Shown here: one piece after another, positions 1-36,858 of the stretch
Position numbering within the stretch: position 1 is the first letter of the stretch
How the letters are laid out: each line of letters opens with the position of its first letter
Source: a virus
DNA length: 36,858 bases
UHGV virus genome: UHGV-1010924
Reading direction: 5' to 3' (one strand)
The notes under the pieces: generated by a model
Seen by the model: the letters and a program-made list of their open reading frames with translations, nothing else
The model's database searches: none
Told to the model about the DNA's origin: nothing
Program-made: the position numbers and the translations under genes

Positions 1-291
1 TCGCAGAAGCTGGAAGAGGTGACGGCCATCGACACGTTCATCCAGGGCGCGCTGATCGTTGCACAGGCTGATCCTACCGTGATGGACAACATCGACATGG
101 ACGAGGCCCAGCGCTTCAAGGGTGAAGCCTTGGGCGTACCTGGCTCGATCATCCGCAGCTCGGCCGACCGGGACAAGATCCGCGCCGACCGCGCCCAGGC
201 CCAGCAGGCAGCACAGGAGCAGGAGCAGCAGCAAATGATGATGCAGCAGGCCGGCGACGCCGCGCTTAAACAACGGGGGGCCGCAGCGTGA
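1..291 (+). CDS. Portal (head-to-tail connector) protein, C-terminal 97 codons; the ORF is open at the window start and is in frame with the portal N-terminus at the window end
   Basis: ORF is open from position 1 in frame 1 and stops with TGA at 289-291. The Gln-rich tail (QAQQAAQEQEQQQMMMQQ) is typical of T7-type portals. It sits immediately upstream of the scaffold gene, as in T7 gp8-gp9. Confidence 0.7.
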   Translation, partial: SQKLEEVTAIDTFIQGALIVAQADPTVMDNIDMDEAQRFKGEALGVPGSIIRSSADRDKIRADRAQAQQAAQEQEQQQMMMQQAGDAALKQRGAAA

Positions 292-533
292 GCCTGACAC
301 CCGAGCAGACCGACGACATGTTCAAGCGCGTGTTCGAGGACCACCACGAAGGCCGCATCGTGCTGGACCTGCTGATCCAGCGCTTTGCAAAGAACGCCTG
401 CACCGTGGGTGGCATCGACGCCATCCTCACCACGTACAAACAAGCCGGGGCCCGTGAAGTCCTGGACCACATCATGAACCGCGTTAACCGCGCCAATGGC
501 GTCCAAGACGACCCTAACGACCGAGAGGAATGA
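288..533 (+). CDS. Hypothetical small protein (81 aa) between portal and scaffold
   Basis: GTG start overlaps the portal stop (GTGA) and its stop overlaps the scaffold start (ATGA). Codon usage matches the neighbouring genes. There is no T7 equivalent at this position. Confidence 0.5.
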   Translation: MSLTPEQTDDMFKRVFEDHHEGRIVLDLLIQRFAKNACTVGGIDAILTTYKQAGAREVLDHIMNRVNRANGVQDDPNDREE

Positions 534-1372
534 CGATGAACATGTTTACCCATGGCCGACTGAACCACTTCATGGCCGAAGCCCCCGAGGGCGGCGACCC
601 ATCGACCGCAGCACCTGCAGCACCTACACCCACCGGCTCCGTGCTGGATAGCGGTGCACAGCCTGACTACTTCCCCGAGAAGTACCAGGTCAAGAAGGAA
701 GACGGCTCGCTCGACCTGGAACAGTCCAGCCGCAAGCTGGCCGAGTCCTACAAGCACTTGGAGACCCGACTGGGTTCCGGTGACATCCCGCCGAAGACTG
801 CCGACGAATACGCCGTGAAGCTGGAAGGCGTCGAGGGCTTCAACTGGGACGAGTTCAAGGCTGACGAGGGCACCCAGTCGTTCCTCAATGGCGCGCACGC
901 CAAGGGCCTGACCAATGCCCAGGTTGAGTACGTGATCGGCGAGTACATGAAGGCAGCTCCCGGCCTGGTCGAGGGCGGGGTGCAGTTGAGTCAGCAGGAT
1001 TGCGCCGCGACGCTCAAGGCCGCATGGGGTGACGAGCAGGCTATGACGCAGAACGTGCGTGCGTCGTACCGCGCTGCTGAGACCTTCGCCAGTGAACCGG
1101 GCAAGCCTGGGAACTTCGCCGCGCTCCAGGCCAAGTATGGCAACGACCCGGACTTCATTGCGTTCACCGCCAACATCGGCCGCGAACTCAAGGAGGACAA
1201 CGCCATCAACGGCGGCGCCCAGGTCAACGAAGCTGACTTCAACATCAAAGCCGCTGAACTGCGCGCCCAGCTCCAGGCTTTGCCCGCGCACGATCCCAAG
1301 CGCCCAGGCGTCCAGGCCCAGCTCGATGCGATGTACGAGCAGAAGTACAGCAAGCCGAAGACCCGCTTCTAA
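530..1372 (+). CDS. Head scaffolding protein (T7 gp9-like)
   Basis: 280 aa. The N-terminus is Pro/Ala-rich and low complexity; the rest is acidic with helical character. It lies between portal and major capsid. RBS GAGAGG at 523-528. Confidence 0.65.
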   Translation: MTMNMFTHGRLNHFMAEAPEGGDPSTAAPAAPTPTGSVLDSGAQPDYFPEKYQVKKEDGSLDLEQSSRKLAESYKHLETRLGSGDIPPKTADEYAVKLEGVEGFNWDEFKADEGTQSFLNGAHAKGLTNAQVEYVIGEYMKAAPGLVEGGVQLSQQDCAATLKAAWGDEQAMTQNVRASYRAAETFASEPGKPGNFAALQAKYGNDPDFIAFTANIGRELKEDNAINGGAQVNEADFNIKAAELRAQLQALPAHDPKRPGVQAQLDAMYEQKYSKPKTRF

Positions 1373-1383
1373 CTCCCCGCGTC

Positions 1384-1403
1384 AAATAGTCGGGAAACCG
1401 ACA
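1384..1403 (+). promoter_or_regulatory. Conserved late-region element, copy 1
   Basis: aaatagtcgggaaaccgaca. It lies 12 nt after the scaffold stop and 170 nt upstream of the capsid start. Confidence 0.6.
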
Positions 1404-1571
1404 CCCCCCACGCACGAACATCGCAGGCATCCCAGCAATGGGCCGGCCTGCGATGGCACGCAGACACCCGGAAAGCCCCGAGGCGCAGCAAAGCCGATGC
1501 ACGCCAGGTAATCCCGGCCCGCGATGCGGACAACCGGCAGGCAATCCCTAATCTGCATTGGAGTGCATCAT

Positions 1572-2435
1572 ATGTCCCAGCAAATCACCGAGGCGTTTGT
1601 CCAGCAGTTCGCTGACAACTTCCGCCACGTTGCTCAACAGTCCACCTCTCGCCTTGAGACCACTGTTGCGCAAGAGCCCAACATCGTCGGTATGTCCAAG
1701 TCGATCAACCGCCTGGGCCAGCGTACCGCTACCCGCCGCACCCAGCGCCACGGCGACACCCCGATCAACGATCAACCGCACTCGACCCGCTACGTCGACC
1801 TCTACGACTGGGAAGACGGCGACATGGTCGATGACCAGGACAAGATCCGTATGTTGGTTGACCCGACTTCGGACTACGTCAAGGCCATGGTTGCCTCGCT
1901 GAACCGTGCCAAGGACGACGTAATCATCAGCTCGTTGGGCGGCAACTCGCGCTCCACCAGCGGCAATATCATCCTGCCTACCGCGCAGAAGATCGCCGTC
2001 GGCGGCACCAACCTGACCAAGGCCAAGATCATCCAGGCCAAAACCCTGTTCCGCACCAACGAAGCGGACGAGGAAGCGGGCGAAGAGCTGTACATGCTCT
2101 ACAACGCTGCGGCCGCTGCACAGATCCTGGCTGACACCACCCTGACCAGCACCGACTACCTCGCCGGCCAGTTCCTGCGTGAAGGCAGCGTGCGCGGCAA
2201 GTGGATGGGCTTCAACTGGATTCCTACCGAGCGCTGCCCGAAGGTATCGACCACTCGCTTCCTGTACGCCTACGCCAAGTCCGGCGTAACCCTGGGCAAG
2301 GGCGCGGACATCATGACCAAGGTTGGCGAAGATCCAGGCAAGGGCTTCAACGTCCGCATCTACGCCAAGATGTCTATCGGCTCCGTCCGGGTCGAAGAAG
2401 AGAAAGTCGTGGAGATCGCCTGCCTTGAGCCATAA
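1572..2435 (+). CDS. Major capsid protein (T7 gp10-like)
   Basis: ATG at 1572 preceded by GGAGTG. 287 aa. Position between scaffold and tail tubular A. A strong intrinsic terminator follows the next small gene, analogous to T-phi after T7 gene 10. Confidence 0.7.
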   Translation: MSQQITEAFVQQFADNFRHVAQQSTSRLETTVAQEPNIVGMSKSINRLGQRTATRRTQRHGDTPINDQPHSTRYVDLYDWEDGDMVDDQDKIRMLVDPTSDYVKAMVASLNRAKDDVIISSLGGNSRSTSGNIILPTAQKIAVGGTNLTKAKIIQAKTLFRTNEADEEAGEELYMLYNAAAAAQILADTTLTSTDYLAGQFLREGSVRGKWMGFNWIPTERCPKVSTTRFLYAYAKSGVTLGKGADIMTKVGEDPGKGFNVRIYAKMSIGSVRVEEEKVVEIACLEP

Positions 2436-2480
2436 GCCAGGCGCTTCACAACCCAACTCATTGATTCAGGAGCTTTAAAC

Positions 2481-2942
2481 ATGGCAACCGTTCTCGCAAG
2501 TCTCGCGGCAGCCCGAGTGGCTTACCCGCAAACCCTGGTTAAACCGAACCTGCAAGGTGCGGACATCCAGACCTTCATCAGTACTTACACCGTGCCAGTT
2601 GGTGGTGTGGCCATCGGCGACGTGATTTCGTGGGGCTATCTGCCCTTCGGCGCTCGCCTGATGCCAGGCACCGCCATCTTCTGCGCCGCCGGCACCGCGT
2701 CGTCCACCATCAACCTGGGCGATGCCGTGACTCCGGCTCGGTACATGGCTGCATCGTCTGCCGCGTCCGCTGCCAAGCTGCCGGCCGAAGCCCAGTTCAC
2801 CAACGGCGCGCTGTTTGAAGTGAGCGTGACCAAGCCAGGTGACGCAACCGACACCAGTGAACTGCGCTCTGTCGTGGCAGGCGCCGCACTGCTGGCCGGC
2901 CAGGTGCTGACCTTGGTGGCCTTCTACGCCGGCCAGAACTGA
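2481..2942 (+). CDS. Hypothetical virion protein (153 aa, Ala-rich); possible minor capsid or decoration protein
   Basis: RBS AGGAGC at 2467-2472. Located between the capsid gene and the terminator at 2976. Confidence 0.5.
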   Translation: MATVLASLAAARVAYPQTLVKPNLQGADIQTFISTYTVPVGGVAIGDVISWGYLPFGARLMPGTAIFCAAGTASSTINLGDAVTPARYMAASSAASAAKLPAEAQFTNGALFEVSVTKPGDATDTSELRSVVAGAALLAGQVLTLVAFYAGQN

Positions 2943-2975
2943 TTTCACGGGCCGCCATGGACGGCAACAATTTAC

Positions 2976-3001
2976 CGGGGCCGTGTGCCCCGGTCTTTTT
3001 A
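2976..3001 (+). terminator. Rho-independent terminator after the capsid genes (analogous to T7 T-phi)
   Basis: Stem ccggggc/gccccgg (7 bp), loop cgtgt, followed by tcttttta. Confidence 0.75.
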
Positions 3002-3014
3002 TCTGGAGGTTGGG

Positions 3015-3602
3015 ATGACAATGGCCACAGGTGTATCGATCTGCTCCAACGCGCTACTGATGCTTGGGGCTCAGACCATCAACGACTTTGCCGATCAGGA
3101 GAACCTTGACCGGGCGAAGCTGTGCGCGAACCTGTACCCGACCGTCCGTGATGACATGTTGCGCGCCCATCCGTGGAACTGCTGCGTCAAACGCGCTGTG
3201 CTGGCGCCTGATGCTGTTGCCCCTGCTTTCGGTTACTCCCAGTCCTTTGAGCTTCCGGCTGACTTCTCGCGGGTGCTGGAGGTTGGCGCCAATGGTTGCC
3301 AGATCGATTACTTGGTCGAGGGCCGCACGATCCAGGCGAACACCACGGTGCTTGAGTTGCGCTACGTGTTCCGCAACGAGGTGGAAAACACCTGGGATGC
3401 TCACTTGGTGAAGCTGGTCACCCTGGCCATGGCCGCCGCGATGGCTTACCCGGTGACGCAATCGGCCTCGATGCAGCAAACCATGGAGCAGAAGCTGGAG
3501 ACATCCCTGCGCCGCGCCCGCGCCGTCGATGGCCAGGAAGATCCGCCGCAGACCCTGGGCGATGAACGACTGTACGCCGCGCGCTTCGGGAGTTACTGGT
3601 AA
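3015..3602 (+). CDS. Tail tubular protein A (T7 gp11-like)
   Basis: 196 aa, the same length as T7 gp11. RBS GGAGG at 3005-3009. The N-terminal pattern ICSNALLMLGAQTINDF resembles the T7 gp11 N-terminus. Synteny supports the call. Confidence 0.7.
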   Translation: MTMATGVSICSNALLMLGAQTINDFADQENLDRAKLCANLYPTVRDDMLRAHPWNCCVKRAVLAPDAVAPAFGYSQSFELPADFSRVLEVGANGCQIDYLVEGRTIQANTTVLELRYVFRNEVENTWDAHLVKLVTLAMAAAMAYPVTQSASMQQTMEQKLETSLRRARAVDGQEDPPQTLGDERLYAARFGSYW

Positions 3603-5764
3603 TGCCTCGCCTGACGCTGAACCAAACGAACTTTACCGCCGGGGAGGTTTCCCCCCGAATGCTGGGGCGAGTCGACATTGCCCGGTATCAGAACGGCGCC
3701 GAGATCATCCAGAACGCCTGGCCCGTCATCCACGGCGGCTGTGTGCGCCGCGATGGCACTCTGATGTGTTCCCCTGCCAAGTACCCGGATAAAAACTGCC
3801 GCCTCGTTCCGTACGTGTTCAACGCGGCCCAGGCGTACATGGTTGAAATGGGTGACCTGTACGTGCGCATCCACTTCGCCGACGGCACCTACAGCGGGAT
3901 CGAGCTGCCCAGTCCGTACGCCCACACGATCCTCGACCGCCTGGATTATGTGCAGGGCGCCGACACCATGTTCATCTTCTGCAACACGGTGCCCGTCTAC
4001 CGCCTTCGCCGTATCACCAATACCGAGTGGAGCCTGGCCCCGGCCCCGTTCGTAACCAAGCCGTTCGACGAGAAGGGCATCGACTTCCTGACCGCGATCA
4101 CCATCGACAACCCGGCGGTGGGCACCGGTCGTACCGTGACGGCGTCCGAAGCTGCATTCCTTGCCGCTGACGTTGGGCGCGAAATCTGGTCCGGCGGTGG
4201 CGTGGCCAAGATCACCGCGGTGACCAGCGCAACCGTGGCAACCGTCGAGGTGACCAACGCATTCAGTGCGACAACCCGGCCTACTTGGTCGTTGAAGGGG
4301 TCGCCGCAGACCACCAACACGCTGAGCGCCGCTACTCCCGTGGGGGCATCCGTCAGCATGACGCTGGGCGCCGCTGGCTGGCGCGCCACCGACGTGGGCA
4401 AGTTCGTCAAGATCAACGGCGGGCTGCTTGAGGTTGTGACCTATACGAGCCCTACAGCGGCTTCTGGGATTATCCGGTCTGCCCCGACATCCGCAGTTGC
4501 ATCACCGGCCAACGCCTGGTCGCTTGAGGCGTCTGTCTGGAACGACATCGACGGCTATCCAGGCACCGGCACCCTGTACGAACAGCGTCTTGCTCTGGGC
4601 GGCTCGCCGAACTTCCCACAAACCATCTGGGAGTCCCGCACTGGTGAGTACCTGAACTTCGAACTGGGCACCAAGGACGATGACGCCATCTCGTACAACC
4701 TGTCGTCTGACCAGATCAATCCGATTCTGCACATCGGCCAGATCAATGCCCTGATCCCGCTGACCTACGGCGGCGAGTTCACCGTGAGCGGCGGTGTGGA
4801 AAAGGCAATCACGCCGACCAACATCCGCGCCAAAAACCCGTCGGTCTATGGTTGCAACAAGGTGCGCCCGGTGCGCATCGGCAACGAGCTGTATTTCATC
4901 CAGCGCGCCGGCCGCAAGCTGCGTGCCATGGCCTACAAGTACGACTCCGACACCTTCGGCTCGCCCGATATGTCCGTGCTGGCTGAGCATGCAACCAAGT
5001 CCGGCATCGTCGACATGGCCTACCAGCAGGAGCCCGAGTCGATCCTGTATATGGTCCGGGCCGATGGCGTCATGGCGACCATGACCGTGGACCGAGACCA
5101 GGACGTTATCGGCTGGGCCCGCCAAATCACCGATGGCGCATACGAGTCGGCTGCTGCGATTCCTACCGCGTCCGGCGACCAGGTGTGGGTGCTGGTGCGC
5201 CGCACCATCAACGGTCAGAACGTGCGCTACATCGAGCGGTTTACAGCCGGCGTACGCGTGGACTCCGGTGTGAATGCCACCGACGCCACCGGTAAGACCG
5301 TGTGGGGAGGGCTGTCGCACCTGGAAGGGAAGATGGTCGACATCGTCGCCGACGGCGTTGTGATGCAGCAGCAGCAGGTAGTGGGTGGACAGGTAACAAT
5401 CCCGCGCAACGCCAAAGAGACATCGATCGGCCTGAACTTCAAAACACTGATCAAGACCCTGACCCCCGAGGCAGCCGGTAACACTGGCAGCTCACAGGGC
5501 AACAGCATGCGTATTGGCGAGGTTTCGTTGCGATTCCTCGATACCACCGGCTGCAAGGTGAAAGGCAAGGGTGTCGCGCAAACCATCAGCTTCCGCAACC
5601 TGGGCGAAGGCGTGCTGGACCAGCCGCCGGATAACTTCGTGGGCGTCAAGCGCCTGGAGAACCTGGGGTGGGAGCGCGGCGAGGCAACGCTGGAAATCAT
5701 GCAGGACCAGCCTTTGCCGTTTCACCTGCTCAACGTCATTAAAAAAATCACAATCAACGACTGA
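3602..5764 (+). CDS. Tail tubular protein B (T7 gp12-like)
   Basis: 720 aa. ATG overlaps the gp11-like stop (TAATG). Synteny supports the call. Confidence 0.65.
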   Translation: MPRLTLNQTNFTAGEVSPRMLGRVDIARYQNGAEIIQNAWPVIHGGCVRRDGTLMCSPAKYPDKNCRLVPYVFNAAQAYMVEMGDLYVRIHFADGTYSGIELPSPYAHTILDRLDYVQGADTMFIFCNTVPVYRLRRITNTEWSLAPAPFVTKPFDEKGIDFLTAITIDNPAVGTGRTVTASEAAFLAADVGREIWSGGGVAKITAVTSATVATVEVTNAFSATTRPTWSLKGSPQTTNTLSAATPVGASVSMTLGAAGWRATDVGKFVKINGGLLEVVTYTSPTAASGIIRSAPTSAVASPANAWSLEASVWNDIDGYPGTGTLYEQRLALGGSPNFPQTIWESRTGEYLNFELGTKDDDAISYNLSSDQINPILHIGQINALIPLTYGGEFTVSGGVEKAITPTNIRAKNPSVYGCNKVRPVRIGNELYFIQRAGRKLRAMAYKYDSDTFGSPDMSVLAEHATKSGIVDMAYQQEPESILYMVRADGVMATMTVDRDQDVIGWARQITDGAYESAAAIPTASGDQVWVLVRRTINGQNVRYIERFTAGVRVDSGVNATDATGKTVWGGLSHLEGKMVDIVADGVVMQQQQVVGGQVTIPRNAKETSIGLNFKTLIKTLTPEAAGNTGSSQGNSMRIGEVSLRFLDTTGCKVKGKGVAQTISFRNLGEGVLDQPPDNFVGVKRLENLGWERGEATLEIMQDQPLPFHLLNVIKKITIND

Positions 5765-5771
5765 GGTTCCC

Positions 5772-6215
5772 ATGATCAGGCCCGCCAAGCACTCCGATGT
5801 TCCCCGGCTGATCGAGCTGGGAACCCTGCTGCACGCTACCAGCAGCTACTCGACCATGAACTTCTGCCCTGACAAGTCGGCCGCATTCCTGCATGAGCTG
5901 ATCAACGGGCAGGGCGTTGTGTTCGTTGCCGAGGTGCGCGGCGAGGTGGTTGGCGGCATGGCTGGCGCCGTGACTGAACAATGGTTCAGCAACGACTTGA
6001 TCGCCTACGACTATTCCATCTTCGTCGAACCGTCAAAGCGCAATGGCGTGATCGCTGTGCGCCTGATCCAGACGTTCAAAGAGTGGGCAAGGATCAAGGG
6101 GGCGAAGCAGATTTACATGGGCATCGGCACCGGGGTCAGCGTTGAGGGAACCACCCGGCTTTATGAATCCCAAGGGCTGCGCAACATCGGCCCGCTTTTG
6201 ATGATGGAGATCTGA
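5772..6215 (+). CDS. GNAT-family N-acetyltransferase (148 aa) inserted in the virion module
   Basis: ATG at 5772 with RBS GAGGTT. The acetyl-CoA-binding motif region is VFVAEVRGEVVGGMAG ... IQTFKEWARIKGAKQIYMGIGTG. The longer ORF call from 5571 overlaps the end of gp12 and is rejected. Confidence 0.7.
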   Translation: MIRPAKHSDVPRLIELGTLLHATSSYSTMNFCPDKSAAFLHELINGQGVVFVAEVRGEVVGGMAGAVTEQWFSNDLIAYDYSIFVEPSKRNGVIAVRLIQTFKEWARIKGAKQIYMGIGTGVSVEGTTRLYESQGLRNIGPLLMMEI

Positions 6216-6216
6216 C

Positions 6217-6735
6217 ATGGCAGTAGGAGCAGTGGGGATGGCCGCTTATGCGGCAATGGCAGCGGCCACCGTGTACTCGGTGTATTCCACCCAGCAATCG
6301 GGCAAGCAAGCTCAGCTCAATGCTAACGCCCAATCCGATCAGGCCCAGGCCGATGCCGATACAGCCGCCAGTGCTGCCGTGGTGCAGGCCGATCGTATCC
6401 GCCGCCTGGCGCGTAACCAGGCCAGCGAAGCCAATGCCGCCCTGGCAGCCTCCGGTGTTGAGACCGGCGCCGGCACCGCGATCAACATCAACGAGCAGAT
6501 CATCGGTAACGCCGAGGAAGACGCGGCGCTGACAATCTTCAACGGCAAGAACCAGCGTGCCCGTGGATACGTCGACGCCAGCAACTACACGCTGGCAGGC
6601 CAACAGGCGCGCGGCAATGCCAATGCCCAGTCCATCGGGACTGTTCTATCTGCTGGCGCTCAAGCCGGTATGGCGTGGAAGGCATCCGCCGCCGGTAAGA
6701 ACGCAACCGTTCCAAGTGTTGGGGGGAATGCCTGA
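6217..6735 (+). CDS. Internal virion protein (gp14-like, 172 aa)
   Basis: Ala/Gln/Asn-rich with a hydrophobic N-terminus. Lies between the GNAT gene and the large internal virion proteins. Stop and start codons overlap the flanking genes. Confidence 0.55.
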   Translation: MAVGAVGMAAYAAMAAATVYSVYSTQQSGKQAQLNANAQSDQAQADADTAASAAVVQADRIRRLARNQASEANAALAASGVETGAGTAININEQIIGNAEEDAALTIFNGKNQRARGYVDASNYTLAGQQARGNANAQSIGTVLSAGAQAGMAWKASAAGKNATVPSVGGNA

Positions 6736-8753
6736 TGGCACAGATTCCGCTGGGCAATTTCGCGCAGGCACGCGCCGTACCAGATGCACCGCAGAACCGC
6801 GTTGTCACCATGGACAACCGTGGACAGGCCCAGGCCGCGCAACAGGTCGCCAGCACCGTGCAGAGCGCGGCGTTGGGCGTGCTGGACAACATCAACAAGG
6901 AAGACCAGGCCCTTGCCAGGGTGAAGGCCAGTAACGCGCTTATCGACCGCGAGTCGCAGATCAAGACCATCGCCACGGACCTTGACGAGAAAATGCGCAC
7001 CGGTCAGTTGCCCTACGAAAAGTCCGAAGAGGCATACAACGCCGCTGTGTCCAAGCTTGACCCGGTGATAACGCCAGGTCTGGACGAGGCGCAACAGGGC
7101 GAGATCGGCAACTCGATCAAGCGCATCCAGCTGGGCGGCCTGGACAGCATCCGTTCCTCGGCAGCCAAGGGGCGTATCCAGTCGGCACAGAGCGACCTGG
7201 TGTCGCGCATGGATATGCTGGGCAAAGATGCCGCCATGCCCGGTGCAAACGTTGACCAGATCAATGCCCGCATGGATGCCGAAGACATTGACGTTGCCGG
7301 CCACCTGGCGTTCGGCGAAGCCTGGACCAGCAAGAAGCAGGAATTCAAGGACAACAACTGGACCACACACGCCACCCAGCGCGTGATCGAGGCGCGGGAA
7401 AGTGTGGGCAGCCTGCAAAAGCTTGAGCATGACCTGACCGCCGAGGACGGTTTCTACGCCCGCAAGCTGGACCCCGAGAAGCGCAATCAACTGCTGAACA
7501 CCGTGAGCGGTCGCATCTTCCAAGTGAAGGAACACCAGCAGCGCCAGGCCGAAATGCGCGAAATGAAGGCCGAGCGCGCGCTAACCCAGATGGATCGCCA
7601 GGCCGCCACCGGGGTTCCGCCAACACCTGCAGATCAGCAGCGGTGGAAATCGTTGGTCTCCGGCACGTCCGTTGCCGGCGAGTTCAACACCCGCATGCAG
7701 GAAATGACCCAGGTGCAGACCCTGCTGAGACAGCCGCCAGCGGTGGCCCAGCAGTTCATCGACCAGCAGCGCCAACAGATGCAGGCGAACGGCGGCAGCG
7801 TGGCCCAGCAAGCCAACCTGAACCGGTTGCAGTCGGCGGTGGACAACAACATCAAGATGATGCGCGAAACCCCGCTGGTGTTTAACGCCATGCGCACTGG
7901 CTCCGATGTTGCACCACTGGACGTGGCGGGCATTGCCACGCCCGAGGGCCAACAGAAGCTTGGCGAGCAGATTGCCGACCGGTTCGACGTGGTCAACGCG
8001 GTGCGCAAGGCATATGGCCCTGAGGTCAACCGCAACCCATGGAAGCCAGAAGAACAGGTCATGCTGTCCTCGCTGATCAAGCAGGCCGACGATGGCACCA
8101 AGCTGCAACTGTTAGGCGCCATCGCAAAATCTTCACCGTCTGGGGCTGACTATGCCGCCGCGATAAAACCAATCGCGGGCGATGACCCGATTGTAACCTT
8201 GGCAGGCATGGCTCAGTTCCGCAAACTCAAGGGCGCAGACGGCACCGACGTACCGCGCACGCTGCTGGCCGGTGCAAAGGTGCTGGCCGACAAATCGGTG
8301 CCGCTGCCCAAGGACAAGTTCTTCCGCGAGGCATTCGACGAACACGCCGGGGCATCGCTGGTTCCTGGCACCCCGCAGCGCGAGCAAGCCTACCTTGCAT
8401 TCAAATCCCTGTACGCCGGCACCGCCGCGTCGAAGGGGTTGAAGTACGACGAGGGTGACGATCTGGACAAGAAGACCGCCCAGGCCGCGTTCGATATGGC
8501 AACCGGTGGTGTTGCTGAGCGGGCCGGCGCCCGGGTGATAAAACCGTATGGGATGGATGACGACACGTTTAACAAGTCCGTGGATATGCAGCTGGAAGGC
8601 ATGGCCAAGAACAGCAAAATCCCAGTGAGCCAGCTGGAAGACATGCCAATGATGCCGGTGCCAGGCAAGGAGGGCATGTACTACCTGCTGAACGCCGGCC
8701 GGGTGCAGCTTGACCCGGACACCCAACAACCCATCACGGTGATCGTCAAATGA
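6735..8753 (+). CDS. Internal virion (ejection/core) protein, gp15-like (672 aa)
   Basis: Large helical, Gln-rich protein at the T7 gp15 position. ATGA overlaps on both sides. Confidence 0.6.
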   Translation: MAQIPLGNFAQARAVPDAPQNRVVTMDNRGQAQAAQQVASTVQSAALGVLDNINKEDQALARVKASNALIDRESQIKTIATDLDEKMRTGQLPYEKSEEAYNAAVSKLDPVITPGLDEAQQGEIGNSIKRIQLGGLDSIRSSAAKGRIQSAQSDLVSRMDMLGKDAAMPGANVDQINARMDAEDIDVAGHLAFGEAWTSKKQEFKDNNWTTHATQRVIEARESVGSLQKLEHDLTAEDGFYARKLDPEKRNQLLNTVSGRIFQVKEHQQRQAEMREMKAERALTQMDRQAATGVPPTPADQQRWKSLVSGTSVAGEFNTRMQEMTQVQTLLRQPPAVAQQFIDQQRQQMQANGGSVAQQANLNRLQSAVDNNIKMMRETPLVFNAMRTGSDVAPLDVAGIATPEGQQKLGEQIADRFDVVNAVRKAYGPEVNRNPWKPEEQVMLSSLIKQADDGTKLQLLGAIAKSSPSGADYAAAIKPIAGDDPIVTLAGMAQFRKLKGADGTDVPRTLLAGAKVLADKSVPLPKDKFFREAFDEHAGASLVPGTPQREQAYLAFKSLYAGTAASKGLKYDEGDDLDKKTAQAAFDMATGGVAERAGARVIKPYGMDDDTFNKSVDMQLEGMAKNSKIPVSQLEDMPMMPVPGKEGMYYLLNAGRVQLDPDTQQPITVIVK

Positions 8754-10657
8754 GCTGGCTAGACGGGATGATCGAGGACAACGAAGCGCTGAGCCAAGAC
8801 CAGCGCCTCGACCGCACCACGGATAAGCTGGCGCCTGGCGTGTTCACGGGCGCACTCAGCACCATCGGGCCTAACCTGCTACGCGGCGCCATTGAGGGCG
8901 GTCGTACGATCCAGTCCACGGCGTTGCAACTGGGCAGCCTGGCCGTTGAATCCGACCTGTCCATCAGCTCATCGTACGCGCCGGATGATGGCCAACTGGC
9001 TGATCAGCAGCAGTTTCGGGAAACCCAGGCCCGCGACATCGGCGAGAAAACCGCCAAGTCGGTCATGAGCCTGCGCCCCGACCCAAGTGAGGTCGGCCTT
9101 GTCGGCCAGATCCTGGGCGAGGCATCCGCCGTATTGCCGCGTACCATTGCCGGCGCCGTGGTTGCCGGTCCTGCCGGTGCGGCCCTGGCTGCTGGTGGAC
9201 CAGCAGGTTTCTCCAGCAAGCAAGTGGGCATGGCCGAGGGCCTGGACGAATCCACCGCCACCAAAAAGGGCTTGATCGACGCCGCGACCACGGGCATCGG
9301 CGTTGCGCTGCCGGCGGCCAGGTTCGTCAAACCGATCCTCGGCGATGCCGCTATTGCTGTCGGTGCCAACGTTGGGCTGGGCATGGCCGGCCGTGGTGCT
9401 ACCGCCGCGCTACTGGAAAGCAATGGCTATCACAGCCAGGCCGCACAGTACAAAGCCTTGGACGGAACAGCGATGGCGACCGATGCGATCATGGGCCTGG
9501 CCTTCTTTGGCCTTGGCCGTGTCAACTTTCGCCGCCCGACCACTCGCCAAGTGGATGCCGCGCTGACTGAACGCACCAACCAGCATGCCGATATCGACAC
9601 CGCCCCGGGTGCACCCATTGATCCAAAGTCGGCCATGGCCCACCAAGACGCGATCCGTACCGTGATCGACCAGCTGCAACGCGGTGAGCCGGTGGTGCTG
9701 CCCGACAGCATCCATAGCGCCCAATTCATTCGCGCCGCCGATGAGCCGCGCGGTATGGCGCCGAGCAAGGACGCCGCCCTTGCCACGGCGCGCCAGGATC
9801 TGGAGCCGAAACTGCGCGTTGAGCTGGAGCAGGAAGCCGCCGGCATCTTGCCAAACGTAAAGGACGTGAAGGCCGAACTGTCTACCGTTGCCCAAAACCT
9901 GGCCGCCCTGGACGACACCTTCAAGGCCCGTGCCAAGGAATTCCAGCAGCAGGGGCAGAGCCGCAAGCAGGCCGAAGCATCCGCGCGCCAGGCAATTGAG
10001 GCTGATCGGCTTGACCTGTCCGACCGTCAAAACTCGTTGAACGAAGCATTGGGCGGTAACCGAAGTGCCGAGCATCCGCGCGCAGACCTGAATGCGCTGG
10101 ATCGCGGCGAGGTGCCGGCCAGGTTCCAGGATCGCTTATCACAACGCGCCGATGCCATCGTGCAGGGTTTCGAGAAAAAGCCGTTGGCTGCCGGTGTCGC
10201 CGAGGCCAACACCAAGCTGACCATGGCGCAGATCGCCCGCCAGGAAATCACCCGCATCCTCGACGACATCGAGCGTGCCGACCCTACGTTGCAGCCGAAA
10301 GCTCTGGACATTCCGGAGCCAAAGGTTGCACCGAAGGCCGATGGCGCGGCGCCCAAGGCTGAATCCCCACCTGGTGGGAAAGCTGGCGCGCAAGATAAGC
10401 CAGCCCCGGCGAACGATGCCGCCAAGCCTGATGGTGCAGCAGCCCAGGCCGATCCGGTGGTGCAGGTTGCCGACGAAATCCTATCGCGCGTCGATGACAT
10501 GCGTATCTCAACGGGCGCCATGGACGCCGACGGCAACCCGATCACAGTATCGGCGCGTGAACTGCTGGCCAATGCTGACGCAGAAATCGTCAAGGCCCAG
10601 CAGGACGCCAAGGGTTTCGCCGCCGCCGCCGCTTGCTTCCTGCAACGCGGGCTCTAA
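8750..10657 (+). CDS. Internal virion (ejection/core) protein (635 aa)
   Basis: Large Ala-rich protein in the core-protein block. Its stop TAA lies inside late element copy 2. Confidence 0.55.
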   Translation: MSWLDGMIEDNEALSQDQRLDRTTDKLAPGVFTGALSTIGPNLLRGAIEGGRTIQSTALQLGSLAVESDLSISSSYAPDDGQLADQQQFRETQARDIGEKTAKSVMSLRPDPSEVGLVGQILGEASAVLPRTIAGAVVAGPAGAALAAGGPAGFSSKQVGMAEGLDESTATKKGLIDAATTGIGVALPAARFVKPILGDAAIAVGANVGLGMAGRGATAALLESNGYHSQAAQYKALDGTAMATDAIMGLAFFGLGRVNFRRPTTRQVDAALTERTNQHADIDTAPGAPIDPKSAMAHQDAIRTVIDQLQRGEPVVLPDSIHSAQFIRAADEPRGMAPSKDAALATARQDLEPKLRVELEQEAAGILPNVKDVKAELSTVAQNLAALDDTFKARAKEFQQQGQSRKQAEASARQAIEADRLDLSDRQNSLNEALGGNRSAEHPRADLNALDRGEVPARFQDRLSQRADAIVQGFEKKPLAAGVAEANTKLTMAQIARQEITRILDDIERADPTLQPKALDIPEPKVAPKADGAAPKAESPPGGKAGAQDKPAPANDAAKPDGAAAQADPVVQVADEILSRVDDMRISTGAMDADGNPITVSARELLANADAEIVKAQQDAKGFAAAAACFLQRGL

Positions 10658-10675
10658 ATAGTCGGGAAACCGTCT
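10656..10675 (+). promoter_or_regulatory. Conserved late-region element, copy 2
   Basis: aaatagtcgggaaaccgtct. It overlaps the stop of the 8750-10657 gene and lies 45 nt upstream of the 10721 gene. Confidence 0.6.
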
Positions 10676-10689
10676 ACCGCTGAACCATA

Positions 10690-10719
10690 GGCTTGCTCCC
10701 ATTCAACCAGGAGCAAGCC
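10690..10719 (+). other. Perfect 10-bp stem-loop sequestering the Shine-Dalgarno sequence of the 10721 gene
   Basis: ggcttgctcc (10690-10699) pairs with ggagcaagcc (10710-10719) across a 10-nt loop. The AGGAG ribosome-binding site lies in the 3' arm. The ATG is at 10721. Confidence 0.6.
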
Positions 10720-10720
10720 C

Positions 10721-13261
10721 ATGCGCCCCGAATGCATCAAGGCCGTCACCCAGGCAATCGGCCGAACTCTCAACCAGCAGGAAATCCAGGGCATCGAGAA
10801 CCGCGTGCGCCGCAACATGAAGCAGCTGGCGCAGACCGATGCAACCTGGCAATCCAAGACCGCCGCCGACCGCTTGAATGAAGCCGCCGCCAAGTCTGCC
10901 AAGGATCTGGTGGCCGAGGCAGATCTCAAGAAAAAGCGCGTGGCGCTGACCATCCTGGCCCATGACCGCATCGACAGCTACATGCAGCGCTTCCCGGAAC
11001 GTCCGCTGGAAGGGCTCGACCGGATGCTGGCGTTTTCCAGTGACGGCAAGAGCGGGATCATGTCCATTGAGACCGCCACCCGAGCTATCCGCGATGACTC
11101 GCTGAGCCGCATGCTCGACGTGATCGACCAGACCAAGGGCAAATTCCTCGGCCTGTTCCAGAACGAGGCGGGGAACCTGGCCCTGGTGCGCGAGCTGCAC
11201 GGTGAGGACTCCGGCAGCGCCGTGGCCAAGACCGCCGCCAAACAGTTCAAGGACACCGCCGAGCAACTGCGCCAGCGCTTCAATCGGGCCGGCGGCGACG
11301 TTGGCTTCCTTGATGACTGGTCAATGCCGCGCGACCACTCCCAGGTCAAGGTCGCCAAGGATCAGGCCAAGTGGGTCGCCGATCATGTGCAGTGGGCGAA
11401 CCGGTCCAAGTACCTCAAGGAAGACGGTACGCCAATGAATGATGCGGAGCTGACAGACTTCCTCCAGAACGCTTGGACCACCTTGGCTACCGGTGGCGCC
11501 AACAAGATGGAGCCGGGGCAGGCCGCCGGCAACGGGATGCGCGCCAACCGTGGCAGCGAGTCGCGCCAGATCCACTACAAGGACGCGGAAAGCTTCATCG
11601 CGGCACAGAAGGCGTACGGCGACCGCAACCTGCTGGAATTGCTGATCGGCCATATCGACCGTGCCGCGCGGGACATCGCCCTGGTGGAAACCCTGGGCCC
11701 CAACCCAAGCAACCAGATGCGCTACTTCCTGGACACCGGACAGAAAGCCATGGACATGGCCAAGCCGAACAACCTTGCCAAGACCGCCAAGCAGCGCAAG
11801 AAGATTGAACACTTGTTCGAAGAGGTGGCCGGCACCCGCGAGCCGCCGGTATCTGCCGCTCTGGCCAATGGGTTCGACACCTACCGGGCGCTGAACGTCG
11901 CAAGTCGCCTTGGTTCTGCCGTCCTTACGGCTATCACTGACATGGGAACGCTAGGACTCACTACAGTCATCAACCATATGCCAGTTATGAAGGTGTTTGC
12001 CAATGAGCTGCGCATGTTGAACCCGGTAAATGCTGGGGATAGACGTTTGGCCCAGCGCGGCGGCCTAGGGCTAAACCAGCTTATCGGCAGCCTGAACAGA
12101 TTTGGCGCTGATGGGCTTGGTACTAATGAGCAAATAGCGGGGCGCATATCAAAATTCTCACAGACAGCTGCAAGCAAAATCATGCAGATATCTGGCCTTA
12201 ACGCCTTTACTGCAGCATCTCAGCGCGCGTTCGGCGCCACCATGCTCGACACCCTGGGCGACATGACCCGCCGGCATGATTCCTTGGCTGCCATGGATCC
12301 GGCCGACGCCAAGCGTTTGTCCGGGCAGGGCGTCACCGACGCGGACTGGTCTGTCTGGCGCATGGCTGAGCCCGAGGACTGGCGCGGCGTGGGCGATACC
12401 GTGCTGACGGCAAACAGCATCTACCGCATCCCTGACGCCGACCTGGCTCCCATGGCGCAGCAACTCAACACAACCCCGCAGCGCCTCAAGGATCAGGCCG
12501 CCACCAAGCTGCTGGGCGCCGTGCTGGATGAAACCAACATGGCGATCATCGAACCCGGCGCCCGCGAGAAGGCAATGATGCACGGCGGCGTCGAGCGCGG
12601 GACCATGAAGGGCGAACTGTTGCGCTCGTTCTGGCAGTTCAAGAGCTTTTCCATCGGCATGATCATGCGCCACGGCGCGCGCGGCATGGCCCAGGAAGGA
12701 TGGGGCAAGGCTGGCTATCTGGCTGCGCTGGTGGCTTCCACCACCGTGCTGGGCGGAATGGCCATCCAGTTGGGCGAGGTGGCCGCCGGCCGCGATCCGA
12801 AGGACATCACCGATGACAAGAAGTGGGGCGTACCGGGCCTGCGCTTCGGCCTGGCCTCATTCCTCAAGGGCGGCGCCATGGGGCTGTACGGCGACTTCCT
12901 GTTCTCCGATACCTCGCAGGGCGGTAGCTCGCCACTGGCCGCGCTCGGCGGCCCTATCGCGGGCGATCTGGAATCGATCTTCAAGTTGAAGGACAACGCC
13001 GCCGACGGCGAAGTCAACCAAACCGGCGGCAAGCTGGTGCGCCTGCTCAAGAGCCACTTGCCTGGCGCGAACCTCTGGTACACCAAGGCCGCCACCGATC
13101 ACCTGATCTTCAACCAATTGCAGGAGTACTTCTCGCCCGGCTACCTGCGGCGGATGAAACAGCGCGCCCAGAAGGAATTCAAGCAATCGTACTGGTGGGA
13201 ACCGGGCGATTCGACACCAGATCGCGCGCCGAACCTGGGCGCCGCAGTAGGAGATAAGTGA
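10721..13261 (+). CDS. Internal virion protein, gp16-like (846 aa)
   Basis: Largest core-block protein, immediately before the terminase genes. I could not recognise a lytic transglycosylase motif by eye. Confidence 0.55.
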   Translation: MRPECIKAVTQAIGRTLNQQEIQGIENRVRRNMKQLAQTDATWQSKTAADRLNEAAAKSAKDLVAEADLKKKRVALTILAHDRIDSYMQRFPERPLEGLDRMLAFSSDGKSGIMSIETATRAIRDDSLSRMLDVIDQTKGKFLGLFQNEAGNLALVRELHGEDSGSAVAKTAAKQFKDTAEQLRQRFNRAGGDVGFLDDWSMPRDHSQVKVAKDQAKWVADHVQWANRSKYLKEDGTPMNDAELTDFLQNAWTTLATGGANKMEPGQAAGNGMRANRGSESRQIHYKDAESFIAAQKAYGDRNLLELLIGHIDRAARDIALVETLGPNPSNQMRYFLDTGQKAMDMAKPNNLAKTAKQRKKIEHLFEEVAGTREPPVSAALANGFDTYRALNVASRLGSAVLTAITDMGTLGLTTVINHMPVMKVFANELRMLNPVNAGDRRLAQRGGLGLNQLIGSLNRFGADGLGTNEQIAGRISKFSQTAASKIMQISGLNAFTAASQRAFGATMLDTLGDMTRRHDSLAAMDPADAKRLSGQGVTDADWSVWRMAEPEDWRGVGDTVLTANSIYRIPDADLAPMAQQLNTTPQRLKDQAATKLLGAVLDETNMAIIEPGAREKAMMHGGVERGTMKGELLRSFWQFKSFSIGMIMRHGARGMAQEGWGKAGYLAALVASTTVLGGMAIQLGEVAAGRDPKDITDDKKWGVPGLRFGLASFLKGGAMGLYGDFLFSDTSQGGSSPLAALGGPIAGDLESIFKLKDNAADGEVNQTGGKLVRLLKSHLPGANLWYTKAATDHLIFNQLQEYFSPGYLRRMKQRAQKEFKQSYWWEPGDSTPDRAPNLGAAVGDK

Positions 13262-13596
13262 TGCGCGACGATCAAATCACGCGGTTGCAAGCCCTGAGTG
13301 AAAGCCTCGGCGAGGTTGTCATCCATGAGGTTGACCCGGCGAACTGGCCCGGTGCCGAGAAAGACCCAGCAGACCTAACCCAGCAGGAGCGGGGTGATAG
13401 GTACTGGAGCAAGAAAAACGCAGCCGCCACCATGACGCTGCTGCTCAAGGTCGTGAACATCAGCGGCGTCCTGAACAAGCAAAAGCCGGGTGAGGATGAT
13501 GGCGCCGCCAAGGAACTGGATGGCGAATTAGCTGCCGCCGAACGTGAGGCCCAGGCCATCATCGACCGGATGCAGCGAGCCGGGAATGTCCACTGA
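13261..13596 (+). CDS. Putative terminase small subunit (T7 gp18-like, about 111 aa)
   Basis: Small acidic protein directly upstream of, and overlapping, the large terminase. RBS AGGAGA at 13250-13255. Confidence 0.45.
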   Translation: MRDDQITRLQALSESLGEVVIHEVDPANWPGAEKDPADLTQQERGDRYWSKKNAAATMTLLLKVVNISGVLNKQKPGEDDGAAKELDGELAAAEREAQAIIDRMQRAGNVH

Positions 13597-15208
13597 ACCA
13601 GAGAAGAAAGTCAGCCTACTGATTTTCTTCATGCTGTGGGCGCGGCGCATGCGATGGGATGTGCCGTACATCCATGTGCAGGCGCTTATGTGGCTGGAGA
13701 CCAAAGGGTCTCTGGCCGTTTTGCGTTGCTTCCGTGGCTTCGGCAAGTCGACGTTGTTGGCGATCTACAACGCCTGGCGCTACTACAAGAACCCGACCGA
13801 CCGGATATTGCACCAATCAGAATCCGACCCGACCGCGTACAAGACCAGCCGCGATACGCAGAACGTCATACGCAACCATCCATTAACCCGCCACCTGCTA
13901 CCACCCAACCAGGGCACGGTAGAGCAATGGTGGGTAGAGGGCGCCACGGACTTTCGAAACGCCAGCATGTTCGCCAAGGGGATTTTGTCCAACGTTACCT
14001 CGGCCCGTGCAGACGAGTGCCAGAACGATGATGTCGAGGTGCCGCGCAATATCCAGACGCCCGAGGCCCGAGAGAAGCTGCGCTACCGCCTGGGCGAGCA
14101 GACACACATTCTGGTTCCTGGCGGCAGCAAGCTTTACATCGGCACGCCGCACACCCACGACAGCCTCTATGACGAACTCGAAAGCATGGGTGCCGACTGC
14201 CTGACCATCCGCATGTTCGCCCAGGAGCATCGGATTGAGGACGCTAAACAGTGCGCGTACGACGTTCCGTTTGTGCCGGACGTTGTGTTCTCGGGCATTG
14301 GTAAGCATGCGCGCGTGCTGTTGGCTGGGCGGGATTACCAACTGACCAAGACCGGTATCGCCTTCTTCACCCCGCCCGGAACGCTCGTCGACTGCTACGC
14401 CGGCAGCGCCTGGCCTGAGCGTTTCGACATGGCGACCCTGGAGACGCGGCGCCGCGAGACCCGGACCATCAACGAATGGGACTCCCAGTATCAGCTGCAT
14501 TCGAAGCCCGTCACGGAGGTTCGCTTGGACCCGGCCCGCATCATCCCGTACGACGCGCAGCCGGTTATGCGCTATGCCAACGATTCCGCCGCCATGTTCC
14601 TGGGCTCGACGCAGATCGTCGGTGCCGTGGCTTATTGGGACTGTTCCCTGGGCAAGATCAAGTCCGATGCCTCGGCCTTCTCGCTGATCCTCACCGATGC
14701 GCGCGGCCAGCTCTATTGGCATTTGGCCGTGGGCCTGACCGGGGAGATCGCGGAGTTCGACGGCAAGGACCGGATCATTGGCGGCCAGGTGCACCAGATC
14801 CGCGAACTGGTGATCAAGCATCAGATCCCGCGCGTGATCATCGAGACCAACGGCCCAGGCGGGTTTGCTCCCACCATCCTCAAGCAGGCGCTCAAGGGCA
14901 CCGGCTGCGGGGTAGGGGAGGAACACTCCACCACCAACAAGCAGAAACGCATCCTAGACGCCTTCGAATCGCCGCTATCAGCACGGTTCCTATGGGCGCA
15001 CGTCGAAGTGTTGAAGGTGATCTGGGACCAGATGCGCGACTTCAATCCAGCGCTCACCAACCAGGAAGACGACTACATCGATTCCGGGGCCGGCGGCATC
15101 GCTCAAACCCCCGTACGCATTGGCCGAATAGTCGGGAAACCGACAGAGACCCGTCGTGACAATTGGCGTCCAGATGCGGGCGTTCATGAGGTTCAAGTGG
15201 ACTATTAA
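13586..15208 (+). CDS. Terminase large subunit (T7 gp19-like)
   Basis: ATG at 13586 (MSTEPEKK). P-loop-like GFGKSTLL. About 540 aa. Lies between the small terminase and the tail fibre. Confidence 0.8.
   Translation: MSTEPEKKVSLLIFFMLWARRMRWDVPYIHVQALMWLETKGSLAVLRCFRGFGKSTLLAIYNAWRYYKNPTDRILHQSESDPTAYKTSRDTQNVIRNHPLTRHLLPPNQGTVEQWWVEGATDFRNASMFAKGILSNVTSARADECQNDDVEVPRNIQTPEAREKLRYRLGEQTHILVPGGSKLYIGTPHTHDSLYDELESMGADCLTIRMFAQEHRIEDAKQCAYDVPFVPDVVFSGIGKHARVLLAGRDYQLTKTGIAFFTPPGTLVDCYAGSAWPERFDMATLETRRRETRTINEWDSQYQLHSKPVTEVRLDPARIIPYDAQPVMRYANDSAAMFLGSTQIVGAVAYWDCSLGKIKSDASAFSLILTDARGQLYWHLAVGLTGEIAEFDGKDRIIGGQVHQIRELVIKHQIPRVIIETNGPGGFAPTILKQALKGTGCGVGEEHSTTNKQKRILDAFESPLSARFLWAHVEVLKVIWDQMRDFNPALTNQEDDYIDSGAGGIAQTPVRIGRIVGKPTETRRDNWRPDAGVHEVQVDY
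15127..15145 (+). promoter_or_regulatory. Conserved late-region element, copy 3
   Basis: aatagtcgggaaaccgaca. It lies inside the 3' end of the large-terminase coding sequence, 90 nt upstream of the tail-fibre start. Confidence 0.55.
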
Positions 15209-15234
15209 GCCCGCCACCACCCAGGGGGCAGACC

Positions 15235-17448
15235 ATGGCAGTTCCAGCAGGACCAACCGAAAAACGTTACACCGGCAACGGGGTAACCAAGATTTTCTCC
15301 ATACCCTTCTTGCTCATAGCTGCAACTGACCTGGATGTAATCATTGATGGCGTTGAGGTTGTTTCCGGATACGCGATAACGGGCGCAGGCAATCCGAGCA
15401 GCACTATCACATTCGTCACGGCGCCTGCGGACCAAAGCTCAATCCTGCTTACGCTCAACGTACCGTTTGAACGACTGAACGACTACCAAGAGAACGGCGA
15501 TTTTCTTGCTAGTACTGTAAACCGAGACTTCGACAAGATATGGCAAGCACTTAAGCAGCTCGTTCGGTACAGCACCAGGGCGCTTACGCTCGGTGCTTTT
15601 GACGTCGATGGTGCCGGACTGTACAGGGCCAAAGGTAATGGTATCGCCAACCTCGGATCTGCCAATGGCGTTGACACGGCGGCAGCGAACTGGAAGGACG
15701 TTAAGGACCAGATAGCGTTGGTTCTGGCGACGGGCCAGGGTCCAATCAATAATGCGGCGAATATGGCTTACATCACTCCATCTAGCAACGTGCGCACCGT
15801 TCAAGGCATGTCCGGGGCTGACGGCTCGTATTTTATTGGGCATGGGGATACGACAGTTGGTGCTGAGATTGTTGCCATTGATGCTCAACTACAAGCACAG
15901 GCTGGGCAGATATCCAAAACGGGGATCTATCCGGGGCAGCACTTTGCGGCAATTAATGGCGGCCAGTTAAACAAACTGCGCCTGGCTTTGACTGATCCGT
16001 TCATGCAATACCTTGGAATCTGCATCATCGGTGACAGCATCACTTGGGGGATGACGGCATCCGGCATCGCGCCGATTGAGCCGCGAGGCGGCTCTCTGAC
16101 AGATTCCAGGAACAACGGTTCGTCGGCGACCTGGGTGAATCTTTTGCACAAGTGGTTGGGCGCCGAATATTACGATTCGACAACGGTTGAAGAAGGAATT
16201 TGGCCTGGCACGCCAAACGGCGTGGCACAGTTCACCTACACCAAAGCTGTGGATATGTTTCCAGGGTTTGCACCGTTTGTTAAGGTCGGCTCGTTCTCCC
16301 AGCTTGTTGATGCGGCATCAACCCTGGGGGTTTTTTGGTTTGTGAACATGAGTTCGTCGGGTAGCGGCCCCCACTCGTTCACTTGGACCATGACAGGAAA
16401 AAGCTTTGATCTGCGTTTTGCCGCAGTGCCCAATGGGGCGGATTACAAGGTATATGTCGATGGTGTTCTGCAAGGGCAATACAAAACCAGTTCCACCGAT
16501 CTGGGAATTCCTGTCAGCTATCGCAATAGCAGAACTCACGACTTCACATTTAAAAAGGGCGCGGTGATACGCGTAGAGGCGGTAGGCGGTAACGTTGCTC
16601 GCGATGTACTTCAAGTTGAATCGATCCGCCTCAACCGAAAAGTAAGAGTGACCAACCAAGGGATTATTGGTGTCGCGTCTGATCGTTATTTGAATGTGCT
16701 GCTGTCAAGCGCGCTACGCGCCGATGATTCGTTCTGCAAGATTCAGATTGGCACCAATGATCGCGGCATGCCCCCGGCTATTGGGGCTCCAACTTCCCCA
16801 GCGACACTCAGCAAGAACATGGGGTTGATACTTGACTACGTGATTGCGGCAGGGGTATCGCCCATCATGATGTGCGCCAATGAGGTAGTGGATAACAGTC
16901 TGCCTACCTATTACTACAGCATGGGCCAAGTTAGAACGGTGCTTTCGAGTTTGGCAATAAGCCGTGGTGTGGACTTTATTGATCAGTTTGCACTTACCAA
17001 AAGACTGCAGGCGGCAGGTGTTAATTATTTGGCTGACGGCCTTCACCCAAATGACCTTGGGCATTTCTTGATGTTCGAAAACATCAGGAACGCCATCGGC
17101 AACCCGGTGTTTGTGGCCGAAAAGAGCCTTGCCAATTACTACGAAACCACGGTTTCCTGGACAGCCGGCGCCGTACAGACCATCACGCACAACCTGGGTG
17201 CGATCCCTGTTCGCGTTGAGTTTGAAGTCGTAATGAAAACGGCGGGGGCGGGAATGGCTGTAGGTCAGTCGGCCATGACTTCAATGACGATTCAGGCTGC
17301 TGCGAGCTACAACGCAATGGCACGCAGCGGCACGACTACAACAGTGGAGGTTGTTGTTGCGCCCCAGGGCCTCGCGGTTCTGGTCGCCGGTGGCTCAAGC
17401 GTCTTGAGCCCTGCCCAGGCTGATTTGAAGGTGAAGGTTTTCACGTAG
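15235..17448 (+). CDS. Tail fibre/tailspike: T7 gp17-like N-terminal adaptor domain fused to an SGNH/GDSL esterase domain
   Basis: The N-terminus (YTGNGVTKIFSIPFLLIAATDLDVIIDG) matches the T7 tail-fibre N-terminal domain pattern. Residues 262-271 carry the GDSL block LGICIIGDSITWG. Near the C-terminus is the block-V motif DGLHPNDLGH. GC is about 50%, against about 62% for the genome. Confidence 0.7.
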   Translation: MAVPAGPTEKRYTGNGVTKIFSIPFLLIAATDLDVIIDGVEVVSGYAITGAGNPSSTITFVTAPADQSSILLTLNVPFERLNDYQENGDFLASTVNRDFDKIWQALKQLVRYSTRALTLGAFDVDGAGLYRAKGNGIANLGSANGVDTAAANWKDVKDQIALVLATGQGPINNAANMAYITPSSNVRTVQGMSGADGSYFIGHGDTTVGAEIVAIDAQLQAQAGQISKTGIYPGQHFAAINGGQLNKLRLALTDPFMQYLGICIIGDSITWGMTASGIAPIEPRGGSLTDSRNNGSSATWVNLLHKWLGAEYYDSTTVEEGIWPGTPNGVAQFTYTKAVDMFPGFAPFVKVGSFSQLVDAASTLGVFWFVNMSSSGSGPHSFTWTMTGKSFDLRFAAVPNGADYKVYVDGVLQGQYKTSSTDLGIPVSYRNSRTHDFTFKKGAVIRVEAVGGNVARDVLQVESIRLNRKVRVTNQGIIGVASDRYLNVLLSSALRADDSFCKIQIGTNDRGMPPAIGAPTSPATLSKNMGLILDYVIAAGVSPIMMCANEVVDNSLPTYYYSMGQVRTVLSSLAISRGVDFIDQFALTKRLQAAGVNYLADGLHPNDLGHFLMFENIRNAIGNPVFVAEKSLANYYETTVSWTAGAVQTITHNLGAIPVRVEFEVVMKTAGAGMAVGQSAMTSMTIQAAASYNAMARSGTTTTVEVVVAPQGLAVLVAGGSSVLSPAQADLKVKVFT

Positions 17449-17477
17449 ATGGGAGGGGCGGTCGGCAAGGACGCCAA

Positions 17478-18773
17478 CTACCCGTTCACCTTTAATTTGA
17501 ATTCTGCGCGCTGCACTTCGGTCACTCCATCACGCAGCGCGTCGAGATAATCCGCATACCACTGCATCATGTGGCGGCGCTGGGCCAGGTATTTGGCTTT
17601 GTTGTACACGCCGCTTATGCCGCCTTCCTTGTGGGCCAACTGCATTTCGATGTGATCTTTCTCCCATCCGTGTTCGCGCAGCAGCGTGCTTGCGGTGTGT
17701 CGGGTGCCGTGACCTACCAGCCTTCCTTTATAGCCAACCAGGGCGAACACCTTATTAATGGTGTTCTCGCTGATAACCGGGTTTGCGTGGCCGTTACCGG
17801 GGAACAGGTATCGACTGCGCCCGGTTAGTTCGTGCAGATCTCGCAGCGCGGTGACAGCCTGCTTTGGTAAAGGGATCATGATGTCCCGGTCCATCTTCAT
17901 CTTGGCCGCCGACACGCTCCACACCGAAGCTTCCAGATCGAAGTCGGTCCACTCTGCCCACCTGGCCATGCCTGGGCGAGACGCGGTCCACAGCGTGAGC
18001 ATCGCCGCCGCCCTGGCAATCAACCGGCTGGGCGAGCGCTGCATGGCCCGCATGAAGTCGGGCAACTCGTCTTCCAGCAGGTGCGGGTATTGTTTGGTGG
18101 CGGGTGCCTGGGCGGCGATCACCAGCAGCTCGGAGGCCGGGTTGTATTCCATCATGCCCTTGGCTATGGCCTGGCTGAAAATCTCCTTCAACCACCCGCG
18201 CGTTTTCTTGGCGACGTTGAACGCCTCGCGCGCCTCAATGCTGGCGAGCAGGTCGGCGCAGTGCCGGCGGGTGATAGCGCTGACCTGCAAATCGCCCAGC
18301 GCGGGGTAGATGTCCTTGTCCAAGTAGGTCGTGATCTTGTCGAGGGTTGACGCCGAACGCCCGTCGCGCTCCTTCTTTTCAAGCCAGGCAGTGGCCACGG
18401 CGCGGAAGGTGCTGGCGGTGGCGGCCTCCACGGCCTTCTTGACGGCCTGCTTGTGGTTGCCTGGGTCGATACCTTGCTCAAGCAGGGCGGATGCCTGTGA
18501 GGCTTTCTCCCTGGCGCGCTTGGCTGAATACTCCGGGTATCCGCCCAACCCCAGCCAGGTCCACTTCCCGTCAGCCACACGCTTGTAGCGGAACTCCCAG
18601 CGCTTGCGCCCATTGGGTGACACCACGAAGTAGATACGATCGATGCCGTACGTCTCGCGGTATTCCTTGGATTCAGGTTCAAGTGAGGACAGGACGGTGT
18701 CGGCCAGGGGGCGGCGCTTGATGTCTGATCGCTTCAATTCTTGTATGGCCGAGTTCGTAATTTTGGCGAACAT
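17478..18773 (-). CDS. int: Tyrosine integrase, P4-type, with an N-terminal arm-DNA-binding (DUF4102-like) domain
   Basis: 431 aa. The N-terminus follows the P4-integrase arm domain pattern (RYKRVADGKWTWLGLGGYPEYSAKRAREKA). The C-terminus has HGTRHTASTLLRE, LAH and a Tyr in VYNKAKY (the R-H-R-H-Y catalytic set). Confidence 0.9.
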   Translation of the reverse strand: MFAKITNSAIQELKRSDIKRRPLADTVLSSLEPESKEYRETYGIDRIYFVVSPNGRKRWEFRYKRVADGKWTWLGLGGYPEYSAKRAREKASQASALLEQGIDPGNHKQAVKKAVEAATASTFRAVATAWLEKKERDGRSASTLDKITTYLDKDIYPALGDLQVSAITRRHCADLLASIEAREAFNVAKKTRGWLKEIFSQAIAKGMMEYNPASELLVIAAQAPATKQYPHLLEDELPDFMRAMQRSPSRLIARAAAMLTLWTASRPGMARWAEWTDFDLEASVWSVSAAKMKMDRDIMIPLPKQAVTALRDLHELTGRSRYLFPGNGHANPVISENTINKVFALVGYKGRLVGHGTRHTASTLLREHGWEKDHIEMQLAHKEGGISGVYNKAKYLAQRRHMMQWYADYLDALRDGVTEVQRAEFKLKVNG

Positions 18774-26133: not shown

Positions 26134-26144
26134 TCCGATGTCGA

Positions 26145-26645
26145 CTAAAGGGTTGCTTTCAGCACCTGGGCAGAGCCTTCCGACGCATCATGCGTGATGT
26201 TCCCGGTGGTGCCGCATACGGAAAACATAATTGCTCTCGAATTCTCCAGGGCCTTGATGCTTTGCAATGGGACAGTGGAGCTGAATGTTTCCCTGCTGCG
26301 CCCATCGTCAAAGCTGTTTGAGTACTGCAGGTCAATGGTTACAACGTTCTTCCCGTCCTCGGATACGGCCGTAATCCTGTCCTGGCCGCCACATTGTAGG
26401 TACTTCCAGTAATTGGACTCGGTTGATATCTCAACCCGGTAGGCATACGGGGTCTGCTGGCCTTTGGGATAGAGCGCACTGACGCGGAACTCAAAAGAAT
26501 CGGCTGTCGGCTTACTGGATGACCAGGTAACCGACTTGGCGCCCGAGTATGCATTCCCGCTTCGTGTCAGACCACTCTCACCTTCGCCTGCGATGCAGAG
26601 CGCCGGGTAAACTACCAGACCAAAAATAATGTGGCGCCAAAGCAT
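26145..26645 (-). CDS. Secreted/periplasmic protein of unknown function (166 aa), a low-GC moron between cI and PL
   Basis: The N-terminus WRHIIFGLVVYPALCIAG looks like a signal peptide. GC is about 50%. RBS AAGGGGG 8 nt upstream. It starts 26 nt after the cI stop and has its own terminator. Confidence 0.7.
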   Translation of the reverse strand: MLWRHIIFGLVVYPALCIAGEGESGLTRSGNAYSGAKSVTWSSSKPTADSFEFRVSALYPKGQQTPYAYRVEISTESNYWKYLQCGGQDRITAVSEDGKNVVTIDLQYSNSFDDGRSRETFSSTVPLQSIKALENSRAIMFSVCGTTGNITHDASEGSAQVLKATL

Positions 26646-26671
26646 GCCGCTAACCCCCTTTAGTTGTAACG

Positions 26672-27328
26672 CTACAGCGCCGATCTAGGCCACTTTGCGT
26701 CAACCACACGCCCAACGACTGACCATGTGTCATCCACCTCTACGGTGGGAAATGCAGGGTTCAAAGGTTTTAGGTAGGCTCGGCCCGAGTCCCATATGAA
26801 CTGCTTGAACGTCGCTTCATTAGTGTCTATCAGCTTAGCTACGACATATTGACCATTCTCCACGTCGCCACCCGGCGCCACCAGGATCAGCATCCCCTCG
26901 CTGAAACTCATTCCATTCGTCGAGGTCATGGATGGACCTCTGACCTTTAGCCAGAAGCCGTTAGGCCCGGCCCAGGCGTCGGATGGGTGCATCGCTTCGA
27001 AGTCGCCTACGTTGAACAAATCCATTGCCTCCGCCGCCACCCCAGCCTGCACCCAACTAATTTCCGGGTATTCATAATATCGCGTTGGTCCCTGAGCTGA
27101 CTCAACGTTGGCATCAAAGGTGTCATCTCCAATTCCATACATAAGCCACTCAGGGGAAACCTTAAGTGCTCGTGCCAACTTGGCAATAGTCGGCATACGC
27201 GGGCTTTCGCTCTCGCCTGACAGTATCCGATTGATTGTTGGCTGAGGAACACCAGACCTTTTGCCGAGCTGCGTTTCATTCAGGCCAATGTCGGCCATTT
27301 TTGCGCGTATGCGCCCAGCGATATCCAT
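26672..27328 (-). CDS. cI: CI-type repressor: XRE HTH plus a LexA-like S24 autopeptidase domain
   Basis: The N-terminal HTH is QLGKRSGVPQPTINRILSG. The C-terminal S24 signature has GPSM with its Ser, and the Lys of VAKLID. 218 aa. Divergent from cro. Confidence 0.9.
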   Translation of the reverse strand: MDIAGRIRAKMADIGLNETQLGKRSGVPQPTINRILSGESESPRMPTIAKLARALKVSPEWLMYGIGDDTFDANVESAQGPTRYYEYPEISWVQAGVAAEAMDLFNVGDFEAMHPSDAWAGPNGFWLKVRGPSMTSTNGMSFSEGMLILVAPGGDVENGQYVVAKLIDTNEATFKQFIWDSGRAYLKPLNPAFPTVEVDDTWSVVGRVVDAKWPRSAL

Positions 27329-27427
27329 GACTCACCAAATATACGAATGCGGATTAATAGAATTCTATTGCATGAGCTAATGCATATTCGTATGATTAAT
27401 CATGCAAAACCTCATAGGATTCCAGTC
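27329..27427. promoter_or_regulatory. OR-like immunity region with operator palindromes and divergent promoters
   Basis: Perfect palindrome aatagaattctatt at 27356-27369. Perfect palindrome tgattaatca at 27393-27402. Inverted half-sites atacgaat (27341-27348) and attcgtat (27385-27392). Rightward promoter: -35 TTGCAT at 27368-27373, 17-nt spacer, -10 TATGAT at 27391-27396. Confidence 0.65.
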
Positions 27428-27631
27428 ATGACAGTTCAAGAGATGTTGAATCGCCTTTTCCAGCTCGGGCTGTCGCAGACAGAAGTAGCTGAACACTGCG
27501 GAACCACGCAGGCCACGATCTCCCGCGCAACCAGCGGCACGATGGTTGGCTACAGCACAGGCAAAGCTATCGAGCTTCTGCTGGCTGAGCGCGAAGAAGC
27601 CGCCAAGAACACTGCAACTCAAGCCGCCTAA
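27428..27631 (+). CDS. cro: Cro-like XRE-family HTH regulator (67 aa)
   Basis: ATG at 27428 (MTVQEM...). HTH LSQTEVAEHCGTTQATISRATSG. The longer ORF call from 27347 would run through the operators. Confidence 0.7.
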   Translation: MTVQEMLNRLFQLGLSQTEVAEHCGTTQATISRATSGTMVGYSTGKAIELLLAEREEAAKNTATQAA

Positions 27632-27661
27632 ATCACCTTGCCTGCTCAAAGGAGCCAAACG

Positions 27662-27850
27662 ATGCACTTCGACCCAAGCCATATGCACGACAAACCCACC
27701 AAGGTCCGCCTGGACGAGGTGGCCGACGATCTGCTCACAGCAATGGCGCGATTCCAGCGCACACAGAAAGCCGTCCTCGCCCGAGAAATCCTTGAGCGTG
27801 GCCTGAACCAAATGATGGAAGAGCTTAACGCGAAAACTGACGTGGCCTGA
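27662..27850 (+). CDS. Ribbon-helix-helix protein (62 aa)
   Basis: RBS AAAGGAG at 27649-27655. Pattern of a beta-strand (KVRLDE) followed by two helices. Confidence 0.5.
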   Translation: MHFDPSHMHDKPTKVRLDEVADDLLTAMARFQRTQKAVLAREILERGLNQMMEELNAKTDVA

Positions 27851-27868
27851 AGTGGCCCAGGAGGCCCT

Positions 27869-28057
27869 GTGCCTGAAAGAAAACCATTGGAAGTCTGGCT
27901 TGACGGGAAAGGCCAATCGCAACTGGAGCTGTTAGCCAAAGCGAAAGGCATCACGCCCGAACAGCTGACAACCAAGATCATGAACGAGGCGCTAGATCGA
28001 ATGACGCGCCCGCCAAGAAGCCGGAGCAACGTCGCTTCCATAGGACGCAAGGGCTGA
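27869..28057 (+). CDS. Ribbon-helix-helix protein (62 aa)
   Basis: GTG start after AGGAGG at 27859-27864. A strand (LEVWLD) followed by two helices; basic tail. Confidence 0.45.
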   Translation: MPERKPLEVWLDGKGQSQLELLAKAKGITPEQLTTKIMNEALDRMTRPPRSRSNVASIGRKG

Positions 28058-28126
28058 TAAGTCCCTGAGGGACTATTGAGGGTCTGCCAATGAAACAACG
28101 AAACGGTAAATCGGACGCACAAAAAA

Positions 28127-28153
28127 GCCGGGGTGCGATCCCGGCTTCTTGTG
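28127..28153 (+). terminator. Putative intrinsic terminator after the RHH genes (like tR1)
   Basis: Preceded by aaaaaa. Stem gccggg/cccggc with loop gtgcgat, followed by a weak T-tract ttcttgtg. Confidence 0.4.
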
Positions 28154-28184
28154 CAGCACTTACAACAAAGTTCTGGAGCGAATA

Positions 28185-28376
28185 ATGCCCAATCTCAATG
28201 AACGCGTCAACACCCCAGGGTTTTCGACCCATGGGATGAGCTTTCACCAGTCTGCAGCTATGCATGCCGCGCAGATGGTTCGCTACCAGTACACCAAAGA
28301 ATCAAAGAACCGGTTCCGCCGTGAGTGCCTTGAGCATTTGAAGGCATCCCTGCTGCACGTAGGGGGTTCGGCATGA
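28185..28376 (+). CDS. Hypothetical protein (63 aa)
   Basis: ATG at 28185 with GGAG 7 nt upstream. Its stop overlaps the start of the replication gene. Confidence 0.45.
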   Translation: MPNLNERVNTPGFSTHGMSFHQSAAMHAAQMVRYQYTKESKNRFRRECLEHLKASLLHVGGSA

Positions 28377-29185
28377 GCAACGTCATTCAACTTAAATCGG
28401 CCGGGGGCTTCACCCGGATGGAAAACACACTGTATGAGGCCCTAATCAGGGCCGAGCTGTCAGGACGTGAGCTTCGCGTGGCACTTGCCGTGCATCGCCT
28501 CACTGCTGGCTACAACAAGGACTCCGTGAAGGTAGCAGCTCTGTATATCGCCAAGATGATGTACGGCGAAGAAGGGGCTGATAGCGAGCGCGCAAACGTG
28601 TCCAGGGCGATCAATTCCTTGATCCGTCAGCGGGTACTTTTCCGTGATGGTGGCAGCCGTGATCCGATCACTTTTCTGCCGTCAAATGAGTGGAAAGTAG
28701 ACCCAAAAACTACTGTGTTGAAATCTACACACTGTGTGAAAAACATACATGCCACTGTGTTGGAAATTACACACATAAAAGAAAGAAATACAAATACTAC
28801 TCCTAACGGAGTAGTCGTCGACGCGGGGCGTCAACCTGAGCAAGAAGACCTGTTGGCAGAAAAGGTCGTTCGCTCGGCACCGGCAGTGGATGCATGCCCG
28901 TATCAGGAGATCGTAAATCTCTACCACATGGCGCTCCCTGAATTACCAGCTGTTGCCCTTTTGACTGCTGGACGCAAAAAGACCCTGCAAGCTCGGTGGC
29001 GCGAAAGTGAGGTTCACCGTGACCTCTCGTTCTGGGCTGACTACTTCGCCTCCGTGAAGGCTTCACGCTTCCTGACCGGCCGTGCCGAGGGCCGCAATGG
29101 CGACTCGCCGTTCCGCGCCTCGTTCGACTGGCTGATTGCACCTCGCAACTTCGTCAAGGTTGTGGAGGGCAATTACAATGCGTGA
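28373..29185 (+). CDS. Putative replication initiation protein (lambda O-like position)
   Basis: 270 aa. Immediately upstream of, and overlapping, the DnaB-type helicase. The N-terminus is winged-helix-like. The protein contains a lower-GC patch at about 28680-28800. Confidence 0.55.
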   Translation: MSNVIQLKSAGGFTRMENTLYEALIRAELSGRELRVALAVHRLTAGYNKDSVKVAALYIAKMMYGEEGADSERANVSRAINSLIRQRVLFRDGGSRDPITFLPSNEWKVDPKTTVLKSTHCVKNIHATVLEITHIKERNTNTTPNGVVVDAGRQPEQEDLLAEKVVRSAPAVDACPYQEIVNLYHMALPELPAVALLTAGRKKTLQARWRESEVHRDLSFWADYFASVKASRFLTGRAEGRNGDSPFRASFDWLIAPRNFVKVVEGNYNA

Positions 29186-30563
29186 ACCCTACAGCATAGA
29201 AGCCGAACACGGCTTGCTGGGTGCGATGATGCAGCGCCCCGAACTGATCGACACCCTGAGCGATGACCTGACGGCCGAGTCGTTCTACTTCCCTGAGAAC
29301 GCGGACGTGTATCGCGCAATCATGGCGCTTCGCTCCACGGGCCAGGCTGTGGACTTCCTGACGGTGGGCAACCACATCGGGGAACTGGGCTCAACCGGCA
29401 CCCCGGCGTTTGCCTACTGCGCCGAGATCGTGCGTAACACGCCGAGTGTTGCCAACTCCGGCACCTATGCGCAGATCGTGCGTGAGCGTGCCATCGACCG
29501 AGCGTTGTACGAACTCGGCAGCCAGGCCATGGATATATCCCAGGGAGATCAGGACACACAGTCGAAAATATCCGCCATTCAAGCCGCTGCGCTCGCAATT
29601 GACAGCGGCAGCAACACGGATGAGGTCGTGAAGGCCTCTGACGTGCTGATAGAGCAGGTTGAGGTATGGCAGGAAAGGCATGACCGCCATGCGACCGGCG
29701 AAACGCTCATGGGGCTTTCTACGGGCCTTAAAGAGCTTGACGAAAAACTGGGCGGTTTGCTGCCTGAGCAATTGATCATCGTTGCCGGACGTCCTGCCAT
29801 GGGCAAGACCACCCTGGCCATGGGGTTCGCTGCCCACAATGCGATTCACGCCAAAAAAGCGTGCCTTGTCGTCAGCCTGGAAATGAGCAAGGGCCAGTTG
29901 CTTGATCGTGTCATTGCATCCGAGGGTCGCATACCGCTCGCGCTACTCAAGAACGGCACGGCCTGCCAGACCCACGGGCCTGAGCAAATGGCCGCTGCCA
30001 GCTCAGTGCGCAATGCCAACCTCTTTTTCGCTGACCGATCGGGCGCAACCGTTGGGCGCATCCGTTCCCTGGCTCGCCGCCACAAAATGCGCTACGGCCT
30101 GGACCTGCTCGTCGTCGATTACCTGCAACTCATGGACGGCGAAGGGGGTAACCGTACCGAGCAAATCAGCAGCATCAGCCGTGGCTGCAAGCTGCTTGCC
30201 CGCGAGCTGCAAATCCCTGTCGTGTTGCTCAGCCAGCTTTCACGCAAGTGTGAAGAACGCCCAAATAAGCGGCCGATCCCCTCCGATCTTCGGGAATCTG
30301 GCGCGATTGAGCAGGACGCGGACGTAATCCTTTTCGTTTACCGCGACGAGGTTTACAACGAAAACTCCGACGCCAAAGGCATCGCGGAAATCATCGTCGG
30401 CAAGGGCCGTGACGTTGAGACCGGCACCGTCCGATCCGCCTTCCTGGGCCAGTACAACCGGTTCGAAAACCTCGCCGCCGGTTGGAAGCCAGAACCCACC
30501 GAAGCTGCACCCGCCAAGGTAACCCCACTGTCCAGCCGATACGGCAACAAGGAGCGTTTTTGA
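29178..30563 (+). CDS. dnaB: Replicative DNA helicase, DnaB family
   Basis: N-terminal domain EHGLLGAMM. Walker A GRPAMGKTTLAMG. Walker B LVVDYLQLM. LLSQLSR. Arg finger. Confidence 0.9.
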   Translation: MREPYSIEAEHGLLGAMMQRPELIDTLSDDLTAESFYFPENADVYRAIMALRSTGQAVDFLTVGNHIGELGSTGTPAFAYCAEIVRNTPSVANSGTYAQIVRERAIDRALYELGSQAMDISQGDQDTQSKISAIQAAALAIDSGSNTDEVVKASDVLIEQVEVWQERHDRHATGETLMGLSTGLKELDEKLGGLLPEQLIIVAGRPAMGKTTLAMGFAAHNAIHAKKACLVVSLEMSKGQLLDRVIASEGRIPLALLKNGTACQTHGPEQMAAASSVRNANLFFADRSGATVGRIRSLARRHKMRYGLDLLVVDYLQLMDGEGGNRTEQISSISRGCKLLARELQIPVVLLSQLSRKCEERPNKRPIPSDLRESGAIEQDADVILFVYRDEVYNENSDAKGIAEIIVGKGRDVETGTVRSAFLGQYNRFENLAAGWKPEPTEAAPAKVTPLSSRYGNKERF

Positions 30564-31027
30564 TGAGCGACTACAGCGAATTGGAGCGTCGCGCACAGGC
30601 GGCCATTGACGCCATCGGCACACTGTCTCGCGCCAGGCAGGAAAGGGAATTCAACGACGTATGCACCCCGCAGGTGGTCAAGGCCCTGATCGCCGAGAAC
30701 AAGCGACTGCAAAAACTCATTTCTTGGCAGGGAGAGGGGAATAACAAGCTTGAGGTGAACGCCGGTCCGCTGATGAAGCATATGGACGAGCGCGACCGTC
30801 TACGCGCCGAAGTCGCCGGCCTCAAGACCGGCTACGAAGCCTACGAGCGGGTGAATGCTGAGTTGAAGGCTGAGTGCGAGGCGTTGCGTAAGCTGACCGT
30901 TGAGCTTCGTGGCTCAGCTGAGTGCCACAACGTGCACCATTGTAAGGCCGAAGAGCATGAGCTGGGCGATCCCTGCAAGGTGCTTGCGCGCATCGACGCC
31001 GCCATGGGCAAGGGAGACCGGCCATGA
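30563..31027 (+). CDS. Hypothetical coiled-coil protein (154 aa) with a C-terminal Cys/His cluster
   Basis: ATG at 30563 overlapping the dnaB stop; RBS AAGGAG. Confidence 0.5.
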   Translation: MSDYSELERRAQAAIDAIGTLSRARQEREFNDVCTPQVVKALIAENKRLQKLISWQGEGNNKLEVNAGPLMKHMDERDRLRAEVAGLKTGYEAYERVNAELKAECEALRKLTVELRGSAECHNVHHCKAEEHELGDPCKVLARIDAAMGKGDRP

Positions 31028-31149
31028 GCACAAGGAAGCTCCATCCCTCCGACAAAGCCAATGCCCCATGGAGCCGGGAGTGTTTTTACTCCATGCCGAG
31101 CAGCGTGACTCTGAAAAAGAAAAAGGCGAATAAGAGGGCTCGGCCATGA
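31024..31149 (+). CDS. Small ORF (41 aa), ATGA-coupled to both neighbours
   Basis: Its ATG overlaps the upstream stop and its TGA overlaps the ninB ATG. The protein is basic. Not in the supplied track. Confidence 0.35.
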   Translation: MSTRKLHPSDKANAPWSRECFYSMPSSVTLKKKKANKRARP

Positions 31150-31616
31150 CCGACAAGATCAGCGTCAACAGCGCCACCAAGCTCTCAGAGGCCATCAACG
31201 CCCTGACAGCCATGTACCGGGAAAAGAAGTTCGTCGTCGTCTCCCTGCGCCCAGGCAAGGACCGCACCCTGGATCAGAACGCCCTGTGGTTCGCCCTGTA
31301 CCAGCGAATCGCCCAGATGACCCAGCTCGGTGACGTGGAGGACGCCCGCCGGTACTGCAAGCTGCACTTCGGCGTGCCGATCATGCGCGCCGCCAGTGAA
31401 GACTTCCGTCACGGCTACAACATGGCGCTGCTCAACCTGCCATATGAGACCAAGCTCAGCTGGATGGGACCGTGCGCACTGTTCGGCCCGGACGGCTTCC
31501 CGGTGACTCGCCTGTTCAATCGCGCCCAGGGCATCGCCTACACGGACCAGATCGTGGCCGAGTTCAGCGCCAAGGGTGTGGTGTTTACTGATCTGCTGGG
31601 CGAGGTGGCGGCGTGA
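31146..31616 (+). CDS. ninB: NinB/Orf-family recombination mediator
   Basis: RTLDQNALWFALYQRIA matches the lambda NinB motif RSLDQNRKLWACLGDVS. 156 aa. Confidence 0.85.
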   Translation: MTDKISVNSATKLSEAINALTAMYREKKFVVVSLRPGKDRTLDQNALWFALYQRIAQMTQLGDVEDARRYCKLHFGVPIMRAASEDFRHGYNMALLNLPYETKLSWMGPCALFGPDGFPVTRLFNRAQGIAYTDQIVAEFSAKGVVFTDLLGEVAA

Positions 31617-31798
31617 GCAAGACATCCCAGCGCAAGCGCCAGGCGTACGAAGAGGGTCACCGTGATGCTAAGAGCCGCAACGGGATCAGGTATTCGCGCC
31701 ATCCATTCATGGATGCGTACAGAGCCGGATATCGGGATGGTTTGGATGCTTCCAAGCCGAGAACCTTGCTTCAATGGTTCCGCGAGGTATTTGCATGA
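31613..31798 (+). CDS. Hypothetical basic small protein (61 aa)
   Basis: GTG start overlapping the ninB stop; its stop overlaps the ninG start. Confidence 0.4.
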   Translation: MSKTSQRKRQAYEEGHRDAKSRNGIRYSRHPFMDAYRAGYRDGLDASKPRTLLQWFREVFA

Positions 31799-32376
31799 GC
31801 CTCCAAGCCAAACAACCCCGCCCAAAGAAGTGCAAGAACCCAGCATGCGGCGAGAAGTTCGTCGCTCAACGCCTGGGCCAAGCCGTATGCAGCCCCAAGT
31901 GTGGCCTCGCCATCAAGGACGTAAACCAAGACAAAGCCCGCAAGGCCATCGCCGAGGTAGGCCGCAAGGAGCTGAGAGCGGCCAAGGAGCGCGTAAAGCC
32001 GAAGGGGCAGTACATGCGTGAGGCTCAGGCTGCGTTCAACGCTTGGATACGCGCCAGAGACGCCGCCCAGCCATGCATCAGTTGTGGTCGTCACCATGAT
32101 GGCCAATACCACGCCGGGCACTACCGCACAGTCGGCTCAAGCCCAGAGCTTCGCTTCGAGCCGCTCAACGCGCACAAGCAGTGTGCACCCTGCAACAACC
32201 ACAAGTCCGGCGACATCGTGAACTACCGCATAAGCCTGGTAGTGCGCATAGGGCAGGACAAGGTGGAATGGCTTGAAGGGCCGCATGAGCCGCAGCGCTA
32301 CACCATCGACGATCTCAAGGCCATCAAGGCCGAGTACCGCGAAAAGCTGAAACAACTCTTGGGGGAAGCAGCATGA
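31795..32376 (+). CDS. ninG: NinG/Rap-family protein
   Basis: Close pattern match to lambda NinG: KKCKNPACGEKF...CSPKCG, PCISCGRH...AGHYRT, LRFEPLNAHKQCAPCNNHKSGD, KAIKAEYREKLKQL. Confidence 0.9.
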   Translation: MSLQAKQPRPKKCKNPACGEKFVAQRLGQAVCSPKCGLAIKDVNQDKARKAIAEVGRKELRAAKERVKPKGQYMREAQAAFNAWIRARDAAQPCISCGRHHDGQYHAGHYRTVGSSPELRFEPLNAHKQCAPCNNHKSGDIVNYRISLVVRIGQDKVEWLEGPHEPQRYTIDDLKAIKAEYREKLKQLLGEAA

Positions 32377-32588
32377 TGACCATCGACGTGCGTACAGGCG
32401 TATATCCCGAGGGTTTGATCGTTACCGAAGTGATTGACGACATCGGGACTTATCGTGAACGCATCGTGCGCCAAGTGCTGAATACGAAGGAACAGCAGGT
32501 TCGTGAAGCGCTAATCAAGCTTGGTTGGACTCCGCCAGAAGGTGCGACAACCGACTCTGCCTCGCGCGCGCACGCGTTTGGAGGCTAA
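32373..32588 (+). CDS. Hypothetical protein (71 aa)
   Basis: ATGA overlap with ninG. Confidence 0.4.
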   Translation: MMTIDVRTGVYPEGLIVTEVIDDIGTYRERIVRQVLNTKEQQVREALIKLGWTPPEGATTDSASRAHAFGG

Positions 32589-32590
32589 CC

Positions 32591-32851
32591 ATGCTCGCCC
32601 ATGCGGAGGTGCGCGTTGACTGGTTCCAGGTCATCAACGGGATTCTGCGTGCTGGGTATTCGATCCAGTCGGCGGCGGAGGTGATCAAGGTTCCGCGTTC
32701 AACGTTGATCGGATGGAAGCAGGGTGCAGAGCCTCGGTATACGGAGGGTGAGCGCCTTGTGTCGTTCTGGGTCCAGGCTACGGGCCGGGACCGTAAATCA
32801 TTGCCCATGGTCGCGGTAGGGGACTGGTGGGCTTATCACTCGAAAGCATGA
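32591..32851 (+). CDS. Small HTH protein (86 aa); candidate late-gene regulator at the lambda Q position
   Basis: ATG at 32591 with RBS GGAGG. HTH-like YSIQSAAEVIKVPRSTLIGW. It is the last regulatory-looking gene before the late element, terminator and lysis cassette. Confidence 0.45.
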   Translation: MLAHAEVRVDWFQVINGILRAGYSIQSAAEVIKVPRSTLIGWKQGAEPRYTEGERLVSFWVQATGRDRKSLPMVAVGDWWAYHSKA

Positions 32852-32861
32852 GGGAATACCG

Positions 32862-33185
32862 ATGAAACACGAAGACGAACAACGCGTAATTGACCTGGCC
32901 GATGCTGCAGGTCGGGCTATGAGCAATGGCTTGCTTGGCCTGTCCGCCAAGCTGGCTGCCGAGGCTGAGAATTTGTTGCTGCAAGGCAGTGGCCAATCGT
33001 TCCTGGCCTATGGCGAACGTCGCGGGTTGAATATGGATCTGTTGCTCCCGCCCGGCCGCACCGTAAATGGCGAGCACCGACGCTATGAAAGCGAGAAAAC
33101 CCAAGAACTATTCGATTGCTGGCTTGCTGCTCGCGGGCAGAAGGTGTGGACTCCGCCAACTGATGGCGCAACGCCAGTCAAATAG
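32862..33185 (+). CDS. Hypothetical protein (107 aa)
   Basis: RBS GAGGG. Its stop TAG lies inside late element copy 4. Confidence 0.45.
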   Translation: MKHEDEQRVIDLADAAGRAMSNGLLGLSAKLAAEAENLLLQGSGQSFLAYGERRGLNMDLLLPPGRTVNGEHRRYESEKTQELFDCWLAARGQKVWTPPTDGATPVK

Positions 33186-33199
33186 TCGGGATTCCGACA
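33180..33199 (+). promoter_or_regulatory. Conserved late-region element, copy 4 (variant loop), directly upstream of a strong terminator and the lysis genes
   Basis: aaatagtcgggattccgaca. It overlaps the stop of the 32862-33185 gene. The terminator begins 31 nt downstream. Confidence 0.6.
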
Positions 33200-33230
33200 C
33201 CTGACAAGAACGACTCTTAGCGTCATCGCA

Positions 33231-33260
33231 GCCCAGCCACCTCGCGCTGGGCTTTTTTTT
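33231..33260 (+). terminator. Strong rho-independent terminator between late element copy 4 and the holin gene (like tR')
   Basis: Stem gcccagc/gctgggc, loop cacctcgc, followed by a run of eight T. Confidence 0.8.
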
Positions 33261-33277
33261 GACTCTGGAGGCCAACC

Positions 33278-33556
33278 ATGACGGCACCAGACAGGAGTAG
33301 CAGCATGGCCAACCCAGCACCCGAAAGCATCGTAGAGGTCGTTGGCGCGTCAGTCGCCAGCAAGGGGATGCTTACGGGCGGCGCCGTGGGGTTGGTTGGG
33401 TTCTTCTCGCAAGTGAACTGGATAGGCGTGTCGGGCGTTGTGATCGCGGTACTGGGCCTGCTGACAAACCTGTACTTTCAGGTGCGCAAGGATCGACGCG
33501 AGTCCATCGAAAGCGCCGCGCGCATTGAGTCGTTGAAAGAGCGTGCACGTTCATGA
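33278..33556 (+). CDS. Pinholin (phage 21 S-like class II holin)
   Basis: TMD1 MLTGGAVGLVGFF is weakly hydrophobic. TMD2 IGVSGVVIAVLGLLTNLYFQVRKDRR matches the phage 21 S pattern LGFLTYLTNLYFKIREDRR. Two Met codons lie near the N-terminus. Confidence 0.75.
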   Translation: MTAPDRSSSMANPAPESIVEVVGASVASKGMLTGGAVGLVGFFSQVNWIGVSGVVIAVLGLLTNLYFQVRKDRRESIESAARIESLKERARS

Positions 33557-34068
33557 GCCCCCAACTGCGTCAGCGCATCGCCGTAGGAATGCTGAGCATC
33601 AGCGCCGCCGGCTTCGCTACCTGGCAGGCCAACGAAGGCTTGACCACCACCGCAGTAATCCCCACACAGGGCGACGTGCCCACCATCGGCCACGGCTCGA
33701 CCCGTTACGAAGACGGCTCGCCAGTCCGCATGGGCGACACCATCACGCCCCAGCGCGCCGAGATCCTGGCCCGCAACCTGAACAGCCAAGCCGAGAAGCA
33801 GTTCGCCGCGTCACTGCCGGGTGTCACGCTGCATCAAACTGAGTTCGATGTGTACATGGACTTCGTGGGCCAGTACGGCATTGGCACCTGGCTCAAGGGC
33901 TCACCGCGCCGTGACCTGCTGGCCGGGAACTACGCCCAGGCTTGCAACGACCTGCTCAAGTACAAGTACGCCGCTGGGTTCGACTGCTCCACGCCGGGTA
34001 ACAAGCGGTGTGCTGGAGTCTGGGCTCGGCAGTTGAAGCGCCATGCCAAGTGCATGAGCGTGCAGTAA
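33553..34068 (+). CDS. SAR endolysin, T4-lysozyme-like (GH24)
   Basis: The N-terminal SAR domain IAVGMLSISAAGFATW is followed by EG...D...T in ANEGLTTTAVIPTQGDVPTIGHGST, as in phage 21 R. ATGA overlap with the holin. Confidence 0.85.
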   Translation: MSPQLRQRIAVGMLSISAAGFATWQANEGLTTTAVIPTQGDVPTIGHGSTRYEDGSPVRMGDTITPQRAEILARNLNSQAEKQFAASLPGVTLHQTEFDVYMDFVGQYGIGTWLKGSPRRDLLAGNYAQACNDLLKYKYAAGFDCSTPGNKRCAGVWARQLKRHAKCMSVQ

Positions 34069-34092
34069 TCCCCAACCGCAGAGGTAATACCC

Positions 34093-34446
34093 GTGAACGA
34101 TCAATCGATTGAGCAAGAAATCCAGGCCAAGGGCCTGACCGCGCCGCGCGTCACTCCGGCGGACCTGCAAGCCAATATCAAGGGGTGTGTCTACTTCACC
34201 GCCCAAGATGGTGTGCAGGGCAGTGATCCACATATGGCGCAATACACCGACAAGTCGCTGGATCTGCTGACCTTCTGTGTCCTGGTGCTGCGCAACGGTT
34301 TCACCGTCACCGGCGAGAGCGCATGCGCCAGTCCTGAGAACTTCGACGCGGAGTTAGGCCGCAAGATCGCCCGCCAGAACGCCGAGCAGAAGGTATGGCC
34401 GCTGATGGGCTACGCGCTCAAACAGCAACTGTACGCCGAGTCCTGA
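34093..34446 (+). CDS. Gp49-like lysis-module protein (117 aa; tentative Phage_gp49_66 family)
   Basis: GTG start after AGAGG. The GFTVTGESACASPENFDAELGRKIA pattern is recalled from lysis-region proteins of the N4 gp49 and Sf6 gp66 type. Confidence 0.4.
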   Translation: MNDQSIEQEIQAKGLTAPRVTPADLQANIKGCVYFTAQDGVQGSDPHMAQYTDKSLDLLTFCVLVLRNGFTVTGESACASPENFDAELGRKIARQNAEQKVWPLMGYALKQQLYAES

Positions 34447-34457
34447 CCGTGGGCGCC

Positions 34458-34901
34458 ATGGCTCGCTATCTCGTTGCAGGGCTTGCCATGGCGCTTGTTC
34501 TGGCGTTGTGGCGTCTCGATCATGTCAGCACCAGCCTTGCCGCCGCAACGCAGCGTGTGAGCGAGCTGGAGACCGCCAACGCATCACGCCGCGCCACCCA
34601 GAAGCTGCTGACCCAGCTCGACACCGACAACACGAAGGTACTCACCGATGCTCAAGCCCAGAACAAAGCCCTGCTTGCTCGCCTTGGCACTGGCGCTCAG
34701 CGGCTGTCAGTCCCAGCCAAGTGCCCCGTCGTGCGAACCAGCCCAGGCCCCGGCCGCGTGGATGATGCAGAAGCGCGCGCCGAACTTGACCCAGCGGCTG
34801 GTCAACGAATTGTCGGCATCGCCAACGACGGAGACGAAGCAATCATCGCCTTGAATGGATTGATCGATTACGTCAACGCCAGCTGCCTCCCTCGCAAATA
34901 G
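34458..34901 (+). CDS. Rz: Rz-like i-spanin
   Basis: An N-terminal TMD LVAGLAMALVLALW is followed by a coiled-coil periplasmic domain. An embedded lipoprotein ORF is present. An alternative GTG start lies at 34449. Confidence 0.7.
   Translation: MARYLVAGLAMALVLALWRLDHVSTSLAAATQRVSELETANASRRATQKLLTQLDTDNTKVLTDAQAQNKALLARLGTGAQRLSVPAKCPVVRTSPGPGRVDDAEARAELDPAAGQRIVGIANDGDEAIIALNGLIDYVNASCLPRK
34648..34854 (+). CDS. Rz1: Rz1-like o-spanin lipoprotein, embedded in Rz in the +1 frame
   Basis: Signal plus lipobox LLALALALSGC. The mature part is Pro-rich. It lies wholly inside Rz in a different frame. Confidence 0.65.
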   Translation: MLKPRTKPCLLALALALSGCQSQPSAPSCEPAQAPAAWMMQKRAPNLTQRLVNELSASPTTETKQSSP

Positions 34902-34915
34902 TCGGGAACCCGACA
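34896..34915 (+). promoter_or_regulatory. Conserved late-region element, copy 5 (variant)
   Basis: aaatagtcgggaacccgaca. It overlaps the Rz stop and lies 55 nt upstream of the 34971 gene. Confidence 0.55.
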
Positions 34916-34970
34916 GCCCAACCCATTGATTCTGGCCCTCGTTGATCAACAACCAACTGAGGCCAGACCA

Positions 34971-35348
34971 ATGCCAGCACCAGAACTCACCACGCAGACC
35001 CCGGGCGATACCACCGCCAACACTGCGCCAGTCACTGAAACCCCAGCACCTCCAGCACTGTACGTCGCCAAGCATAACGGTGGCGGGCGCTGGAAGATCT
35101 GGTCGACCGCTACTGACGACTGGTTCAGCGATTACGTTGTTGCCGGTGAAGGCGCAAAGGAACAGGCCGAGGCAGAAGCTGAGCGCCTGATTGCCGGCGG
35201 TGATCCGTTCGTCAAGCCTGCCGAGCCGCCGCCCGAGGTAAAGGCCGCTCCAAAGCCCAAGGCTGTGACTGCCACGCCTACCACGATCAAGCAGCCCGTT
35301 CTGACCAGCGAAGGCTGGCTCTGCCCTGAACCACCGGTCAAGGAGTAA
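34971..35348 (+). CDS. Hypothetical Pro/Ala/Thr-rich protein (125 aa)
   Basis: ATG at 34971, downstream of late element copy 5. Lies in the block before the portal (the T7 gp6.5-7.7 region). Confidence 0.45.
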   Translation: MPAPELTTQTPGDTTANTAPVTETPAPPALYVAKHNGGGRWKIWSTATDDWFSDYVVAGEGAKEQAEAEAERLIAGGDPFVKPAEPPPEVKAAPKPKAVTATPTTIKQPVLTSEGWLCPEPPVKE

Positions 35349-35353
35349 CGATC

Positions 35354-35557
35354 ATGGGCAGCAAGCCAAAGGCACCAAAGACCGTTGCCGCACCTGATCC
35401 GCAGGTTGAAGCCCAGAAGGCCGCAGACCTGGCAGCCCAGAAGGCCAACGAAGAGACCGCCACCCGCAAGAAGCGCAAGGCCGAGAGCAGCCTGCTCTCC
35501 ACTGGTGGCGCTGCTGGGTCCGTACTTGATCAGGGCAAAAGGACACTCGGCGCATGA
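35354..35557 (+). CDS. Small basic/Ala-rich protein (67 aa), possibly a T7 gp6.7/7.3-like minor virion protein
   Basis: Its stop overlaps the portal ATG (ATGA). Confidence 0.4.
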   Translation: MGSKPKAPKTVAAPDPQVEAQKAADLAAQKANEETATRKKRKAESSLLSTGGAAGSVLDQGKRTLGA

Positions 35558-36858
35558 ACGCAGACCAGATCGCCAAAACGCTGAGCACCTTGAAGTCACT
35601 CCGCTCACCGCATGAGACGGTCTGGCGCGATTGCTTCGATCACAGCTACCCGATCCGGGGCAGTGGCTTTTGCACTGAGCAGATCTCCGCCATCGAGGCG
35701 CAGATGCGCAAGGCAAGGATGATCGATGGCACCACCACGGACGCGGCGCGGATCTTGTCGTCCGGGATCATGTCCGGCCTGACCCCGGCGAACTCGCTGT
35801 GGTTCGGCATGGACGTGGGCCAGGAAAGCGAGGACGAGCGCCGCTGGCTGGATGACTCAGCCGACATCCTGTGGCAGAACATCCACGCCTCCAACTTCGA
35901 TGCGGCGGCCTTTGAGGGCCTGATCGACGTTGTATGTGCTGGCTGGTTTGCCCTGTACATCGATCAGGACATGGAGAAGGGCGGCTTCACGTTCGATCTG
36001 TGGCCTATCGCGAGCGTGTACTGCTCGGCGTCCAAGGCAGGCGGCAAGATCGACACCGTGTACCGCGAGTACAAGCTGACGGCTGAACAGGCTGTCAACG
36101 AGTTCGGCGAAGAGAACCTGAGCGAAGGCACGCGCAAGCTGGCCAAGGAAAAGCCGCAGGAAATGGTTAGCTTCGTCCACGCCATCTACCCACGCACTAC
36201 GCACATGGTCGGCGCCAAGCTGGCCAAAAACATGCCGGTGGCATCGTGCAAGGTGGAAGTCGAGGCCAAGCGCCTGGTGAGTGAGTCGGGCTATCACGAA
36301 ATGCCTGTCGTTGTGCCGCGCTGGATGATGATCCCTGACAGCGTGTACGCCGTGGGCCCGGTGTTCGATGCCTTGCCCGACTCGCGCACCCTGAACGAAT
36401 TGTGCCGGATGGACCTGGCAGCCGGTGACCTGGCCATCGCTGGCATGTGGATTGCCGAGGATGATGGCGTGTTGAACCCGCGAACCGTCAAGGTTGGGCC
36501 GCGCAAGATCATCGTGGCCAACAGCGTTGAGAGCATGAAGCCATTGCAGTCCGGCTCCAACTTCCAGTACGCCGAGACCAAGATCCAGCGCCTGCAGGGT
36601 TCTATCCGCAAGATCCTGATGGCCGACCAGCTCCAGGCCCAGGATGGCCCAGCGATGACCGCGACCGAGGTGCATGTGCGTGTGAACCTGATCCGCCAAC
36701 TGCTGGGCCCGGTGTACGGCCGGCTCCAGACTGAGTACCTGCAACCGATGATTGAGCGGTGCTTCGGCATTGCCTACCGCGCCGGGGTTCTGGGCACTGC
36801 GCCTGAGTCGTTGGCTGGTCGCAACTTCACTGTGCGTTACCTGTCGCCGCTGGCCCGC
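35554..36858 (+). CDS. Portal (head-to-tail connector) protein, N-terminal 435 codons; the ORF is open at the window end
   Basis: ATG at 35554 after AAAAGGA. It runs to the window end in frame 1, the same frame as the portal C-terminus at 1-291. Together they give about 532 aa (T7 gp8 is 536 aa). Confidence 0.8.
   Translation, partial: MNADQIAKTLSTLKSLRSPHETVWRDCFDHSYPIRGSGFCTEQISAIEAQMRKARMIDGTTTDAARILSSGIMSGLTPANSLWFGMDVGQESEDERRWLDDSADILWQNIHASNFDAAAFEGLIDVVCAGWFALYIDQDMEKGGFTFDLWPIASVYCSASKAGGKIDTVYREYKLTAEQAVNEFGEENLSEGTRKLAKEKPQEMVSFVHAIYPRTTHMVGAKLAKNMPVASCKVEVEAKRLVSESGYHEMPVVVPRWMMIPDSVYAVGPVFDALPDSRTLNELCRMDLAAGDLAIAGMWIAEDDGVLNPRTVKVGPRKIIVANSVESMKPLQSGSNFQYAETKIQRLQGSIRKILMADQLQAQDGPAMTATEVHVRVNLIRQLLGPVYGRLQTEYLQPMIERCFGIAYRAGVLGTAPESLAGRNFTVRYLSPLAR

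Follow-up and report, generated by a model that had tools for sequence, protein, structure and literature searches.

A circular temperate podovirus genome of mosaic composition with five candidate late promoters

Genome content and module structure

The window, that is, the whole 36,858-nt stretch analysed, is one complete temperate podovirus genome of 36,858 bp with a circular map and an arbitrary break within the portal gene (Table 1). The genome is a mosaic of four modules. Its virion and packaging module, which is of the epsilon15/BPP-1/YeP4 type, comprises a T7-family portal, an adaptor and nozzle resembling gp11 and gp12, a GNAT protein, four internal or ejection proteins, T7-type small and large terminases and an esterase tail fibre. 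The lambda-like early module carries cI between operator clusters, followed by cro, an O protein gene with iterons, DnaB, NinB and NinG, and the remaining two are a lysis module and a P4-type integrase/AlpA module. A first-pass annotation had proposed a temperate mosaic phage with lambdoid immunity, an O-like initiator with DnaB, NinB/NinG and a phage-21-type lysis cassette, and all of these were recovered, including the integrase, the CI and Cro proteins, the holin, the SAR-like lysozyme and Rz/Rz1.

Table 1. Features of the 36,858-nt window, in map order
Feature	Position	Strand	Remarks
Portal gene, C-terminal 96 codons and stop	1-291	+	PF12236 match; YeP4 alignment
Bbp19-like head protein, 81 aa	288-533	+	phrog_5977; PF25181 Phage_Bbp19, precomputed for identical protein; 41% to YeP4 counterpart
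Scaffold/protease-like, 278 aa	536-1372	+	phrog_3742, phrog_458; 42% to YeP4 'endoprotease'
Late box 3	1384-1403	+	-10-like GAACAT 1416-1421; predicted start ~1428; upstream of capsid gene
Major capsid protein, 287 aa	1572-2435	+	PF19821, 232 bits; phrog_3437; 39% to YeP4
153-aa protein after capsid gene	2481-2942	+	No family match in profile searches; position of epsilon15 cement/decoration genes (gp8-gp10)
Intrinsic terminator after capsid block	2974-3003	+	
Tail adaptor (T7 gp11/epsilon15 gp11 analogue), 195 aa	3015-3602	+	phrog_394; 52% to YeP4, 28% to epsilon15; PDB 8ck1_E 'Connector Protein', E = 3.6e-4
Tail nozzle (gp12 analogue), 720 aa	3602-5764	+	phrog_376, 662 bits; PDB 8ck1_A 'Tail Nozzle', E = 6e-77; PF25675 weak, 18 bits (cut-off 27)
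GNAT acetyltransferase, 147 aa	5772-6215	+	PF00583, precomputed for same gene in identical contigs; slot of epsilon15 gp13
Internal virion protein, 165 aa	6238-6735	+	phrog_418; 31% to epsilon15 gp14
Two ejection/internal proteins, 672 and 635 aa (epsilon15 gp15, gp16 analogues)	6735-10657	+	phrog_992, phrog_1145; tblastn
Late box 4	10656-10675	+	-10-like TAGGCT 10688-10693; upstream of 846-aa gene
Virion/ejection protein, 846 aa (epsilon15 gp17 analogue)	10721-13261	+	phrog_684, 904 bits, full length
Putative small terminase, 111 aa	13261-13596	+	phrog_9277; 45% to YeP4 gene directly before TerL; role suggested by position
Large terminase (TerL), T7 type, 540 aa	13586-15208	+	phrog_38; PF22530 T7 terminase RNaseH-like domain
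Late box 5	15126-15145	+	-10-like GACAAT 15158-15163; in terL 3' end, upstream of tail fibre gene
Tail fibre/spike, SGNH (GDSL) esterase domain, 737 aa	15235-17448	+	PF13472
P4-type tyrosine integrase, 431 aa	17478-18773	-	PF13356, PF22022, PF00589
attP core, 18 nt	18902-18919	-	Identical to 3' end of Pseudomonas tRNA-Leu(CAA)
AlpA-family DNA-binding protein	19059-19277	-	PF05930, 21.5 bits (cut-off 21); phrog_66
Early-left operon	19267-26069	-	pL-like promoter at 26069-26041
C5 DNA methyltransferase (early-left operon)	20796-21599	-	
AAA_24/Sak4-like protein (early-left operon)	22493-23359	-	
OL-like pair of 16-nt operator motifs	26044-26084		
166-aa protein, hydrophobic N-terminal segment	26145-26645	-	Downstream of cI, where lambda has rex
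CI-type repressor	26672-27328	-	HTH_3 and Peptidase_S24
OR-like pair of identical 16-nt motif	27341-27393		Between cI and cro
Cro-like HTH protein, 67 aa	27428-27631	+	
O-like replication initiator	28373-29185	+	PF04492; phrog_5810
Three iteron-like repeats inside O gene	28712-28774		
DnaB-type replicative helicase, 461 aa	29178-30563	+	PF03796, 293 bits
NinB/Orf, small ORF and NinG/Rap	31146-32376	+	NinB/Orf 31146-31616, phrog_7283 255 bits, Pfam NinB under cut-off; NinG/Rap 31795-32376, PF05766 221 bits
86-aa XRE-fold HTH protein at Q position	32591-32851	+	Candidate late regulator
107-aa ORF	32862-33185	+	No known family matched in profile searches; varies among relatives
Late box 1	33180-33199	+	-10-like GACTCT 33212-33217; predicted start ~33224; ahead of lysis genes
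Intrinsic terminator	33230-33261	+	8-bp stem and eight T; ends 16 nt ahead of holin start codon
Lysis cassette	33278-34901	+	
Holin	33278 or 33305 to 33556	+	
Lysozyme	33553-34068	+	SAR-like N-terminus
gp49-like gene	34093-34446	+	
Rz	34395-34901	+	
Rz1, embedded in Rz	34648-34854	+	Lipobox LSGC
Late box 2	34896-34915	+	-10-like GATTCT 34928-34933; upstream of 125-aa, 67-aa and portal genes
125-aa and 67-aa genes ahead of portal	34971-35557	+	Arrangement as in YeP4 and L045
Portal gene, N-terminal 435 codons	35554-36858	+	Runs on at window position 1

The 16-nt operator motif, whose pattern was derived after the sites had been seen, is present only on the two sides of cI. The CI, integrase and HTH proteins have named relatives in P. 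rhodesiae, P. fluorescens and P. chlororaphis, among others, and partial DNA matches of the genome are to Pseudomonas phages, suggesting a fluorescens-group Pseudomonas as host.

Circular closure and the excised form

The two window ends share one reading frame because 36,858 is divisible by 3, and the portal fragments join in frame into a protein of 531 aa that matches Pfam PF12236 (Head-tail_con) over its full length (399 bits), as well as a podovirus portal in the PDB. The junction falls between portal residues 435 and 436, where the alignment with the 534-aa YeP4 portal is gapless. At least seven independent metagenome assemblies from separate ENA and JGI samples (loci L025, L028, L029, L031, L035, L036 and L037) span the end-to-start junction at 100% identity, and an exact 40-mer over it is present in five IMG/VR contigs. 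Thus, the earlier proposal of a single unit, circular or circularly permuted, with the portal split over its ends, is confirmed.

Over-length contigs yield the same unit. In contig k141_40627 (36,999 bp), record position 1 corresponds to window position 4898 and record position 36,999 to window position 5038; its ends overlap by 141 nt, which is the assembler k, giving a unit of 36,858 bp. A second 36,999-bp contig (k=141), one of 36,985 bp (127 over the unit; k=127) and one of 36,913 bp (55 over the unit) reduce to the same length, each broken at another place on the circle. Neither a terminal repeat nor a large internal repeat occurs in the window.

Alternatively, the window might represent a prophage still in its chromosome, a repeat from a tandem array, or a chimera assembled out of two phages; we consider all three extremely improbable. 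A circle and a tandem repeat are indistinguishable from sequence alone, and one contig with the exact proteins reaches 63.6 kb. However, the end overlaps equal the assembler k with breakpoints that vary between assemblies, and the exact proteins are found on hundreds of contigs of 20-50 kb and on none above 200 kb. Separate samples and assemblers also agree at 100% over every module boundary examined, which rules out a chimera.

The attP core, GTCTCCCTCGGGGCACCA, is intact and has phage DNA on both sides, which argues against an integrated copy and places the genome in the excised (attP) configuration, the phage form that had been proposed from the P4-type integrase and AlpA genes around it. 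This exact genome was not encountered in integrated form, and integrase identity reaches only 82% in the species-level genome set; attachment junctions were drawn from related prophages sharing the att/int/AlpA module. Among these Pseudomonas genomes, L009 contains a tRNA-Leu(CAA) attL, and L020 and L024 have an attR whose P arm is identical. Lysogeny would involve integration into tRNA-Leu(CAA), with the AlpA-family protein as the probable excision factor, and the S24-type CI may be cleaved upon SOS induction.

Lineage and absence of a polymerase

The virion genes parallel epsilon15 gp3-gp17, from a Salmonella phage, one for one. The closest virion module is that of the inducible Yersinia prophages YeP4-6 (29-69% amino acid identity), and Pseudomonas phage YA3 and its relatives are also near. 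The portal is 60% and TerL 69% identical to their YeP4 counterparts, and the 846-aa protein is 61% identical to that of YA3, 53% to YeP4, 44% to the epsilon15-related phiV10 and SPN1S, and 30% to epsilon15 gp17. Over its N-terminal 220 aa the tail fibre matches those of YeP4, epsilon15 and YA3; the fibre gene lies in a low-GC stretch (GC 0.52-0.55). Judging by its position, the 153-aa protein behind the capsid gene may have a cement or decoration role.

The claim that the genome lacks a single-subunit RNA polymerase held up: a tblastn search with T7 gp1 against the genome returned nothing better than E = 1.7, and every ORF above 400 aa falls into another family. The 846-aa protein, the sole ORF near the size of such a polymerase, was rejected as a candidate, having no polymerase domain and matching phrog_684 over its full length. 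Because the circle is closed, a homologue elsewhere on the replicon is excluded. No RNA or DNA polymerase is encoded in the genome, so host enzymes carry out transcription and replication, in agreement with the earlier view that late expression rests on host polymerase and phage elements.

What does not survive is the description of a T7-like genome deprived of its polymerase. A phage belonging to the T7 group (Autographiviridae), or derived from it, that turned temperate and lost the enzyme could account for a portal of the T7 gp8 Pfam family, a TerL with a T7-type nuclease domain (36% to gp19 over 159 aa) and an order of portal, scaffold, capsid, tube A, tube B and internal proteins that resembles T7 genes 8-16. 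The capsid, however, belongs to a different Pfam family from that of T7. Beyond TerL and the DnaB helicase domain, BLAST finds no T7 protein; the T7-type DNA polymerase, primase-helicase, ssDNA-binding protein and endonuclease are lacking, and both strands carry genes. Additionally, the nearest relatives examined (YeP4-6, YA3 and epsilon15) have no annotated RNA polymerase, whereas real temperate T7-like phages of Pseudomonas, such as LUZ100, retain theirs beside an integrase and a MarR regulator (PMC10134795). We thus judge descent from a T7-type phage very improbable.

Candidate late promoters and their control

The 20-nt box AAATAGTCGGGAAACCGACA occurs in five copies, against a chance expectation of 0, all on the late strand and at gene boundaries. 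Late genes are the only ones they precede, and each is accompanied by a weak -10-like hexamer at a constant distance. More than 100 viral contigs share the conserved box, as does YeP4, where it occupies syntenic sites, with the counterpart of box 5 within 34920-35029 and one box directly after a terminator. Across 135 unique contexts an A (84%) and a T (79%) recur at fixed distance downstream, and 84 of 102 instances run in the direction of the coding strand; as most instances were fetched by exact pattern, the core logo is biased and the flank logo is not. These patterns suggest that the boxes are late promoters. The box, centred at about -31, would stand in for a -35 element and pair with a weak -10 (gAnnaT), so that five dispersed promoters would read the late genes.

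The boxes could alternatively be RNA elements, small GNRA-type hairpins acting in processing, stability or N/boxB-like antitermination. The core can be folded into a 5-bp stem capped by a GAAA loop, every copy lies on the transcribed strand at a gene boundary, and one stands just ahead of a terminator. Yet in 13 of 21 variant copies a pair is lost through a change on one side of the stem, in no case compensated, and the loops differ (GAAA, GATT, GAAC). The second conserved element at fixed distance resembles A-11/T-7 of a -10 hexamer, and the YeP4 box straight after a terminator fits re-initiation rather than loading of a factor onto an upstream transcript. We consider such an RNA role unlikely.

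As activator of the late promoters we propose the 86-aa protein whose gene closes the early-right operon. Its predicted structure is an XRE helix-turn-helix fold (pLDDT 87.5), the PHROGs label for its family is 'repressor', and in the window, L167, L045 and YeP4 its gene immediately precedes the first late box. Simple activation does not account for the strong terminator that comes within about 40 nt after the promoter-like box, in the window as in L167. The terminator after box 1, which is identical in the mosaic relative L027, may throttle expression of the lysis genes or require an antitermination step.

This arrangement raises Q-like control, in which the box would be a loading site that makes host polymerase terminator-resistant, as with lambda Q at pR', and the terminator after box 1 would be the equivalent of tR'. 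The succession of box, short leader, intrinsic terminator and lysis genes recurs in the independent prophage L167, where the terminator sequence and the holin family differ from those of the window, and the gene for the candidate factor follows the nin genes, at the Q position. The Q-like layout annotated earlier is therefore real insofar as box and intrinsic terminator succeed each other immediately ahead of the holin gene, but profile searches of the genome's proteins found no match to Q families, and the XRE-fold protein encoded there is unlike known Q structures (Foldseek). No terminator closely follows boxes 2-5, the terminator is missing from L045 and YeP4, and in the window it starts about 6 nt past the predicted start, leaving scant room for a loading pause. 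Control of this kind seems doubtful to us.

Taken as a whole, we regard it as very probable that this is a circular, excised, mosaic podophage without a polymerase, whose five late promoters would be driven by the 86-aa protein. The phage is of an ordinary kind, and its lineage normally has no T7 RNA polymerase. What is new here is the undescribed set of five late-promoter-like boxes.

One circular unit, recurrent in public data

The frame left open at the 3' end of the window continues unbroken into its first bases, giving a 531-aa protein that matches the T7 gp8 portal family (PF12236) over its full length (399 bits, Pfam) and aligns without gaps to the 534-aa portal of the Yersinia prophage YeP4 across the junction at residues 435/436. 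The end-to-start junction is spanned at 100% identity in seven public loci from different samples and assemblers (L025, L028, L029, L031, L035, L036 and L037), and an exact 40-mer over it is present in five IMG/VR contigs. A MEGAHIT contig of 36,999 bp (k141_40627) begins at window base 4898 and ends at 5038, an overlap of 141 nt that equals k. A second 36,999-bp contig, one of 36,985 bp (unit plus 127) and one of 36,913 bp (unit plus 55) also reduce to 36,858 bp, and the break point differs in each of these unit-sized contigs. Thus, from the junction-spanning contigs and the unit-reducing overlaps, we conclude that the map is circular and that the window spans exactly one unit of it. The first-pass annotation had read it as exactly one unit length, circular, circularly permuted or part of a tandem array, with the portal split over its ends, and the 531-aa in-frame ORF, crossed at 100% identity by at least seven loci, bears this out. 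Within the window, whose GC content is about 60% and whose length is divisible by 3, we found no terminal repeat, no large internal repeat, no tRNA gene (ARAGORN) and no match to an RNA family (Rfam).

Exact look-up of the integrase and other window proteins returned several hundred public contigs, mostly of 20-50 kb and none above 200 kb; three loci (L003, L004 and L006) match the window at 100% identity for 17-21 kb. The same genome, compared at L003-L008 and L018-L039 and 100% identical there along 12-21 kb, recurs in several hundred JGI, ENA and Logan assemblies, often as the largest or among the largest contigs of its sample (for example NODE_1, 36,913 bp) and without host flanks. This recurrence could reflect a phage that is very common in the environment, a prophage in a strain that has been sequenced widely, or contamination. 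It would be of practical interest if the source proved to be contamination or a prophage carried by a strain in wide use.

Integration module

The integrase is of P4 type (PF13356, PF22022 and PF00589, all above cut-offs), with both an Arm-DNA-bind_3 N-terminus and a tyrosine recombinase core (Pfam). Its 72-aa neighbour, a marginal match to the AlpA family (PF05930, 21.5 bits against a cut-off of 21), is a candidate excision factor. Between the two genes, upstream of int, lies an 18-nt core, GTCTCCCTCGGGGCACCA, identical to the tRNA-Leu(CAA) 3' end. The P. rossensis locus L009, whose integrase is 82% identical, has an attL made of the full tRNA followed by a homologue of the window's int-proximal arm. 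In L024 (GCA_012985905.1) and L020, attR consists of an AlpA gene and P arm identical to those of the window, up to the core, beyond which lies bacterial DNA including bphO and bphP. Phage DNA flanks the core on both sides in the window, which thus carries attP; with attL and attR junctions found in Pseudomonas genomes, the earlier view of the sequence as a phage form rather than an integrated one is upheld. Our integrase scan of genome contigs found no integrated copy of this phage, the best match being the 82% integrase of P. rossensis.

Gene content and a lambda-like early region

PHROG and Pfam scans assigned nearly every larger gene. The late strand encodes, in order, an 86-aa helix-turn-helix (HTH) protein, a 107-aa ORF, holin, lysozyme with a SAR-like N-terminus, a gp49-like gene, Rz with embedded Rz1 (lipobox LSGC), two small genes, portal, a Bbp19-like gene, a scaffold/protease-like protein, capsid (PF19821), a 153-aa protein, adaptor, nozzle, a GNAT acetyltransferase, an internal protein (recorded gene 165 aa), large ejection proteins of 672, 635 and 846 aa, TerS, T7-type TerL and a tail fibre with an SGNH esterase domain. 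The minus strand, coding over about 10 kb, carries integrase, AlpA, a C5 methyltransferase, an AAA_24/Sak4-like protein, small ORFs, a 166-aa exported-looking protein and cI (HTH_3 plus S24), and rightward of cro lie an O-like initiator, DnaB, NinB and NinG. Portal and TerL (PF22530) score above the Pfam cut-offs and the nozzle below, and the capsid belongs to a Pfam family other than that of T7.

Immunity and replication follow a lambda plan. The S24-bearing cI is divergent from cro, with repeated operator-like motifs. A 16-nt motif, ATACGWWTNNNNATWA, whose pattern was written after the sites had been seen, has four copies in the genome, all around the cI block: two between cI and cro, and two just past the 166-aa gene that follows cI, beside a good leftward promoter. 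The two clusters are placed like OR and OL of lambda. The 166-aa protein has an N-terminal hydrophobic segment and its gene, right after cI on the same strand, lies in a low-GC region; lambda has rexAB at this place, which makes the gene a candidate for an exclusion or conversion function expressed in lysogens. The O-like gene (PF04492) contains three iteron-like repeats (ACTGTGTTGAAA...), spaced 19-23 bp and followed by an AT-rich stretch, which are likely the replication origin. NinG is supported by Pfam (221 bits) and NinB by PHROG only. As in lambda, a gene for a candidate regulator is followed by a putative promoter and a terminator and then by a lysis cassette with embedded Rz1. Unlike lambda, the window has DnaB for P, podovirus virion genes, P4-type int and AlpA for int/xis, and no member of the N or Q families among the ORFs scanned between cro and the holin gene.

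The holin has two hydrophobic segments and matches PF16082 above its cut-off (37.9 bits) and PF04971, the P21 holin S family, just below it (25.5 bits against 26). Its gene has two in-frame starts nine codons apart, for products of 92 and 83 aa, a possible holin/antiholin motif; public gene calls take the second. The lysozyme (PF00959) is weakly hydrophobic and rich in Gly, Ala and Ser at residues 8-24, a putative SAR segment. Between endolysin and Rz sits a gene of the N4 gp49/Sf6 gp66 family (PF13876) whose product shares 62% identity with a hypothetical protein of epsilon15, a much closer match than that of any structural protein; the gene lies elsewhere in L045 and is absent from the close relatives L027 and L030.

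Seven close relatives (L005, L007, L008, L020, L026, L027 and L030) are 96-99.9% identical to the window in their common parts and differ by whole-module swaps: RecT/YqaJ for the AAA_24 protein, lambda P plus DUF1376 for O plus DnaB, other genes at the Q-position ORF, and Rz variants. One swap boundary falls within the 107-aa ORF, 21 nt short of its stop codon.

Three further features were observed. GC content in the tail fibre gene is 0.52-0.55, against about 0.61, and the protein combines a conserved N-terminal virion-attachment part with an SGNH/GDSL esterase domain, which suggests a recently swapped receptor-modifying (deacetylase-type) host-range cassette. The C5 methyltransferase frame (267 aa, PF00145) is almost wholly overlapped on the same strand by a 269-aa ORF that some public gene calls choose (GC3 0.69 against 0.56 for the methyltransferase), and its DNA is about 82% identical to Salmonella phage genes, unusually close for a cross-genus match. 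Inside the large terminase gene, towards its 5' end and about 100 nt past the start, a hairpin with a 13-bp stem is a possible packaging-recognition or regulatory element.

Features of the window and of the YeP4 locus (L001), with coordinates in the sequence named
Feature	Coordinates	Strand	Remark
Portal gene	35554-36858, continued in 1-291	plus	split over the window ends
Box 3	1384-1403	plus	precedes capsid
Box 4	10656-10675	plus	precedes 846-aa gene and terminase genes
846-aa protein gene	10721-13261	plus	epsilon15 gp17 analogue
Hairpin in terL	13690-13719		13-bp stem
Box 5	15126-15145	plus	precedes tail fibre
Tail fibre gene	15235-17448	plus	SGNH esterase domain
Integrase gene	17478-18773	minus	P4-type
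attP core GTCTCCCTCGGGGCACCA	18902-18919	read on minus	18 nt
C5 methyltransferase frame and overlapping ORF	20786-21599	minus	267 and 269 aa
ATACGWWTNNNNATWA, two copies	26044-26084		past the 166-aa gene
166-aa protein gene	26145-26645	minus	follows cI
ATACGWWTNNNNATWA, two copies	27341-27393		between cI and cro
Iteron-like repeats	28712-28774		inside the O-like gene
86-aa HTH protein gene	32591-32851	plus	at the position of lambda Q
Box 1	33180-33199	plus	precedes holin
Intrinsic terminator	33230-33253, then eight T	plus	strong
Holin starts	33278 and 33305	plus	92 and 83 aa
PF13876 gene	34093-34446	plus	in lysis cassette
Box 2	34896-34915	plus	precedes two small genes and portal
YeP4 boxes	within 17930-18030, 21290-21515 and 34920-35029		in L001
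YeP4 terminator and repeat cluster	17190-17360		in L001

Structural lineage and the missing RNA polymerase

Against 50,697 phage records, megablast found no DNA match for the structural half and only short patches for the early half. By protein, the portal is closest to those of YeP4-6 (60%) and then, much more distantly, to those of Acinetobacter, Alcaligenes, Pelagibacter and Vibrio podoviruses. For the 846-aa protein the best matches are its counterparts in YA3, MPK9, Shamal and HB2107-3I (61%), followed by YeP4 (53%), the epsilon15 relatives phiV10/SPN1S (44%) and epsilon15 itself (30%). Among solved structures, the nearest are a podovirus portal and nozzle (8ck0, 8ck1) and those of a Legionella phage (9efk, 9eg4; PMC12407071).

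YeP4, YeP5 and YeP6 (MK733262-4) are inducible podoviral prophages of Y. enterocolitica O:9 (PMC6548840). Gene-by-gene tblastn showed the whole virion and packaging block to be common to YeP4 in the same order, and across YeP4-6 the block is syntenic at 29-69% amino acid identity (in YeP4, portal 60%, capsid 39%, 846-aa protein 53% and T7-type TerL 69%). It also includes the Bbp19-like gene, scaffold, adaptor, nozzle, internal proteins, TerS and tail fibre N-terminus, and two small genes before the portal for which no sequence match was detected. YeP4 is likewise temperate, with a tyrosine integrase. However, its early region has genes for a DNA polymerase, a primase and a helicase of its own where the window has O, DnaB, NinB and NinG, its lysis genes follow the tail fibre rather than preceding the portal, its host is an enterobacterium of about 50% GC, and it shows no DNA-level similarity to the window.

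The Pseudomonas podoviruses vB_PaeP_YA3, MPK9, Shamal and HB2107-3I are also temperate and share with the window CI/Cro, NinB, NinG (68% amino acid identity), holin, lysozyme, Rz, integrase, excisionase and epsilon15-type ejection proteins (846-aa protein 61%, 635-aa protein 40%). They differ in that the terminase, which has no BLAST match to that of the window, is annotated ahead of the portal, an arrangement also found in epsilon15; the portal is 29% identical; capsid, scaffold and TerL are not BLAST-detectable; the integrase has no BLAST match; and a Q antiterminator is annotated, with neither a homologue of the 86-aa HTH protein nor the late box described below. Epsilon15 (Salmonella, Uetakevirus; its head genes related to the BPP-1 type) is temperate and matches the window gene for gene from gp3 to gp17: small gene, portal, small gene, protease/scaffold, capsid, accessory head genes, gp11-like and gp12-like genes, GNAT, internal proteins, three large ejection proteins and tailspike. 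Its detectable proteins are 24-34% identical to those of the window, whereas terminase type and position and regulation differ, the capsid is not BLAST-detectable and O-antigen conversion genes are present.

With T7 gp1 (RNA polymerase) the best tblastn E value in the window was 1.7, gp5 (DNA polymerase) gave no match, and neither query gave anything better than E = 1.3; the replication genes are O and DnaB. Every ORF longer than 400 aa falls in a family other than the polymerases, and the 846-aa ORF, the only one of polymerase-like size, is a full-length member of a virion family with no polymerase domain. Because the circle is closed, no polymerase gene can lie outside the window. The annotations of epsilon15, YeP4 and YA3 also contain no RNA polymerase, and its absence is the normal state of the lineage.

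The first-pass annotation had described a mosaic temperate T7-like phage lacking the phage RNA polymerase. The temperate, mosaic character is confirmed by the CI/Cro, O/DnaB, NinB/NinG, lysis and P4-type int/AlpA genes found by PHROG and Pfam, and the polymerase is indeed absent. The T7-like frame does not hold: BLAST against T7 detects only TerL (36% over 159 aa) and the DnaB helicase domain, whereas the block from portal to ejection proteins is syntenic with, and detectably homologous to, the epsilon15/BPP-1/YeP4 structural lineage. T7 and temperate T7-likes (LUZ100, the P. putida KT2440 prophage) share with the window the portal Pfam family, the TerL nuclease domain and the virion order, and T7 offers a functional parallel in several dispersed near-identical late promoter-like elements and a terminator after the capsid block. 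LUZ100 and other temperate T7-likes of Pseudomonas, however, retain the polymerase next to integrase and a MarR regulator (PMC10134795), and the window has no MarR regulator. Lacking a single-subunit RNA polymerase and T7-type replication genes, and coding on both strands, it very probably lies outside the Autographiviridae. A T7-family portal and T7-like virion order do not make a T7-like phage that lost its polymerase. The genome is a new species- or genus-level temperate podovirus, probably of fluorescens-group Pseudomonas, and its kind is already known, since YA3 has the same general design. It is a clean case of module exchange, with a YeP4-type virion block joined to a lambda-like early region.

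A conserved box ahead of late genes

A repeat search of the window identified five copies of a 20-nt box, AAATAGTCGGGAAACCGACA, each with no more than two mismatches, where chance would give 0. The five copies all lie on the late strand at gene boundaries, ahead of late genes only. The box was found in more than 117 IMG/VR stretches and was not found in the literature searched. In the 135 unique contexts compared, only two flanking positions are constrained: counting from the A of ATAG, position +31 is A in 84% and position +35 is T in 79%. It is by these two positions that a sigma-70 -10 hexamer is defined, and a -10-like hexamer follows each copy: GACTCT (box 1), GATTCT (box 2), GAACAT (box 3), TAGGCT (box 4) and GACAAT (box 5). 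From this spacing we infer that the box is centred near -31, in place of a -35 element, and the leaders implied (21 to 144 nt) contain ribosome-binding sites. No consensus sigma-70 promoter turned up when the late region was scanned, and by eye the conserved positions of the box fit neither sigma-54 nor ECF-type elements nor a classical sigma-70 -35.

The box contains an inverted repeat and might have acted as an RNA hairpin, a reading we reject: of the 21 variant copies, 13 are altered on one side of the repeat and none of these changes is compensated, which favours a DNA-level site. Orientation agrees with the downstream coding strand in 84 of 102 contexts by a GC3-based strand call (18 do not); calls by longest ORF (56 versus 47) are uninformative in GC-rich DNA. 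In YeP4 the box, TTAGTCGGGAAACCGAA, occupies syntenic sites after the HTH gene, before the capsid gene directly behind a terminator, and before the tail fibre, and all three copies retain the downstream A and T. At the level of sequence, the box is conserved between Pseudomonas and Yersinia phages. YeP4 also has a terminator behind its primase gene and, past it and immediately before the HTH gene, a cluster of AGACAACCT-type repeats that is possibly an origin or regulatory array.

T4 middle promoters offer a parallel, in which a MotA box centred at -30 replaces the -35 element and acts with a sigma-70 -10. The geometry proposed here is similar, with a phage box near -31 and a sigma-70-like -10 that conserves A-11 and T-7, but the box sequence differs, no MotA/AsiA homologue was detected and the candidate activator has an XRE fold.

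A candidate late activator

The 86-aa protein is modelled (pLDDT 87.5) as an XRE/Cro-type helix-turn-helix, and even the closest solved folds, those of small restriction-modification controller proteins, SinR and HipB, match it weakly (TM about 0.5). Among the 50,697 GenBank phage records its homologues occur only in YeP4-6 (45%), and many more are found in Pseudomonas prophages. When contexts were collected by way of the protein rather than the box, the first box came directly after the protein's gene. In L045 it begins at the stop codon of that gene and virion genes follow. In a P. saponiphila prophage (L167) the order is RusA, small ORF, HTH gene, box, terminator and holin; both terminator sequence and holin family differ from those of the window. 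The 86-aa protein is therefore put forward, from this arrangement, as a candidate late activator. The other ORF at the Q position, of 107 aa, has no PHROG, Pfam or phage tblastn match; we dropped it as a late regulator, as other ORFs replace it in relatives.

The strong terminator behind box 1 ends 16 nt before the holin start codon; it stands directly before the holin, and thus the lysis genes are reachable only by transcription through it. Initiation within its left arm, letting transcripts escape, was discarded, as the start implied by the box lies about 6 nt upstream of the hairpin. In the mechanism we propose, the 86-aa XRE-fold protein, made from the Q position, would activate dispersed late promoters in which the box stands in for the -35 element, and the terminator would either throttle the lysis genes or require antitermination. 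Late activation may thus be combined with read-through control at the terminator behind the first promoter. That these parts form an undescribed late system, an XRE-fold activator with dispersed box promoters common to many Pseudomonas phages and prophages and to YeP4-6, is a tentative proposal, which we doubt slightly more than we believe.

If true, a podovirus without its own polymerase would possess multiple dedicated late promoters, as T7 does, using host RNA polymerase. The box and candidate regulator, a compact pair conserved across hosts, are possibly new and the only feature of this genome deserving follow-up. The pair could supply orthogonal promoter and regulator parts for Pseudomonas, and could explain late timing in a widespread group of polymerase-less podoviruses.

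Follow-up and report, generated by a model that had tools for sequence, protein, structure and literature searches.

The stretch of DNA analysed (the window, 36,858 nucleotides of the virus genome UHGV-1010924) is a circular permutation cut within the portal gene. A search of the whole window for AAATAGTCGGGAAACCGACA, allowing up to three mismatches, gave five matches, all on the plus strand, with starts at 1384 (no mismatches), 10656 (two), 15126 (one), 33180 (two) and 34896 (one), whereas 100 dinucleotide shuffles gave none. Because the cut lies in the portal gene, the order of the copies along the late operon is 33180, 34896, 1384, 10656 and 15126. A weight matrix of 38 positions, derived from relatives and run on both strands of the window, scored the five copies at 34-44 bits, with the next best site on either strand at -3.3 bits and the best in shuffled sequence at 9.2. 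Given that gap there are no hidden weak copies, and the scan found no weak extra, minus-strand or early-region copies in the window. The original prediction of five plus-strand copies of a 20-bp element, with none on the minus strand or in the early regions, was thus borne out by motif search, shuffles and weight matrix; its coordinates stood for four copies and the fifth, given as 15127, was corrected to 15126. Four copies had been placed at, or within 12 nt of, the stop codon of the preceding gene and the fifth in the 3' end of the terminase gene, in agreement with the list of open reading frames. The stop of the scaffold gene at 1372 is 11 nt ahead of the copy at 1384, that of the gene 8750-10657 overlaps the copy at 10656, and a TAG within the element is the stop both of 32862-33185 (copy 33180) and of Rz, 34395-34901 (copy 34896). 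Within the large terminase gene (13544-15208), the copy at 15126 lies 63-83 nt short of the end.

The key observation was that the element is only half of a larger unit. Exactly 12 nt after each of the five window copies comes a -10-like hexamer whose second base is A and whose sixth is T, and its consensus, GAyNCT, is that of a weak sigma70-type -10 element. In loci collected by an 86-aa helix-turn-helix (HTH) protein encoded in the window, and not by the motif, 151 of 152 matches with up to four mismatches carried the A/T hexamer, against 0/20 noise-level matches (six mismatches) from the same loci as control. Information content across 52 non-redundant contexts was ~1.6 bits each at positions 34 (A) and 38 (T), with none in the spacer, and the spacing was 12 nt except for a few distant relatives with 11 nt. 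The hexamer was also present in 13 of 14 matches in Pseudomonas genome contigs versus 7 of 108 other matches, those mostly due to chance. With the hexamer placed at -12 to -7, the element would reach from about -44 to about -25 and so occupy the usual position of the -35 hexamer; its invariant core, GTCGGGA-NN-CCGA(C), is an imperfect inverted repeat centred near -32.5. Positions -35 to -30 within it read GGAAAC, GGATTC or GGAACC; no -35 hexamer was seen at the copies and a consensus scan found no sigma70 promoter at any of them. Most hexamers follow CC or GC rather than TG, so that an extended -10 is also lacking. At the level of sequence, the architecture is bipartite with a fixed spacing. 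The earlier view that the element is unlike a sigma70 promoter therefore holds for the 20-mer alone, but not for the whole unit, since an NAnnnT hexamer stands at a fixed 12 nt.

Five late promoters are predicted on this basis, all on the plus strand, with putative start sites at about 33224, 34940, 1428, 10700 and 15170 (each +/-2). Promoter 1 (33180-33217; 40.6 bits) comprises the motif at 33180-33199, the 12-nt spacer and the hexamer GACTCT at 33212-33217, and with a predicted start near 33224-33225 would serve the lysis cassette. Promoter 2 (34896-34933; 43.6 bits; motif 34896-34915, hexamer GATTCT 34928-34933) is followed on the same strand by 34971-35348, 35354-35557, the portal gene (split between the two ends of the window), 288-533 and the scaffold gene. 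The predicted target of promoter 3 (1384-1421; 44.2 bits; motif 1384-1403, hexamer GAACAT 1416-1421) is the major capsid gene at 1524-2435. Promoter 4 (10656-10693; 34.0 bits) has the variant CCGTCT in its motif (10656-10675) and the hexamer TAGGCT (10688-10693), a combination kept at this position in relatives, and precedes the genes for an 846-aa virion protein and the small and large terminase. Promoter 5 (15126-15163; 35.6 bits; motif 15126-15145, hexamer GACAAT 15158-15163) lies inside the large terminase gene, at its 3' end, and precedes the tail-fibre gene at 15235-17448.

The lysis-cassette copy has a further feature. An intrinsic terminator on the plus strand at 33230-33261 (an 8-bp G+C-rich stem, then T8) begins 5-6 nt past the predicted start of promoter 1, ahead of the holin gene (33278), and the order promoter, terminator, holin is kept in relatives. 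In the window and the Pseudomonas relatives a strong intrinsic terminator always follows this copy, within about 10-35 nt of the predicted start; 46 instances, 21 of them distinct, had a terminator by a strict definition within 42 nt of the hexamer. No promoter-proximal terminator was found at the other four window copies or at the copies in Yersinia phage YeP5. Terminators directly upstream of the element were seen in 22 distinct contexts, and in several relatives and YeP5 one adjoins the upstream side of the capsid-gene copy. A further terminator-like hairpin is present at 2974-2994, inside the late operon.

The gene of the HTH protein (32591-32851, plus strand) follows those of NinB and NinG, in the slot held by Q in lambdoid phages, and its product is the predicted late activator. 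The modelled fold is lambda-repressor/Xre-like and closest to restriction-modification (R-M) controller proteins, although no similarity to these or to lambda cI was detectable in the sequence. The protein has no Pfam family, name or publication; the PHROG family that it matches bears the putative label 'transcriptional repressor'. Its family, of ~85 aa, comprises 1163 clusters at 50% identity (E <= 0.001). In 80 loci fetched via the protein alone, the motif was found downstream of the gene on the same strand in 73; on the opposite strand, and within 6 kb upstream of the gene, no locus had a credible copy. This linkage and orientation favoured the earlier suggestion of the HTH protein as candidate regulator. 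Among loci with the motif the HTH gene was found in 34, versus 1 and 3 for the neighbouring reading frames 32373-32588 and 32862-33185, respectively. Where it ends relative to the lysis-cassette copy varies among relatives, from 2 nt within the copy to about 970 nt ahead of it. Gene and motif travel together across different phage backbones, including YeP5; in contigs of 52-64 kb, no protein encoded within 6 kb other than the HTH protein is shared with the window, and the HTH gene there comes after RusA/NinB and ahead of the small terminase gene. The comparison of loci establishes that the HTH gene is co-inherited with the motif. The gene was not detectable in the stretch examined of about 16 motif-bearing loci of other prophage types.

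Conservation of the element is seen most clearly in the terminase gene, where all 80 relatives retrieved via the terminase protein had the copy at an identical codon position. Third positions of the codons GTC, GGG and CCG were invariant in all 72 distinct sequences, whereas ten nearby conserved four-fold codons varied, with major-allele frequencies of 0.31-0.83. Synonymous positions are frozen, and therefore the DNA sequence itself is under selection. The terminase has 530 relatives in IMG/VR. In YeP5 (50% G+C), whose HTH protein is 45% identical to that of the window, the same promoter architecture stands upstream of lysis, capsid and other late genes, and all four copies have NAnnnT 12 nt downstream (TAAAAT, CACACT, TAGCCT and GACCAT). 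Host repeats of the REP/MITE type were considered and rejected: each Pseudomonas contig has only a few matches, and these carry the promoter hexamer. Matches in genome contigs of other taxa were single and at the expected chance level.

The original prediction had offered late promoters or the binding sites of a dedicated late activator, and the hexamer at fixed spacing, the position of the copies at late genes and the linkage to the HTH gene all favour it. The elements are probably the activator-binding halves of five late promoters, in a temperate Pseudomonas phage, that are read by host RNA polymerase with the help of the 86-aa phage protein. The 20-bp element would be the upstream half, and the weak -10 hexamer, recognized by the host sigma70 polymerase, the downstream half. 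Expressed from the end of the early rightward operon, the protein would bind the core, probably as a dimer (we infer this oligomeric state), and recruit or stabilise RNA polymerase, so activating rather than repressing the late promoters. Five units would be switched on: lysis; portal and scaffold; capsid and tail; the 846-aa protein and terminase; and the tail fibre. Simple recruitment may not be the whole mechanism, as the site at -32.5 overlaps the normal position of sigma region 4 and, in R-M controller systems, the promoter-proximal site represses, and activation by itself leaves the terminator after the lysis-cassette copy unexplained. Because the site covers the DNA of sigma70 region 4 and promoter 1 fires into a strong terminator, a more speculative and doubtful reading is that the one protein is a switch that takes the -35 contact for itself and may also yield a terminator-resistant polymerase. 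Such a switch could resemble sigma appropriation without an AsiA/MotA pair. Single promoter copies also precede small reading frames in Pseudomonas prophages of other types, where no regulator gene was detected in the stretch examined; on the same speculative reading, these copies would let resident elements sense the late phase of such phages in trans.

Antitermination of the Q type would account for that terminator differently, with element and hexamer as a loading site at which the HTH protein makes polymerase terminator-resistant, perhaps besides activating it. Lambda Q acts at pR'/qut, and a -10-like hexamer is the pause signal used by Q proteins. The HTH gene lies in the Q slot past NinB and NinG, the lysis-cassette copy with its conserved strong terminator ahead of holin recalls pR'-tR', and the hairpin at 2974-2994 would be another terminator within the late operon to be overcome. 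However, no sigma70 promoter (-35 and -10) upstream of or within the element is there to feed a paused complex, and the sequence AAATAG does not end in the T that is essential there and differs among relatives (GGAACG, AATTGG). Five copies are needless for a processive antiterminator, the 86-aa Xre-fold protein matches no Q family (Pfam, NCBIfam, PHROG) and the YeP5 copies lack a promoter-proximal terminator, so that this explanation is unlikely. That the same protein sits over the -35 region as a repressor and shuts the late promoters off is very unlikely, even though the site overlaps the -35, the PHROG label reads 'transcriptional repressor' and controller proteins repress from promoter-proximal sites. 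With no -35, no extended -10 (TG) and a weak -10, the promoters should be inactive unaided. A delayed-early repressor of late genes, in the position held by Q in related mosaic phages, would make no regulatory sense, and a separate cI-type repressor is present at 26672-27328.

Other readings dispense with the host sigma factor or with DNA recognition altogether. A T7-type late promoter set had been proposed, and the 20-mer might more generally be the entire promoter of a phage RNA polymerase or sigma-like factor (T7-type, N4-type hairpin or phage sigma), being ~20 bp, highly conserved and on one strand at late gene boundaries; its 5-bp inverted repeat recalls the hairpin promoters of N4. The T7-type set was rejected, and the wider class is highly improbable. 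As had been claimed, no RNA polymerase gene was found among the reading frames of the phage (Pfam, PHROGs): those above 600 aa all encode virion or fibre proteins, and the large ones match capsid, nozzle and internal virion proteins, terminase, a lipase-type fibre and PHROG 684 'virion structural protein'. Conservation falls to background for 12 nt past position 20 and returns at two hexamer positions, not through the start site; NAnnnT after a variable spacer is what marks a -10 of the sigma70 family; the hairpin has not been kept; and the only co-inherited protein, the 86-aa Xre-fold HTH, is too small for a sigma factor. The hairpin GTCGG-GAAA-CCGAC could instead be a site of RNA processing or stability, or a nut/boxB-like site, at the 3' ends of genes, where the copies lie, and a 5-bp stem with a GNRA-type loop can form in three of the five. 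The copy at 10656 breaks the stem (CCGTC) and those at 33180 and 34896 alter the loop, as the original prediction described in preferring DNA over RNA recognition. That preference was upheld by the frozen synonymous sites and by the stem: among 34 distinct variants none of the five pairs had double changes and none was compensatory, and the 18 of 170 stem cells that are unpaired (T:T, G:A, A:C) equal the number in shuffles. Loop bases vary freely (AA, TT, AC, TC, AT), no Rfam family matches the element, and an RNA model gives the -10 hexamer at fixed distance no role. A capsid-leader hairpin in the same genomes, unlike the element stem, covaries at 6 of 8 pairs. The RNA reading was rejected and can be given hardly any credence; judged from these comparisons, selection on the element clearly acts on DNA, not RNA.

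Activator-dependent late transcription, if correct, would provide a late-gene switch, open to testing, in a large and so far unstudied group of temperate Pseudomonas podoviruses, and a likely function for a widespread, unnamed family of ~85 aa without a Pfam model. The 38-bp consensus would aid annotation of late operons in these prophages, and activator and promoter may form a compact, probably orthogonal pair for engineering in Pseudomonas. A site in place of the -35, at a fixed 12-bp spacing and with a promoter-proximal terminator, also offers a comparison case for the redirection of sigma70 by small phage proteins.

In geometry the promoters resemble the middle promoters of T4: there the place of the -35 is taken by a phage element that lies 12 +/- 1 bp upstream of the -10 and has its centre near -30 (PMC2988021); here the element is exactly 12 bp from the -10 with its centre at about -32.5. 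However, the MotA box is 9 bp and asymmetric, against a 14-bp imperfect palindrome, and T4 middle promoters need an excellent -10 whereas those here are weak. The T4 genes are middle genes, while here the phage is temperate and the genes late; no MotA-like or AsiA-like protein was found among the reading frames scanned (Pfam/PHROG), the candidate being a single 86-aa Xre-fold protein. R-M controller proteins are small dimers that activate, presumably by contact with sigma70 region 4, and that repress from a promoter-proximal site (PMC2275141). The likeness to them is the small Xre-fold protein, which is predicted, but the single site at each promoter here lies where the repressing proximal C-box would. 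Unlike these or lambda cI at PRM, there is no R-M context or R-M gene, no tandem OL/OR operator and no autoregulatory site upstream of the protein's own gene, and in place of a single target there are five, dispersed over the late region downstream of that gene. Lambda Q with pR'-tR' is alike in the slot after the nin genes, directly upstream of the lysis cassette, and in the promoter followed by a terminator ahead of the holin gene, but unlike in the size and fold of the protein, in the non-constitutive promoter here and in having one site against five. The logic proposed here is shared with the dedicated late activators of other temperate phages, small DNA-binding proteins that turn on several late promoters with a -10 and without a -35: C and Mor of Mu, Ogr of P2, Lpa of P1 and, in Gram-positive hosts, RinA/ArpU/LtrC. 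Their sites differ in position, being at about -43 to -55 in the case of C, Mor and Ogr and near -22 in that of Lpa, and their protein families are different, with none of them matched in Pfam or PHROGs. At the lambda promoters pRE, pI and paQ the half-sites of cII, TTGC-N6-TTGC, straddle the -35, much as GTCGG and CCGAC here flank -35 to -30; cII, though, acts as a tetramer on direct repeats, and the promoters under its control are those of lysogeny. Activator-dependent late promoters are a known kind, to which the five described here would belong with what appears to be a new family of regulator and an unusual geometry.

Five matches to AAATAGTCGGGAAACCGACA with at most two mismatches were found in the window, starting at 1384, 10656, 15126, 33180 and 34896, and shuffled sequence gave none. 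When a 38-position weight matrix derived from relatives was used to score both strands, the five copies reached 34-44 bits and the next best site on either strand scored -3.3; the set is thus exactly five, and neither the early nor the leftward regions hold a degenerate copy. The original prediction that all copies lie on the plus strand was borne out by the pattern search, as was the lack of minus-strand or early-region copies by the matrix, and comparison with the ORFs agreed with its placement of four copies at or within 12 nt of the preceding stop codon. Along the late operon the first copy (33180) precedes holin, endolysin and Rz, the second (34896) portal and scaffold, the third (1384) the capsid gene and the fourth (10656) an 846-aa virion protein and the terminase; the fifth (15126) lies within the terminase 3' end and precedes the tail fibre. 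They are referred to here as promoters 1 to 5.

The element is probably the activator-binding half of a set of sigma70 late promoters. Exactly 12 nt 3' of the aligned copies are the hexamers GAACAT, TAGGCT, GACAAT, GACTCT and GATTCT, and IMG/VR has more than 115 stretches with the pattern AATAGTCGGGANNCCGNC, a contig of ~37 kb often holding several. Information content, computed over 52 non-redundant contexts, was nil in the 12-nt spacer and ~1.6 bits at each of positions 34 (A) and 38 (T), with a hexamer consensus of GAyNCT (e.g. GATACT, GATGCT, GATCCT). An A at the second and a T at the sixth hexamer position is the signature of a sigma70-family -10 element. Among loci fetched by protein similarity and not by the motif the A/T pair accompanied 151 of 152 motif matches with four or fewer mismatches, all on the late-gene strand; control matches with six mismatches fell on both strands and none of the 20 had it. 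In bacterial genome contigs the pair was found with 13/14 Pseudomonas matches against 7/108 in other taxa, the latter being mostly chance hits to a 15-base pattern. If the hexamer occupies -12 to -7, the element would span -44 to -25, and the centre of its core would be near -32.5. Predicted starts are at about 33224-33225, 34940, 1428-1429, 10700 and 15170 (+/-2). The copies have neither a -35 hexamer nor a TG extension, and a consensus scan for complete sigma70 promoters gave none at any of them. Intrinsic terminators lie directly 5' of the element in 22 distinct contexts, which is the usual terminator-then-promoter order. At 10656-10693 and at homologous sites in relatives a stem-breaking CCGTCT is consistently paired with TAGGCT, the hexamer closest to consensus, a pairing that suggests a weaker activator site offset by a better -10.

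The core can be drawn as a hairpin, and an RNA reading (a boxB-like or processing site) was weighed against recognition as DNA. The 5-bp inverted repeat showed no compensatory change among 34 distinct variants, 18 of 170 cells were unpaired, which is no better than shuffles, and the two central bases varied freely. On these pair counts, and since no Rfam family matches anywhere in the window, the RNA candidates were rejected. A separate and unbiased test comes from the copy within the terminase gene, for which 80 relatives (68-99.6% identity) were fetched via the terminase protein alone. In all 80 the codon position of the element was unchanged and the hexamer came after it. The 5' AAATA part shifts with the protein sequence (GGAACG, AATTGG, AAGTGG) and the core GTCGGGA-NN-CCGA is unchanged throughout; the third positions of the four-fold codons GTC, GGG and CCG were invariant in 72/72 distinct sequences, and ten other conserved four-fold codons nearby had major-allele frequencies of 0.31-0.83. 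The preference for DNA over RNA recognition in the original prediction thus held. Its suggestion of a T7-type late promoter set did not, since promoters of a T7- or N4-type polymerase are argued against by interrupted conservation, a hairpin that is not maintained and the fact that no RNA polymerase gene was found in the window; the 846-aa ORF, considered as a cryptic polymerase, has a full-length match to PHROG 684 'virion structural protein'. No match to the consensus sequences of sigma54, ECF, sigma32 or FliA promoters was seen on comparison by eye.

A conserved hairpin of another kind was found in the capsid mRNA leader at 1444-1470 (+), CGG-CCTGCG-ATGGCA-CGCAG-ACAC-CCG, 3' of the predicted start of the capsid promoter. 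Among relatives as distant as Yersinia phage YeP5, 6 of its 8 pairs have undergone compensatory double changes, which shows that the data set can reveal RNA structure where it is present. Both the loop (G/A)TGGC and the adjoining 3' sequence A(C/T)A(A/C)CC are conserved; possible roles of the hairpin are those of a translational operator, of a processing site or of a stabiliser.

A temperate phage genome of ~36.9 kb is present in the window in circularly permuted form, with its ends falling within the portal gene; the split of that gene (35650-36858 and 1-291) indicates a circularly permuted or circularised genome and not a prophage with host flanks. An integrase gene lies mid-window (17478-18773, minus strand), and the early region is lambdoid, with a cI-like repressor (26672-27328, minus strand), cro, an O-like replication protein, DnaB, NinB and NinG. 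The virion module (capsid PF19821, nozzle, internal virion proteins, T7-type terminase) is of podoviral type, its closest isolated relatives being Yersinia phages YeP4-6 and HTVC010P-type phages. A nucleotide search of the phage collection found no close relatives. The sole stretch with near-identical DNA there (96-97%) is 19521-19975, whose counterparts are hypothetical genes in Pseudomonas phage phiAH14a and in a Bacteriophage sp. record labelled 'human fecal'; this part of the leftward early region is therefore regarded as a small mobile module. A terminator-like hairpin at 2974-3003 (+), ACCGGGGC...GCCCCGGT followed by a T-run, lies 3' of the capsid gene and the 2481-2942 gene and overlaps the start of an ORF called at 2985; it would yield an excess of capsid mRNA, as with terminator Tphi of T7.

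The proposed activator is the 86-aa helix-turn-helix (HTH) product of 32591-32851 (+), a start chosen because most homologues are ~86 aa. When the proteins of the window were compared with motif-bearing loci the HTH protein was found in 34 loci and its neighbours in 0-3, and its gene always had a motif copy close behind it in the same orientation. The small ORFs at 32373-32588 and 32862-33185 were rejected as regulators, having neither co-occurrence with the motif nor a family. Eighty loci were then fetched via the HTH protein alone: the motif was downstream on the same strand in 73/80, and within 1 kb at five or fewer mismatches in 72/80, and neither the opposite strand nor the 6 kb upstream gave a credible motif. 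Seven of the 80 had no copy. In five of these (L277, L278, L281, L283, L297) only AAATAG of the motif is left after the HTH gene before unrelated sequence begins, a break like that at a recombination junction; phage modules may recombine at the conserved promoter, or the five loci may be truncated prophages. The other two are the most distant homologues (43% identity), with none in the short downstream sequence available.

The linkage extends to other backbones. Contigs of 52-64 kb share no protein with the window within 6 kb other than the HTH protein, and the order there is RusA, NinB, HTH gene, motif, small terminase gene. Yersinia phage YeP5 (50% G+C), whose early region is quite unlike that of the window and whose HTH protein shares 45% identity, has four clear copies, T(A/G)GTC(G/A)GGA(AA/TT)CCGA(A/C)C, with hexamers TAAAAT, CACACT, TAGCCT and GACCAT at 12 nt; they precede late genes, among them those for lysis and the capsid. 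The slot of the HTH gene is occupied by a Q antiterminator in APSE, a mosaic relative (PMC8579659). None of the isolated Pseudomonas phages in the phage collection encodes the HTH protein. Between the HTH gene and promoter 1 lies a 107-aa ORF without family (32862-33185, +); in relatives this gap ranges from a 2-nt overlap to ~970 nt and is filled by small ORFs of various kinds, several of them with an acidic/aromatic ...FW... or ...CW... motif at the end; it is a variable accessory slot.

No significant Pfam, NCBIfam or PDB sequence match was found for the HTH protein, and all named members of its family, a large one of 1163 clusters (50% identity, E <= 0.001; 345 at E <= 1e-10), are 'hypothetical'. 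The AlphaFold model is confident (mean pLDDT 88.4) and shows a five-helix fold of the lambda-repressor/Xre type. T38, G41, W42 and Q44 of the recognition helix and the following GAEP are invariant in the alignment, as is the DNA core. Close members keep the C-terminal tail DWWAYHSK almost unchanged, which makes it a candidate activation surface. Controller proteins are small palindrome-binding dimers that activate a weak promoter, most likely via sigma70 region 4 (PMC2275141).

Some points do not fit readily. At -32.5 the site would coincide in part with the stretch normally taken by sigma region 4, and in the window and its Pseudomonas relatives a strong terminator lies within 5-35 nt of the predicted start of the lysis-cassette promoter. 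This promoter-then-terminator order recalls lambda pR'-tR' and leaves room for an antitermination component there; YeP5 has no such terminator. At 33224-33261 promoter 1 would fire almost straight into its terminator (33230-33261), which could insulate late genes from early read-through, act in attenuation or be an antitermination target. Other prophage types carry single complete promoters with the regulator undetected in the stretch examined. The full contigs with one motif copy span 56-83 kb and include IMGVR_UViG_2596583589_000002 and IMGVR_UViG_2857690720_000001. One group (L039, L096, L036, L090, L043, L092 with the motif at 12210, L102, L012, L048, L078 with the motif at 9960, and L026) has it 5' of an unannotated 61-aa ORF (MRAFAEAIVAIAPVTSRKSRNRF...), beside excisionase-like and integrase genes where prophage contigs of up to ~83 kb end; the late activator of a different phage could act on this gene in trans. 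In L058, L081, L103, L105 and L070 the same promoter lies within a lambda-like tail operon, in the interval that separates a gpI-like from a gpJ-like gene. A terminator comes next, then a 35-aa membrane ORF (PHROG 6632) and another terminator, a moron-like insertion.

Under activation by the HTH protein, the protein would build up at the end of delayed-early transcription and bind the core at five promoters that own just a weak -10, and so let sigma70 holoenzyme initiate; its binding, activation, oligomeric state and the start sites are inferred. Full-text literature on the motif string, YeP4-6 and Pseudomonas late activators gave no description of the motif or protein. In T4 middle promoters a distance of 12 +/- 1 bp separates the MotA box, centred at -30, from the -10 (PMC2988021). 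The geometry of the window promoters resembles this. It also recalls lambda cII, which straddles the -35, although the HTH protein is unrelated to MotA, AsiA and cII. Late promoters that need a dedicated small activator are a well-known kind, e.g. those of Mu C/Mor, P2 Ogr, P1 Lpa and RinA-type regulators; what is new here is the regulator family, the consensus and a geometry with the site in place of the -35.

Follow-up and report, generated by a model that had tools for sequence, protein, structure and literature searches.

Mu C, P1 Lpa and the R-M controller proteins activate the sigma-70 holoenzyme in the manner that we propose here for HTH86, an 86-aa HTH protein encoded by a temperate podovirus. 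The Mu C promoters have -10 hexamers without a -35 hexamer and carry a dyad at -43.5 (PMC2582627), and the Lpa site of P1 lies at -22 and the Ogr site of P2 at -55 (PMC3152322). The genome that we analysed has five copies of an element with a comparable organization, and behind one of these copies an intrinsic terminator stands ahead of the lysis genes, a layout that a preliminary description had likened to that of lambda PR'/tR'.

The window, by which we mean the whole stretch of DNA that was analysed (36,858 nucleotides; UHGV virus genome UHGV-1010924), is, as judged from its sequence, the complete, circularly permuted 36.9-kb genome of a temperate podovirus, a Pseudomonas phage. The portal ORF leaves the window at its end and resumes at base 1, which argues that the genome is complete and circularly permuted; the join pairs with 18667-20004 and then 20005-20187 of Yersinia phage YeP5. 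The ORF map and the scans against protein families point to a T7/HTVC010P-like structural module. The early-right operon resembles that of lambda, with DnaB, NinB, NinG, HTH86 and a 107-aa ORF, and the lysis cassette comes next, including an ORF of the gp49/Sf6-66 family between the endolysin and Rz/Rz1. The genes referred to below are as follows.

530-1372: scaffold
1524-2435: major capsid protein
2985-5764: tail tubular proteins A and B
6735-13261: internal virion proteins
13258-15208: small and large terminase
15235-17448: fibre
17478-18773, minus strand: integrase
26672-27328, minus strand: CI-like repressor
32591-32851, plus strand: HTH86, the 86-aa HTH protein (PHROG 16553/17493) and last conserved gene of the early-right operon
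32862-33185, plus strand: 107-aa ORF, function unassigned, a variable accessory gene whose TAG stop codon is part of the putative promoter element
33278-33556, plus strand: holin (PHROG 4237, E 2e-23; PF16082)
33553-34068, plus strand: endolysin, a phage lysozyme with a hydrophobic N-terminus (PF00959, PHROG 7)
34395-34901, plus strand: Rz spanin (PF03245, PHROG 2466), whose TAG stop codon lies within putative promoter copy 5
34648-34854, plus strand: Rz1, an ORF with an LSGC lipobox, embedded in Rz

Among the ORFs scanned we found no gene for an RNA polymerase, a sigma factor or a Q/N-type antiterminator, and no homologue of RfaH or of any other antiterminator. A promoter type served by a phage RNA polymerase or a phage sigma factor was rejected because no such gene was present among these ORFs. 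Two further ORFs were considered as possible antitermination proteins and also rejected. The 61-aa Arg-rich ORF at 31613-31798, a candidate N-like protein, has 0 homologues in related loci. The 107-aa protein, a candidate antiterminator partner, has no match in Pfam or PHROG and only 11 homologous clusters, all hypothetical, and its ORF lies upstream in only 4 of the 22 terminator-bearing relatives with informative upstream sequence; it was set aside as rare, without a family match and missing from most relatives that keep the terminator. A search of cultured phages for near-identity to the region returned only scattered NinB, NinG and lysozyme matches. Members of the group occur as prophages of Pseudomonas, Stenotrophomonas and other bacteria; the Yersinia phages YeP4-6 also belong to it.

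The repeated element and its -10-like hexamer

The 20-mer AAATAGTCGGGATTCCGACA at 33180-33199 is one of five plus-strand copies in the window, which start at 1384, 10656, 15126, 33180 and 34896; shuffled sequences gave 0 matches. A position matrix built from relatives only, with the window excluded, recovered these five sites and only these in the window (35-49 bits), everything else on either strand scoring at most 8 bits. Each copy has the same organization: a 19-20-bp element (AAATA followed by the dyad GTCGG-N4-CCGAC), a 12-bp spacer and a -10-like hexamer of the form nAnnnT. The putative promoters, all on the plus strand, are listed here with the genes that follow them.

1384-1403, plus strand: element of copy 1, with -10 GAACAT at 1416-1421, before the major capsid gene
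10656-10675, plus strand: element of copy 2, with -10 TAGGCT at 10688-10693, before the gene for an 846-aa virion protein
15126-15145, plus strand: element of copy 3, with -10 GACAAT at 15158-15163, before the tail fibre gene
33180-33199, plus strand: element of copy 4, with -10-like GACTCT at 33212-33217, before the lysis genes
34896-34915, plus strand: element of copy 5, with -10 GATTCT at 34928-34933, before a 140-aa ORF, portal and scaffold, and without a terminator

All copies are on the coding strand and lie 66-141 nt upstream of the start codons of late genes, so that the lysis genes, the 140-aa ORF/portal group, the capsid, the 846-aa virion protein and the fibre each have a copy in front of them; copy 3 falls within the 3'-terminal part of the large terminase ORF. 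When viral contigs were scanned with the core motif, at least 115 loci were found, with 154 unique instances among the matches listed. Of these unique instances, 146/154 have A at position +33 of the element and 142/154 have T at position +37; the bases flanking these two positions are uninformative, and position 32 is mainly G or T. We read this pattern as the A2/T6 signature of a sigma-70-type -10 hexamer, 12 bp past the element. All five window copies have both the A at +33 and the T at +37, an agreement with a chance probability of about 8e-8 (5e-5 when generously corrected). A -35 hexamer was seen neither in the roughly 150 unique copies among the matches listed nor in the five window copies.

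The element is thus very probably a promoter, as the preliminary description had considered, and the hexamer at a fixed distance, which that description lacked, supports it. From the usual -10-to-start spacing only, the start of copy 4 is predicted at about 33224/5, within a conserved TCATCG. The element would then occupy about -44 to -25, with the dyad centre near -32.5, in the place of a -35 hexamer. A string search of the literature with 14-mers of the motif found no paper containing them. Both the motif and the HTH86 family are absent from the searchable literature, and the promoter type appears to be previously undescribed.

Terminators in the late region

Two conserved intrinsic terminators bear on the transcription of the late genes.

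33230-33261, plus strand: intrinsic terminator with an 8-bp stem, an 8-nt loop and T8, 17 nt before the holin start codon
2974-3001, plus strand: second conserved intrinsic terminator, at the junction of the capsid module and tail tubular protein A, in a position like that of T7 Tphi

In the first of these, the hairpin AGCCCAGC-CACCTCGC-GCTGGGCT at 33230-33253 has 8 pairs, 6 of them G-C, with a folding energy of -15.4 kcal/mol, and is followed by T8 at 33254-33261; it is the best plus-strand terminator within 27-36.9 kb. It begins 31 nt past the element and 5-6 nt past the predicted start, so that a late transcript would carry the terminator in full within its first ~37 nt and would stop at a length of about 35 nt if there is no read-through. 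The preliminary description had reported a terminator 31 nt behind the copy at 33180-33199, with the holin, endolysin and Rz/Rz1 genes beginning only after it and with none behind the other four copies. All of this stands: no terminator was found directly downstream of those four in the window.

The position of the terminator is conserved in 26 unique relatives among those listed. Its stem shows one two-sided compensatory pair (GCCCAGC/GCTGGGC versus GCCCCGC/GCGGGGC) and several changes from G-C to G-U, and its U-tract is degraded in many relatives (TTTCTTTG, TCTCTTTG), ranging from T8 to TCTCTTTG. Among the matches listed, a terminator that starts 12-20 nt from the -10 is present at 23/23 of the lysis-proximal copies identified and at 0/64 of the copies before capsid, 140-aa, fibre and virion protein genes. 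Sixteen of the lysis-proximal copies precede this phage's holin family, and all sixteen of the copies of that kind among the matches listed have the terminator. Seven other copies also bear it; those that were inspected all precede lysis cassettes and add two further holin types. In one locus, L034, the unit of promoter, terminator and lysis genes lies midway through the late region, behind a gene for an internal virion protein, and relatives with structural genes behind the first late promoter have no terminator there. The 23/23 and 0/64 counts and the L034 locus together argue that the terminator belongs to the lysis cassette and not to the early/late boundary. The lysis-proximal terminators are all homologous, so that the 23 cases are not independent events, though the downstream holins differ. 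The pairing of a promoter-proximal terminator with the lysis cassette over three holin types is strict and points to transcriptional damping as a conserved means of timing lysis.

The proposal that this terminator gates all late expression was not borne out, given its presence at lysis-proximal copies and absence from structural ones among the matches listed. The accompanying suggestion that the rest of the late module might be controlled differently has proved apt, with four further promoter copies that have no terminators. In YeP5 the leader of the lysis promoter has no U-tract, and the one segment of it that was folded did no better than shuffles, so that this leader speaks neither for nor against. 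A search among cultured phages for the combination of element and terminator gave only chance hairpin matches.

Nearly all relatives, YeP5 among them, keep the terminator at 2974, and its stem has undergone many compensatory changes. None of the promoter copies belongs to the genes at 2985-10657, which would therefore be expressed by read-through of this terminator. By analogy with Tphi, the arrangement at 2974 suggests that the family may tune gene dosage with leaky terminators, and the degraded U-tracts of the lysis terminator in many relatives agree with this. Capsid and tail proteins are needed at a stoichiometry of roughly 35:1, and the requirement for holin is low. Tuning by leaky terminators, we infer, would fit both.

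A candidate activator and a model for late transcription

The gene at 32591-32851 does encode an HTH protein of 86 aa upstream of the element, as had been described: it matches PHROG 16553/17493, and the AF2 model (mean pLDDT 87) has an XRE/Cro fold with a lambda-repressor-like helical HTH. The view that this protein is the equivalent of Q did not hold. In addition to having that fold, HTH86 gave no match to the Q, N, sigma or Mor/C families, in the case of Mor/C neither by sequence nor by fold. No Pfam domain was identified (HTH_3 scored 13.3 bits against a cut-off of 23, E 0.089), and the family is unannotated, its named homologues all being 'hypothetical'.

Among the viral loci listed that hold the HTH86 gene, an element copy lies 3' of it on the same strand in 33/33, at a distance of -2 to 665 nt in 31 of them. 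In distant relatives (37-43% identity) the element is just 2-31 nt past the stop codon, and most of the Pseudomonas prophages covered by a genome scan likewise have an element after the HTH86 gene. YeP5 has HTH86 together with 4 element copies and nAnnnT at the same spacing. What it has in common with the window is the structural module, integrase, HTH86 and a weak Cro-like match, so that beyond the structural module and integrase HTH86 is the only clear shared gene; the replication genes of the two are quite different. Piluca, vB_EcoM_APEC and RpY1 have a related capsid module and are without both HTH86 and the element. Among the cultured phages searched, HTH86 was found only in YeP4-6. Dimeric HTH regulators, some of them activators with a binding site near -35, appear to share the modelled fold. 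Linkage, co-occurrence and fold together suggest that HTH86 is likely the activator that recognises all five promoters.

In the model that we propose, the late genes would be transcribed by host RNA polymerase from five activator-dependent promoters. HTH86 would bind the dyad, probably as a dimer, and recruit or activate the sigma-70 holoenzyme, and the A-rich 5' part of the element may serve as a proximal UP subsite. At copy 4, transcription would begin at about 33224/5 and most transcripts, whether initiated at this promoter or read in from upstream, would stop at about 33258-33261, the terminated RNA from the promoter itself being about 35 nt long. A minority, we infer, would continue into the genes for holin, endolysin and Rz/Rz1. 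The terminator would in this way act as a lysis-specific attenuator and insulator, holding lysis transcription to a small fraction of structural transcription and shielding the cassette from read-in. Late expression as a whole would escape this gate, since the structural genes are served by separate promoter copies that lack a terminator. The most likely role of the terminator is that of an attenuator and insulator which works constitutively and on the lysis genes alone. On the other side, a purely insulating terminator would be expected upstream of the promoter, and its place after the start site suits regulated antitermination at least as well; a stem of 8 bp with eight U also looks strong, not leaky. 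We hold the joint reading, in which HTH86 activates the five promoters and the terminator of copy 4 is a leaky attenuator and insulator for lysis, to be the probable one, if by a modest measure.

Other explanations concern the element, the protein or the hairpin. It is extremely improbable that the element has no promoter function and works as an RNA or single-stranded DNA hairpin, whether as a nut/boxB-like site, a signal for processing or a stabiliser. As RNA, GUCGG-GAAA-CCGAC might pair into a stem of 5 bp around a GNRA-type loop, and an element that follows a stop codon and precedes a terminator recalls lambda cro-nutR-tR1. However, in the roughly 150 unique instances among the matches listed the dyad stem has 23 one-sided changes, most of them pair-breaking, and 0 compensatory changes, which argues that GTCGG-N4-CCGAC is read as duplex DNA and not as an RNA hairpin. 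The compensatory substitutions by which a nut/boxB-type site keeps its hairpin are thus lacking in these instances, stem-breaking variants occur (CCGAAC in the YeP5 copies, AAATGTTCGGGAACCCGTCC in a Stenotrophomonas prophage), the loop varies freely, and an Rfam search of the element gave 0 matches. An RNA model also gives no account of a conserved -10-like hexamer at fixed spacing. An RNA hairpin, boxB/nut or ops-like element was rejected for the want of compensatory change, the stem-breaking variants and the empty Rfam search, and this reading seems already largely refuted. We also consider it very unlikely that HTH86 is not the activator, some other host or phage factor reading the element while HTH86 acts as a repressor or timer on the dyad over the -35 region. 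The label of PHROG 16553 is 'transcriptional repressor', a dyad overlapping -35 is a common and classical operator position, and the fold of HTH86 is also found in many repressors. Yet these promoters need positive control, since they lack a -35 and their -10 hexamers are weak (mostly GAnnnT). To our knowledge none of the consensus sequences of the host alternative sigma factors sigma-28, -32, -E and -54, compared informally, fits the element plus nAnnnT. The window and YeP5 have no other regulatory gene in common bar the weak Cro-like match, and the HTH86 gene sits where the early and late regions meet, with the first late promoter right behind it, like the genes of late activators such as Mu C (PMC2582627). 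As to the hairpin, it might simply be the terminator of the early-right operon, its nearness to the late promoter being incidental and its effect on late transcripts small. It lies 45 nt past the last stop codon of that operon and in most relatives follows the HTH86 operon. It also forms in the context of read-in RNA as it does in that of promoter-initiated RNA; a competing anti-terminator structure upstream was sought in read-in RNA and rejected, none being predicted. Against this explanation, which we regard as unlikely, stand the position of the unit in L034 behind a late gene, the relatives in which the early operon is followed by structural genes with no terminator between, and the finding that the whole hairpin is 3' of the predicted late start in 26/26 unique cases among those listed. 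With the hairpin on that side of the predicted start, late transcripts would necessarily run into it as well.

A regulated, Q-like antitermination is a minor possibility. HTH86 or another phage factor would make the polymerase that starts at the element promoters resistant to termination, and the terminators at 33230 and 2974 would stop unmodified polymerase only; with the factor absent, promoter copy 4 would yield only the RNA of about 35 nt. The layout agrees with that of PR'/tR' in having the last early regulator gene, the promoter, a very short leader, a strong terminator and the lysis genes in succession. The terminator is always 3' of the predicted start and never upstream of the promoter, and both conserved terminators stand between an element promoter and genes without another promoter. 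These points are to be set against the absence of Q, N, RfaH and other antiterminator homologues among the ORFs scanned, the nature of HTH86 as a minimal XRE-type HTH protein, and the lack of a -10-like pause element both in the 5 nt from start to hairpin and within the hairpin. Further, 4/5 promoters have no immediate downstream terminator, the U-tract is degraded in many relatives, and the leaky Tphi of T7 is known to do the same job without antitermination. It is quite unlikely that the XRE-type HTH86, alone or with a host partner, both activates the promoters and confers resistance to termination, so that the terminators at 33230 and 2974 pass only transcripts started at an element, or else that the RNA of about 35 nt is an abundant late regulatory product. 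If true, the combination of activation and termination resistance in HTH86 would mean that a minimal protein without relation to Q has a Q-like function.

The model of HTH86-activated promoters with a lysis-specific attenuator is a testable one for late transcription in a widespread and almost uncultured group of temperate podoviruses that have T7-like virion genes and no RNA polymerase gene among the ORFs scanned. Its parts are a promoter delimited to 38 bp and, as the candidate activator, a member of a protein family that has no annotation. Together the two could be an orthogonal expression switch in Pseudomonas, and the motif a cheap annotation marker for the late operons of these prophages.

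Comparison with known systems

The likeness to lambda that the preliminary description had drawn holds in part. As in lambda PR'-tR'-S/Q, the last conserved gene of the early-right operon is a regulator and is followed by a late promoter, a short leader and an intrinsic terminator, with the lysis genes coming first behind it, and a small terminated RNA is predicted here as in lambda. The promoter-to-lysis terminator of a lambdoid module is thus present. The likeness does not extend to a Q-family gene, a pause element or a single late promoter. No Q homologue was found among the ORFs scanned; the promoter has no -35 and is apparently activator-dependent, whereas PR' is constitutive; an nAnnnT pause element is absent from about 33224 to the end of the hairpin, where just 5-6 nt lie ahead of the stem; and the leader is about 35 nt long as opposed to 194 nt in lambda. 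Four further terminator-free promoter copies serve the structural genes, and the terminator would govern lysis only.

The organization of the promoters is that of activator-dependent late promoters, which are multiple and have a -10, no -35 and a site at a fixed distance. As in Mu, there are several -10-only late promoters with an imperfect conserved dyad over the -35 region, and the gene of a small HTH protein, the putative activator, is just upstream of the first late promoter, which drives the lysis genes. Unlike in Mu, no relation to Mor/C was found in sequence or fold, and the dyad centre is near -32.5 and not at -43.5. We know of no promoter-proximal terminator in Mu. With P1 Lpa and P2 Ogr (PMC3152322) the locus shares multiple late promoters, a conserved repeat whose distance from the -10 is fixed and, as proposed here, a small activator that works with the sigma-70 holoenzyme; the sites are placed differently, the proteins are of other families, and for the present system no co-factor is known. 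HTH86 differs from the R-M controller (C) proteins and XRE regulators in giving no significant family match, in an extra C-terminal beta-strand and helix, and in its proposed role in phage late-gene control. T7 differs from this phage in having its own RNA polymerase, none being found here among the ORFs scanned, where a sigma-70-type -10 and an activator site would take its place. As in T7, promoters stand before the capsid and fibre genes, in class III positions, and a conserved terminator, which would be partly read through, follows the capsid module.

Lysis cassettes downstream of the probable late promoter and the terminator

The make-up of the lysis cassette differs among relatives of the phage. 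In the related viral loci L002, L053 and L060 at least three unrelated holins are found downstream of the same promoter-terminator unit (in the window, late promoter copy 4 and its intrinsic terminator). Their endolysins are of two types, a lysozyme and a SleB/CwlJ-like hydrolase. Rz/Rz1 is retained in these cassettes. In a further related locus, L034 (IMGVR_UViG_3300002461_001174, ~3460-5000), the whole promoter-terminator-holin-endolysin-Rz unit lies directly 3' of the gene for a 635-aa internal virion protein and is not placed downstream of the early operon. This unit seems to change its place as one module. The cassette of the window has one further gene, which overlaps the start of Rz by 52 nt and which, in some relatives, is placed downstream of the second late promoter instead:

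34093-34446, + strand, ORF of the N4 gp49 / Sf6 gene 66 family (PF13876), between endolysin and Rz

The holin of the window begins MTAPDRSSSM (33278-33310), so that codon 10 is again Met, and the corresponding sequence in relatives is MKAPVRSxSM. Such an N-terminus resembles a dual-start holin/antiholin motif, in which the longer form would carry extra positive charge.

Overlap of the probable promoter element with coding sequence

Late promoter copy 3 (15126-15163) is located inside the large terminase ORF (13544-15208), 83 nt ahead of its stop codon, and in the terminase reading frame its element encodes RIVGKPT. In copies 4 and 5 the invariant TAG of the element is itself the stop codon of the upstream gene (33183-33185 and 34899-34901, respectively). 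At copy 2 the upstream gene stops at a TAA, which overlaps the element at its 5' edge. Among the matches listed for relatives, 87 of the 182 unique instances have the TAG as the stop of an upstream ORF, for which a minimum length of 60 codons was set.

Genome ends and additional features

The portal ORF (35530-36858, + strand) exits the end of the window and resumes at its start (1-288), and both parts align contiguously to the related Yersinia phage YeP5. This indicates that the window is the complete genome of a phage, 36,858 bp long and circularly permuted.

One small ORF is Arg/Lys-rich at its N-terminus (SKTSQRKRQAYEEGHRDAKSR), with no family match and no homologue among the related loci listed:

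31613-31798, + strand, 61-aa ORF between NinB and NinG

Elsewhere, a hairpin at 18836-18859, a perfect 9-bp palindrome (AAAGCCGGC..GCCGGCTTT) with a terminator-like score on both strands, lies within a 106-aa minus-strand ORF (18679-18999) just past the integrase start.

The terminator between the capsid and tail genes

The genome carries a second conserved terminator:

2974-3001, + strand, intrinsic terminator (ACCGGGGCC..GCCCCGGT and a T-run), separating the capsid module from tail tubular protein A

It is kept in nearly all relatives, including YeP5, with many compensatory changes in the stem. No promoter copy serves the genes at 2985-10657 separately, and their expression must rely on read-through of this terminator. 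Its map position is the same as that of T7 Tphi, the partly read-through terminator past the T7 capsid gene.
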